In this document: positions 1-64,000 of the stretch, one piece after another
How positions within the stretch are numbered: the first letter of the stretch is position 1
How the letters are laid out: each line of letters opens with the position of its first letter
NCBI RefSeq assembly: GCF_006345805.1
Contig: NC_043020.1
Span: 23,932,001-23,996,000, forward strand
Direction: 5' to 3'
DNA: 64,000 nt
From: Octopus sinensis
Taxonomy: Eukaryota
The notes under the pieces: generated by a model
Told to the model about the DNA's origin: nothing
Database searches by the model: none
What the model saw: only the letters and a program-made list of their open reading frames with translations
Program-made: the position numbers and the translations under genes

Positions 1-246
1 ACACCGCCAGGTAACGATCACTATTCGTCGTCTCTCGTTGAATATGGAATGCACAAATTCCTGAAGACGATATCACCGCCCAAATGACAAGAAAAGTTGG
101 ATTGACCTGCTTTTCTCAAACCACTTCAAGATCATCTTCTGAATAATAGAAGTAGTTATGGCGTCAGAGAAAATGAGTCGAACAGTTTCTCTAATATACA
201 AAATCTGTACATCACCTCTAACTACCTACATACGCACCCATCCACC

Positions 247-316
<70 letters not shown>

Positions 317-2502
317 CTACACGTATTAGGTATAATGCGTGTGTATATGTATATACATATATGAAACATGGGCATTTACACAAACAAACGATATTAGAGA
401 ACTTGCTCTGTGTAGGAGAGTAAAATATATTTGAAAAAGTCGAGTCCTCTATTGGCAATACATTGTTACTTAACGTTTTCTACTAAGATTTTGACAAAAA
501 TCATCAAACGACAAATTATCTGATTCATAAGACATCTTAGGAAAATATTGCTTTCATATATCTCGATATTTTATGAATCCTCTGAATTTATCGTTCGTTC
601 GTCTGATGCTTGGTCTGCATGATTTAATATCGAAACACGAAACTTTTTGTACGATGTATTATCAATAATGGACTATATCATTATGGATACGTATTCTGTT
701 TCTGTTATGAGTTTCACCTGCTGGTACACAGGGTCCTCAGACCAATCGTAACTTGCTCGAAAACTCTGTGCACCTACACAAAATTCAGAATTGCAACGCT
801 GTCTAAAAAAATCCATTTTATCCTATCAAGTGTGCTTTCCTCTTTCAACTGAAGTCACACTAAGCGAATATATATGTGTGTATATATGTATGTGCATGTG
901 CATGTGTGTGCATGTATGTATCTATGAACCTATGTATGTATGTGCGTATGTATATATGTATATATGTGAATGTGTGTGTTTACAAACGCACACAATTACA
1001 CAGTATACATTAATATACGTATATATATACGTACACATTTGCATGTGTATGTATTAATAATTGTCCCCAGAGTTTCTGCAACATACGGCAGCTGTGTAAA
1101 GCCTGTTGGAAGATTATCCAAGACAAGATTCACGTGGAGATAATGTTTAGAAAGAGAACCAGTCGTGAATAACCGAGCGTGCTAGTCATTATTTCGCAAA
1201 TAGTGGAGATTTTAACGATACTTGCCTTGTATGGTGTGAAGGGAGGGAGAGAGAGAGAGGAAAGTGGAAAGGGAGAGAGAGAGAGAGAGAGAGAGAGAGG
1301 AGGGTGGAAAGAAAGGGAAAGCGTATGGTATAGAGAGTGAGGTAGAGAATGGTGGTGCGAGATACGTATAGATGTTGAAAGACAGATGGAGAGAAACAGG
1401 AGGAGTAGTATGACAATAGAAAGAAATGTTGAGACAGAAAGGGAGGGAATGAGACAGAGAAAGGCGAGAGAGGAGAGAGAGAGAGAGGGAGAGAAGAAGA
1501 GAGAAAGACAGAGAGAGAGGACAAAAAGAAAAAAAGAAAGAGTGAGATGGAAGAAGGGTTGATTAAGGGCGAAATAAAGAGTTAAGGAACGATGAAGAGG
1601 AACAAGGAAGACGACGTGAATGATGTAGAGAGGTGCAGAGAAAGAATAATAGAATATAGAAAGGTTGCAGAGAAGAAGAAATGGAGGGAGAGAGATAGAG
1701 AAAGAGCGAAAAAGAGGGAGAGATGAAGTAAAGGAAACAAAAGAAGGGGAAAGAGGGAGAGATGAAGAAAAGGAGAGAGATGTGAATGGTTACATTAAAT
1801 GAATCGCACCCTGTTTGGGTTGATATCTTCAGTTGGAATCGTGCGGCAGGGTGTTTCCATGGTCTTCGAATAGTAGAGTGGGAGGGCTTGTGCAGAATCC
1901 GTCAATGTGCGTAAATAGCAGCCAAACACCCTTAAATTAACATCATGCCGGAGATTTGTGACTACAGAATTTTAGGTATATATCGTAGTAAAGCGGAATG
2001 GTCATGGTTGGAGCGTATTTCCTTATTAGCCCGGCTGAACCAAGACTGAACGGAGCACAACTCGAACGTATCAGTCGTTCATGGGAGATTTCTATACGTG
2101 GCGTATATACATGTGTATACACACACACACACACACGAACACATACACACACATGCACGCACGCACGCACACATATCACATAGTCTTAAGATCCGTTTTG
2201 TTGATGTCCTGAAATGCATCGAAAGTAATGTTTCTGTGGTCTCAGGGTGTTTCGGGTCATTCAACATTAAAAACCCTTCATCCAGTTAACCCAGCCAGGG
2301 GTTAATCAAATCACAGCTTGCATCCCCGAAGCAGTAAACCATTAGCTTTCCCCTCTCATCCAAATTGACCGAATGGCTATCTCTGCTACTTCGGTGATAG
2401 AATGTCAAAGCTTTAAAGAACGTATGCATAAACGTAGAAATATATGTATATATTTATACATAAACATACTCAAGGGCACACACACACGCACACACATATA
2501 TA

Positions 2503-2647
2503 CGACAGGCTTCCTTCAGTTTCCGTCTACCAAATCCACTTACAAGACTTTGGTCGGCTCGAGGCTATAGTAGAAGACACTTGCCCAAAGTGCCACGCAG
2601 TGGGACTGAACCCGGAACCATGTGGTTGGTTAGCAAGCTACTTACCA
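2503..2647 (-). mobile_element. tRNA-derived SINE family A, 5' part
   Basis: Reverse complement has the head TGGTAAGTAGC...GGTTCAGTCCC plus GGCACTTTGGGCAAGTGTCTTCT (CORE-like); matches the copies at 13624 and 47768. Confidence 0.8.
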
Positions 2648-2732
2648 TGTATATATATATATATTTATATATATATATTAAGTATAGGAAAGAATGGAGC
2701 TGAACGAAGATTTAACAAAATTCCTTTATTTT

Positions 2733-2806
2733 ATTTTCGACATATGTTTCGAAGTCTGCAAAGTCCCTAATTCCGATTGAATATGCAGCTTTCTCTTCAG
2801 GAAAAT
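2733..2806 (-). ncRNA. Minimal type I hammerhead ribozyme motif (PLE-type)
   Basis: Minus strand: ATTTTC-CTGAAGA-G AAAGCTGCA...TGCAGACTT C-GAAAC-ATAT-GTC-GAAAAT; perfect 6-bp stem I, palindromic loop III. Confidence 0.75.
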
Positions 2807-2922
2807 CCAGGAACTTAATTCTCCAACAAAATGCACAACAAGCTTTTCGATGACTGCTCACGAAGAGCCCATAAAATTAATTTGGGTACGAGTAAGTATC
2901 TCATTTATTTCTTTTACCACAT

Positions 2923-2977
2923 GTATCACTGACGAAGAGAGGGCTCTTAACAGCTAACTCTGAAATCGGTCCGATAT
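2923..2977 (+). ncRNA. Minimal type I hammerhead ribozyme motif, slightly decayed
   Basis: GTATCA-CTGACGA-AGAG...CTCT-GAAAT-CG-GTC-CGATAT; stem I has one mismatch. Confidence 0.6.
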
Positions 2978-3223
2978 GGTAATAATGGAATTTTTTAGAA
3001 ATTTCTGTCGACCTTTTTTCGGGTAGCGTGCGTATTGTTGAAAACATTAGATGGTTAATGGACAATATGTCCAATTTTTCGGCATATTTAGCATTAGAAA
3101 TTTTCTCCTCTGTCCCAATTTATGAATTGTTTATAAATTTAACCGTTAAAGGTATTTTTTAATATGCTAAAATTTTTTTCGAGAAAATATTTTTCTTAGA
3201 AAAGAATTTTATCCTCATATTTG

Positions 3224-3275
<52 letters not shown>

Positions 3276-3279
3276 GCTA

Positions 3280-3370
3280 GTTTTATCATAACTGCAAAAC
3301 AACACCACGGAGGAATCGACGTAAGCTTAATAAACCGCGGTAGGTGAGCCGCAATATTGCGAAGGATTAT
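3280..3370 (-). mobile_element. Tigger/pogo-like MITE fragment
   Basis: Reverse complement matches ~23005-23062; ends in a decayed TIR-like sequence next to TA. Confidence 0.5.
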
Positions 3371-3489
3371 ATATATAATCATACACACATATACATGCAT
3401 ATATATGTGTGTGTGTGTGTGTATGTATGTGCATATATATTGAATAAATATATATCACAAGATCGACTATAGCATCGTTTATTTTAGCT

Positions 3490-3715
3490 TTGGAATGGCG
3501 CCATCCCGCTGGCTAGGCGAGCAGGCAAAGATCCACCCCTCCCCAGTTCTGAAGGCTACAGTGTTACAGAGTGACCCATTTACGGCTGCGTGGACTGGGG
3601 CAGCGTGAAACGAAGTGTTCGATCAAAAATACTACGAGTCGATCGGTCCAGGAATCGAAACCCACGGTCTAGCAATCGAAAGTGCAACACGCTAACTACT
3701 AAGCGACGCACCTTC
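3490..3715 (-). mobile_element. tRNA-derived SINE (family B-related head)
   Basis: Minus strand GGTGCGTCGCTTAGTAGTTAGCG...GGTTTCGATTCCT (A/B boxes); 3' part shared with 6520-6552. Confidence 0.6.
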
Positions 3716-4394
3716 ATTTAATGAATATACATACGTGCTCCAGCATGGCCACAGCCTTAGCGCTGAAACATGTAAAAGAATAAAAGAGTATAGGTGTGTA
3801 TATACAGAAAACATTCAGAGCATTGATTGTTTGATACTGCCAAATGTTCAGTCAACCGTGTCAGCCTTAACTTACGGCACCAAACATTGTCACTTGATAC
3901 TAACACTCAGACGTAGCGGCGAACCTACAAACATTTCTAAGACCAGTCATGTGACTAAACCCTATTCAAAGCATATACTAATTTGAGCCATGAGCTCCCT
4001 AATAAAATAGGGCAAGTTTCAAACATTAGTTAGAAGCAAGACAGTTGCGACATAAACCGTGTCTTTTTATTTAAACTTTTTCAAAATCAGTGTAAACTTT
4101 GAAACCCGTTAAATCTTTAAATATAATAATAATAAAAATATATTTCAATGTTTCTCAGTGCAGTTTCAACACCTATTTTCTTTATATTTCTACCCGTGTG
4201 GAAAAAAATAACTTTATTTTGTATATGTATACACACACACAAACGCACTTGCGCACATCTCCCCCCCCCCCCCACTCTCCATCTATATCTTGTCACACAC
4301 TGATATATAAACGGTTTTTCAAAGATTTCTTGACACTGTCAGAATATTTGAATGAAGACATTTTAGATTAAAAATTACACCCCCACCCATATAC

Positions 4395-4436
<42 letters not shown>

Positions 4437-4444
4437 TATATATA

Positions 4445-4507
<63 letters not shown>

Positions 4508-4869
4508 TATATATACACATGTATGTATGTATGGTTTGGTGTTAGACAAACATTAAAAGTACAACGGCCTTCTTTGTTTAATGTGTTTTTAATGAAGGTT
4601 TCTTTCATAATTTTTCTCCGAGTTTCTTTCATTCTGTTTGATCATCAATATTCCTTTAATCATTATTAATTAATATTGCTAAAGCTTCACGACGTCATCT
4701 TCATGATAAACTGACGGTATTGTCACGGCTGGAACTCCTTCTGAGATAAGACTGTCTGATCAGGATCCATCTCTGATTAACTGGGATTAACTACCAACAG
4801 CAACAACAACAACAACAGTAAAACCAAAGCCAGCAGAAAGAACAACAACGACAGCAATAACAGTAACAA

Positions 4870-4918
<49 letters not shown>

Positions 4919-6552
4919 GTTATTATTATTATTGTCGCCGTCGGAATGGTTCCCATCTTCAAAGCGAAAATGAAACTACAAAATCGTGGGTGTTAAATAA
5001 AATAAAATACAAGCATAATAATGAAATGAACGATAACAAGGACATGAAGAACAAACTAAAAATGGAACGAAGTTGAAAAAGAAAATGGTGGAAGTTGGAG
5101 AGATGAAAGAAAATAGTAAACAGCATCAACAAAATCAGCGTCAACAACAATAACCTAGTTTTGTATAAAATATTTTAGGAGGGGGGGATATTTCTGTATA
5201 TAAAAGACTGAACATTAAAGATGAAGCAAAAATAAATTAAATTTTAAGGAAAAAAAAAATCAAATATGCATAAAAAATGAAAAGAGTTGGAGCAGCAACG
5301 ATAACAACAATAAAGGAGGATAAACATTGAAGAGTAAATATGACAGTGAAGACGTATAAGAGATTGAGGGATAACAGACGATAAGACAACAGGGATATTA
5401 ACAACAATAACGACAACAACAACTGCGCGGCAGAAGCAGAAGCAACAACGACAGCAGCAGCAGCAGCAGCGACAAAGACGACAACGAAAATAGCGCCAAC
5501 AACAGAAACAAAGACATGTGAAAGCTTAACGGTTTAAAGTATTGTTGTTGTTGTTCTTGTTCATATTCTGTTCCTTATTTTTATTCTTTCTTCATCCACC
5601 TCCATCTCCTTCCTCTTTGTCTTTCACGTCCTCTTCTTCCTCAACGTCCTCCCTTCTTCCTCTCATCTTCTTCCCAACCCACGTTCTCACCATCTCCATC
5701 ACCATCGGAGCCATAAGAATGATCGTTTCCTCCTCATCCTCCTCCTTTTCTTCCTCCTCTTCCCCTCCTCCCCTCCTCATGATTATAATCATCATTGTCG
5801 TTGCCATCGACATAATTATCATCGTGGGTTGATAAGATAAAGTACCACTCAAGTACCGGGGTCGATATATATTTTATATAATATATGCAAAATGTGATAC
5901 ATTGTAAATATAGAAAATATATTGATATACGATAAATATAGATATGAAATTCAGAATATGCATGGGACATCTGTACAATAGAAAAATACTCCATATATAT
6001 CATAAAATAATATGCATATACACACATATATATGTGCATATATATATATATGTATGTATTTATATGTATATATGTGTGTGTCAGAATATATATATATATA
6101 GAGAGAGATAAAACTTACCTGGAAGAGGATGCATGGCGTTCACTTATATAATAAGTGGGAGCAACTGTTTTATGGAAAGCGCATCTTGTTAAATGCTCGA
6201 AATACGAGACTAGAAAAACAGCCAACGACTGATGAAGGGTCGTTCTTTATGTTGTTTGTTTTGTTTTCCATTTGTGTCTTTCGTTGCTCGAAAGAATAAT
6301 TCATGTATCCATGTACTCGTACTTGGCATTTTTGTTGTTGTACATGTTTCATGAAGTCCTGTGCCTACATATACTTATATATATACGTATAGAAGTAAAT
6401 ATGTACATATACGTATGTATATATGCATGTATATATATATATTACGTGACCGACCAGGCTATCAGATGTTGCTACACATCGTTGGTCACAATGAACTTCG
6501 CATTGTTTTAGCCATCAAGTGACGGCACCCCGCTGGCTAAGCGAGCAGGCCA

Positions 6553-6603
<51 letters not shown>

Positions 6604-6605
<2 letters not shown>

Positions 6606-6958
6606 AGCTTAAAAGCCGCCCTATCGAGCGGCGGCTTTTCAGCCAGTATGTAGCTTCTAAGCAACAAACCCCGAATGGGAAGATCTGCAAACAGATCTCT
6701 GACTTGTTTTGGAGAATTTGCTGCAATTGCTTCCTCCAGAGTCATATCCCAATAATGATGATATTCATCGCTAAAAATCACGTGAAAAAAAATCGTCGAG
6801 GACAATCGCAATAATGAAAACATAAGCATCCATAATTTCAGGAATGCAGGTTCGGATTCCAAAATGGCATGATATGTTGGGCTATGGCCTCTAGGAGTAA
6901 AGTTGAAAAAGTGTGACACACTGACACACAGGAATTAGTTTTCGCATTTATTATATTA
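6604..6958 (-). mobile_element. Non-autonomous Helitron carrying a RepHel fragment
   Basis: Minus 3' end: hairpin AAAAGCCGCC/GGCGGCTTTT followed by CTAG|T; internal peptide HYWDMTLEEAIAANSPKQVRDLFA resembles the Helitron Rep-helicase linker; decayed 5' TATAATAAAATGCG. Confidence 0.7.
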
Positions 6959-7333
6959 CATATATGTATATTAATACACACACATAGACACACAAACACA
7001 AACACTCACACATCTGTATAGATAGACAGAAATAGATAAAGATATGTACATATATCCCCAGTAAATCATAAATCCGAAAAAGAGCATATTCTAAGTTATA
7101 GAGCAGTAGAATACTTTTAAAAATTCAGTCATGGCAGATTTCGCGTCGATAAAGCGCTAAGCTTTACATGCGTCTCACCAGACCTTAATTGCCGGTGGCC
7201 TATAAGCTCCCTCCAAAATGTGTAAAGATAGAAGCTTTATGGACACAAAACCTGGGTAACACTACGAACCGGTCATAATTACACATTTCCCAATCAGCCT
7301 GTCTCTCTCTGCATATATATATATTTGTATATA

Positions 7334-7389
<56 letters not shown>

Positions 7390-7512
7390 TTATATATAAG
7401 GGTAAAATAAATTACTTTGCCACATACTGAACTCATTAGAAATGGCAGCTAAAGAAATTTCTTCAGCTATTTCTAATACTTAAAGAAGATCTCTCTCAGA
7501 GAGATATATATA

Positions 7513-7575
<63 letters not shown>

Positions 7576-7589
7576 GTATGATACACACA

Positions 7590-7789
7590 CGCGAAGGGGT
7601 GCTGAAAAGGTCCTGACTTTTAGGTTGTCGCAAACTTTTCGAGTTCTTTGAAGGGACCTACACAACCTGGAGGACCGCTGCAATAAGTGGTACATCTGAA
7701 GGGGTATATATTGAATAAATCATGACTCATTGACCACCCTGTATTTTATTTTACCTAAAGCCAGGAACTTTTTCAGCCTCCACCCACGT
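7590..7789 (+). mobile_element. Internally deleted mariner (MITE)
   Basis: TIRs GGGGTGCTGAAAAGGTCCTGACTTTTAGG / CCTAAAGCCAGGAACTTTTTCAGC; interior resembles a mariner C-terminus (LHNLEDRCNK...GVYIE*). Confidence 0.7.
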
Positions 7790-7851
7790 GTGTGTGCATA
7801 TGATATATATATATAAATGTATATATGTGTATATATACATATACATATACA

Positions 7852-7929
<78 letters not shown>

Positions 7930-8284
7930 TATATATGTATATATATACATATATAAAATAGATATACAATCATACAGATATATGTATATATGTATGTATG
8001 CATCTCTCTTTGTCTTTCTCTATCTCTCCTTCTCTCTCTCTCACTGTCTCTTTCTCTGTATATATACTAATCGAAGCTGGATTTTCCAAATTGGAGGCGA
8101 ACACCTTCCTTCATGCGATCGGCTTCAAGAATTTGTTAGATTACTAGGATATTTTTCTAGTTTTCTTAACATGAAACCAATGGTAGCCTTAATTCACCTT
8201 AATTCACAAACAAAGAAATTATATCCCCCAATGCGGGGTTGAACAGTCATTGTCATCGTTCGATACTTACGTGTATATATATAC

Positions 8285-8342
<58 letters not shown>

Positions 8343-8344
<2 letters not shown>

Positions 8345-8857
8345 TTAAACATATCAAAGGGAAATGGAAAATAATTAAAATTTTCCCTTCCAGTGGCCTA
8401 ACGTGTAAAAAGTTAGTCCCAAAAGACTATGAATTAGTCAATATATAGTGTACATTTAAACACATAAGGAATCTGCTCGTGGAATTCAACACGCTAGAAA
8501 GAACAGCTAGGTTCTATAACCACAACAATTAGGGATAAAATTCGACAGGAACGAAATGGAAAATAAAAACATTTTACCATGAATTTTCCTGGACCGGGAG
8601 CCATATAGTTCGATTGCCTCGTTGTTTGTATATTTAACCCAAGGTGTACCTGTTGAGGACGATTTCATCTCGTGAGCAAATATTATTTGCTTGCTAAACT
8701 AAAATCAGAAACCAATTGGTCCAGGAAACTTGATGGTAAGATGTTTCATTCCTGTCGAATTTTATCCCTAATTTTTGTGGTTATAGAAACTAGCTGTTCT
8801 TTCTAGCGTGTTGAATTCCACGAGTGGATTCCTTATGTGTTTAAATGTACACTATAT
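8343..8857. mobile_element. Fold-back PLE-derived insertion in (TA)n
   Basis: Tail 8343-8442; inverted arms 8443-8595 / 8718-8857; HHR-like CCTG-TTGAGGA-CGATTT...AAATCA-GAAA-CCAATTGG-TC-CAGG at 8649-8725. Confidence 0.7.
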
Positions 8858-9465
8858 TAAATATATATATATATATATATAGTACATGTAATACATACAT
8901 AAATCATTTTAAATATAAAATTTGTACAAAAGAAATAACTGACACAAAATATATGATAATATGTAACAAGCTATATAAGGAATAACAATGATATGTAAAA
9001 TATATGTACAATATATGTGTATAATATGCAAAACACGCATATGGTATAACTAAAATATATAAACGCATTATATACGTAGATGTCAAAGGTATATATTTAG
9101 GAAATCTAGCAAATAGAAAATTTATGACAATAAATGAAATACACGAACTCTATTGATTATATGAAATTTACAAATAAACTTATGAAATCTGTAAAATGTA
9201 TGAAATATTTTAAGTACACACAAACATCAAAAGTAAACACACTTTCATGTAAATATGTATGTGTGTGTATATATATATACACACACACATACACTCACTC
9301 ACACACATAAATATATAAAAGATACACACAAAACATTGCTGACATATTTTAAAGGGTGTACTAAAAGGGGTAGGATTGAATAATGAAACAATGAAATATC
9401 TCATGTTCGATATTGCATACGTAAAAACCTCTCAGTGACTGTAAATATATATATATATATGTATG

Positions 9466-9502
<37 letters not shown>

Positions 9503-9552
9503 ATATATCAATCTATACACACACTAACATATATATACAAATGTATACATAA

Positions 9553-9586
<34 letters not shown>

Positions 9587-9913
9587 TCACATACATACAT
9601 ATATATGTGTGTATGTATGTATACACACACACGCACACACATATATTTATATACAGATGTGTACGTATATATATGTGTGTGTATGTTATATATATATGTT
9701 TGTATGCAGGTACATATAACTATATATGCCTATCGATGTATATATATCTCTTTATCTCTATAAATATACCTGTTTGAGTGGGAGGTCGGTTAAGTGGTTG
9801 TTTACTAAATATGAAAACTGTATTAGAAATAACTTATAAAGTACTTTATTATCAATATATACACACACATATATATATGTGTGTGTGTGTATATATAACA
9901 TATATATATATAT

Positions 9914-9949
<36 letters not shown>

Positions 9950-10579
9950 ATATATATAATATATATATATTTAGGTAATGGTAATTTATTGATAGGTAAA
10001 CAGTTCTCCCACACACACATACACACAAACACACATAGACATAATCTTAAATATAGTACCCATCTATAGAAAGGTATGCATAGAAAGGTATATATGTCTA
10101 TATGTTTGTGTTTGCGTGTGAGTGTACGCGCGCGTGTGTGTGTGCTTGTATATATATGTGTGTGTGTGTGTTTGTGTTCGATAAACACATCAAATCGGTG
10201 ATTAAAACTAAATGGTGTAATAAAAATGCTTTATGGGAAAACACACAGTGACGTAGATTGCGCGTAGACGCTCGTGCGCTCATACAGACACTCTCACAAA
10301 CGCGTAAATACAATGAACCATCCCCCCCACACACACACAAGTACACACTTACTTACACACACATGCACACCCCAAACACACGCGCTCACAAAAAATACAA
10401 ATACACACACACACACACACACATATAAACACAAACATGAGCAACACGTCCAGAAGTACACACGCTTACACACTTACGCATACACACACATCGACAGGCG
10501 AAGCTAAGCACTTGCAGAAACGTGCGCAAACATCCACAAAAGCACAGATATAGATTTTCAGGTCGGGTTTTATGAAGAA

Positions 10580-10930
10580 TTTTTTGAAAGAAATCCTTGG
10601 TTTTGCGTATCTAGTGCAGTACTTGGTCTGTTCCATATAGACGCTGCATTCCCATCGATATTACCGGCTGGGTTAGTCCATTGACCAATGTTTGTTAAAG
10701 GCGAAAGACAGTGTTCTCTTGTTAGTGCTTCTGTACCAAAATGTTGCTGCAATTTCATGATGTTTCACATTTCCAGTAAGTTGTTGGAATGCTCCGGTGG
10801 TGAGCCATTCCATGCTGGATAGTGAGCTGCGGTAAAGCATTAATGTAGTGTCGTAGAATTTTCTGTTCTTGTCTGATGATCGTGCTCTGTATGGATTCGA
10901 AGCTGGTGTTTTCTATTCGGTCTGCGAGGA
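10580..10930 (-). pseudogene. Highly decayed LINE 3' fragment (RTE-like?)
   Basis: Non-simple sequence; minus-strand peptides loosely resemble an RTE-type RT C-terminus; weak. Confidence 0.3.
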
Positions 10931-11588
10931 GTAACAATAATTATTATGCTACTAAAGATGATGGTGATAATGATGATGATGATGATGATACGAAAAAAAA
11001 GCAGAAGGAGAAGAGAGAGAAAAGGAAGAAGTGCGATAACATGCATCTTCATTATCATAATCTACATCATTTTACCCCTCCTCCTCATCATCATCATCTT
11101 CATCAATATTATCTTCCTCGTCTTCGTCAACAATATCATCGTTATTACTACTATCATTTATTGGATATAAGGAAATTCATTATTATGAATACACACATAT
11201 ACATATAGATAGATAGATAAACGTATATTCATACATAGATTTACATATACAGATATACCATACATGCATATGTATATATATATATATAAATATATATAAT
11301 TATATATATGTATATATATATGTATGATACATTTATAAAAATATACACAGGCAAGACGTAAATACTCTCACACATATTCTGGCAGATTCACACATACACA
11401 CATGCATAGAAAAATATACACAGATATCCATATAGAATATGGATACACGCATATATGTGTGTGTGTGTATGTGTGTGTGCGTGTCTGTGTGTGTATGGAG
11501 AGAGTGAGATGAAGAGAGAGTCCGTGAAAGACAGACTAAAATAAAGTTTTAACAAAATATAAATAATAATAATTATAATAACAATAAC

Positions 11589-11634
<46 letters not shown>

Positions 11635-11933
11635 TAATAATAATAATAATAATAATATAAAATATTAAAGATAGGAAAGTAGCCTGAATAAAGCAATATA
11701 TAAATAGTTTTTATGTTTAAAAACTGGCGAGGTTGTCTGTTATGGTCAAATGTTTTTGATAAAGTAAATATTCTTTGATGAAATTTATTTTCAAAATGGT
11801 TGCCAATTTACCGTTTTATATCGTTAATAATGTTTAGTGCTGCTGGTGATGTTTCCAGGCTCTGATAGTGCAATATGTCTCTCTCTACCCTCCTCTGTCT
11901 CTCTCTGCAAATGCATACACACACACACACATA

Positions 11934-11966
<33 letters not shown>

Positions 11967-12008
11967 ATAATTATATATACATATATATACATATATATAT
12001 ACATATAT

Positions 12009-12047
<39 letters not shown>

Positions 12048-12083
12048 CTATATATATCTACATATTATATATAATACATATAC

Positions 12084-12134
<51 letters not shown>

Positions 12135-12572
12135 GTATGTATTTGTCTATGTATATGTGCGTGTGTTGTGGGGGGATTAAATATAAACCAAATGAACCGA
12201 GAGTCAATCAAGGTGTTTATATAAAAATAGAACACACATATATATTCACCGAACCCATAATTATGTTTAAAGTTTGCGCGCGCGCACAAACACACGCGGA
12301 TACATAAACACACACATGCAACTGCCTGCTCGTGAATCTCTGGCGCAAGATCGCTAGCTGCGAATTTCTGTGTAGACTCTGGAATTCAACATTCAAAATC
12401 AGAATTAATTAGAGAAAACTGAAGAGGAGAGAACTTCACAGAGGAAAGCAGGACTTTCGCCGATTCTTGAGTCTCTTCTTCTGTGCTCCTACTATGACCA
12501 TGGATTCTATGCCAATGCTGACCCCAAAAGACAACCGAGGACGCACAAGCGACTATATATATATATATATAT

Positions 12573-12800
12573 GTAGTCATATATAAACATAACTTGACTC
12601 TAAAACCACACGAAATATTCTCCTGGTGCTGTATGAATATTAGATGTGGTTTAGAGTCAAGCTATGACTGCTATATCTAGTATGATGGTATCTTTTACAT
12701 ACCCTTAATTATAATTTTAATAACAATTATTACCTATGAGGTTTTTATTCTATGCTAGCAAAATGATATGATCGGTATTTAAGTAACGATCTTATTCTTA
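12573..12800. mobile_element. Small fold-back insertion in (TA)n
   Basis: Arms CATAACTTGACTCTAAAACCACA...ATATTC (12588-12620) / GAATATT...TGTGGTTTAGAGTCAAGCTATG (12635-12666), then ~120-nt tail; (TA)n on both sides. Confidence 0.55.
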
Positions 12801-12884
12801 TATATATATGTTTATAATATTATATATATATATATATATATATTAATATATATAGATTATATATATATATATATATATGTACGA

Positions 12885-13010
12885 CTGGATTTATTCTTTG
12901 TACGCCTGGTACTTATTCTATCGGTCTCGTTTGCCGAACAATCATCTTACGGAATGTAAACACAGCAACATCGGTTGCTAAGTGATGGTAGAGAGACAAA
13001 CACACACAAA
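12885..13010 (-). mobile_element. SINE family A, 3' fragment
   Basis: GTACTTATTCTATCGGTCTC...GCCGAAC is the reverse complement of the family A body. Confidence 0.65.
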
Positions 13011-13029
13011 CAAAAAATCATATACCGAT

Positions 13030-13110
<81 letters not shown>

Positions 13111-13113
<3 letters not shown>

Positions 13114-13525
13114 TAGAAAAAAACCTTTTATCAATTCAAAATTAACAATTAAATTACACCATCTAGAAAATTACATATGATAGAGATATTGAAATTAAAA
13201 TAACAATAATATACCGAAGATTAAGTAAATAGCAAAAAAAATGATAAAAGCGTATATAAATATATACGTTTTTATTATTATTTTTTATTTTTTTGCAATT
13301 TACTTAATCATCGGTATATTATTGTTATTTTAATTTTAATATTTCTATTATATGTAATTTTCTAGATGGTGTAATTTAATTGTTCATTTTGAATTGATAA
13401 AACGTGTGTTTTTTTTTCTAATTCTTATTATATATATTATATTGTGTGAAATTTGATTTAGTATTTCTAATTTGAATTTTTCCCTGTAAGTTAGGACTAA
13501 TATTCCCTCAAATAATAATATTATG
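13111..13525. mobile_element. Fold-back palindrome with tail in (TA)n
   Basis: ~150-bp imperfect arms 13111-13423 centred on CGTATATAAATATATACG; ~100-nt tail; (TA)n flanks. Confidence 0.7.
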
Positions 13526-13616
<91 letters not shown>

Positions 13617-13623
13617 TATATAT

Positions 13624-13965
13624 AGGCGTAGGAGTGGCTGTGTGGTAAGTAGCTTGCTTACAAACCACATGGTTCCGGGTTCAGTCCCACTGCGTGGCAC
13701 CTCGGGCCGACCAAAGACGGAAACTGAAAGAAACCCGTCGTATATATGTATGTGTGTATATGTGATTGTGTGTCTGTGTTTGTCCCCTCAACATTGCTTG
13801 ACAACCGATGCTGGTGTGCTTACGTCCCCGTAACTTAGCGTTCGGCAAAAGAGACCGATAGAATAAGTTCTAGGCTGACAAAGAATTAGTCCTGAGGAAG
13901 ATTTGCTCGACTAAATGCGTTGCGCCATCATGGCCACAGTCAAATGACTGAACCACGTAAAAGAG
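13624..13965 (+). mobile_element. SINE family A (internal deletion)
   Basis: Head GGCGTAGGAGTGGCTGTGTGGTAAG...GGTTCAGTCCC; tail CAAATGACTGAA...AAAAGA. Confidence 0.85.
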
Positions 13966-13966
13966 T

Positions 13967-14000
<34 letters not shown>

Positions 14001-14001
<1 letters not shown>

Positions 14002-14130
14002 GACAGGCTTCTTTCAGTTTCCGTCTCCCAAATCCACTCACAAGGTGCCCTGCGTACCACACAGTGGAATCTAACCCGGATCCATGTTGTTGGGAAGCAA
14101 GCTTCTCACCACACAACCACTCCTGAACCT
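14001..14130 (-). mobile_element. SINE family A, 5' part
   Basis: Reverse complement of the family A head. Confidence 0.7.
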
Positions 14131-14609
14131 ATATATATATATGCATACAGGATGGCATGTATATAGTGAACTTCTTCTTATGTCATTACTTGGCTACCAT
14201 ATGTTTTCCCACAGCCGTGTATATTGCAGGGCTGGGTACAAATGCGGAACTCCTCTTTGCATATCATTAATACAAGGGTAATGTAACGCGTTGATGGAGG
14301 ACATTAGACGTTGATAATAGGTCTCAACATTTGTTTCTGCACTGTACAATAGCTTTATGTTGGTAAATTTATGCATAAACTCTGCAACTGAAAGCTGGTG
14401 TTCGGTGCAGTAACAATTGTTGTGTTCCACTATTAAAGCCTGATATCTTCCTACATCATGTTATATTATATTTATGTACACACTCACGATAAAAGTTAAT
14501 AGACACCAATAAAGCATCGTTTTATGTTTCTTCTACTTGTAAAGGTTTATATCTTTTTATTAATTGATATTTTTATGTCTCTTGCTCTATATGTGACTGT
14601 TTAATCATG

Positions 14610-14770
14610 TCATGTATAAAAGAAGCCCTGGAACTGTCTGAATTTTAAAGAGGCCATATTTTGGGTCATTCTGAAGGTGGACATAGTCAGCATAAAATCG
14701 TAGAAAACTTTGGGATCCCGCTTTCTACAGTTAATAGAGTGAATGTGCAATTTACCAGAGAGAGGAAGGA
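14610..14770 (+). pseudogene. Tc1/Tc3-like transposase N-terminal HTH fragment
   Basis: [36 protein letters not shown] matches the Tc1-family paired-like HTH pattern; cut off by a SINE B 3' fragment (14773-14925). Confidence 0.65.
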
Positions 14771-14939
14771 GGTCGCGTTACGTGTCAGGCTGAATCTTCC
14801 TGAGAAAAACGTTAAGACTACACGTGTCTGTGGAGTACTCAGCCACAGGCACGTTAATTTCACGAGCAGGCTGTTCCGTTGATTGGATCTGCTGGAACCT
14901 TCGTCGTCGTAACCAGCCGAGTGCTAATATATGTTTGTT

Positions 14940-14970
<31 letters not shown>

Positions 14971-15390
14971 ATGGACAGATGGAAGTGTGTTATTTGAGGG
15001 AGATTTAGCTGCTACTATCTAGCAGGCAAATCGACCGCAACTGATTTCTCTTTGCTCTGTATATAATAATCACCCTTGCTCTGTATATCATAACCAGTAA
15101 AACTTCAGGAGAAAGACTGGATGATGATAATCTATGTTGAGCTCTATACTCAACGTTCGCAGTCGTACATCTAACTACACAAACGGCATACTATGTATTA
15201 GATATCTTCTTATACTTTACTTATTTTAATCATTAGACTGCAGCCATGCTGAGGAAGGGTCTTGAAGTATGTTTACTGGAGAGAATCGACCGTAGTCTTT
15301 TTCTAAGCCTGGTACGTATTCTAACGATTCGTAAACACAGCAAGCGGTCGTGGGGAACAAACACAGACACAAAGATAAATACACACACAC

Positions 15391-15443
<53 letters not shown>

Positions 15444-16424
15444 AACACACACACACTATTCGCAGTGCAGATAGTGCCTAAATATCACACAGACGACATA
15501 TCCCTTGCATTGATGTTCCACTTCATCCATTTGGTCAGATTTTCTTTCTTCGTGCGACATTAGAATTTACGCTTATATTTTATGGGATTCAAAGATGTAG
15601 AATGTGATATTAGATGCTGCTTTATTATGGCAACATCTGAACACGGATTGAAACCGGTTAGAAAGTCAAATAAATACTAACACACACACAAAATATAATT
15701 ATTCATAGAGAAAATTGCTATTTAATTTTGTTTTTACCATCAATGCCTATAGAAAAAAAAATTCAAAGAAAATAAAAGCTTCAAATATAAAATAGACCCT
15801 CCCCACCAAAGAAATAGTTACACAAAATAAGAAGGAAAAAAACCCCGCCAGTAATCAAAATAATTTTTTTAAAATTCGTTTTTGTATATAAATGTCTGCT
15901 GTGTATATGTGAATAAGGTGAATATGTCTCCCGGAAGCGATCCATGGCATGCTGCCTTAAAAAGCAAAAGTAATATAAAAGAATAAATTAATAAAAAGAT
16001 AGAAAGAAGAAAGAGCGAAATGATACCGCCATTCTAATGAATAATTAATTTTTTAAATACTTTTTCCCCCCCTTCTATCGTTTTTAATAGATTGTTTCTT
16101 ATTTGTTTTCTTGTTTTCTTTTTTCATCTTCACATTTTTTATACATAAATATATTTTTTGTCATTCATTTTTCGTTATTATTCTTAAATCAAGTTCATCA
16201 CCGCCATAAAGATGATGGGATTTTATTTCAAAAACTTCTGTAATAAGGAATATGATGGTGATGATGATAATGATGATGATGATAGTGGTTGTGGTGAGGA
16301 TGGTAGTTGTGGTGATGGTGAAAATGATGGCAGCGTTGGCGGTGGGTGAGGTTAACGTTCCTGCTGATGTCATCAGCGTTGTGTATTTTCCTTTGCGAAG
16401 ACAGAAATAAATATATAAATAGAG

Positions 16425-16575
16425 TATTCTTTTCTACTCTTGGAACAAGGCCCGAAAGTTTTGGGGAGAGGTCAGTCGATTAGAACGACCCAAGTACGCA
16501 ACTGGTACTTAATTTATCGATCCCGAAAGGATGAAAGGCAAAGTCGACCTCGGCGGAATTTGAATTCAGAACGTC
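16425..16575 (-). mobile_element. SINE family C (Meta-domain-like core)
   Basis: Minus GTCGACTTTGCCTTTCATCCTTTCGGGATCGATAAATTAAGTACCAG. Confidence 0.8.
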
Positions 16576-16697
16576 AAGACACGAAAATAAAGAAAGTATT
16601 AAAAGCAAAAGTAGACAAGAATGGCAGCTTGGCAGATTTGCTCAAGTGACGGCAAAAGTAAGTTGTACTGTGTGTGTGTATATGTATATCCATGTGT

Positions 16698-17063
16698 GGA
16701 GGCGCAATGGCCCAATGGTTAGGGCAGTGGACTCGCGGTTTCGATTCCCAGACTGGGCGTTGTGAGTGTTTATTGAGCGACAACACCTGAAGATCCACGA
16801 GGTTCTGGCAGGAGGTGGTGGCGAACCTTCCTCTACTCTTTCACCACAACTTTCTCTCACTTTTTCTTCCTGTTTCTGCTGTACTTGTATTTCGAAGGGC
16901 CAGCCTTGTCACACACTGTGTCACGCTGAATCTCCCTGAGAACTACGTTAAGGGTACACGTGTCTGTGGAGTGCTCAGCCAGTTGCGCATTAATTCCACG
17001 AGCAGGCTGTTCCGTTGATCGGATCAACTGGAATCCTCGTCGTCGTTACCGACGGAGTACCAC
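16698..17063 (+). mobile_element. tRNA-derived SINE family B, near full length
   Basis: A box TGGCCCAATGG, B box GTTTCGATTCC; 3' body AAGGGTACACGTGTCTGTGGAGTGCTCAGCC...GTCGTCGTTACCGACGGAG. Confidence 0.85.
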
Positions 17064-17179
17064 GAATACCAATGTATTTATATGCATGCGTGTAGGTGAG
17101 TGTATATACTTAAATATTGATACCACCTAGAAGGAGGCGCGTTTTTTCTACTCAGCAGAATGAATAGGATTTTGGTCAA

Positions 17180-17395
17180 GAGGAATTGATGTCACCAGAT
17201 CATATCCAACACCCTCGGATGTTTCGATCCTGAACCGTAACACCCTCCCATCGGTGGGTCAGCAGGGGTGGCCAACTAACTGCTCCTCCTATCCTCGTGT
17301 CTTCCAGCTCAATTCCTCTCTCCTGTAAGAGGCTTTTTGTGCTGCTTTCCCCATCCTACGCGCAGCCACCCTTCGCTTCTTTCCTCTCTTTCCAA
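17180..17395 (-). mobile_element. HERO-like (RLE clade) non-LTR retrotransposon 3' end
   Basis: Peptide KKRRVAARRMGKAAQKAS.RREELSW* followed by a UTR with GAGGGTGTT...CGAAACATCC...GGATA...CTGGTGA, as in HERO 3' ends. Confidence 0.55.
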
Positions 17396-17523
17396 ATACC
17401 CTGTTGTTGATGTTGAAATCCCAGTAAAGCAAGCTTGGATCTAGGTTAGAAACCGGCGCTTTCTCTATTGGCGAGAAATCTTGAAATAAAACTAAACAGG
17501 GCCATACATATACATACATGCAT

Positions 17524-17572
<49 letters not shown>

Positions 17573-18485
17573 ATAATCATAATAATAAGAGTATATATAT
17601 GAATAAACCCTCGTACATACGTATATATATGTGCGTGTCTATATGTGTTTGTGTGTGTGTGTCTTTGTGTATGTGTCTCCGCTTGTCAATCGGCGTGGTC
17701 TTCGTAACATTAGCGGTTCGGCAAAGGAGACCGATAGATTAAGTACCAGGCCTAGCCAGTAAACCTCGACACCGACGCCCCCCACCCCCCAAAAAAAATT
17801 AAGAACTGGGGTCGATTCATTCGACTAAAGAATATTCTTGAAGGCGATGCCCCAGCATGGCTGCAGTATAATGCCTGAAACAAGTAGAAACTAAAGGATA
17901 ACATGTATACACACACACACACAACACACACACACACACACACGCACACTGATCTAACCCCATCTAATGGAATACGAACGAACATTCTTTACGATATTAC
18001 TAATTTCACATTTTTATACTTTCATATACTTTTTTATATTCACATTTTTTTACATACAAAATCAGTAATAATTACATTCTTATACAACCTATCAATATTA
18101 ATAACCTTTAGTAAATTTATACCTCTTAATTATCTTTATTACAATTATCTAATTTTACTCTAATAATTATAAACTTGTCCTCGCATTTACACTTGTAATT
18201 ACGCTCATTGTATCTTTTTTTTAATATACGTTTCATTAACTTCATCTGTTTCGGCTCTAATTACGTCTTTAATTTCCTTTAATCCTCTCTATTAATATGC
18301 TAGACTCCTAATATGCACCGTCTCCACTTTCGTTGCTTAAATTTCATAACATTTTCTCGTGTGACGTATCTGTTTCGCGTTAAGTCAAAGTGAATCGTTA
18401 AATTCTTTTGTTTAACATGGAGAGGTACACGGCGATACTTAGACATTGGTACAGAACACACACACGCATATATATATATATATAT

Positions 18486-18710
18486 CCTGGAGTAAGCACA
18501 TAAATATGAAACAATGTGGAAAAAATAATACTCAAAAACAAGAGGTAGAGTAATATGCATTATTTAAATGCAACAGAAAATATAACAAAAGCTGTTACTC
18601 AGAGTTTCACGGTCCCGTTCATCGGACACTTTTGTTAAAACTGTCCGAAGAACGGGAACGTGAAACTGAGTAACACCTTTTGTTATATTTTCTGCTGCTT
18701 TTAAATAAAG
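18486..18710. mobile_element. Fold-back insertion with mirrored hammerheads in (TA)n
   Basis: Arms 18560-18628 / 18642-18708; minus TGT-CCGATGA-ACG GGAC CGT-GAAAC TCTGA GTA-ACA; plus TGT-CCGAAGA-ACG GGAA CGT-GAAAC TGA GTA-ACA; ~75-nt tail. Confidence 0.75.
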
Positions 18711-18941
18711 TATATATATATATATGGTTGTATTTCGGAATGGTCATTTTGCCAGTTTAACCAATAAAAACACACACACTATATATTTGGTGTTATTTTG
18801 CTTCAGTGTTATTTATTTATTACATTAATCTTAATCTTGTTTCGACCAGAGTTCTTTCGTCACACTCCTGTGACCGCATCAATTGTCCTTTTTTTCTTCT
18901 TTCTTATTGTTTCAATACCGATTTCACATAAAAAATCTTGC

Positions 18942-19034
<93 letters not shown>

Positions 19035-19105
19035 TTTCATGCATCTCTTAGAACTATACTCGTGTGAAGTATTACAATTCACAAACGTGAAGATTTCATA
19101 CATAT

Positions 19106-19775
19106 AGGCACAGTTGTGGTGGCGTGATAATAATATTGTTTCTAAATCACATGATTCTGGGTTCAGTCCCACTGCGTGGCACCTTGGGCAAGTGTCTTCT
19201 ACTATAGCTTCGGGCCGACCAAAGCCTTCTGAGAGGATTTGAAAGAAGACCGTCGTATAAATCCACGAGTACAGTTCTATATTTAAGAGATGAGTAGTTA
19301 TGTACATTATTTATATTTAGATTTGATGGATATTTGTCCTCATCTTCTTGTAAACACAGCGTTTCGGCTGATATACCCTCCAGCCTTCATCAGGTGCCTA
19401 AGGGAAATTTGGAACCTGGGTTCTCATTCCCAAGACACCTAATGAAGGCTGGAGGGTTTATCAGCCGAAACGTTAACAACAAACAAGATGAGGATGTAGC
19501 AAATATCTGTCGAATGTAAATAATGTAAATAATGTAAGTCTATGAGTGTTTACTTCGTGTGTGTACCTTTGTGTCTGTGTTTGACCCTCATTATCGCTTG
19601 ACAATCGATGTAGGTGCGTTTGGGTCCCTGTAACTTAGCGGTTCGGCAAAAAATACCGATAGAATAAGTACTAGGCTTACAAAGAATAAGTCCTGGGGTC
19701 GATTTGCTCCACTAAAGGCGGTGCTCCAGCGTGGCCGCAGTCAAATGACTGAAACAAGTAAAAGAATAAAAGAAT
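19106..19775 (+). mobile_element. SINE family A interrupted by a fold-back element
   Basis: Head 19106-19257, body resumes ~19560-19775. Confidence 0.8.
19258..19537. mobile_element. Fold-back insertion with mirrored hammerheads
   Basis: Arms 19303-19405 / 19427-19527; minus TAGGCAC-CTGATGA-A GGCTG...CAGCC-GAAACGCT-GTGTTTA (19351-19400). Confidence 0.75.
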
Positions 19776-19794
19776 ATACATATATATATATATT

Positions 19795-19980
19795 ATTCTC
19801 TCATTTGTTTGTCATTTGACTGCGGTCACGCTGGAGCATCGCCTTTAGTCGAACAAATCAACCCCAGAACTTATTCTTTGTAAGCCTAGTACTTATCCTA
19901 TCGGTCACTTTTGCCGAACCGCTAAGTTACAGGGATGTAAAGACAACATCGGTTGTCAAACGATGGTGGAGGACAAACAC
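19795..19980 (-). mobile_element. SINE family A, 3' half
   Basis: Inverted relative to 19570-19775. Confidence 0.8.
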
Positions 19981-20782
19981 ATATACTTACATACATATAT
20001 ACATAGGTTCACAGATTCGCATTTATGCACTTAGATACGTATACTTATATACACAGGTACATATACATATATATCGCTTCCCTTTGAGCCTTGATATAAT
20101 GATTCATTTCTCATATATTATTTGATATCCAGCTCCCTTTTCTCCTTAATATGTAAACGTGGTATATTTCTATAGCCTCACGTTACTTCTTATTGCTTTG
20201 CAACCCCTAGTGAGATTTTCGGATTGTTTTTTACCTCTTCAAGCCCTTTTCGTAGATGCGGTGTGGGCGAAACTGAAATGATTGAGGAAAACATCTTTCT
20301 CTTTAGTCAGCTCCTCATCGACTTTTGCAGATTCTATTTGGAAATAAAAGTGATTTTCAACAAGGAATTGGACCCTGGTAGTGAATTAGTCAACAGGTGG
20401 GGGTGACGGTAGTAAAACTTAGTTTGGGTGAATAGAACAACTATAAGCTTGTTTGTAGATTGGAGAACAACTGAATAAGGGACCGTGTCCTTGGTAGTCA
20501 GGCTGCTCTTTGGTCTGTGGGGTTCTTTGATTGGCCCTAGTTAGAGGATCTCCTCTGTAAGGAGGACTGCATACACCATGCATTCACATATTTTGAATAT
20601 TAAGTATTCCATCCTCTTTATTTCCATCTGATCTTTTATGAAAACCTCTACACAAATTGCCAACTTGTACTTGTAATGTTATCTCATGGGATGCCCTTGT
20701 GGCAAATATAAGGAATTGCAGTGCATCTTTGTCTTTTACGTGCTGGGTAGAAAATCTTCTTTTTCTCTTTTTTGTTCTGTTT

Positions 20783-20931
20783 GTTGTTGTTGTTGTTGTT
20801 GTTGTTGTTCTTCTTCTTCTTCTTCTTCTTCTTCTTCTTCTTCTTCTTCTTCTTCTTCTCTTCTTCTTCTTCTTCTTCTTCTTCTTCTTCTTCTTCTTCT
20901 TCTTCTTCTTCTTCTTCTTCTTCTTTTTCTT
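20783..20931. repeat. (TTG)n/(TTC)n compound microsatellite
   Basis: Directly visible; source of the poly-K/E/L ORFs. Confidence 0.95.
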
Positions 20932-20932
20932 C

Positions 20933-21315
20933 AGGCAGCGACCTGGCACAATCGGGCAAAATACTTAACGGTATTTACATTCCGAGTTCAAATTCTTCCA
21001 CCGAGGTCGACTTTGCCTTTCATTCTTCTGGGGTCGATGTAATTGACTAGTCTCCTTCCCCACAAAGTTTCAGGCCTTGTACCCATAGTAGAAAGGATTA
21101 TTATTCATGAAGGCGGCGAGCAGGCAAAATCGTTAGCACACCGGATGCAATGCTTAACATTTCGTCCGTATTTACGTTCTTGAGTTCGAATTCCGCCGAG
21201 GATGACTTTGCCTTTCATCCTTTCGGCGACGATTAAATAAGTACCAGTTACGCACTGTGGTCCATGTAATCGACTTAATCCCCTACCCCAAGCTGCCCGT
21301 GGCAAAAATTTAAAA
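20933..21315 (+). mobile_element. Two tandem SINE family C copies
   Basis: GGCGGCGAGC...GAGTTCGAATTCCGCCGAGG...GCCTTTCATCCTTTCGG-type units at 20933 and 21110. Confidence 0.8.
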
Positions 21316-21326
21316 TCATCATCATC

Positions 21327-21392
<66 letters not shown>

Positions 21393-21967
21393 GTTATTAT
21401 TATTATCGTTCTTGGGAACATGACCCGAAAGTTTGCTGTAATATGAAGGTCATGGAGTGCATTTCATCAGTAGATAATTTAGCTACCGCGTGGGATATAC
21501 GTCTTATATAACAGAGAGGGAGTGAGCGGGAGAGTGAAAGAGAGAGAGAGAAAGAGATAAACAGAAAGAAAGGGAAAGCAAGAGGGAAGAGTTGGCAAGA
21601 GAGGAGAGTATGGCGTAGAGAGGAAGAGAATTAAACTATGATTATTCTCTAAAATTCTAGTCTTTGCAATGCTTTTTAAGAAAGAGAGCATTGTGTTCTG
21701 CAGCATTCTCGATGTTGTTCACTGTTTATTGTTGGCGTTCATTGTTTACTGTTGTTTACCAGTCATTCCCTGTTATTTATTGTTTGTTTTTAATTTCATC
21801 TCAATGCTTCTTTTTTTTAGTTTTACCTTTTTCGATTTTTAAAAACAAAATTGTCACTGTTATCCTCGTGATCATTGTCGTTGTCGTCATCATCATCGCT
21901 ATCATCATCATCGTCGTCGTCATCATCTTCATCATCATCATCATCGTTACTATTCTTGATATCATGA

Positions 21968-22183
21968 AGGCGACGAACTGGCAGAATCGTTAACACGCTC
22001 GGCAAAATGCTTAGCAGCATCTCGACCCGTTTTACTTTCTGCGATCAAATTCCGCTGAGGGTGGATTTTGCCTTTCATCCTTTCGTGGTCGAAGGAAACA
22101 AGTACAACTCAAGTACTGGACTCGATGTAATCGACTGACCCTCTCACCTCAAATTTTAGGCATTCTTCTTATGATAGAAAGGA
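21968..22183 (+). mobile_element. SINE family C
   Basis: Same head, core and tail as 21110. Confidence 0.75.
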
Positions 22184-22950
22184 CATATGTTTGTGTGTGT
22201 GTGTGTGTGTTTATGCACGTATATGTATATATGTATATATATATATATATATATATAGTACATGAAAGATGGAAGAAACGTAAATTTTTATTAATCTCTG
22301 CAATTGTTTCGACACATCTAGCATTGGTCTCTCACGGGTGAGATACTAAATTTGTTCAGGGGCATCCGGCAGGCAGATGTGTTTCTTTGGGTGATAAATA
22401 GATATAACTCGTTAAAATAACGGTTCCGCAATGTATCTTCCCATTTCTTGTGAAGAAAAGCAGCAAATTAAAGGATATATCTTCATTTATATGGAAGTTC
22501 AAAACTAAAATAACAGATGCAAAAAAAAAAGAGAAAGAAACGAACAGGCAATACAGCGAGAAATGTATTAAAAATAGCCGTTAACGGATACGGATGTATA
22601 AACGCCCACGCGTAAGCTGCATGGCGCATGTACACTCGCTCATGAAAGCATCCACGATGTTTCCATACGCACACGTGTGGTTTGGTGTAGACACGTTCAC
22701 ATTGCGAGTTAACTAGCTACTTGGTGTTTACAAGAATGGGAACATTAAAGCTAAACTTAATTCATCCATACCTTAAAGTAAATTACGTTAACAGTTACTC
22801 ATTCATTCCCTCTGTATTGTGCGAAAGTACATTTATATGCACGTGCGCATTTTGAGACTCTTTCAGAAATTCTATTGATGATATTCTCATTGGCCCAAAG
22901 AATAGACAGGGATTCTTCGGAGCAGTGTCGGCATATTCTGCAAAGTATAT

Positions 22951-23081
22951 TACTGTAACCCCATACCATGTCGCGGTTTACTTATCACGGTCCACCTATC
23001 ACGGTTTATTATTAAAGCTTACGTCAATTCCTCCGTGGTGTTGTTTTGCATCTATAATAAAATAGTCGAGGGATTGCTGTA
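22951..23081. mobile_element. Tigger/pogo-like MITE
   Basis: TA-CTGTAACCCCATACCATGTCGCG ... TAGTCGAGGGATTGCTG-TA; right TIR matches 45960-45977. Confidence 0.55.
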
Positions 23082-23275
23082 TATGGTTTTGCGTGCCTTA
23101 CTATAGACCAAGTTATGTTATACTTAATTTTATTTCCCTTCAGTCGCCACAGAAAATTGGCCAAAGATGTTGAATGTCTCTTATTGATTCTCGTGAAGCT
23201 GGCGACAAGGTTGCGATAACAATTCTTAAATGAATCAACCGTTTTCCCAATGTAAGCATATAAAGCTCCCCTTGT
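23082..23275 (-). pseudogene. PLE GIY-YIG endonuclease fragment
   Basis: YIGKTVDSFKNCYRNLVASF...STSLANFLWRLK...YNITWSIVRHAKPY; homologous to the endonuclease of the 46 kb element. Confidence 0.8.
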
Positions 23276-23489
23276 GTGCACAGTACATTTATATATAAGG
23301 TTTGTACTCATACAGAGGTACATCAATGGGCATTTTGATTTTTCTCTGCGTATATGCGCGCGCGCCTGTGATTATGTATGTATGTGGTTGTGTGTGTATG
23401 CGTTTATGTTGCATTTGTTCCCCCAGAACAGACGCTTGGTAAACCGCAACGATTTCCTCAAGCTGCCCGGTTCATAGCGGTTCAATAAA

Positions 23490-23932
23490 AGTGACCGATA
23501 GAATAAGTAGCCGTCTTAAGACAGAAAAAAAGAAAAATACTGTTGTCAACTTGATTGACTGAACTAAAGCCTTCGAGGCGATGCCCCAGCTTGGCCGCAA
23601 TCCAATACCTGAAACGTGTAACAGATAAAAGTTAATAAAATATTTGTGTGTGTATATAGTCATATGTATATATAATTTATATATATGTATATATATAAAT
23701 ATGTATATATCTGCATGTGTCTTTCTGTGTTTATCCCCCCCATCACCGCTTGATAACCGGTTTGGGTATGTTTATGTCCCCGAAACTTAGCGGTTCGGCA
23801 AAACAGAGCGAAAGGATTAGTACTAGTCTTAAGAGATAAGTTCTTGGTTGGATTTATTCGACTAAAACCCTTCAAGGCGGTGCTCCAGTATGGCGCAGTT
23901 AAATGACTGAAACAAGCAAAGCAATAAAAGAA
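23490..23932 (+). mobile_element. Two SINE family A 3' halves
   Basis: AGCGGTTC...GATAGAATAAGTA...CTGAAAC units at ~23475-23630 and ~23720-23932. Confidence 0.7.
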
Positions 23933-24270
23933 TATATATGGATGTGTGTATATATATATATGTATATTTATATATGTGTATGGGTGAGCGTGTGTGTTTG
24001 GTGTATATATATGCATACAATTTTATATATTTGCAAATATCTTCATGTAGATATATAACTGTGTGTGTGCGTGTTTGCATATATATGTGGTTGCGTATCT
24101 CTTAGTAAGACTATATGAAGTTGCGTGTGCACGGATGAGGGGAAGTTCGCAATTACAGTAAATTTCAAACTTCCACCGTCGCAGTGACTGGTTTTCAATT
24201 TTCAGTTATTGACTGATTTTAATTTACAATGGAACCGGGAGCTTCAATAACACACTATACAATAGCGATA

Positions 24271-24310
<40 letters not shown>

Positions 24311-24444
24311 ACACACACACACACAACACACACACACACACACACATCTGTAATTATACATATATATTATTATTCGTATTCTTGTATATATATATATATG
24401 TATGTATGCATGTGTATAGATATATATATATATGTATGCATGTG

Positions 24445-24476
<32 letters not shown>

Positions 24477-24624
24477 CACTTATATATACACACATATATA
24501 CATATATATATATATATGTATGCATGTGTGTATGTATATATATACATACACATATATATATGCATATACATGTGTATATATATATGCATGTATATATATA
24601 TATATAAATACACTTATAAATACA

Positions 24625-24717
<93 letters not shown>

Positions 24718-24824
24718 ATGTCTGCGAGTGTTAGAGGTATATACACATAACGAAGAAATATACAATCATTATTTTGCAAACGAGAACTACAAGGAAGCAT
24801 TATTATTCTATCGAAGTTTTTATG

Positions 24825-25375
24825 TTGATGATAATGGTGATGATGATGAGGTTGACGATAATAACAACAGCAATAATAATAATAATAATATTTACAGTAA
24901 TGATAATGATAATGACGATGATGATTTTAATGAAAGTGATTATTATACGGTTTGTGCTGATGATGATGAGGATGGTGGTGATGATGATGAAAAGATGGAG
25001 GAGAATGAATTGGCGCATAATGATGAGGATGATGATGTAGCTGGGGTGCAGAAGAAGGTGACGATGCCCAAAACGACGACGACGGAGACGATAATGATGA
25101 GTGATGTTGATGCTGATGTTGATGCTGATGTTGATGCTGATCTCGATGATGTTGATGTTGATGATGATGTTGATGATGTTGATGGTGGTGATACTGGTGG
25201 TGATGATGATGGTGGTGACGATAATGGTGACGATAGTGGTGATGATGATAACAATGCTCTTGATAATTTTGCCGATAGGTATGACGAAGGTGATGGGTTT
25301 GTTAACGATGGAGACGAAAAGAAAAAGACTGAAGAAATGGAAGAAGAAGAAGAAAAAGATGATGATGATGATGCG
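24825..25375. repeat. Degenerate (GAT)n/(GAY)n low-complexity tract
   Basis: Trinucleotide periodicity; gives the 234-aa Asp-rich ORF. Confidence 0.85.
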
Positions 25376-25719
25376 GTCCAGTTAATGTAAAGTGTGCCAC
25401 ACAATAGAGTATCATCTTCGTTGCTTGGTTCCAAAATATGGCGGAACAATTACAGAGAGCGGAACATAATAAAGACTAATTGTTTGGCGGGAGATCTTTA
25501 AATGAATTCATGGCTTCCCTCTATAATACTAATTACCGGGACGACGACGACGACGACGACGGCGACGACTCAGCGGCGGCGGTTATCATGGTGGTGCTTG
25601 TGATAATGATGATGGTGATAGTTTTAAGGATATGCTACACATAAGAATGATTGTGATGATGATGATGATGATGATAATAAAAATAAAATAATAATAATTA
25701 ACAATAATAATTAATAATA

Positions 25720-26320
25720 ATCCTTTCTAGTAAAGGCACAAGGCTAGTAATTTCGATGGAGTGGGTAAGTGGATTACATCGACCGCAGTGCGTAGCTGGT
25801 ACTTATGTCATCGACCCCGAAAGGATGAAAAGCAAAGTCGACCTCGGTGGAATTTGAACTCAGAACGTAAGGACGTATGAAATGCCGCTTAGCATTTTAC
25901 CTGGCGTGCTAACGATTCTGCCAGCTCGACGCCTTCAATAAAAATAATAATGATGATGATGATGGTTTCAAATTTTACTACAAGAGCAGCCATTTTGGGG
26001 GTTGAGATGAGTCGAGTACATCCAGCCGAGTGTTTCACTAGTACTTAATTTATCGACCCCGAAAGGATGAAAAGCAAACACCACCACTGCCACCACCACC
26101 CATAATAATAATGCTTCTAAATTTTGGCACAAGGCCAGCAATTTTGAGGAAGAAATAAGTCGATTAGATCGACCCCCATTGCTCATCTGGTACTTATTTT
26201 GTCAACCCCGAAAGAATGAAAGGTGAAGTCGACCTCAGCGGCATTTGAATTCAGAATAGAAGGGCGGACGAAATGCTGCTAAGCATTTTGTCCGACATGC
26301 TAACGATTCTACCAGCTCGC
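25720..26320 (-). mobile_element. Cluster of three SINE family C copies
   Basis: Core ACCCCGAAAGGATGAAA-type motif at ~25815, ~26057 and ~26205. Confidence 0.8.
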
Positions 26321-26578
26321 AATAATATTTATCAGTGACACGGACACGAGGGCAAAGACCGTTCATGAAAAGAGTTATCAAAGATGTGCAGTGTTGTACG
26401 TAGTTCTATAAAAATACACGAACGAGGGGAAAATATATAAAATATAACTGGACGAATTAAAGATGTATAAAATAGATTTACAAATGTTTGCACAGAATAT
26501 TTTTTTAAAAGATAAAGGTTAATAAAACGCAGAACATTTAAAACCGAACATGGTGATGATGATGAATATTTCGCCAAC

Positions 26579-28660
26579 AAATGGCGAAATCTTCATCACA
26601 AGATACCCTCTATTTTTTTTTCTTTTTTGCAAATCGAAACTCCTAAGATTGCGTTCACATGTTTAATTCACTGGCAGCAAGAGATTCTGAGATTTAAGTA
26701 TACTAGTGAAACCCGTATAATGAAAAGATGATTTTCATTTAAATCCGAACATGTGTAACCTCTCCACTTCCTACATTGTTCATTGCCGGAGAGACCAGTA
26801 TATTCAGTGAGAAGATTTGGGGTTACAATGTGGACAAGAAGAGGCCCATATTTCGTGAAGTTGTGGAATATGGTTTGTGCTAATTTTCTGTCCACCTTAT
26901 GCCATTTAAAAATGTGATCCTATTTCCTTCCAGAAGTCATACTTCGTCTGGAAGTTGATGATATGGGAAATATTAGTTTATATCTTCCCCAGTCTTCATT
27001 TAAAGAAAGTACAAATTCCTTCTTAAGGGAGATAGGTTCTCCTCTATAGGAAACGAGTTTCTGCTTGTTCTGGTGGGGCCATACAACCATATTTGTTCGT
27101 GCTGATACTCCCGAGCTATATATGGCCGAATCTTTTCTGCTAATAATGTGCCACAAAAGGATTGGTCGTCGAAACTGATGAATCTTACAGTCACCCTTTA
27201 TCTCTCCGTTTCCTGGAAAATGCAGAACTAGCTAGTGGCTGGTTACGTCACACGAAATTTGTGCTCGCATTTAAGCCTGTTTGAAAGATGATACCTTTAG
27301 TGCCATACATACACCGTTTCTCTCCTATTAAAGGACATTTCACTGAAGATATCTCGCAGAACTGACTCAATCTTTACTTTAGTCGAAAAAGGAAAACCCT
27401 GCTCTCGAAATGGCAAACTGTAGACAACCTTCACCTTTTCACAAGTTTCTGGCGTGAATTATGGTGGACTGGTGTTTGTTATCTTCAAAATGCTTCCAAA
27501 CTTCAGTCATTTTGGTAAAAGCTTCCATTTTGCTTTTTCTTCTTTGGTTCAAAAGAAAGTTTCGCAAAAAATAGCATTTTGTTATTCTTATTTTTTCATG
27601 AAAAATTACGCCTAAGCAAACTGTGTTTAGTGTTGATGTTGTTGATGATGATAATATTGTTTTTGACGTCATTGACCATATTTTGACAAGGGATTTCAAA
27701 GTGAGTGTTAAAACATTACCGTTTTCTTTTGTTTATGATCGATATTAATATTTCGCTATGCAACCAAAATGCCTTATTTTTTATTCGTTTGCTGTGTGTG
27801 AAAGGCACTATTTTCCATTATATCTTTGGCGGGGGCGGATCGTGAAATATTCGTAACCATGCTGGCTTAATTCATGAAGGCGACGTGAAATAAAAAGGTG
27901 GAATAAACACCAGAGATGTCTTTCCCCACACAGGAGCTACAAGAGATATTCAGAATTTTTTCAAGCTTTTCTAAATCCATAGAAATGCTGGAAAACTTTC
28001 CGCATCGTCAGCCGGTATCCTAGAGTCACGAGCGCTTCACCTCTACGTCTCTACGTTTCACTTGAGTGGTGTGGCGAGGACTAAGATAACCTTCCCTAAA
28101 AAAGGTTCCTCTTGTGGCTTCTTATCAACCATAGCCCATGTTGAGCAATTTTCGGCTGCCGTGCCTATTTCTTTGGTAGCTTTCTTTATTCGATTTCTTT
28201 GGTAGCTTTCTTCAGCCGATTTCAAAGGAGAATGAGACCGCACGCCACCCCTTGACATGGGCTTTGTCGACTAAATTCTGATGCCTCGATTTCTTTATGT
28301 AGTGGGAAATATCGAGTCTCTCTTAAAGCACTATGAGTTCAACCGCAATGGTTGTTCTTGCATTCCTGAAGAGCAGGGGCATGTCTGGACGGAATTGATG
28401 TCACCAGTATCTCTTCTAGGAAGACAGTTCAACTTGCATCTACCAAGATAACTGAATAGTCAATGGGGAAGGAAACTCTTCTCTGAAGAGTAGACAAAAA
28501 ATGGCGAAATATTCATCACAAGATACCCTCTATATTTTTTTTATTTTTTTGCAAATCGAAACTCCTAAGATTGCGTTCAATGTTTAATTCACTGGCAGCA
28601 AGAGATTAGAGATTTAAGTATACTAGTGAAACCCGTATAATGAAAAGATGATTTGCATTT
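26579..28660. repeat. ~160-bp direct repeat pair (26579-26740, 28499-28660)
   Basis: ATGGCGAAAT..CATCACAAGATACCCTC...CCCGTATAATGAAAAGATG present twice with few differences. Confidence 0.9.
28005..28460 (-). pseudogene. HERO/R2-type retrotransposon RLE domain and 3' UTR
   Basis: RPDMPLLFRNARTTIAVELIVL*ERLDISHYIKKSRHQNL...GWRAVSFSFEIG...KKATKEIGTAAENCSTW: PD-(D/E)xK restriction-like endonuclease pattern with frameshifts. Confidence 0.75.
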
Positions 28661-29856
28661 TTATAGCATTCAAAATTTAGCCTTCTTTAAATGTTCTTAA
28701 TGTTCGTCTACCTTCATTTCCTCGTGTCTCCGTCAGTGTTGTCTTTTCCACACTTTTTCTTATATTTTCCCGCTGTTCCCCCTCAATCGGGCTCTATATC
28801 TGCGCATCCTTTCTTGTGTCCTTGTTTCTTGTAAGTCCAGAGTTTAGACTAAATTTTTCCTTATAACCAAATTTCAATGTTTTAAGTGAGCAGACGATAA
28901 ATAATTGCATTTACGCGGATGCCTTCAGCGATGGTCACCATAAAAACTATTAGTTCAAAAAAAAAAAAAAACTTTTCACAATCAACGCACCACCACCACC
29001 ACCACCCTCACCGCTATCTGCCCCCTCTCTCTCATAACATAACTGCTTCCACTGTATTCCCCTTCAGCTACCTTTTTTTATTCACGTAATAAGTATTCCT
29101 TCCCCACCCCCACCGTACTTTGTTAACACATTTCTCTCCCTATTTTTCTTTCTTTCCTTCTTTGCCTCTACCTTCAGCTGACCACGCGACTATTTGGCTT
29201 AACTGTGTTAATATTAATTACCTTTTTCTTGTCTTCTTTCTTCACCCCCTCTCTCGTTCACTCTCTCTCTCTCTGCCTCTCTCTCATTCTTACTCCACCT
29301 CTCACTCATTTCATCTCTCTGATGTATAACGGGCGAACGAACAAGCAGATTATTATATAGCTACTCAGTCCTGAATCAATGTGTGCATTGCTTAAAATAT
29401 ATATTGTTTAATTAATGATGAGCTGCCAAAAGAACGAGTGAAAAAAGCAACCCATTATATTCAATCTTGGATGAGCCGTCAAATGTATGAATATGCAAAT
29501 TAGGTTTTCCACTACAACGTTCGCCTCATTGATGGCTGCATAATATATCTGCTGAATATTCTCTCTTCCTATCTATCTGTCTAGCTACACACACGCACAC
29601 ACATGTATACGCATACATGCACACACTGCTGTCGTGCATAAATTATTTACGTATGCATATTTTTTTCTATTTCTAATCATTTCAAAGTTGTCCATGATTA
29701 TCCTGCTTCTCTTTGGTTTTCGAAAAAGACATTCACATCGGCTGAGCAGCTGACCATTATCACGGCCCATAATTTCACTTCTCTGTCCCTAACAACTATC
29801 TGATTTACTATATTTAACGTGGTAGAAGATCTAATTGGGATGTATGTAAGTATTTG

Positions 29857-30232
29857 TGGTACTCCGTCGCTTACGACAACGAGGGTTCTAGTTGATCCAA
29901 TCAACGGAACAGCCTGCTCGTGAAATTAACGTGTACGTGGCTGAGCACTCCACAGACACGTGTACCCTTACCGTAGTTCTCGGGGAGATTCAGCGTGACA
30001 CAGTGTGACAAGGCTGGCCTTTTGAAATACAGGTACACCAGAAACAGGGAGAAAGAGTAAGAGAAAGTTGTGGTGGAAGATTACAGCAGGGTTCGCCACC
30101 ATCCTCTGCCGGAGCTCCGTGGTGCTTTAGGTGTTTTTGCTCAAAAACTCACAACGCCTGATCTGGGAATCGAAATCGCCATCCCACGACCGCGAGTCTG
30201 CTTCCCTAACCACTGGGCCATTACGCCTCCAC
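29857..30232 (-). mobile_element. SINE family B, full length
   Basis: Reverse complement of 16698-17063. Confidence 0.85.
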
Positions 30233-30272
30233 TATGTATGTATAATTATGTATGTTTGTGTGTGTGCATGTA

Positions 30273-30590
30273 AGGCGCGTGGTTTAGTGGTTAGGTTCTT
30301 CGACTCACGATCGTTATGTCATGATTTCGATTCCTAACGGTGCGTTGTGTCCATGAACAATACACTTTATTTCACGTTGCTCCAGTCCACCCAACAGGTA
30401 ACAATGAGTTGTACCTGTGATTCAAAGGTCAGTTTTATTACACTCTGAGTAACGCTAAATCTCCGGGAACTTCGTTAAGGGTTCAGGTGTCTGTGGAGTA
30501 CCCAGCCACTTCTATGTTGATTTCAAGAGCAGGCTGTTCCGTTGATAGGATCAACTGGAACACTCGTCGTCGTAACCAACGGAGTAGCTG
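30273..30590 (+). mobile_element. SINE family B variant
   Basis: Head GGCGCGTGGTTTAGTGGTTAGG...TTCGATTCC; shared 3' body. Confidence 0.8.
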
Positions 30591-31004
30591 TGTGTGTCTA
30601 TGGACGTATGTATGTGTGTGTATATGTGTATGTATGTATGTGTGTGTGCATGTATGTATTTAAGGTAGAATGTTACAGACTCTTGAGAGGAGAAAAGAAA
30701 TTTAATTGTCTGATAAACGAAACAGAACACTTTGAACTGTGAGCGTATGCGTTTGTGTGTGTTTTGTTATGTGTGTTTGTGTGTGTGTTTGTGTGTGTCT
30801 GTATGTGCGTATGTGTGTGTGTGCGTGTTTGCAGGCGCGTGCGTGTTGTGTATTGCTTTGAAAATACTGTCATTTAAATATTACCTTTGAAACTTTCAAA
30901 AACCATAACTGTCTCGAAATGTTCCAGACCATTCCTCAGAAGAGTCACGAAAAACCAAATATGTATGTAATCATGATGCTTTTATACATTAAAGAGATAA
31001 ATAA

Positions 31005-31035
<31 letters not shown>

Positions 31036-32205
31036 GAGAGGGGTGGAGAGAAGGAGATAGAAATAAAAAGAGAGATAAGTAGGAGATGGGTGATGGGCTG
31101 AGAATATATTTTAATACTTGGTACAGATATAATCTCACAAATATATACACGCAAGCACACACACAAACGCATGCACACACAGCGACACTCACACTTATAT
31201 ATAAAGACATACATGCTCGTATGTGTTTATGTGGCTAAAATTTTGATGTGCGTGTGTGTATGTGTGTGTGTGTTGATGTACGTAGGTATGTACACAGGCA
31301 TTTATGTATGAATAAATGCATGCACTGTTGCAGTTTGGTTGGCAGAGACATCTGTAATAACAGTAAATAAACAATTGTTGTAGGTTAATGCTATATTAGA
31401 GCTGTACAGGGATAAAGTAAATCAAAGATGTTAACTGGGAGAGAAAGACAGTGAAAAAGAGAAAAAGAGTGAGAAAGAGAAATGGAGAGAATGCGAGAGG
31501 GAGCAAAGAAAACAATACCATAACACACACACATATGCACACACACATATATATATATACGTATGTATATATGTGCTTGTGTGTGTATGTACATGGAATG
31601 ATGGATGCAGAGTATGTGACAATTATGTAACTGTAACTGACATCTTAGTAGGTTATAATCGTCTTTAAGCAGAAAAACTCAAAAGCATCCAGACAGTTCT
31701 AGTGATTTTCATTGGTCATACATCGATAGAGACATAACGACCAGGTAAACAATGGAATGATTATGGTCTAAACACACACGTACGCCCACCTATACATACA
31801 TATACATCTATATATAAATACTATATATATATATACATACATACACACATACATACATACATACATACATACATACATACATTCATACATGCATGCACGC
31901 ACACACACATACATACATACATACATACATACATACATACATACATACATACAAACATACATATATGCATACATACACACACATGTATATACACATATCT
32001 GTAAATATGAGTATTTTATATGTAATTCAATGCGACTATTATATATGTATATATACGTAGCTGTATGTCATGTGCATATGTATATGTATACGCAAATATA
32101 TATAAAAATATATACACATATGTATGTATATATATCAAAGGTGCATGTGTATATATATATATATATATACTACAAAGTATTATAATCGCATATGCATATA
32201 AAGTC

Positions 32206-32241
<36 letters not shown>

Positions 32242-32455
32242 CCGCGCATACACAAATGTGCATATATGCAAATGTACACACTCATATATGTATATATACA
32301 CGTATTTCTTAAATTGTGAAATATATACTATATATATATATCTATATATTTTCATTGATATATACGTTTACTGCGATATATTTCAAGTATTTATCGTGGT
32401 AGAAATCTTTCTAGCTTCTCCCCCCTTGTCTCTTAAAACAGAAACACACATATAC

Positions 32456-32459
<4 letters not shown>

Positions 32460-32518
<59 letters not shown>

Positions 32519-33258
32519 TATATCAAGTATGTATGTATATATATATGTACAGAGAGGGAGAGAGACAGAGAGAGGGTGAGCTGGAAAAGAGAGAGTGGGG
32601 GGCGCTCGTGGTGTCTAGTTATCATAAACGCCAATATCAGTCAACATTTGTATTACTATATTTTACTTCAGAAATAAAAGCAATTATGATGAGACAGGAC
32701 AATTTAATACATCGATATATATTGCAGCTTGTGAGGAGATTGTTATCTTCGTCTTTGTATGCGTAGTGTAGAGTATATATATGTGCACACACACACATAT
32801 ATATGTTAGATACATGCGTACATACATTCACACATATATAAAGAGGTGTATATATGTGTGTGTGTGTATACTCATATATATATATTATATATATATATAT
32901 ATATATAGATATATCAAGTATGTATGTATATATATATGTACAGAGGGGAGAGAGACAGAGAGAGGGTGAGCTGGAAAAGAGAGAGTGGGGGGCGCTCGTG
33001 GTGTCTAGTTATCATAAACGCCAATATCAGTCAACATTTGTATTACTATATTTTACTTCAGAAATAAAAGCAATTATGATGAGACAGGACAATTTAATAC
33101 ATCGATATATATTGCAGCTTGTGAGGAGATTGTTATCTTCGTCTTTGTATGCGTAGTGTAGAGTATATATATGTGCACACACACATATATATGTTAGATA
33201 CATGCGTACATACATTCACACATATATAAAGAGGTGTATATATGTGTGTGTGTGTATA

Positions 33259-33295
<37 letters not shown>
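32460..33295. repeat. ~390-bp near-identical tandem duplication bounded by (TA)n
   Basis: CTGGAAAAGAGAGAGTGGGGGGCGCTCG at 32581 and 32971; units differ mainly in microsatellite length. Confidence 0.9.
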
Positions 33296-33301
<6 letters not shown>

Positions 33302-33533
33302 CACACATATACATAAGGCATACGTATATACATATGTGTTTGTATACCTGTGTGTGTATGTATGCTCTCTTCTGTTTTTTAATTATTTGAAATCTTTCTG
33401 AGAGGAAGGAGCTGGTTTCTAACAAAGATACAAAAGCTCCATTCTTGGAATGTAGATAACAAAAAGAATCTCACGTTTTAAACTTTAGAAAAGTCTTGCA
33501 TATCATTAGTGTTCCACATGCACACACACGCAC

Positions 33534-34830
33534 AAGAAATTAAAGAAGGAAAATGCACACACTCTACATAGTTTTAATACATTTTTAAATATATCTTCTA
33601 TTGTGTTTGTCGACCGGTTTGGCTTTCGCCAATCATGACATTAAAATTATTTTAATTACGTATTTTCTTAAAATATAAGACAGATCTGGAAAAGATACCT
33701 GAATGACGGTTTTATCATTTGGAAGGAGACCATTGATAAACGTTTTGAATTAAAATCAACACTAAATGATATAAACTGTAATATTCAATTCACAATGAAA
33801 TATAAACTAAGAACAGCTCCCATTTTTGGATATCATGATAAAAAAAGTCATCAACCAAATTATAACTGACATCTATCATAAACCAACGGACTCGAAGCAC
33901 TATATCCTTTTTAGCTAATGCTACCCGAAACACATTAACATAAATATCCCCTTTAATTTGGCAAAAAGGATTTTCACAATAGTGACTGATAGAATTACTC
34001 GGGACCTCCGCTTTCAAAACCTCAGAACAACACTAACTAAAAGACAATATCTACCCTCACTTATAGACGATGATATTAAGCGTGCCAAGAGAAGAGACAT
34101 AAAAACACTAAGGACAACAAAATATAACACCACATTTCATCTTGAAACACAACCCTAGAAACAATGAGGCATACAACACTATTGTGCAAAATCTTCCGTT
34201 ACTAACTAGAGACCCCAAAATGAAAACATCTTGAAAACATAAATTTATCAAATGCAAAAAGCAACACAAATCGCTTGAGACTTCTAACAAATGCGAAGCT
34301 TTACACAACAATCAAGAAGCCAACGGTTAAAAATGTGGACGCCTAAACTGTGGAACATGCCCCAACCTACTTGAAGGCTTAGATTTCCTTTTCAAACAAG
34401 GTGAGAGGTTCACAATTAAAACCAGCTTTTCATCGAAAATTATAGAACACGTCTAAATATGCACGCATAACCAACTTTGATCTCTATACGTATTTTAATT
34501 CACGATTACATACCCATCACTGCATATTTCTCCCCACCACCATAGCTTTTGAATTTTTGTGTGTATATATTCCTCCACCACCACCGAAAGATGAACAATT
34601 ATCTCCCCTGTCCACAATATTAACGATCACCCATTATCTCCTCTTGGATTGTTCTACTTGTTGAATCATTCATTCATAAACTCTACACACAACATAGACA
34701 ACAAATGCTTAAGAAAATACATAATTGAAGATTAGCGAAAGCAAAACCGGTCGGCAAATGCAATATAAAATATATTAAGAAAGATATTAAAACTGTGTAA
34801 AGTGTGTGCATTTTCCTTCTTTAATTTCTT
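33534..34830 (+). mobile_element. 5'-truncated PLE (Neptune-like) with inverted pLTRs
   Basis: Inverted arms 33534-~33650 / ~34720-34830; frameshifted RT: WKRYLNDGFIIW, TDIYHKPTDS, IPFNLAKRIFTIV; Cys linker KCGRLNCGTC; decayed HHR TTGAAGA..GC GAAA GC AAAAC CG GTC. Confidence 0.85.
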
Positions 34831-34901
34831 ATATATATATTATGGCTCACCACGTGGGGTAATCGAAATTCCTCCATTTCTATACACACACACACACACA
34901 C

Positions 34902-34988
<87 letters not shown>

Positions 34989-35002
34989 CATATGCATACA
35001 CT

Positions 35003-35325
35003 GGCACTGCGTCGATTACGACGATGAATTTTCCAGTTGATTCGGTGAGTGAACAGCCTGCTCGGGAACTTTACAAGTAGCCGAGCACTCCACAGATACG
35101 CATAACCCTTAACGTTGTTCTAAGGGAGATTCAGCGTGACAAAGAATGAGATAAGGTTGGCCCTTTTGAATGACAGATACAACTCATTTTTTGCCCAACT
35201 GAGTGGATTAGAGGAAAGAGAAATAAAATGTCTTGCTCAGGGACACAACACGCCGCCGTCAGCCGAGTATCGAATTCTCGTGGGCCGACAATCCGTAACT
35301 GTTAAGCCACGAACCTTCGGTGCAT
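35003..35325 (-). mobile_element. SINE family B variant
   Basis: Reverse complement of the family B body (GAGCACTCCACAGA, GGGAGATTCAGCGTGAC). Confidence 0.7.
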
Positions 35326-35474
35326 ATACATATATACACAGACAAATACACACGTATTTATCATTCCATATATATATAACTCGGCTGACGGCGGCGTGTT
35401 GTGTCCCCGAGCAAGACATTTTATTTCTCTTTCCTCTAATCCACTCAGTTGGGCAAAAAAATGTGTTGTATCTG

Positions 35475-35523
<49 letters not shown>

Positions 35524-35536
35524 GTGTGTATATATA

Positions 35537-35591
<55 letters not shown>

Positions 35592-35624
35592 TATATATAT
35601 GTATATATATATATATATATAATA

Positions 35625-35662
<38 letters not shown>

Positions 35663-37499
35663 ATATATATATATGCATGCACACATATTAGCCATGAAAC
35701 ACTCGAGTTTTTAAAATTCAATTGCCAAGTCAATAAGATGGGCAACATAATTCATAGGAAACTCTGAGTGGAGTAAACTACAGTGACTGATGGAGAGAGA
35801 GAGTATCTATGATAGAAAAGGCCGACAGATAGAATTGTTAGATCTACAGTATAATACAGTGCATTCTTTAATTACGTTTCCACACATTGTGAGTTCAAAT
35901 TCAGGTGACGTCAGTCTTGCCTTTTATCTTGCAAGGGTTACAAATCTGAAGGATATTGTGAGAATAACCCATTCCGTTGCCAAATTAGGTTTTAAACAGA
36001 AGAATCTAACCGAAATTTCCCTCCAATGTGGTTATCGCGAAGAATTTATATTTAGGAAATGGTTAAGACAAGTATCTCGTATGTTTAGACATCCGTTAAA
36101 ATATACTATGAAGGTCGTTTTTCAGTTATTGAACATTTATTTCTTTCAAAGTGTTGTCTCGATATTCGTCTAGAAGAATTCCTTTGAAAGTTGTTCGGAG
36201 ATTAGTGGAAGTCAAGGTGGAAATTATGGCAGGTTAGAGGCAAAGAATTCAAGGAAATTGAGGACGTAATTCTAGTTAAAACAAAAGAAGATAATGAATA
36301 ATCGAATAAAGAGATAAGTATGTCGCCAGCATAATTTTCTGTCTGTTTATCTATGTCAATTATTGTTCTTTCCATACAAACGAATACTATTTTTGACATT
36401 ATTGCTATGTATAACTCTATTTCAGCCATTTGTGATATGATTAATTATCTTTTGTCTTACTTTACGGTTTATCTTATTGTGTATACTTTCCTATAATTCT
36501 TCACACATCCTTTTATTACCTCGCTACTATTTTCTTATTTCCCTTTTAAATTTTTCCTGAAGTTGTTTCATAAGAAATCATATCAACATATCATTTTCTG
36601 ATGACGACTTGAAATTCACAAGAAAATGCCCTCATTTCTTTGGTTTACTTTGCTCATTAAATATAGTCTCAAAATAATAACCACTCCAAATAAAGATGTA
36701 CAAATTCTCGGTTTTAGGCTATAAATTCGTAATAAGAATATAGAACCTTCAAGAGAACGTGAAATAATTCCCGTTCGGAACAGTAAAAGTTCAAGCAAAT
36801 AAAACTATAACTGATGGCGCGTAAATATCGGGTTAAAAACCTTTTTTCGATAGAAAATGTCGAAGACTGCTTGTGAGACGGCCTTACAGGCAGTCTCCGA
36901 TTTTCTTTTATCCAAGGAATTCTTTTTAAATCAAGATGTAAAATCACGCTCTCATTCATAACTTCGTAATTGTACTTTACATATAAACAGGTACGTAAGT
37001 ACTCCGTCGGCCAATCTCGATCATGCTTCTGCACATGTTTGCATACATCTGAGTACGATTTATAGAGGAAGACTAAGGGCTGCCAATACATTACTGTTAC
37101 CCCTCTTCAAAATATTGATTATTATTTTTTTTTACGAAAGTGCGATCTCTGATTTGGGTTAATAGACATTGGCACCGGTGTTGTCATAGACGTTGCTGTC
37201 ACAATGCAAAGAGCTGGAAGTGATTCTCCAAGACGTTACTTACAAAAACAAACTAACAAACAAGTAAATATAGAATATGAATATATGAGAAGGTTACGGA
37301 TGTGAAATGAAAATATTCAAATAATGAAGTATTGTAAAGACGTCACAAGTTTATTATACACACACACACACACACACACAACGACATTAAGGGACAATGT
37401 ATGCACGAAATTGCGAAATATTTGGTGGTACCATAGGGTACGGGAAATTTTAAATAATATTCTAAATTTAATTTCTGTATAATGAGACATCTGGTATGA

Positions 37500-37815
37500 A
37501 GGCGTATGGCTCAGTGATTAGAAAGCCGGACTCCCAATCATGTGGTAGTAAGTTCGATTCTTGGACGGGGCTGTGTGTTGTGTTCTATAGTAAGACACTT
37601 TATTTCACGTTGCTCCAGTTCACTCAGCTGTAAGAATGAGTTGCGACGTCATTGGTGCCAAGCTGTTTCGACCTTTGCCTTTCTCTTGGATAACATCGGT
37701 GGCGTGGAGAGGAGAAGCGGTTGGTATGTTTGGGGACTGTTGGTCTTCCATTAACAACCTTGACCGGATTTGTGCCTCTGAGGATCATTCATGACTAAAG
37801 GGAGTATTTACCCTT
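37500..37815 (+). mobile_element. tRNA-derived SINE (B-type head, different 3' part)
   Basis: GGCGTATGGCTCAGTG...AGTTCGATTC...ACACTTTATTTCACGTTGCTCCAGT. Confidence 0.7.
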
Positions 37816-37990
37816 TTACACATCTGATAAATGTAGTTTAGTGCTTCTTCGATTTGGTGCTCGACATTTTTTTTATATAGGCAATCGTCGTGTTTACGTT
37901 TCACTACCTTCTTTAAAGTTTTGTCTGTACATTCACCCGCTTTTCTCCCCCATTCTTAATTATCCGTGATCAATTTCAGGTTTATCTATA

Positions 37991-38310
37991 GGCACGTGGC
38001 TTAGTGGTTGGCGAGTATTCGCCTCACTATCATAAACTTACGAGTTCGATTCCCAGCGGTGCACCGTGACCCTGTGTGTAAAACGCTTTATTTCATTTGC
38101 CCCAGTCTACTCAGCTGTCAGAAACGAGTTGTACATGTAATTCATTTAGTTAGCCATGACATGTTCTGTGTCAAACTGAATCTCCTTAGCCACGTTAAGG
38201 GTACACGTGTCTTTGGAGTTCTCAGCCACTTGCACATCAATTTCCCGAGCAAGTTGTTTCGTTGATCTGATGAACAGGAACTCTCATCAAACCCGATGGA
38301 ATGCCAGTTT
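37991..38310 (+). mobile_element. SINE family B variant
   Basis: A/B boxes plus AAGGGTACACGTGTCT body. Confidence 0.75.
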
Positions 38311-38889
38311 TTGTTGTAATCTCTAGCAGTATTTTACTTCAATTCTTACCGCTAAACTGTAATCTCCCCCTCATACCCTCGCTAACCTTAAAAGAGAACT
38401 CTGTAATTAATTCCTCCATAAGAGAACTTCAAGAAAACTTCTTAGTTTGTATTAAGATTTGTAACATTAGGAATTATTTCCCTTAATCGCTATATTGATA
38501 ACTATTTAATGCAATTGATCCGCCAGTTTTCAAGTGTGGTCATCTTTGATACTTATTAGAAAGTTTAACAACAATTTATTAGATGACTTAGCAATCCGGA
38601 TATTTACCACGCATCTTTACAATTATTTGTTTATATGGGGGATAACTTTGTAATTTGTTACACGATCCATTGCGTTTGTAAGAAAAACCTTCTTTCCACG
38701 TATATTTTACCACTCTAAATTATCGCTGTATGTGCGTGCATGTGTGTGTGTGTATGTCTGTGTGGGGAGGGTTGTGTAACACTTTTAATCCGAAAGAATA
38801 AATTCGTTAATTTATTCACTTCTGATTATATCTTGACTATATCTATCTATCTATCTGATATCTAGATTATAACTCTCTCTCTCTATCTG

Positions 38890-38920
<31 letters not shown>

Positions 38921-38943
38921 TATATATATTATATATATATATT

Positions 38944-39031
<88 letters not shown>

Positions 39032-41177
39032 CATACATATGTGTGTATATATACAAATATAGCTTACCGATATGTGTTTGATAACTGTTTGTGTTATAGT
39101 GTATATACAAGCACCTATATACACTTCTAACAATCCATACATACCCCTATACATACACATGCACACACATACATATATACACATGTAAATGTATATGCAC
39201 ACTTGCATATATTTTTCTATACTTGTGTAATGATACACAAGCTTAAATCTTCCACAAAAAAAAAAACAGTTTCAGAATTCTTCAAACATGCCTGGCTCTT
39301 TACCAAATTTAAGCACCAATAAATAGGCATTGATTTTTCTTAATTGATTCCATATTTCTAATTACTTCTATATATTTTGGTGTCTTTTTTTTGGAATTGT
39401 AATTAGTTCAATATATTTCCACTGTTTCGAATATTTCTTCTATTTTGTCTTTTGTTCTTCCTAGGAAAATCTTCTATTCTTGGTGAATTTTAAGATCAAT
39501 ATTATTTTCTCTCGCAATTAATTGCACGAAAAAAACAAAAACAAAATTCAGTGTTGATGCTGTTGTTGTTGTTGTTGCTTTGATGGTGGTGGTGGTAGTT
39601 GTGTTGTTGGGGTGTCGTTTCTGGCGGTAGTTAAAATGGTGGCCGTTGGCGTGTGGTGGGTGATATATCTGTTGCATGTTATGGTGCTGTTGCGTTGGTG
39701 ATATGGCTGATTGCTTTGTAGTAGTAGTAGTTGTTGTAGTCAATGAAGTAGTAGGAGGAGGAGGCGGAGGAGAACAAGTAGAAGTAGGAGAAGGATCATT
39801 AGTAGTAGTTGTTGTTTTTGTTGTTGCTTAACGCTAGGTGAACTCTGACGGAATAAGATTTTGATCAGCCTGTATTGCAATCTTAAGAATTCTAGCTTGC
39901 AGTTCTCCCACCGTGTGCCATGTCTAGAAGCATCGGCCACCATTGATCTCTGAGGCAAAATCTGAAGATCCATGATTTTCCCAGGGAAACCTGCAGCGGT
40001 GATTACCCATTGTCTTCTCGTGGTTTATTCGCAGTTTATTTTGATAGTATCCTGCTATCCTGAGCGCATCCCTGAGACATAAGGGCTTCTTTTTTTTTAA
40101 CCCTTACACAGGACTAGCTTACATCACATCAGGGCTTGTTCAAATACTGGTGGATCTGTGTGACGCATACCTTAGGGCCAGCATGCGTCTCCGTCTTCTA
40201 TACCTTAACTTCTGTATCTTCACCCACAACTGGGTCCTTTGAGAAGTACTACCACTCGGGAACAAAGACGATCTGGAAATCGTGTTGACTCAGGGAAACT
40301 CCACAATACTCCACCCCCAAAAGCTTCGAACTCTGGTGCTGAAGCGTCACTACCAGATGTAGGTGAATGAGGTCCAATATATCCTTTGCTCTTTCAGGCA
40401 ATAAGTTGGGAGTTATATGGGATTTAACTGCTGTTTTTAGCCAGTCGATCAATCGCGTACACTCTCACTATCTGTGTGATTGTGTGTCTGTCTGTTGCTA
40501 GTAGTTAATTCCAGGTTACACCAGATCAAACAAACATCTCAACGTCATTCCACCCATGACCAACGCGTCTGTTGGACTCCATTAGTGACTGTATTCTTCC
40601 ATTTATAGTGGAGTAAAGGGAAACTTGAGCGACATTTGAATGCCATTTCAGTAGGTTAAGCGACCGTATACAGGCTACATAGCTCGGTTTATCTCCCCCT
40701 GTTCATGCTGTTATAGATGTCACCACAAAGCGACATATTTAACAACAACCACAACATCAATAATTCCTAAACAGATTTATGAGCAAAAGCGTTCCAGTCG
40801 TGCCATCCTCTCTTTGCTCAGTAATACAGTCTATCGAAGACTATACTATCTCATGTCACATTCTTTGTAAAATGGCAGAAATTGATTTTTACCGTGTGAC
40901 AGTGCGAGCACAATTGGTTACGGTGTCAGACACATGAGCAAAAGGTCGTGTGTTCAATTCTCTGTCCACGTTGTGTATTGTGTCCTTGGGCAAGGCACTG
41001 CACCTCACGTTGTTCCATTTCCCTCATAGGGAAATGAGTGGTGTCTGTTGCAGAGTTGCACCTCACAAACTTTTGGAAATAATTTGGTAAATAAAGGATG
41101 AATATGGCAGTAGTATGAAGTTCTAAGGAGACTTAGCTGCTATTTTTAACATATGCAGATAATTCTTCATATCATAT

Positions 41178-41520
41178 CTAAAGCCTTGTGAGTGGATTTG
41201 GTAGAGGGAAACTGAATGAAGCTTCTCTCTCTCTCTATCTATCTATCTTTCTCTCTCTCTATATATATATATATACATATGTGTGTGTGTGTGTGTCTGT
41301 GTGTCTTTGTATATGTGCTTGTTCTCCAACTATCGCTTGACAACCAATGTTGGTGTGCTTACGTCCCTGTAATCTAGCGGTTGGGTCAAAGAATCGATAG
41401 AATAAGTACTACGCTTTATAAAAGGATTCCTGGGGTCGATTCATTCCCCAAAAATGCTTCAAGGCGATGCTCCAGCTTGGCCGCAGTCAAAAGGCTGAAA
41501 CAAGTAAAAGAATAAAAGAA
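41178..41520 (+). mobile_element. SINE family A, 5'-truncated
   Basis: AAAGCCTTGTGAGTGGATTTGGTAGA...CTGAAACAAGTAAAAGAA. Confidence 0.8.
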
Positions 41521-42718
41521 AAGGTATTCCAACTGTTGCAATCGTTCACTGAATTCAAGATTATAGTTTTGAAATTTGCGTGAACTTTGGCTGCTATTTC
41601 TAGCGGTTCACGTAGCCACGTTGGAGACCGCTTCCTGTATTCCGTTTTCTGCTCTTGTTCATTTTCTGTTGTTCGTGTTGTTGCTGATGGTGCTGTTGTT
41701 GACAATGATGACGTTGATGACGTTGATGATGATGTTGATGATGATGACGGTGATGATGATGATAATGATTAGGATGATGATGATATTTCTGCTTATGTCG
41801 ATGTTATTTCCGTTGTTCTTGTTATTATTGTTGCTTTTTATTTTGAGCTTGACGCTCGTCTTCATGTATTTTCTTCATAGCTCCGTTGCTGATAATGTTG
41901 TTTTGATTTGCTACATTGTTGTTCTTGTTATTGTTGTTGTTACTGTCATCATCATCATCATCATCATTATCATTATTACTATTATTGCTGTTGTTGTTGT
42001 TGTTTGTGTGTTGTCATTGTTATTATTGTTGCCGGCGTTTAACGATGTTTTCAATTTTGATTTTGATGCGGAGCTAGTTTCAATTAATTAAAACGAAACA
42101 TGAGAATTACAACAAAAACAACAACAGCGCAATTATAATGATAATAATAATGATGATGATGATGATGATGACGATGATGATGATTTATACACAAAAAAAT
42201 ATAAGCAAACGAAAAAAATTAAGAAAGACAAAAGAGAAAAATAGATAAATTAATAAATACAGGAACCAAACAAAGAAAGAGAAGAAGGAAATTTCGAATG
42301 GAAAGAGAAAAGAAAGTAAACATGAAAGAAGATGATAGGAAATGTGTGGAAGATTGAGTCAATAATGAGTCAGAATGAGGTGAATGAAAGAATAGAGAGA
42401 ATAATAAAAAGGAATAAAAATATTTTAAAAAATGGCGATTTAATGAAGCAAACGAGGGGAAAAAAAGTTTAAAATGAGAAATGAAAAAATATGCTTGTCA
42501 GAAAGGAAGGAGAAAAAGGAATATGAATGAATGAATAAATAAATGAGTGAATGAATGACTGAATGAACGAAGTTGTAATTGAAAAACAAAAGAAAATAAG
42601 AAAAAAAACGAGAATGAAAATCAGGAACATAAATTGGAATTCATTGCGTACACAAACACACACAGACAGACAGACAGACACACACACATACACACACACA
42701 CAGACAGACAGACAGACA

Positions 42719-42759
<41 letters not shown>

Positions 42760-42946
42760 AACTCTCAGATTCTCTGTCTGTCTGTCAGTCTGTCTCTCTC
42801 TATATATACACATACCCCACCACACACACTCAGGCACACAGCTCCCTCCCTCTCTCTTTCTATATACCCACATATAGGTGTATGTGTGTGCATATTTAAA
42901 AATATGCATACGTGTGTGTATTTATATGTATAAGTGTGTGTATGTG

Positions 42947-42992
<46 letters not shown>

Positions 42993-43326
42993 AAGAAAAT
43001 AAAGGGTGCACGTCTTTTTATGCGTATGTTTGTATGGATGTATATATATATGTGTGTGTCTATGTATATGCATCTATCTCTATGTGAGTGTGTGTATGTA
43101 TGTATATATGAAGGTTACTAGAAGGTGTGTGAAATTGTGTCATAAACAACAAGAATTTTCTGTTGAGAGTCAATGGCTTTAGTTTAGTCAAATTACTTTA
43201 CCATATTGGGTTGATTGGGACTTCCATTATGTTAGGAGTAGAAGAAATTGCTTAAGGTTCCTTCAGTCTCATTATACACAGTAAAACATGGTTGCAAAAG
43301 AGACACACACACGTATGTATATATAT

Positions 43327-43375
<49 letters not shown>

Positions 43376-43419
43376 GCGTGTATTATTTTTGTTAAGAAAA
43401 TTTGAAATGAGACAAAATC

Positions 43420-43795
43420 TTTTCTATTCTAGGCACAAGGCTCGAAAGTTTTGGGGGAGCAGCCAGTCGTTTAGATCGACCCTAGTATGCAACTGGTACT
43501 TAATTTATCGACCTCAAAAGGATGAAAGACGAAGTCGATCCCGGCGGAATTTGAACTCAGAACATAATGACAGACGAAATACCTATTTCTTTACTACCCA
43601 CAAGGGACTAAACACAGAGAGGACAAACAAGGACAGACAAACAGATTAAGTCGATTACATCGACCCCAGTGCATAGGATGAAGGATGAAATCCAAAGTCG
43701 ACCTCGGCGGAATTTGAACTCAGAACGTAACGGCAGACGAAATACGGCTACGCATTTCGCCCGGCGTGCTAACGTTTCTGCCAACTCATCGCCTT
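43420..43795 (-). mobile_element. Dimeric SINE family C
   Basis: Two family C units joined by the linker ATTTCTTTACTACCCACAAGGG...GGACAAACAAGGACAGAC; same structure at 56575. Confidence 0.8.
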
Positions 43796-44541
43796 CGAGA
43801 CAAGAAAATCTATTTGAAGACTGGTTAACTTTCAGCCGGGGACCATTACAACATGGCGAGTGGAGCATAAACATCATCAAGAACATAGCATCCCCTTCAC
43901 AGCACCACAAATGTACCACTGGTATATTATCACTACCGCCAACACCACCACCCACACTACCATCAGCATCACAACCACCACCATCAACGCCAGCGACAAT
44001 GCTAACACCACCACCACTAACACCACTACAGACAAGAACTACTACCTCCACAACAACAACAACACCATTTTCACTACCACCACCAACAACCCCCAGCACC
44101 ATCAACCAAATGCCACGTCCACCATCATCACCTCCACCACCACCACCACCATCAACATTATTATCGATAGCAACATTACCCCTACGACTACAAGGCGATC
44201 ACCACAACCACCACCAACAACAATAACACCAGTAATAACAGCAGAAACAACAAAACAAAAAAACATCACCGTCGATATTAGCAACTTTAATAAGAGAAGC
44301 AACAACAACAACAACTGAAGGTAAAGAACAGCATGAGGATCACAACATGACATTGTAAAGGAATTTTAATTATGATTCAACAGAACAAGCGCCGGAGGAT
44401 GTTTATGAGGTGATGTGTAGGGGGGAGTTGGGATTGAAACCTTCATTTTGCATTAGTCTTGTAAAGGATTGGGGAGGGCGGGGGACAAGAGAGAGATAAT
44501 CTGTGTGTGTGTGTGACAGAGAGAAGGAAAGATGTAAAGGT

Positions 44542-44578
<37 letters not shown>

Positions 44579-44829
44579 TGTTTTTGTAAGTGATAGAGAA
44601 AAAGAGAAAACGATATATATATAAATATACGTATATATATATATATATATATATACGTATATTTATATATATATATCGTTCTCTCTTTATATATATATAT
44701 ATATATATATATTTACGTACATACACATATATAGACATATATACACTTACATATGTATACGTATATATACATATATACATACATATATATATATATTCAT
44801 ATATATATGTATATATGTATATATATATA

Positions 44830-44899
<70 letters not shown>

Positions 44900-44973
44900 G
44901 TGTCTGTTCATGTGTGAAAGAGAGATGGGAAGGAGAGTATGTTTATGTGAGTGACTGAAAGAATGAGAGAACG

Positions 44974-45019
<46 letters not shown>

Positions 45020-45277
45020 TGTGTCTGTTATGTATGAGAGAAGAAAAAATGAGAAGTAGAGAGAGAGGGGCATGAGCGACAGAAGGATATTCAGAAAGAA
45101 AATGAGATAGTATGTGTGAATATGTGAGAGAGGGGGTGAGGGTTAGGGAGAAAGGGGTTGAGAGAAAGAAAAAGAAAACGAAAGGGAAGTAAAAGATTTT
45201 GAAAGAAGTCAACAATGACACACGTCACCTAAATTATCTTTATTTCCCTCAAATTTTAATAATAATGCTTTCTGATA

Positions 45278-45630
45278 AGGCGTCAAGCTGGCATAGACCT
45301 CGGCAAAATTTGACCTCGGCAAAATTTGAACCACGGCAAAATTTGAACGTAGCGATGGGTAGAATACTGCTAAGCATTTCGTCCCGCGTGCCAACAACTC
45401 TGTCAGCTCTCCCCTTTCGCTGCCTTAGCAATAATGATAATCCTTTCTACTATAGGTACAAGGCCGGGATTTTGTAGGGAGGGGGAGAATCGATCACATC
45501 GACCCCAGTACTCAACCGGTACTTAATTTATCGACCCCGGAAAGATGAAAGGCAAAGTTGACCTCGGATGAACTGTCACTAAGCCTTTCGCCTGGCGTGC
45601 TAACGACTCTGCCGTCTGGCCGCCTTAAAA
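45278..45630 (-). mobile_element. SINE family C copies
   Basis: ACCTCGGCAAAATTTGA repeated three times, then a further copy at 45440-45630. Confidence 0.7.
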
Positions 45631-45649
45631 ATAATGATAAAAATCTGCA

Positions 45650-45977
45650 GGTCGGCAGGTATTTATATTTTTCTTGATTTTAATTATTTCGTTGGTAAAA
45701 TTTTTACGCCTAAAAATTAATACACAGTATTAAAATATATTAAAAGAAAATACGTAACGTACCATAGATGAGTTTACAAAGAATCACAAATACTGTATGG
45801 AAAACAAAACTCGGGAGGCGAGTGTGTGGTATTATTTTGCATTTATAATAAAATAAATATATACAAATTATAAAAATGATTAAAAAATACAGTACAGTAC
45901 TGATTTTACTTCACGGATTTTCACCTATCGCGGGGGTTTTGGAACGTAACAAACGCGATAGTCGAGGGATTACCGTA
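45650..45977 (+). mobile_element. Tigger/pogo-like transposon right end
   Basis: GGATTTTCACCTATCGCGGG...GGAACGTAAC...CGCGATAGTCGAGGGATTACCG-TA. Confidence 0.65.
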
Positions 45978-46379
45978 TATATATATATATATATATATAT
46001 ATTGGTAAAACGGTAAGATAACAAAAGAAAGAAAGAGACCTCAATATTATGTAAATAGAGGAAATTTATCTATACAATAATATGTTACATTACTCAATAG
46101 TCAAGATAAAACTCTGCGTTTCAGATGCCGAAGTGGGAATCCTCGACATCTCTTCGGTTATCTGGCTATTTGAAAACGCTATGAAAAAATACCGTTATAC
46201 AAAGGGAAATTACTGTGTTATAACTCTGATTGCCTGCGTACTTATACATCGCTCGCATTTTTCGCCATAAAAATTATATAAAAATACATAAAAATACATA
46301 AAAATATATAAAAAATATATAAAAATATATAAAATCTTCTTGGGACATAACATAGAAAGCATGTTCTATCTGTTTTTTT

Positions 46380-47538
46380 TAGGGGACCAAAAACGTAACA
46401 GAAATTTAGTCACATGTGGGCATGATCCGAAAAGTTCTGTCCTTGTGTTTAGACATGTAGTAGGGTCTAAGCTGCTTTTCCAGATAAGCCATCTCTCCAT
46501 GTCGCATAGACCGCACCTTCCGCTGGGTTGGTATAGGGCTTACATCTGGCAAAAATCTTCCAATGTATGTTATAATCGACACCTTCATCTTTTAAAGACA
46601 AAATATGATTAGATAATTGTGTCGCTTTTCTTTTGTTCCAGTGCCTAAAGCTCAGTGTGGTTATTGAACCTGGCCTTGAAGTTACCCTCTGTAAGGCCCA
46701 CGTATCTCTTCGTCGAAACGGTGTCTTTAGTGGTTATAGAGTTTACGGTAGCTTCATATATGATGGTCTTGGACATGCAAGCTCCATTTAGCGGGCACAA
46801 TTCTTTATTCCTGCATGAACAGCTGTTTTCTTGTGTTTTTTGTATGTTATGTTTGATTATGTTTTTAAAATTGGTAGTGGAACTAAAACTAATTTTTAAA
46901 TTGTGTCTATTGAAGAGTTTCCTATAAGTATGGTTAACTGGAAAATGTCCGTCTATCAGTGCCAGGAAATATTTACCTATATTGAAGGCCACCTCGGGTG
47001 AGTAAGGGGGCATAAACCAGATGACCTTCCTATTTCTATTATTCCTTTTCCTTACTGGTGGGCTAGTAATGGGTGTATATTTTATTTTCTCGCTAAAACC
47101 ACTATCTTTTAAAGCCTTATAAACTGGGGCAACGCTATTGAAGATATCTCTATCAGAGGAGAGGCTAGAAATCCTCTTACTAATATTTTTAACTAAATTT
47201 TTGAATACTATAGGGGGATGGCATGAACCTACATTAATATAATTTAGTCTATTATTGGGCTTCCTATAAGACTTATAAATATTCTTATTAAGATCTAAGG
47301 AAACATCTAAGAAATTGACAGCCGTCAGGTTAGTATATATAGTTATACTAAGTCCGAAGTATTTCATTAACTGGATAATATCCTTCCTAAAACGATCTTG
47401 TGCTGGTCCATTTGTATTAGCTGTTAAGGCGAGGGCATCATCTTTGTAGATGGCGAAATGTACGTCAGGGAATGTCTTACCTAAGGTATCTAGGAGAAAA
47501 AGTCCAATTAGATCGCAGATGCCTGCCCCATCAGGCAA
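46380..47538 (-). pseudogene. PLE RT (motif 4 to thumb) + GIY-YIG endonuclease, truncated and frameshifted
   Basis: ORF 46645-47538: DGAGICDLIG, YKDDAL, NFLDV, YRKPN, CSCRNKELCPLNGAC, IIY...YVGLTE..FKARFNNH; continues out of frame IHWKI...KPY, CGLC...LNTRTELFGSCPH. Confidence 0.92.
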
Positions 47539-47604
47539 GCAGAGTTATAACACAGTAATTTCCCTTTGTATAACGGTATTTTTTCATAGCGTTTTGAAAT
47601 AGCC

Positions 47605-47664
47605 AGATAACCGAAGAGATGTCGTGGATTCCCACTTCGGCATCTGAAACGCAGAGTTTTATCT
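47605..47664 (+). ncRNA. Minimal type I hammerhead in pLTR (mirror copy on minus at ~46104-46163)
   Basis: AGATAA-CCGAAGA-GATGTCG...CGGCATC T-GAAAC GCAGA GTT-TTATCT; perfect stem I; CC instead of CU in the core. Confidence 0.65.
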
Positions 47665-47710
47665 TGACTATTGAGTAATGTAACATATTATTGTATATAT
47701 ATATATATAT

Positions 47711-48292
47711 CCTTTTTCCAGTGACGAAAAGTCACTGATCTCGAAAAGGTGTGGCTGATCTCGAAAAAGGCGTGGCTGTGTGGTAAGTAGCTTGCTAACC
47801 AACTACATGGTTCCGGGTTCAGTCCCACTGCGTGGCACCTTGGGCAAGTGTCTTCTGCTATAGCCCCGGGCCGACCAATGCCTTGTGAGTGGATTTAGTA
47901 GACGGAAACTGAAAGAAGCCTGTCGTATATATATATGTATGTGTGTTTGTTTGTGTGTCTGTGTTTGTCCCCCTAGCATTGCTTGACAACCGATGCTGGT
48001 GTGTTTACGTCCCCGTCACTTAGCGGTTCGGCAAAAGAGACCGATAGAATAAGTAGTGGGCTTACAAAGAATAAGTCCCGGGGTCGATTTGCTCGACTAA
48101 AGGCGGTGCTCCAGCATGGCCGCAGTCAAATGACTGAAACAAGCAAAAGAGCAAAAGAGCAAGAGCAAGCAATAATAATTCTCTGAGCGTATGTATGTAT
48201 ATACACACACTTCACGATGTCGTGCAGCTACTGCTTATACCTCGCTCAGAGATTTATTATTGCTTGTTTACACTTTTTCGAGATCAGTGACT
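47711..48292. mobile_element. Fold-back element with a SINE inserted in its left arm
   Basis: AGTCACTGATCTCGAAAAGGTGT (47730) + CAAGCAATAATAATTCTCTGAGCG (~48166) together pair with 48243-48292. Confidence 0.65.
47768..48165 (+). mobile_element. SINE family A, full length
   Basis: Complete head, CORE-like segment, internal (TA/TG)n and tail. Confidence 0.9.
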
Positions 48293-48344
48293 ATATATAT
48301 ATATTTGCATTGAGAACCACTTCCCATCGCAAGCTGGTGGTTGT

Positions 48345-48389
48345 CACACGCTGATGACGGGTCAATATCCAGAAACTCGGGTCCGTGTG
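48345..48389 (+). ncRNA. Minimal type I hammerhead ribozyme motif
   Basis: CACACG-CTGATGA-C GGGT CAAT ATCC A-GAAAC TCGG GTC-CGTGTG; perfect stem I, canonical core, GUC cleavage triplet. Confidence 0.8.
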
Positions 48390-48601
48390 TATCACGTCAA
48401 GCTGGAGAGGGGAACGATGACTTCCCTTTACAAATAATGACAGGGCACAGACAGTGTGTCGATAGCCAGCTGGAGGAGATGTCTTCCGGGAGCTACAAGC
48501 TGCAGTAGAATCAACCTTTAAGGGTTAGTCACATTTAAGTGGCAAATACACTTTAAGATATCGTGCAGCTACTGTTTATACCTCGCTCAGAGATTTACAT
48601 C

Positions 48602-48657
<56 letters not shown>

Positions 48658-49248
48658 ATAATAAGGAAAGGAGAGAAGAGAGAGGGAGAATGAATGCTAG
48701 AGAAAGATGCGTATATATACGACAAATTAAGTTATATATATATGTACACTTCATGCAAAAACTTCTCTGGTACAACTTTTAATTATAAATATTATTTATA
48801 AAACTTATATTATCACACATTGAAATACCCCAGCTGTTGTAAAAAGAGAACCTCTCAATTACCAATGTATCAGACAGTGAGATCGAATCTTGAAACCGTT
48901 AACTGCAAAACTGATCCATTGATGGACTCTTCAATGCATGGAATCAACCTGAAAAAAAAAGGAAAACGAAACATGGCTACCGAATTATTTGCTCTTAAAA
49001 GTTGATGTGTGATGGAACGAGAAAAAGAAAAAGAAATTCAGAGACTTAAAATGTAAAAGATATGAATTTTGAGTCCATTATGATATTGCAGGCGCAAATG
49101 TCATAAATATACGGAAGAAAATTACGAGAAATAATTTATTATATGAAGTTTGGGTGAGATTGAAAACGTAAGGGTTTACGGGAATTTTAAGTGCCAATTC
49201 AGATATTAAGGGCAAATGAAAGGTGTGAGATAAATGTTAAAAGCTATT

Positions 49249-49286
<38 letters not shown>

Positions 49287-50148
49287 ACATAGACAGAAAC
49301 TCAAATATATCCATACGTATATCTGTATGTACAACTATACACATGTAAATGTGTGTGTAAATATATATATATTTACATGTATTTGTATATATGTGTATAG
49401 TTATATATATATATACATACATACTTATATACATACACACATGCATACATACACACATGCATACATACATACATACATACATACATACATACATACACAT
49501 ATACATGCATATGTGTGCCTGAGCCAGTATATAAATACATGCACATACACATATATACATAGATATAAATTGCTAGTGTTTTAATTTAACAGAAACACAC
49601 GCAGACACACACACACACACATACATATACATGCCCAAACATACACACATGCGCACAGTTTATGCACATATATACACGCATTAGCATATATCCGTCAACA
49701 AATATTTTAAATCGTTTGCATAATAATCAGATTAGCCATGACTTAGCTCTGCCGTAATGTATATCAATAAAACTGTGACTCTACCTCTGCCACGTAACAT
49801 CCTTTCCCAGCATAATTTATCTTAAATGCAATTAAACTTCATTAAAATGCGTTGCGAGTTAATTTTTGTTGCCATTTAAATATTTTCTTATTTTGAAATC
49901 CTGCAACATTACTAAAAAAAAATTGAAATAAATAAACGAATGAATAAATAAAATAAAGTAAAATACGTTGCGAACGAGGTGTGTCTCCATTCGCATCGAT
50001 CTCACCGCGTTGATTCGTAAAGTGATTGATACAGTGGCCGCTTTATTTTTTTCTATTTTAATTAATAAAAGTTCTACTTTACGCCAAAAAAAGAAAGAAA
50101 CTGACGCAAGCATTTGCTACAACAGTAATAATAATAATAATAATAATA

Positions 50149-50192
<44 letters not shown>

Positions 50193-50842
50193 GATGTAAA
50201 ACAAAGAACAAATTCTTGCAAAAAAATTATTACGAAATAATTTAGACGAAAGAGAGAGATAAAAAAACCCCTAAAACGGTGCGAAATACGAGATGCGTTA
50301 AAAAAGGATTATATAAAACAAAAGGGTATATAAAACTAAATTCAGAATTTCTTGCCAGTCTTCTGTAAAACTGAAAGTGAAACTAAAAAGAGAATGAAAT
50401 AATTGAAATAAAACGAAAAAAGTCAATGAAGTTTGAAGAAATCACTTAGTTTTATGGAATCCCCGGCGGATCTCTGGATACGCTCGGATTCGGTTGAATG
50501 ATTCAAAGATTTTTAAAGAATATTTACTGCCAGCATACGCCTCTAATTTACATTTAATTTCAGTTTCTGCCAAAATTCCCTGCACTTCCGTCTGAACAGT
50601 AATTTCCTCTCGCTAATCCTCAATGTATTTGACTTTCTGGTCCGTCTCGGCCTTCGTATTCTCGTTCATTATATTTTATTTGTTTTTGATTTACTCGTTC
50701 TAAATCTAAAGATAAAACCATCTCTCTCTCTCTGTGAATGTATGTATGTATGTATGTATGTATGTATGTATGTATATGTCTATGTGAATATACGCATGTG
50801 TGCACACAGAAACATACATTGAATATATAAATGTGAGCACAT

Positions 50843-50882
<40 letters not shown>

Positions 50883-53259
50883 TATATATATATGTATACG
50901 TGTATGTGTGTGGAGAAAGAGAGAGAGAGAGAGTATATCAGTGACTCTATATCTATCCACCTCGCCACCTGCACAATAAGTTTGACATCTTGCATATAAT
51001 TACATCGAATTGATGACCATCTCATTTACCTTCATCTGCACCTTACCTTAATCTCTCACTCCTTTACTCTCTCTCTCTCTCTCTCTCTTATCCTCCCCAT
51101 GTCTTACTTCTGCTTTCGCTAATTCTTATCTCTTGTATTCACACCGTTTCTCTCTCAGTACATCTCCCTTACCGAATACATACAGAAGCTCTTTTTTTTT
51201 ATTTTTTAAAACACTGAAGTGACATTATCTGCCATCTTGCTTTCAATATCTTTTACTGTTAAGAAAAAAGAAAAACGAAAAGAAATGAAAAATAATAACA
51301 AATACCACCACCACTACCGTTTCCACTATCATTGCAAATACTACATGTAGTTTTAGTTGTAGTAGTATAAGGCACAAAGCCTGCAGTTTTAAAAGGAAGA
51401 CCTTTAATCGGTGCCAAAGATCCAGGTACTTGACTAACACTTTGTTTTCTCGGCCTCAAATGAGTGAAAGGCAAAATTGACCTTAATTCAGCGGGATTTG
51501 AACTCACGAAGCAGCAGCAGTAGTTGTAGTAGAAATATTGCCAATACCCTGTAGTCATTCCATTTGCCTACTCCCTATTCTCTCTCCTTTTCTCTCTCTC
51601 TTTTTCTCTCTCCTCCCCTAGTCTCCATTATCTCGCTTGCTCTCCTCTAAAATCAGATACAAATGAGTTCGTGATTTTTAACGTTTCTTCTAATGGCCGC
51701 CATTAACGAAATATGAGGTTTCCCCACCCCTGCCGTTCATTTATTTCTTTTATAACCTATGTCTGATGTTTACGTATTGTAAATTCAAAACAAACAACCA
51801 TATCAGTTACTAAATATTGCTTTCAAATTTTGGAACAAGGCCAGCAATTTCGAGGGAGGGGAGGGGTGTTAAGTCGATTACGTCGACCTCAGCACTCTAT
51901 TGCTATCTATTCTATCGATCATGAAAGGCTGAAGGGAAAAAACGATTGTGGCGGAATTTGAACTCAGGACATATCAGTTACTAAGTATTGAAACTTTCTT
52001 GTGTCTTTCGACCTACTTTATATAAACACGATTCTGATTTCTTTTGGAAATCACAGATTTCAATGCTAAAACTTACCATTGTTTAGCAATTGGAGTCCGA
52101 TGCTGATAGTGATACAACTACTCAGCCACAAAGTTAGGTATCATCATGATAGATTTGCTTAATCCCGAATTATTTTGACTGATAATCCAAGTAGCCAGGT
52201 TTCAACCTCGCAGTGCGAGGAAACTGTTCTGTACGCACTCGTGGAGGATCTCAGCCTTGCCCTCTTGCGGATTTATTTTGAACAGCTGTTGTTATGTGTA
52301 AGACGAATTCAGCAATCGGCTGAGTCCGCATTTAAGATGAATCCCGCTCTGCCATTCTTCGACAAGGCAAAACAGGCAGTGTTCTTCTGTCTTGTAGGCC
52401 TAGCGAAAGGGGTTGTGTGGTGGACGAGGCGGAAAGCATTGAGTACAGATACCTTCCTCTTTTGGAGGGGTCTCATCGAAACGAAAGTGAGAGTAGAGAC
52501 AAAAATGCTCTCCCGCGGTGAATTTATCAAAAAGTGGATATTACTGGGCAAAAATAAAGCGAATGGAACTCCTCCAATGCACATAGGACGCCTGCTTTAT
52601 TGGAGAACAACAACAGGAAAAAGGCTCAATATATTCATTACGTGTTTTCATATCAGGTGATAGTCCTTTTCTTGTGTTCTTGTCCTGTTGAAAGTTCTGT
52701 ATTTTTTCAGTTTCTGTTGTTGGGTTTTAGATGGTCTTCAAAGTTTTAAAGACAAAATGGACCTCTTTTATTTTTTTGTATCCACCTAAATATTTACCAT
52801 TCTCCAAATAATGATCGAGTTGACTCAAAACATAACCACATTCTTCCTTTCGTTAAAATGCTTTGGTATCTTGATATCTGGGATCCTTTCAGACAAGACC
52901 TTCATAAGACGTCATCGTTTCTGAAATGATTATGTTCCAAATTTTATTAAATTTGTGGTCAAACAGTCCGAAAAATTATAAACTTATCCACAGCATATTA
53001 TCTCAGATATTTTGTCAGGAAGAAGACACCTTATGACCTTTGACGATTAAACTGATCGAATCATAATGTTGTTAAATACAGAAAAATATTTTCCCCGAAA
53101 GAAATAATTTAATTGTCCAAAATCTTATCTTCTTAGCAGCAAATCCGATGTATTTAGATAACCAATAATTTCTTCGAAATAAATTATGTACCAGGGTTAA
53201 AGAGAGTGACAGAGGAAAAGAAGAAAAAGGTATAGGTAGTTGGTGCTGAAGAAATAAAT

Positions 53260-53640
53260 ATCTTTTGCGTGTTTTAGTCATTCGACTGCGGTCATGCTGG
53301 AACCTTGAAGAATTTTCAGTCGAATAAATCGATCGCAATTCTTTTTCTTTTTTAAAACCTGGTACTTAATCTAGTCGTCCCTTTTGCAAAAGCGCTAGCT
53401 TACAGAGACGGACATAAACACACCAACACTGGTATGTATGTGTGTATGATTGTATGTATCTATTTATCTATAAACAAATACGACGGGATTCTTTCAGTTT
53501 CCATTTATCAAATCCACTTTTTGATCCTACCAGATGTTATAGTAGAAGACACTTGCCCTTGGTACCAAGCTGTGGGACTGAACCCGGAACTATGTGGTTG
53601 GGAAGCAAGCTGTTGACCACACACCCACGCCTGCGCCTAA
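53260..53640 (-). mobile_element. SINE family A, diverged
   Basis: Reverse complement head at 53560-53640, tail at 53270. Confidence 0.75.
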
Positions 53641-54429
53641 ATATGGTTTGATTAGGTTAAGTGGCAGAAATATATTTGCAATTGCCAGTGTTGGTCTGCA
53701 TGAACTAACTTCGAAGCGTTTCCAGTTTATCAGAACCCATATTCCATCGAAGAGGGAATCGAATTGAGCTGAAACAGACATCTACAGCCATACAAGCAAG
53801 CAACTAATATCTGGTTTACAAAGATCCGTAATCACACAACTAATTCTGGCATTCTGTCAACGGAATTTCGCGTATGATTGATTAACTTGCAACATTGCAA
53901 ATTTCAAATGTTCGTTAAACAGACGAGAATGCTAAGAAAATTCCCTCGAAAAATCTTAAGGAATCTTTGAAATAAAGGTTTTACGCTTGGTAGAGAGACT
54001 TGGCTTTTGTGAAAGACCGAGGGAGTTCTCTACTCTGGCACTCAACTTGTGTGATATGGGGGTCTTTAATAAAATTCTGTCATTTAAATAAAATCGGGAA
54101 GATACATTGCAAAATGTTGAAGACCAACGTATACGAAAAGATGTGTTGTTCTTCACAAGCAAACCACGATGCCGTTACAAGGTTGTCAATTTGCAAAAAG
54201 GTAACTGAAAAAACTGACCTCAAATCACTCTTTGTTGTGAAGGTGGGAAGGTTTCTTTATGTCTGTCTAACCACACACAACCTGCAGTTAAAGAACAGCA
54301 ATACAACAACAACAATAAAAACTTTAAAGCCATCAGCGTAGAACAAAAATACAGATAGATGAAAATCACATCTCTAATTGTTGAATTCACCATAGAAAGC
54401 CTGGATTGGTTGCTGTTTCTATAAGATGA

Positions 54430-54508
<79 letters not shown>

Positions 54509-54680
54509 TGTATAGAGGGCATTATTACACATAAATGCCTCACACTAAGAGGGACAAACTCATTACTACCAAAATTACACTAATCATACCCAAATGCAGT
54601 TCTTCAAAGCAAGACATTTAAAAAATGAATTTAGTTCTGTATCACCGTGATTTCACATTTAACTTAATGTATATATATAC

Positions 54681-54778
<98 letters not shown>

Positions 54779-55189
54779 AATATATAATTAATATATGTAA
54801 ACAAACTTTGTTTTTAAAAGCGTCATATGTGCATCATATTGAACAGGCAGCAAGGTAATATGTCGAACGCAGTACAACCGTGAAAAGAGCAGAAAGATTG
54901 GGTTTTATTATCCTTATATGATCGAAAAACGTTGTCGACACACGGACCCCAAACTAAGTCAAACTATACACTGACAACGATTGACATCAAATTTAAACGC
55001 GAAATATATAGGTTATTCGAATTTAATGCTGTTGTTGCATTCCCAAAATCTGTATTTAGTGCTTAAATATGACGGCGATTGTGGACAGTTTCGCCTGATG
55101 GTAGAATATTCAGCCGGTATACGAGGGGTACGGGTTCGAGTTCCGTGGCTCTTCGTTGACAATTAAGATATATATATATATATATATAT

Positions 55190-55592
55190 GCAGCAGTGGC
55201 TGTGTGGTAAGAAGCTTGCTTACTAACCAAATCCGAGTTCAGTCCCACTGTGTGACACCTTGGGCAAGTGTATATAGCCTCGGGCCAACCAAAGCCTTGA
55301 GAGTGAATTTGGTAGACGGAAACTAAAAGAAGCCCGTCGCATATATATATGTGTGTGTGTGTGTATGTTTAGGTATGTATTTGGGTGTCTGTGTTTGTCC
55401 CTCCACCATCACTTGACAACCGATGTTGGTGTGTTTACGTCTCCGTAACTTAGCGGTTCGGCAAAACAGACCTATAGAATAAGTACTAGGCTTGCAACCA
55501 ATAAGTCTTGTGGTCGATATGTTCGACTAAAGGTGGTGCTCCAGCATAGCCGCAGTCAAATGATTGAAACAAGTAAAAGAAAAAAGAATAAG
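55190..55592 (+). mobile_element. SINE family A, full length
   Basis: Matches the 47768 copy. Confidence 0.85.
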
Positions 55593-55609
55593 AGTATATA
55601 TATATATAT

Positions 55610-55858
55610 ATACAAAACAATAAGAGAGGATCCACTATATGGACGCTCTAACGCTAGATATAGATCCGCAAAGGGAAACCACCACCAAGAAAATGTTTGC
55701 GGATCTATATCTAGCGTTAGAGCGTCCACATAGTGGATCCTCTCTTATTGTTTTGTATTAATAATATTTACTGAGTCCCTGTACATTATACGCTAGGCCA
55801 CTTGGTGTTTAAATTGATGTTATTAATCAATATTCAATTTTTTCACCCTTATTTTGAC

Positions 55859-55865
<7 letters not shown>
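55610..55865. mobile_element. Near-perfect fold-back with tail in (TA)n
   Basis: 63-bp arms 55610-55672 / 55696-55758 with one mismatch; ~105-nt tail; (TA)n flanks. Confidence 0.8.
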
Positions 55866-55896
<31 letters not shown>

Positions 55897-56574
55897 GATT
55901 GATGTGAATGTGAGGTGCGACTGGACATATAAAATTTGAATAAGTTAAGAAACGAGTGACAATTTTTCGGAAATATAAGTTTTCACCGTATATATTGAAA
56001 TTTAGAAACTATGAATCTATAAATTCAACAAAGCAAAACGGTTGGGTATGTTGGAGTACTCGGCCGCACACGTCCTGCGAAAAGATGTGCGCGTTCGATT
56101 TCAACATATAGAAATATCCATTTTTATTTCCGTTGTTTCAATGTTTGTTTAATTTCTCTACGGTGAAAATTTGCTATATTTTCGAAATCTACACATGCAT
56201 GCTCACACAAATATATTATTTAAAAATATATATTGTTATTTCCTCTTTTGCTAATATAAAGTTTCTAACAAGCTAACTGGCTAATCGCAACACCTGTGCC
56301 TGTTGTGGCACTGCTTTTCTATATATCGCTAGCTGAGAGATGGGTCGCTGGTATCTCTAGCGGTCGAGCTTCCATCACCAATGAGATCAAGAACGATAGA
56401 GATCACGTGATCTGGTGGTTTCGGTGCTGGAGACGGCGGGGTTTAGCTCACCGCTAGCAATATAAACAAGCATGCATGCATTCTGCACCAATATCCTATA
56501 TGAGAGTTTCTCTCGTGCTATCTACTGCAGTAAAATTTGTTCTAAAAGAACATATACGTTTAATTAGGAATAAG

Positions 56575-56965
56575 TATTCTTTTCTACTCTAGGCACAAGG
56601 CCCGAAATTTTGGGGGAGGGAGCCAGTCGATTATATCGACCCTAGGACGCAACTGGTACTTAATTTATCACCCCGAAAAGATGAAAGGAAAAGTCGACCT
56701 CGGCAGAATTTGAACTCAGAACGTAAAGAAGAGCGAAATACCTATTTCTTTACTACCCACAAGGGGCTAACCACAGAGAGGACAAACAAGGACAGACAAA
56801 CTGATTAAGTCGATTATATCGACCCAGTGCGTAACTGGTACTTATTTAATCGACCCCAAAAGGATGAAATGCAAAGTCGACCTCGGCGGAATTTGAACTC
56901 AGAACGTAGCAGCAGGCGAAATACCGCTAAGCATTTTGCCCAGCATGCTAAGATTTCTGCCAGCT
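56575..56965 (-). mobile_element. Dimeric SINE family C
   Basis: Same dimer and linker as 43420-43795. Confidence 0.85.
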
Positions 56966-57153
56966 GAAGTGGGAATAAGTATTACCTCTCAAAATAAAAT
57001 TATTTCTAATCGGCTGAGACTCACAAAAGTGACTGTAACATCGCAAGTTTCGTGCAGAACCCATCGACCCAGAAGCTCTGATTCGAATCACTTTCGTAAC
57101 TTCTGTCAATTAAAAAAAAATGGAGTATCTATACCCATGTATTTCTACTACTG

Positions 57154-57196
<43 letters not shown>

Positions 57197-58384
57197 CGTA
57201 CGTATCTATCTGTGCGTGCATGCGTCTATCTGTCTGTCTGTGCTTGTTTCTCTGTCTGTCTGTCTGTCTCTCTCTCTGTCTCACTCTCCCTCCGTCCGTC
57301 CATCTACCTGTCTGTCTACGCAGGAATGTATAAACGTCTATAAGTTATTGGTCATTGGTACATGAGAAATGGTACCTGAGAAATATTGAGAAGAACGAAT
57401 CACATTTAATTTTTCCCTCGAGTTGTAAGAAAGAACTTACAAGAATTTTATTGGTGAGGCTTCTCCAGAAGACTTTAAGCAGTGTCGCGATTGCAATTAA
57501 TGGTACAGGTGATTCTTGTCTAAACACCCTCCCCCTACACATACAGTTAATTTATTCATATACCTCTCTCCGATGACTTGTAATAAATTCTTGTAAAAAT
57601 CCAATCGCTTCACAAATAACAAGGAAAGCTAAGCACTGGCATCTCGCCAAATCTCTAAAGAGATTTCTTCTGTCGTTCACGACAATGGCAAGAACATAAA
57701 ACAACCAAAAAACGGTAGGGGATGAAGACGGAAAAGGTGGTGGTAGTAGTAGTAGTAGTAGTGGTGGTGACGTGGTAGAAGTAGAAGTAGTACTATGTTA
57801 GTGAGAGTTGTAGTGGTGGTGATGAGGTGTCAGTAATAGTAGTAAAAGTAGCAGTGGTAGTATGGTAGAGGTAGTAGTAGTGGTGGTAAGGTGGTAGCAG
57901 TAGAAGTAGCAGTGGTAGTATGTTAGTAGTCGTTATGGGTGTAATAGTAGTAGTAGTGTTGTTGCAAGTAATAGCAGCAGCAGCAATAGAAATGGTGGTG
58001 GTAGTAGTAGTAGTGGTTGCTGATTTTGTTTAGCCCCACCCCGGTCATCCCTCATCGAGGACAACGTCAATTTGCAACGAAATCCCTATCCTTTTTTTCT
58101 AAACCATTATTGTTCATTATTAGTCGATTACCCCGACCCCAGTACGCAACTGGTACTTTCTTCACAGAGCACGAAATGACGAAAGGCAAAAGACCCTGGC
58201 AACATTTGAACTCAGAACGAAAAGACGGAGTAAATGCTGTTTCAGCATTTTGTGCGGCATGCTAACGAATCTGCCTTCTCATCGTCTTTTTAATGCTACG
58301 TTTAACACAAAGCCAGCAATTTTTAAAGGTCTGGGGGTATTCGATTACAACGACAATTATTGGTACTACTACCACCTATTTTAT

Positions 58385-59500
58385 CGACCACAACTGCTTA
58401 ACCTCTCAAGCTAACCTGTCATATCAATCGACTTTTCTTTCTTCCTTATCGCATACCTTTTTGTCAGCTGGAATATGCTATATCTATGATCCAGCATAGT
58501 TTGTTCTCTTTCTCAATTAACACTATATCTGGATTCCTATTCTCTATCTAGTGGTCGCACTGAATCATAAAATCCCATAGGATCTTTGCATTATCATTGT
58601 CGATGATGCCTTCGGGTTTATGTTCGTACCACTTGTTTGCTCTGTCAAGTCCATACTTGTTGCAAAGTGTCCAATGGACAATCTTTGCTATATTGTCATG
58701 ACATCTCTTATATTCTTTCCAGGCTAGAGGCGTACATTGCCTGGCAATATGCCATACGGTTTCACCATTTTGTCCACAAATTCTGTACTTATCACTTTCT
58801 GATGTGTTGTCTTTTCTGTATTTGATGAAATTGGTCTTTAATGCTTGTTCTTGGGCAGCACAGATTAGAGCCTCTGTTTCCGTTTTTAAATCACTTTTAG
58901 TCATCCATAGCCATCTTTTTTCTGTCTTCAACATCCCTATGAAATTGTCCATGCATTCTTTTCTTTATCCACTAATTTTCAGTTTCATTCATTCTCAAGT
59001 GCTTGTACAGTGCTTTATCTTTGCAATCTTCCATTCTACACAAGCCTAATCTTCTTACCTCCAGTAATAGTGGTTCTGTGGCATTTTTTATATATCATGC
59101 TATGTGGTTTTCTTCTGCTCTAATGCTGTGTTCGCATCCAATCAGTCCTCTTCCCCTCTTTTCTTGGTATACACAGTCTGTTTGTGTTACTTTTTAGGAG
59201 GAGTATCTAGTCAACAACTTTCTTGTTTTTCTGTCTAAGCTGTTTAGTTCGTCTACTGCCCATGTGATAACCCCTGCTCCATATTTAAGGAATGAAACCG
59301 CCCAGGTGTTGATAGCTTCAATCTTATTCCGTCCGTTTAATTTCGACTTAAATATCAGTCTCAGTCTGCGCAAGTATTCCAGCTTAAATTTTTCTGTCAT
59401 TTCGTTCTCCATCAATTTATCCATTTCCAGTATCCCACAGTACTTATAGCCCATCTATTCTATCTGCTTCATAACCTCCCCCAATGGTATCGCTAACCCG
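58385..59500 (-). pseudogene. R4/Dong-clade non-LTR retrotransposon fragment (RT C-terminus, CCHC, RLE)
   Basis: YKYCGILE...SKLNGRNKIEAINTWAV...LDRKTRKLLT; ETEALICAAQEQAL; RICGQNGETVWHI..QC; HDNIAKIVHW; ILWDF...PDIVLI...IIDIA; abuts (TAA)n. Confidence 0.9.
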
Positions 59501-59505
59501 TCATA

Positions 59506-59571
<66 letters not shown>

Positions 59572-59701
59572 CGTTGCTGTTGTTGCTGTAGTTGTTGTTA
59601 ATAGTAAAAAGACGGCGAGTGTGATTTAAGAGAGATTCATTTGCTATTTCTCGTAAGTCAAGCGACCTCTTATACAGGCTTGGCCTTAAGTTGTTGAGAA
59701 C

Positions 59702-60628
59702 TACAAGGTGCGTTCCAGACGTTTTGAATCTTTTCTTCAAGCGACACCGTTATAACTACTCGGGATGCTTATAATTTTAGTATATCATTACAGTACATCT
59801 AATAAGGTGTCATGCCAACTTTTGTTATTGAACATGGAATGAGGCAGCTATAACAGCACTTTGAACACACACTGCTCAACACTACTCGCTACAGCTGACT
59901 AAGCTGCAGAAATCATTCGGGACGTTTGGGTGCTTGTTTATGCACTGAAGTTTTGTGTTAAACTGGAAAAAAAAAACGCAAGAGAAACGTATGAAATGAT
60001 TTAGACTGGTTATGGATGAGCCTCTTTGCTGTCACAAGGGATTTAAAGATGGTAGAGAAGAGGGTGGGGAGACAATGAGGGGTGTGAAAAGATGGGTGAC
60101 GCCAGGATATCAGATGTAGTTGAGAATATTCACAAATGTTTGGATGAAGATTGTCGTGGATCTATAAAGACAGACTGCTTTCTGTTTGGAATTGGTGTAT
60201 AAACTGTAGACATAATTATTTATGGCGATCTGGACATTTGCAAATTTTGTGCAATATTTGTTTGCGGGTTGATTAGTCACAAACATTTTGGTAACCAACT
60301 ACTTGACTGTGATAGGAATGAAAACTCACTCATCTTTCTCACAGTCCAGGCCTTGCTCCCTGTCACTTTTGGTTGTTCCCTAAGCTGAAGGAGAAACCTC
60401 GGGGACAGTCGTTTTGAAGACATTGAGAAGATGGAGACAATCACAAGGGTCGTGGGCACCTACGTTCTTGGAGGAGTTCCATGGGGCATTCACGAAGTGG
60501 CTGGAAGACAACAACAAGAGCACTGAACCCCAAGGACCTGACTTTGAAAGCGATTTGAATTTTGGACTCCTTTCAAAGTAATAAAAGGCTTCCGAAAATG
60601 TTTAAAATTACCTGGAATGTACCTTATT
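59702..60628 (+). mobile_element. Internally deleted mariner transposon
   Basis: TIRs TACAAGGTGCGTTCCAG / CTGGAATGTACCTTAT; peptides YALKFCVKL..ARETYEMI and HSPGLAPCHFWLFPKLK (YSPDLAP motif); catalytic core missing. Confidence 0.85.
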
Positions 60629-60802
60629 TATATATGGACCATATTTATATATCGAAGCAAAAAGAGAAGGACAAGTGGGTTGAATGACAGACGTTCGTTG
60701 ATGATGTTTCGCTCCCAGCTCAACCATGATTTAGTTGAAGTATGATAAAGACGTTCCAACAGTGACCATTCTTTCTATTTTTCACAAAGAGTAGACATGG
60801 AA

Positions 60803-61097
60803 TGCGCGTGGCATAGTGGTTAAGTTATTCAGCTCACAATCGTAACATAGTGAGTTCGATTCCTGGTGGCGCACTGTGTCCTTATACTCCAATTCACTCA
60901 GTTGGAAAAAATGAGTTGTACCAGTAATTCAAAGGGGCTATCCTTGTCACATTCTGTGTCACATTGTATCTCCCCGAGAACTACGTTAAGGGTACGCATG
61001 TCTGTGGAGTGGTCAGCTACATGCACGTTAATTTCACATGCACGTTAATTGATCGGATCAACTGGAACCCTTGTTATCGTAACTGACAGAATGGCAG
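60803..61097 (+). mobile_element. SINE family B variant
   Basis: GCGCGTGGCATAGTGGTTAAG...GAGTTCGATTCC plus shared 3' body. Confidence 0.8.
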
Positions 61098-61533
61098 TTA
61101 ATCTAGTTATTATACTTTCGGTTAAGAAAATATGTCGTGGTTTGAGAGGAATTTAGTTGACATTTCTAGCTGTTTGAGCTACCATGTAGTAACCTACACA
61201 CTGGATTTACGGGAATTTCTTCAGCTGGCATCAGTAGAATGGTAAATAGGAAATAAGGAAGAAAGGGAGTCGATGAACTAACGGAGGTGTCAGTAATACG
61301 TGTCTGCGGATTTGGTTCAAATTTTATTTGACCATTTGTCTTGGTAATAAAGCGAAGAAGAGACAAGAGGAAAATTTATAATTGTGCTGAAGTTCCTGCG
61401 GCGATTGACCAAAGACAGACATTGTGTCTGGCAGAAAATCTGTTACTGGAACAAGGAATATGAATATATATTCATGCGAAGCTAATAAGTCTCTCTCTCT
61501 CTCTCTCCCCATTCCCTCTTTCTTTTCCCACTA

Positions 61534-61579
<46 letters not shown>

Positions 61580-61785
61580 TGTGTGTGCATGTATATATAT
61601 ATGTATATGTATATATATGTGTGTGTGTGTGTGTGTATTACGTGTTCTTGGTGCAATTTGGGACATGTAATCATACAAGAGACAAAGGGGCTAACGCTCA
61701 CGCACATGCATGTATACACATACACACGCACACATGCTTTCACACATGCATGTGCATGTTTATAGTAACGTATAATATATGGGGG

Positions 61786-61830
<45 letters not shown>

Positions 61831-62534
61831 CCATGTGCGTGTGTGTATATGTGTGTGTTTTTGCGTCACTCTGTGTATTTGTGTGTGTTTGTGCCGATGA
61901 GCAGAACTATTGAGGAATTTTGTTAATTCCTTCTGCCATTGTCAGTTGCAGATTATCAAGTGATCTGTGAACAATGATGATCAAATATTAATATTTCTTC
62001 TCATTGCTACATTATGTTTCGTCTCTGCTACAAATTAATGCCTCTAATTGAGAGGAATAGGGAGGGAAAGAGAAAGAGATAGAATAAGAAGAGATTGATG
62101 CAAGAAAGGGGAGAGGGTAGATCTTGTCCATTCATAAGGGAAACCTGGCGGCCCTTTTCACAGTTCCATGTCAAACACAGTTGTAATTAATCAGCGTTTC
62201 ACATTGTTTTTCTTCTGCTCCTTTTGTGACTTTGCCCTCACACTTACACTCACATAGGTGTGCACTCAAACTCCAACTCACACATATTCTGCAATAATTA
62301 AATTCCTTTTTCTAAAACACCATGGAATTTGGATCCCTCATTCACGGAAGTTCTGCGACAAATCTATAACTATAATAATTATGATTTCAGATTTTGGCAC
62401 AATGTTTTCGAGGTGGGGTTTAGTCTATCGATCCCGAAGAATGAAAGGCTGTCGACCTGAGCAGAATTTGAACTCAGGACGTGAAGACGCATGAAATGCT
62501 GCTGAACATTTTGTCCGGCATGCTGCCGACTCTG

Positions 62535-62805
62535 AAATAGTCCGGCTATGGAAGATGAAGATAGGGCCAGTTGTTGTTTGTTCCTTGGGGACAGTATCAG
62601 AAGGTGTCAAGAGGAGTACAAATGAAATTGGTATAGAGTACCCAGCAGAGCTGTTACAAAACTTTTGCCTCCTTGGCACGGCCAGAATAACCAGGAAAGT
62701 GTTAAAGATAGCAGAAAAGAACCGATAGCATGGTAACGTAGGTTGTAAGCAGCAAGCCTGCTACGTATGCAAGACTCCAGGAGTTCCTACGAAACCTGAG
62801 GTGTT
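62535..62805 (+). mobile_element. R4/Dong-clade retrotransposon 3' end followed by (AAT)n
   Basis: PVVVCSLGTV...LLQNFCLLGTARITRKVL, short UTR, then an (AAT)n tract. Confidence 0.8.
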
Positions 62806-62839
62806 AATAATAATATTAATAATAGTAATAATAATAATG

Positions 62840-62905
<66 letters not shown>

Positions 62906-62929
62906 GTGATTATAATAATAATGATTATA

Positions 62930-63140
62930 ATCCTTCCTAATTTAGGCACAAGACCTGAAATTTGCGGGGAGGGGCCTAGTTAATTACATCCACAGTGTTT
63001 CACTGGTACTTAATCTACCGACTCCGAAAGGATGAGAGGCAAAGTCGACTTCGGAGGAATTTGAATTCAGAACATAGCAATGGATGAAATAGCGCTAAGC
63101 ACTTCGTCCAGTGTGCTAACGATTCTGTTAGCTCACTGCC
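62930..63140 (-). mobile_element. SINE family C
   Basis: Family C core; further fragments at 51370, 51820, 58120, 62385 and 63640. Confidence 0.75.
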
Positions 63141-63146
63141 AAAATG

Positions 63147-63183
<37 letters not shown>

Positions 63184-63184
63184 A

Positions 63185-63245
<61 letters not shown>

Positions 63246-63270
63246 ATAATAATAATAATAATAATAATAA

Positions 63271-63623
63271 TGCGCAAACCTCCGCCAAGGAAGCGCCAAC
63301 GTTCTTTCAATGATTAGCCGGAAATGTTTTTTAAAATGAGAATATCTGAAATAAATTTGACTGCTCTCACAAATGAGAATACTAAAAATGAACGCGACCG
63401 CTCTCATAAATTAAGTAAAAAAAATTAGGAAAAATAATCCAGAATCCTTGTCCGGTCCCGTATAGATCCGAAAATCTAATCAGTCCGTGCCAGTCACGAG
63501 GCCAAACATCCCCGAAAGTTTCATCCGAATCCATCCAGCGGTTCTTGTTCACGGGCAAACAAACAAACAAACAACAAACACGACTGAAAACAATACCTCC
63601 GTCTTCACTAAGGCGGAGGTAAT
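63271..63623 (+). mobile_element. Non-autonomous Helentron-type (HINE/DINE-like) element
   Basis: 5' ACCTCCGCCAAGG, internal (AAAC)n, 3' palindrome TACCTCCGTCTT...AAGGCGGAGGTA. Confidence 0.6.
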
Positions 63624-63841
63624 GACAAATACTAATAATTTCTACTATAGGCATAAGGCCTGAAATTGTGGAGGAGGGACCCAGAAAGAATGAAAGTTAT
63701 TTGAACTCAGAACGTAGTGACGGGCTAAATACCGCTATGCATTTCATCCAGCGTGGTAACAACTGCCGTTTCACCGCCTTAATAATAATAATAATGTTAA
63801 TAATGATAATAATTATAATAATAATAATAATAATAATAATG

Positions 63842-63873
<32 letters not shown>

Positions 63874-64000
63874 TATTATTATTATTATATTTGTTGCTAG
63901 GATACGCATAAAGCGGAAAGTTTAATAGAGAGGGTTTGTTAAATATATCATCGCCCGGGATATACCGGCTACTGTATCTCCTTGATCCCGAAGGAATGAA

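Follow-up and report, generated by a model that had tools for sequence, protein, structure and literature searches.

What produces insertions that consist of two inverted arms, a tail on one side only and, often, a (TA)n target is the question raised by a 64,000-nucleotide stretch of the Octopus sinensis genome (hereafter the window). An earlier note had described at least eight such insertions on one plan, and self-BLAST of the 64-kb window with simple repeats masked bore this out, inverted arms being present at all nine loci (Table 1). The loci belong to separate high-copy families with 759-3843 first-look candidates each in the animal's own genome. To that extent their sequences are mutually unrelated, as had been claimed, but the tails of families 8343 and 55613 align better than 500 shuffles, and family 12573 has a similar motif. 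Likewise, (TA)n flanks are common but not universal: the 19258 element lies within a SINE, with TA at the tail end in only 5 of 40 copies of its family, and the 33534 element is flanked by (CA)n. Two other inverted pairs, 19576-19981 (two SINEs) and 35172-35476 (a common dispersed repeat), do not follow the tail plan and were rejected as further hairpins. The window also holds an element at 2679-3223 that looks like two different PLE-type ends, head to head.

Table 1. Positions of the elements and their parts in the window.
Feature	Position	Strand	Remarks
Family 8343 tail	8343-8442	-	Bounded by sites A (8343) and B (near 8442)
Family 8343 tailed arm	8443-8595	-	Self-BLAST arms 8443-8595/8718-8857
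Family 8343 tail-less copy	8596-8857	+	5' end ~125 nt beyond tailed copy; part of ~488-nt non-coding tandem unit
Hammerhead-like motif, U3 core, in 8343 tail-less copy	near 8650-8725	+	
Family 12573 copy	12588-12798	+	Decayed short inverted arm 12588-12620 and tailed sense copy; truncated before family hammerhead; unit ~482 nt, non-coding; self-BLAST arms 12588-12666
Family 13111 tail-less arm	13111-13268	-	End 14 nt 3' of predicted hammerhead cut; self-BLAST inverted span 13111-13423
Family 13111 tailed arm	13282-13525	+	Tail about 13424-13525; ends near same point as tail-less arm
Family 18486 tail and arm	18486-18632	-	Hammerhead motif (C4 variant); apparent 3' end of Hydra-type coding PLE
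Family 18486 tail-less arm	18637-18710	+	Self-BLAST arms 18560-18708
Family 19258 element (putative Penelope/Poseidon-type 3' end)	19260-19547	-	Within SINE; self-BLAST arms 19303-19536
19258 tailed arm	19270-19434		
19258 tail-less arm	19429-19536		
19258 decayed 11-bp duplication	19260-19270 / 19537-19547		
Neptune-type PLE remnant (putative)	33534-34882	+	(CA)n flanks; self-BLAST arms 33534-33634/34730-34830
33534 tail-less inverted arm	33534-33665		
33534 broken RT thumb and linker	about 33680-34450		
33534 tailed arm	34730-34882		
Hydra-type PLE, 46003 (putative)	46003-47532	-	61-nt tail, arm, 5'-truncated RT + GIY-YIG ORF
46003 arm hammerhead	46104-46163	-	
46003 tail-less inverted arm	47531-47704	+	2-nt microhomology join; hammerhead 47605-47664
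46003 self-BLAST arms	46075-46236/47532-47693		98%
Family 48300 element	47711-48601 (end approximate)	+	Inverted arm (short, interrupted by SINE), then partial tandem; putative ~355-nt non-coding hammerhead unit; self-BLAST 48166-48266
SINE splitting 48300 inverted arm	about 47770-48165		
Canonical type I hammerhead of 48300 element	48345-48389	+	
Family 55613 element	55613-55865	+	Putative ~523-nt non-coding hammerhead unit; self-BLAST arms 55613-55755
55613 tail-less arm	about 55605-55697		
55613 tailed arm	about 55696-55865		

Two fixed ends in nine families

The evidence consists of fixed genomic copies: per search, the best 40 of the 759-3843 candidates were scored, and all family counts rest on these. 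Duplicate loci were dropped before counting (e.g. L404 = L139; L265/L266 = L093/L094). For families 8343 and 55613 and for the first 18486 sample the whole hairpin served as query, so that these samples are biased towards hairpins.

In all nine families the ends of copies fall on two fixed sites, A at the end of the tail and B at its start. The B-to-A distance is reproducible within each family, at about 99-104 nt in 8343, 99 nt in 55613, 84-95 nt in 13111, 82-86 nt in 12573, 68 nt in 18486, 61-66 nt in 46003, 40-49 nt in 48300, 39-57 nt in 33534 and 25-47 nt in 19258. The one-sided tail recurs from copy to copy with a length fixed per family and variable fold points, which is what the earlier note had proposed to check. 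Overall, inverted pairs join A to B at 139 loci and A to A at 12, and none of 13 tested joins B to B. Eight families contribute 248 tailed loci to this count (nine loci with a main arm not ending at A and 30 hairpin-biased 18486 loci excluded), with 109 A-B pairs, 11 A-A pairs and 15 pairs of unclear class; family 46003, counted by hand, adds 30 A-B and one A-A. A search with the arm alone returned 23 B-ended and 17 A-ended copies among its best 40 matches, and the partner was A-ended for 13 of 13 B arms with a classed inverted partner (1.5e-5 under independent ends). The inverted plan does hold for the nine window loci, but not for all copies: about half (113 of the 248 tailed loci) have no inverted partner. 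Solo copies of both kinds occur, and B-ended ones without a hairpin are common, some of them near full length (L355/L423, L274, L280).

The small hairpins resemble MITEs of a TA-targeting DNA transposon, or clones of one master hairpin, in their inverted ends and TA flanks, and many 18486 copies measure about 230 nt. However, their junctions and fold points are copy-specific, the tail is one-sided, many arms are solo, four families are continuous with RT or GIY-YIG coding sequence, and family 19258 carries 8-13-bp duplications. Since the tail is fixed per family while fold points vary, we agree with the earlier note that the hairpins are not MITEs, and give that origin a negligible chance.

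Arm lengths, haplotypes and junctions

We think it reasonably probable that these are 5'-truncated PLE or hammerhead-repeat insertions in which both 3' ends of a staggered cut prime on one RNA, at A and at B. A PLE protein would cut an AT-rich target, in many cases (TA)n, on both strands, as the target duplications suggest here. cDNA synthesis would begin at A from one DNA end and at B from the opposite one; the A-B pairing is seen in the copies, and a role as RT start sites is suggested by excerpts of PMC11167929. Each cDNA would extend over a variable distance, the trailing RT presumably displacing the leading cDNA, until the cDNA 3' ends anneal through the 2-4 nt observed at junctions and are filled in. 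This would yield head-to-head arms with a loop supplied by the longer arm, and failure of one side would leave a solo copy ending at A or B. The same excerpts describe an anole PLE protein, a predicted dimer, that cuts and extends both strands in vitro and starts RT at two sites bounding the tail, with no strand difference in start-site use and with cleavage dispensable in vitro. Akin to the octopus copies, this Anolis Poseidon system combines two tail-bounding start sites, both strands and an AT-rich target; it differs in that the excerpts do not tie the start sites to two insertion ends or inverted arms, and in that no reads were found at the hammerhead cut.

Among 30 pairs of family 46003, the youngest of the families, the tail-less (B) arm is longer in 10, the tailed (A) arm in 13, and the two lie within 25 nt of each other in seven, where 1.9 are expected (p = 0.002). 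Tail-less against tailed arm measures 1634 vs 493 nt at L183 and 666 vs 39 nt at L288; at L288, L011 and L022 the tailed piece, 39-47 nt long, does not even span the full tail. The earlier note had favored snap-back, in which one cDNA started from the tail folds back and copies itself up to B. Snap-back would explain an arm haplotype in common, microhomology and the 13 pairs with a longer tailed arm, but it cannot yield a tail-less arm with sequence missing from the tailed one, as in the window 8343 copy. With a tail-less arm that exceeds its partner by more than 25 nt in 10 of the 30 pairs, snap-back is refuted as a general route and we regard it as very unlikely, although a minority of copies may arise in this way.

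Both arms of a 46003 locus carry common SNP and 35-nt indel haplotypes. Within a locus they differ at 2.0% of sites, compared with 3.5% after permutation of the pairs (a value as low arose in 0 of 2000 permutations), and within-locus similarity went in the same direction in 7 of 7 other families tested, with P ≤ 0.03 in six. A shared haplotype also fits two RNAs of one source locus, or gene conversion. If both DNA ends primed on two RNA molecules, with a dimer imposing the A/B asymmetry, no strand displacement would be needed, sibling RNAs of one active locus would have a common haplotype, and the two joined PLE-type ends at 2679-3223 and the foreign PLE piece by the 55613 tandem in L361 would be accounted for. 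The excess of near-equal arm lengths argues against such a route, as does haplotype agreement in nearly all 46003 pairs despite at least four subfamilies in that family, and we consider it quite unlikely.

Overlaps of at least 2 nt were found at 16 of 34 junctions, vs 18% expected (p = 0.0003 with gapped junctions scored zero); at 14 of the 34 a gap or insert takes the place of an overlap, in some cases due to reference SNPs. Target duplications can be scored in family 19258 and are masked in the (TA)n targets of the other families. A duplication of at least 8 bp (range 8-13 bp) surrounds the whole inverted structure at 11 of 16 loci of family 19258 vs 5% of mismatched flanks and, read by eye, is often overlapped by the outer ends of the element by 1-4 nt. 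Such overlaps are expected of priming ends and argue against a route in which a full hairpin forms first, by self-priming and perhaps on an antisense template, and an endonuclease then trims the tail of one arm. Excerpts of PMC3846280 (self-priming, antisense RNA) and PMC8557442 (tail by EN-mediated resolution) propose this route in part. It would account for identical arms, microhomology, near-equal lengths, either arm being the longer and the absence of B-B pairs. The common solo, hairpin-free B-ended copies, near-full-length ones included, and the coincidence of the tail boundaries with RT start sites in vitro (excerpts of PMC11167929) speak against it, and we judge it unlikely.

The reading that we prefer, priming of one RNA at A and B, has against it the A-A pairs, the junctions with a gap or insert and, from PMC11167929, the lack of a strand difference in start-site use and the dispensability of cleavage in vitro. 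In LINE-1 twin priming the second DNA end likewise primes internally on the same RNA and the inversion is joined by microhomology, at an internal site that varies and with two pieces mostly free of overlap. In the octopus copies, by contrast, the internal site would lie at a set distance of 40-105 nt from the first, and it is overlap between the pieces that creates the inverted repeats.

The overall plan of inverted arm, tail, (TA)n target and hammerhead is already published (PMC8557442, PMC3846280, PMC4209133). For EN+ PLEs, excerpts of PMC8557442 and PMC3846280 describe a 5'-truncated inverted copy at the 5' end, a tail at one end, a hammerhead near the 3' end and a (TA)n bias, and the likeness includes an 8-13-bp target duplication where visible; the tails found here reach 60-105 nt vs 30-40 nt described there. 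A-B pairing, either arm being longer, arms of the same source and hairpins below 250 nt are not stated in these excerpts. The origin of the inverted repeats and the one-sided tail and the role of the hammerhead are called open questions in excerpts of PMC8557442, PMC4209133 and PMC11167929.

Coding and non-coding families

Judged from their sequences, four families represent the 3' ends of PLEs with coding sequence, two being of Hydra type, one of Neptune type and one, tentatively, of Penelope/Poseidon type. This agrees with the proposal that hairpins derive from PLE 3' ends, family 18486 being the end of a Hydra-type element, and that several lineages use the route. The optional one-end tail, 5' truncation and inverted and partial-tandem copies of EN+ PLEs are all present. 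As had been noted, the two largest bodies in the window are PLE-coding, with an RT and GIY-YIG ORF at 46003 and a broken RT thumb and linker at 33534. Family 46003 has a 634-codon open frame with YKDD, a GIY-YIG-like core and 847 homologues; Pfam matched GIY-YIG weakly (E 0.058) and RT not at all in this frame, and gave no named domain for the window ORFs. Read by eye, L182, L353 and L355 of this family show the Hydra clade traits: RWK, DKT, a CxCx5C linker, CxxC and CxH around E and N, no CCHH, a length under 3 kb and the (TA)n target. Family 18486 has a broken RT-EN frame upstream in L373/L422, and C-terminal motifs alone were seen for its Hydra label. Old, broken copies of family 33534 retain thumb, linker and EN fragments, with Neptune clade traits in L364, L365, L366 and L368. 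Family 19258 has one EN remnant in L154 (by eye) and an adjacent RT piece in L366; on this basis it is tentatively placed in the Penelope/Poseidon clade, whose EN sits at the C-terminus, bears CCHH and lacks the linker finger.

Four other families (8343, 55613, 12573 and 48300) are non-coding, retrozyme-like tandem hammerhead units of 355-523 nt, in line with the suggestion that some elements are non-autonomous. Tandem periods are 478-489 nt in 8343, 523-525 nt in 55613, 482 nt in 12573 and 341-361 nt in 48300; GC content is 0.30-0.44, the longest ATG frame spans 22-47 aa, and the hammerhead is of type I, with a non-canonical core in 8343. The ends of families 8343, 55613, 12573 and 13111 could not be matched to any coding parent, and the 1.1 kb of AT-rich sequence upstream of 13111 gave no match with Hydra-type queries. 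Family 48300 adjoins a Hydra ORF in L362 but was rejected as its pLTR, because none of 29 other loci of that ORF family has 48300 at its 3' end; the ends of the ORF family are of 18486 type. In L361 a foreign PLE piece lies inverted beside a 55613 tandem.

The non-coding units bear the same A/B signal as the coding families and may be copied in trans by a PLE, which would make their anatomy structural evidence for retrozyme-like units using PLE machinery. Metazoan non-LTR retrozymes, for which PLE mobilization has been proposed, are low-GC non-coding tandem units with a type I hammerhead (PMC7229834; bioRxiv 10.64898/2026.07.22.740005). The octopus units differ in being mostly sub-monomer, tail-bearing and often inverted, so a tandem-repeat search would miss them, and three of them, at 482-523 nt, are larger than the 150-450 nt given in PMC7229834. 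Such repeats risk being filed as MITEs or escaping tandem-based retrozyme searches.

Hammerhead motifs and the predicted cut

Hammerhead motifs are present in the window at the five loci previously reported, 8343 (variant core), 18486, 19258, 46003 and 48345, and the copy at 33534 has a decayed A3-U8 variant. An Rfam scan of the window gave no hammerhead family among the 150 matches listed of 401, which were microsatellite-driven; for this reason we used a descriptor of our own. Its strict form gave 9 matches at 8 cores vs 0-3 (mean under 1) in 10 shuffles, and by folding energy the five window folds were not distinct from shuffles (z 0.7 to -1.8). In eight of nine families the descriptor places a sense-strand hammerhead at a fixed position near the 3' end, and the ninth has a conserved A3-U8 variant. 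The descriptor scan also led us to reject CCGATGA of the 13111 arms, which is not the motif of that family.

Of the 39 tailed arms in family 13111, 29 end 0-34 nt to the 3' side of the predicted GUC cut; one of the others ends at +12 and nine extend more than 60 nt beyond it. None of 12 inverted arms near the predicted cut crosses it in this family, whereas 28 of 30 do in family 46003. Only 13111 has a sharp boundary; 19258 (in 3 of 14 inverted arms) and 55613 give a hint of one, and families 46003, 18486, 8343 and 12573 (the last by eye) show no step there. The 13111 pile-up is likely a trace of hammerhead cleavage in vivo, and the ribozyme cut likely sets the stop point of some copies: on a hammerhead-cut RNA both cDNAs would stop at the cut, leaving a loop-less hairpin. 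An RT stall or a transcription start could also produce this boundary, and solo junctions may be drawn to TA-like microhomology that lies 8-18 nt inside the cut.

More tentatively, and with somewhat less than even confidence, we suggest that at least three PLE clades and the hammerhead repeats riding on them use fixed-site twin priming, by one dimer on a single RNA at two set positions, with hammerhead cleavage in vivo shortening templates to give tiny hairpins. If so, MITE-looking repeats in their thousands would preserve legible traces of reverse transcription by PLEs and of ribozyme activity. A-B pairing, same-template arms and stops at the cut are countable predictions that the copies yield. 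In Schistosoma, pairs of minimal hammerheads on opposite strands, 100-700 bp apart, were described without anatomy or mechanism (PMC4209133); these are probably short inverted PLE remnants like those in the octopus.

Two end sites and their inverted pairing

The window has a GC content of 36% and is rich in microsatellites and short interspersed repeats. The inverted arms claimed by the earlier note were found by self-BLAST at all nine loci, which are named here by window position (8343, 12573, 13111, 18486, 19258, 33534, 46003, 48300 and 55613). The 2.72 Gb genome was searched with each family, and the resulting counts rest on the best 40 of 759-3843 candidates per family search in this one genome, which makes them small top-match samples. 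The samples for 8343, for 55613 and from the initial 18486 search are biased, having been drawn with whole hairpins; the other searches used the tail plus one arm, and in one case an arm only.

Copies terminate either at the tail end (site A) or at the tail start (site B). Among 248 unique tailed loci from eight families, the inverted partner ended at B in 109 and at A in 11, was unresolved in 15, and was absent within 1.7 kb in 113. For 46003, counting by hand gave 30 A-B pairs and one A-A pair. Because tailed queries cannot detect B-B pairs, an arm-only query was used for this one family: 23 of its best 40 matches were B-ended, and every resolved inverted partner of a B arm ended at A (13/13). 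A third end site, approximately 52-60 nt past A, was observed in the inverted arm of the 48300 window copy and in L343 (L-numbers designate copies extracted elsewhere in the genome).

Source and joining of the two arms

The insertions had been attributed to Penelope-like elements (PLEs), which is correct; their anatomy is already known from PLEs, of which the families described here are new members. It had further been proposed that they all arise by one stereotyped route, in which the cDNA snaps back, or switches template, and omits the tail. When the arms of the 46003 pairs were measured against the natural copy L182, the tail-less B arm exceeded the tailed A arm by more than 25 nt in 10 of 30 pairs, the reverse held in 13, and the remaining 7 agreed within 25 nt (expected 1.9). 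The B arm is also the longer one in the 8343 window copy. As a tailed cDNA cannot template sequence that it lacks, an RNA or a longer intermediate served as the template of both arms, and snap-back is wrong as a general rule.

In 29 pairs of 46003, arms of the same locus show 114 differences in 5797 sites (2.0%) compared with 3.5% in permuted pairs, and subfamily SNPs as well as a 35-nt indel are common to both arms of a locus. Seven other families show arm agreement in the same direction (P 0 to 0.067). Such agreement is compatible with a single RNA, with two RNAs from the same locus or with subsequent conversion. In 46003, 14 of the 34 inverted junctions contain a gap of 1-36 nt and 20 are gapless, 18 of these overlapping; mean overlap at gapless junctions was 2.45 nt versus 0.73 nt by chance (p = 0.0003 with gaps scored zero). 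Several loci (L093, L277, L359, L118) carry additional internal pieces, as would be expected from template jumps.

Twin priming by L1 and strand displacement by reverse transcriptase (RT) are general background. We consider it likely that both DNA ends prime, on one or two RNAs, and favor, with somewhat less confidence, priming at the fixed sites A and B of a single RNA. No report of PLE twin priming, or of copy ends tied to the hammerhead cut, was found among titles, abstract openings and text passages, and subscription papers on Penelope structure may contain part of this.

(TA)n targeting had been ascribed to all loci, which does not apply to the 19258 family. There, a duplication of at least 8 bp encloses 11 of 16 inverted loci; the hairpins lie within one duplication and, therefore, the whole hairpin was inserted at a single staggered cut.

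The predicted hammerhead cut as a possible boundary

A type I hammerhead, or a variant of it, occupies a fixed position in all nine families. The 13111 motif has a canonical core and a GUC site, with 10-12 bp in stem II and a palindrome in stem III. The query forced tailed arms of this family to about 22 nt from the cut and placed no constraint further out; of 39 such arms, 29 end at -34 to 0 of the predicted cut, one at +12 and nine past +60. None of the 12 inverted arms near the cut goes past it, and four arms (L128, L129, L132, L148) start there, as judged by eye. In contrast, 28 of 30 B arms pass the cut in 46003, which has C at core position 4, although paired arms are non-independent and the Fisher value for this comparison is thus too strong. 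In 18486, the two arms instead tend to end 33-47 nt 5' of the predicted cut, where stem I has its outer limit. In 33534, most of 30 loci keep a hammerhead-like motif roughly 140 nt from site A; its core pair is A3-U8, position 7 varies, stem II has 2 bp and stem III is palindromic.

Against the literature searched, the new part is a set of copy-level rules, which link the result of the 2024 in vitro study (PMC11167929) to inverted-arm geometry and make an effect of the hammerhead visible in one family (13111).

Family identities and further features of the window

Family 46003 has a frame of 634 codons in L182, its N-terminus being supplied by L353 and L355. The protein contains RWK, DKT, CxCx5C, CxxC and CxH and lacks CCHH, a set that fits the Hydra clade as described in PMC8557442. 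Since the only Pfam match was a weak GIY-YIG hit (E 0.058) and none of 847 homologues carried an informative name, the predicted protein is assigned to a Hydra-clade PLE by motif. A broken Hydra-type RT-endonuclease frame continues into the 18486 end in L373 and L422, with a tail-less inverted arm upstream; six further loci among the 30 with this frame have an 18486 arm near the ORF. 33534 yielded Neptune-type fragments, and 19258 an endonuclease remnant upstream of the family end in L154. Four families form head-to-tail units (8343, ~488 nt; 55613, ~523 nt; 12573, ~482 nt; 48300, ~355 nt) in which no coding frame above 47 aa was found. For 13111, upstream sequence is AT-rich over 1.1 kb in two loci, and searches with Hydra-type queries revealed no coding parent.

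In L362:529-1558, an RT fragment of the Hydra type (18486 family) and a partial 48300 tandem are fused in sense orientation; this single case hints at which RT may copy that unit. The tails of 8343, 55613 and 12573 have in common a motif of ~15 nt that lies about 60-76 nt away from A and is a candidate protein-binding signal. The region upstream in L217 contains one more related unit.

Further features in the window
Position	Strand	Feature	Remark
2679-2872	-	PLE-type end with hammerhead	head to head with a different end at 2883-3223
2883-3223	+	PLE-type end with hammerhead	head to head with a different end at 2679-2872
3281-3360		short end	related to the remnant at 22983-23371
18726-18948		dispersed repeat between (TA)n runs	inverted pairs in L278, L033
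22983-23371	-	Hydra-type GIY-YIG remnant	
26575-26740 and 28495-28660		direct repeats, 166 bp	94% identity, 1.9 kb apart
32517-33242		direct duplication, 338 bp	96% identity, 391 bp apart; self-BLAST
58548-58964	-	open frame	

The first two ends have (TA)n runs outside and no TA tract at their join, and each also occurs in inverted pairs of its own at other loci (L113, L349, L385, L136); the composite may have formed from two RNAs or through two insertions. The insertion density, put at about 1 per 7 kb, is in fact higher, since the dispersed repeat had been overlooked. The open frame, for which no Pfam support was found, is presumably similar to the C-terminal portion of proteins from non-LTR retrotransposons.

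Elsewhere in the genome, a Hydra-like PLE in which a Ser/Asn-rich stretch precedes the endonuclease forms a near-perfect inverted pair of 1.7 kb (L352:1197-4606; 98.6% identity), and the identity extends beyond an internal (TA)n into flanking repeats. In L084, a long open frame for C2H2 zinc fingers is followed, about 40 nt after its stop, by an 18486 hairpin.
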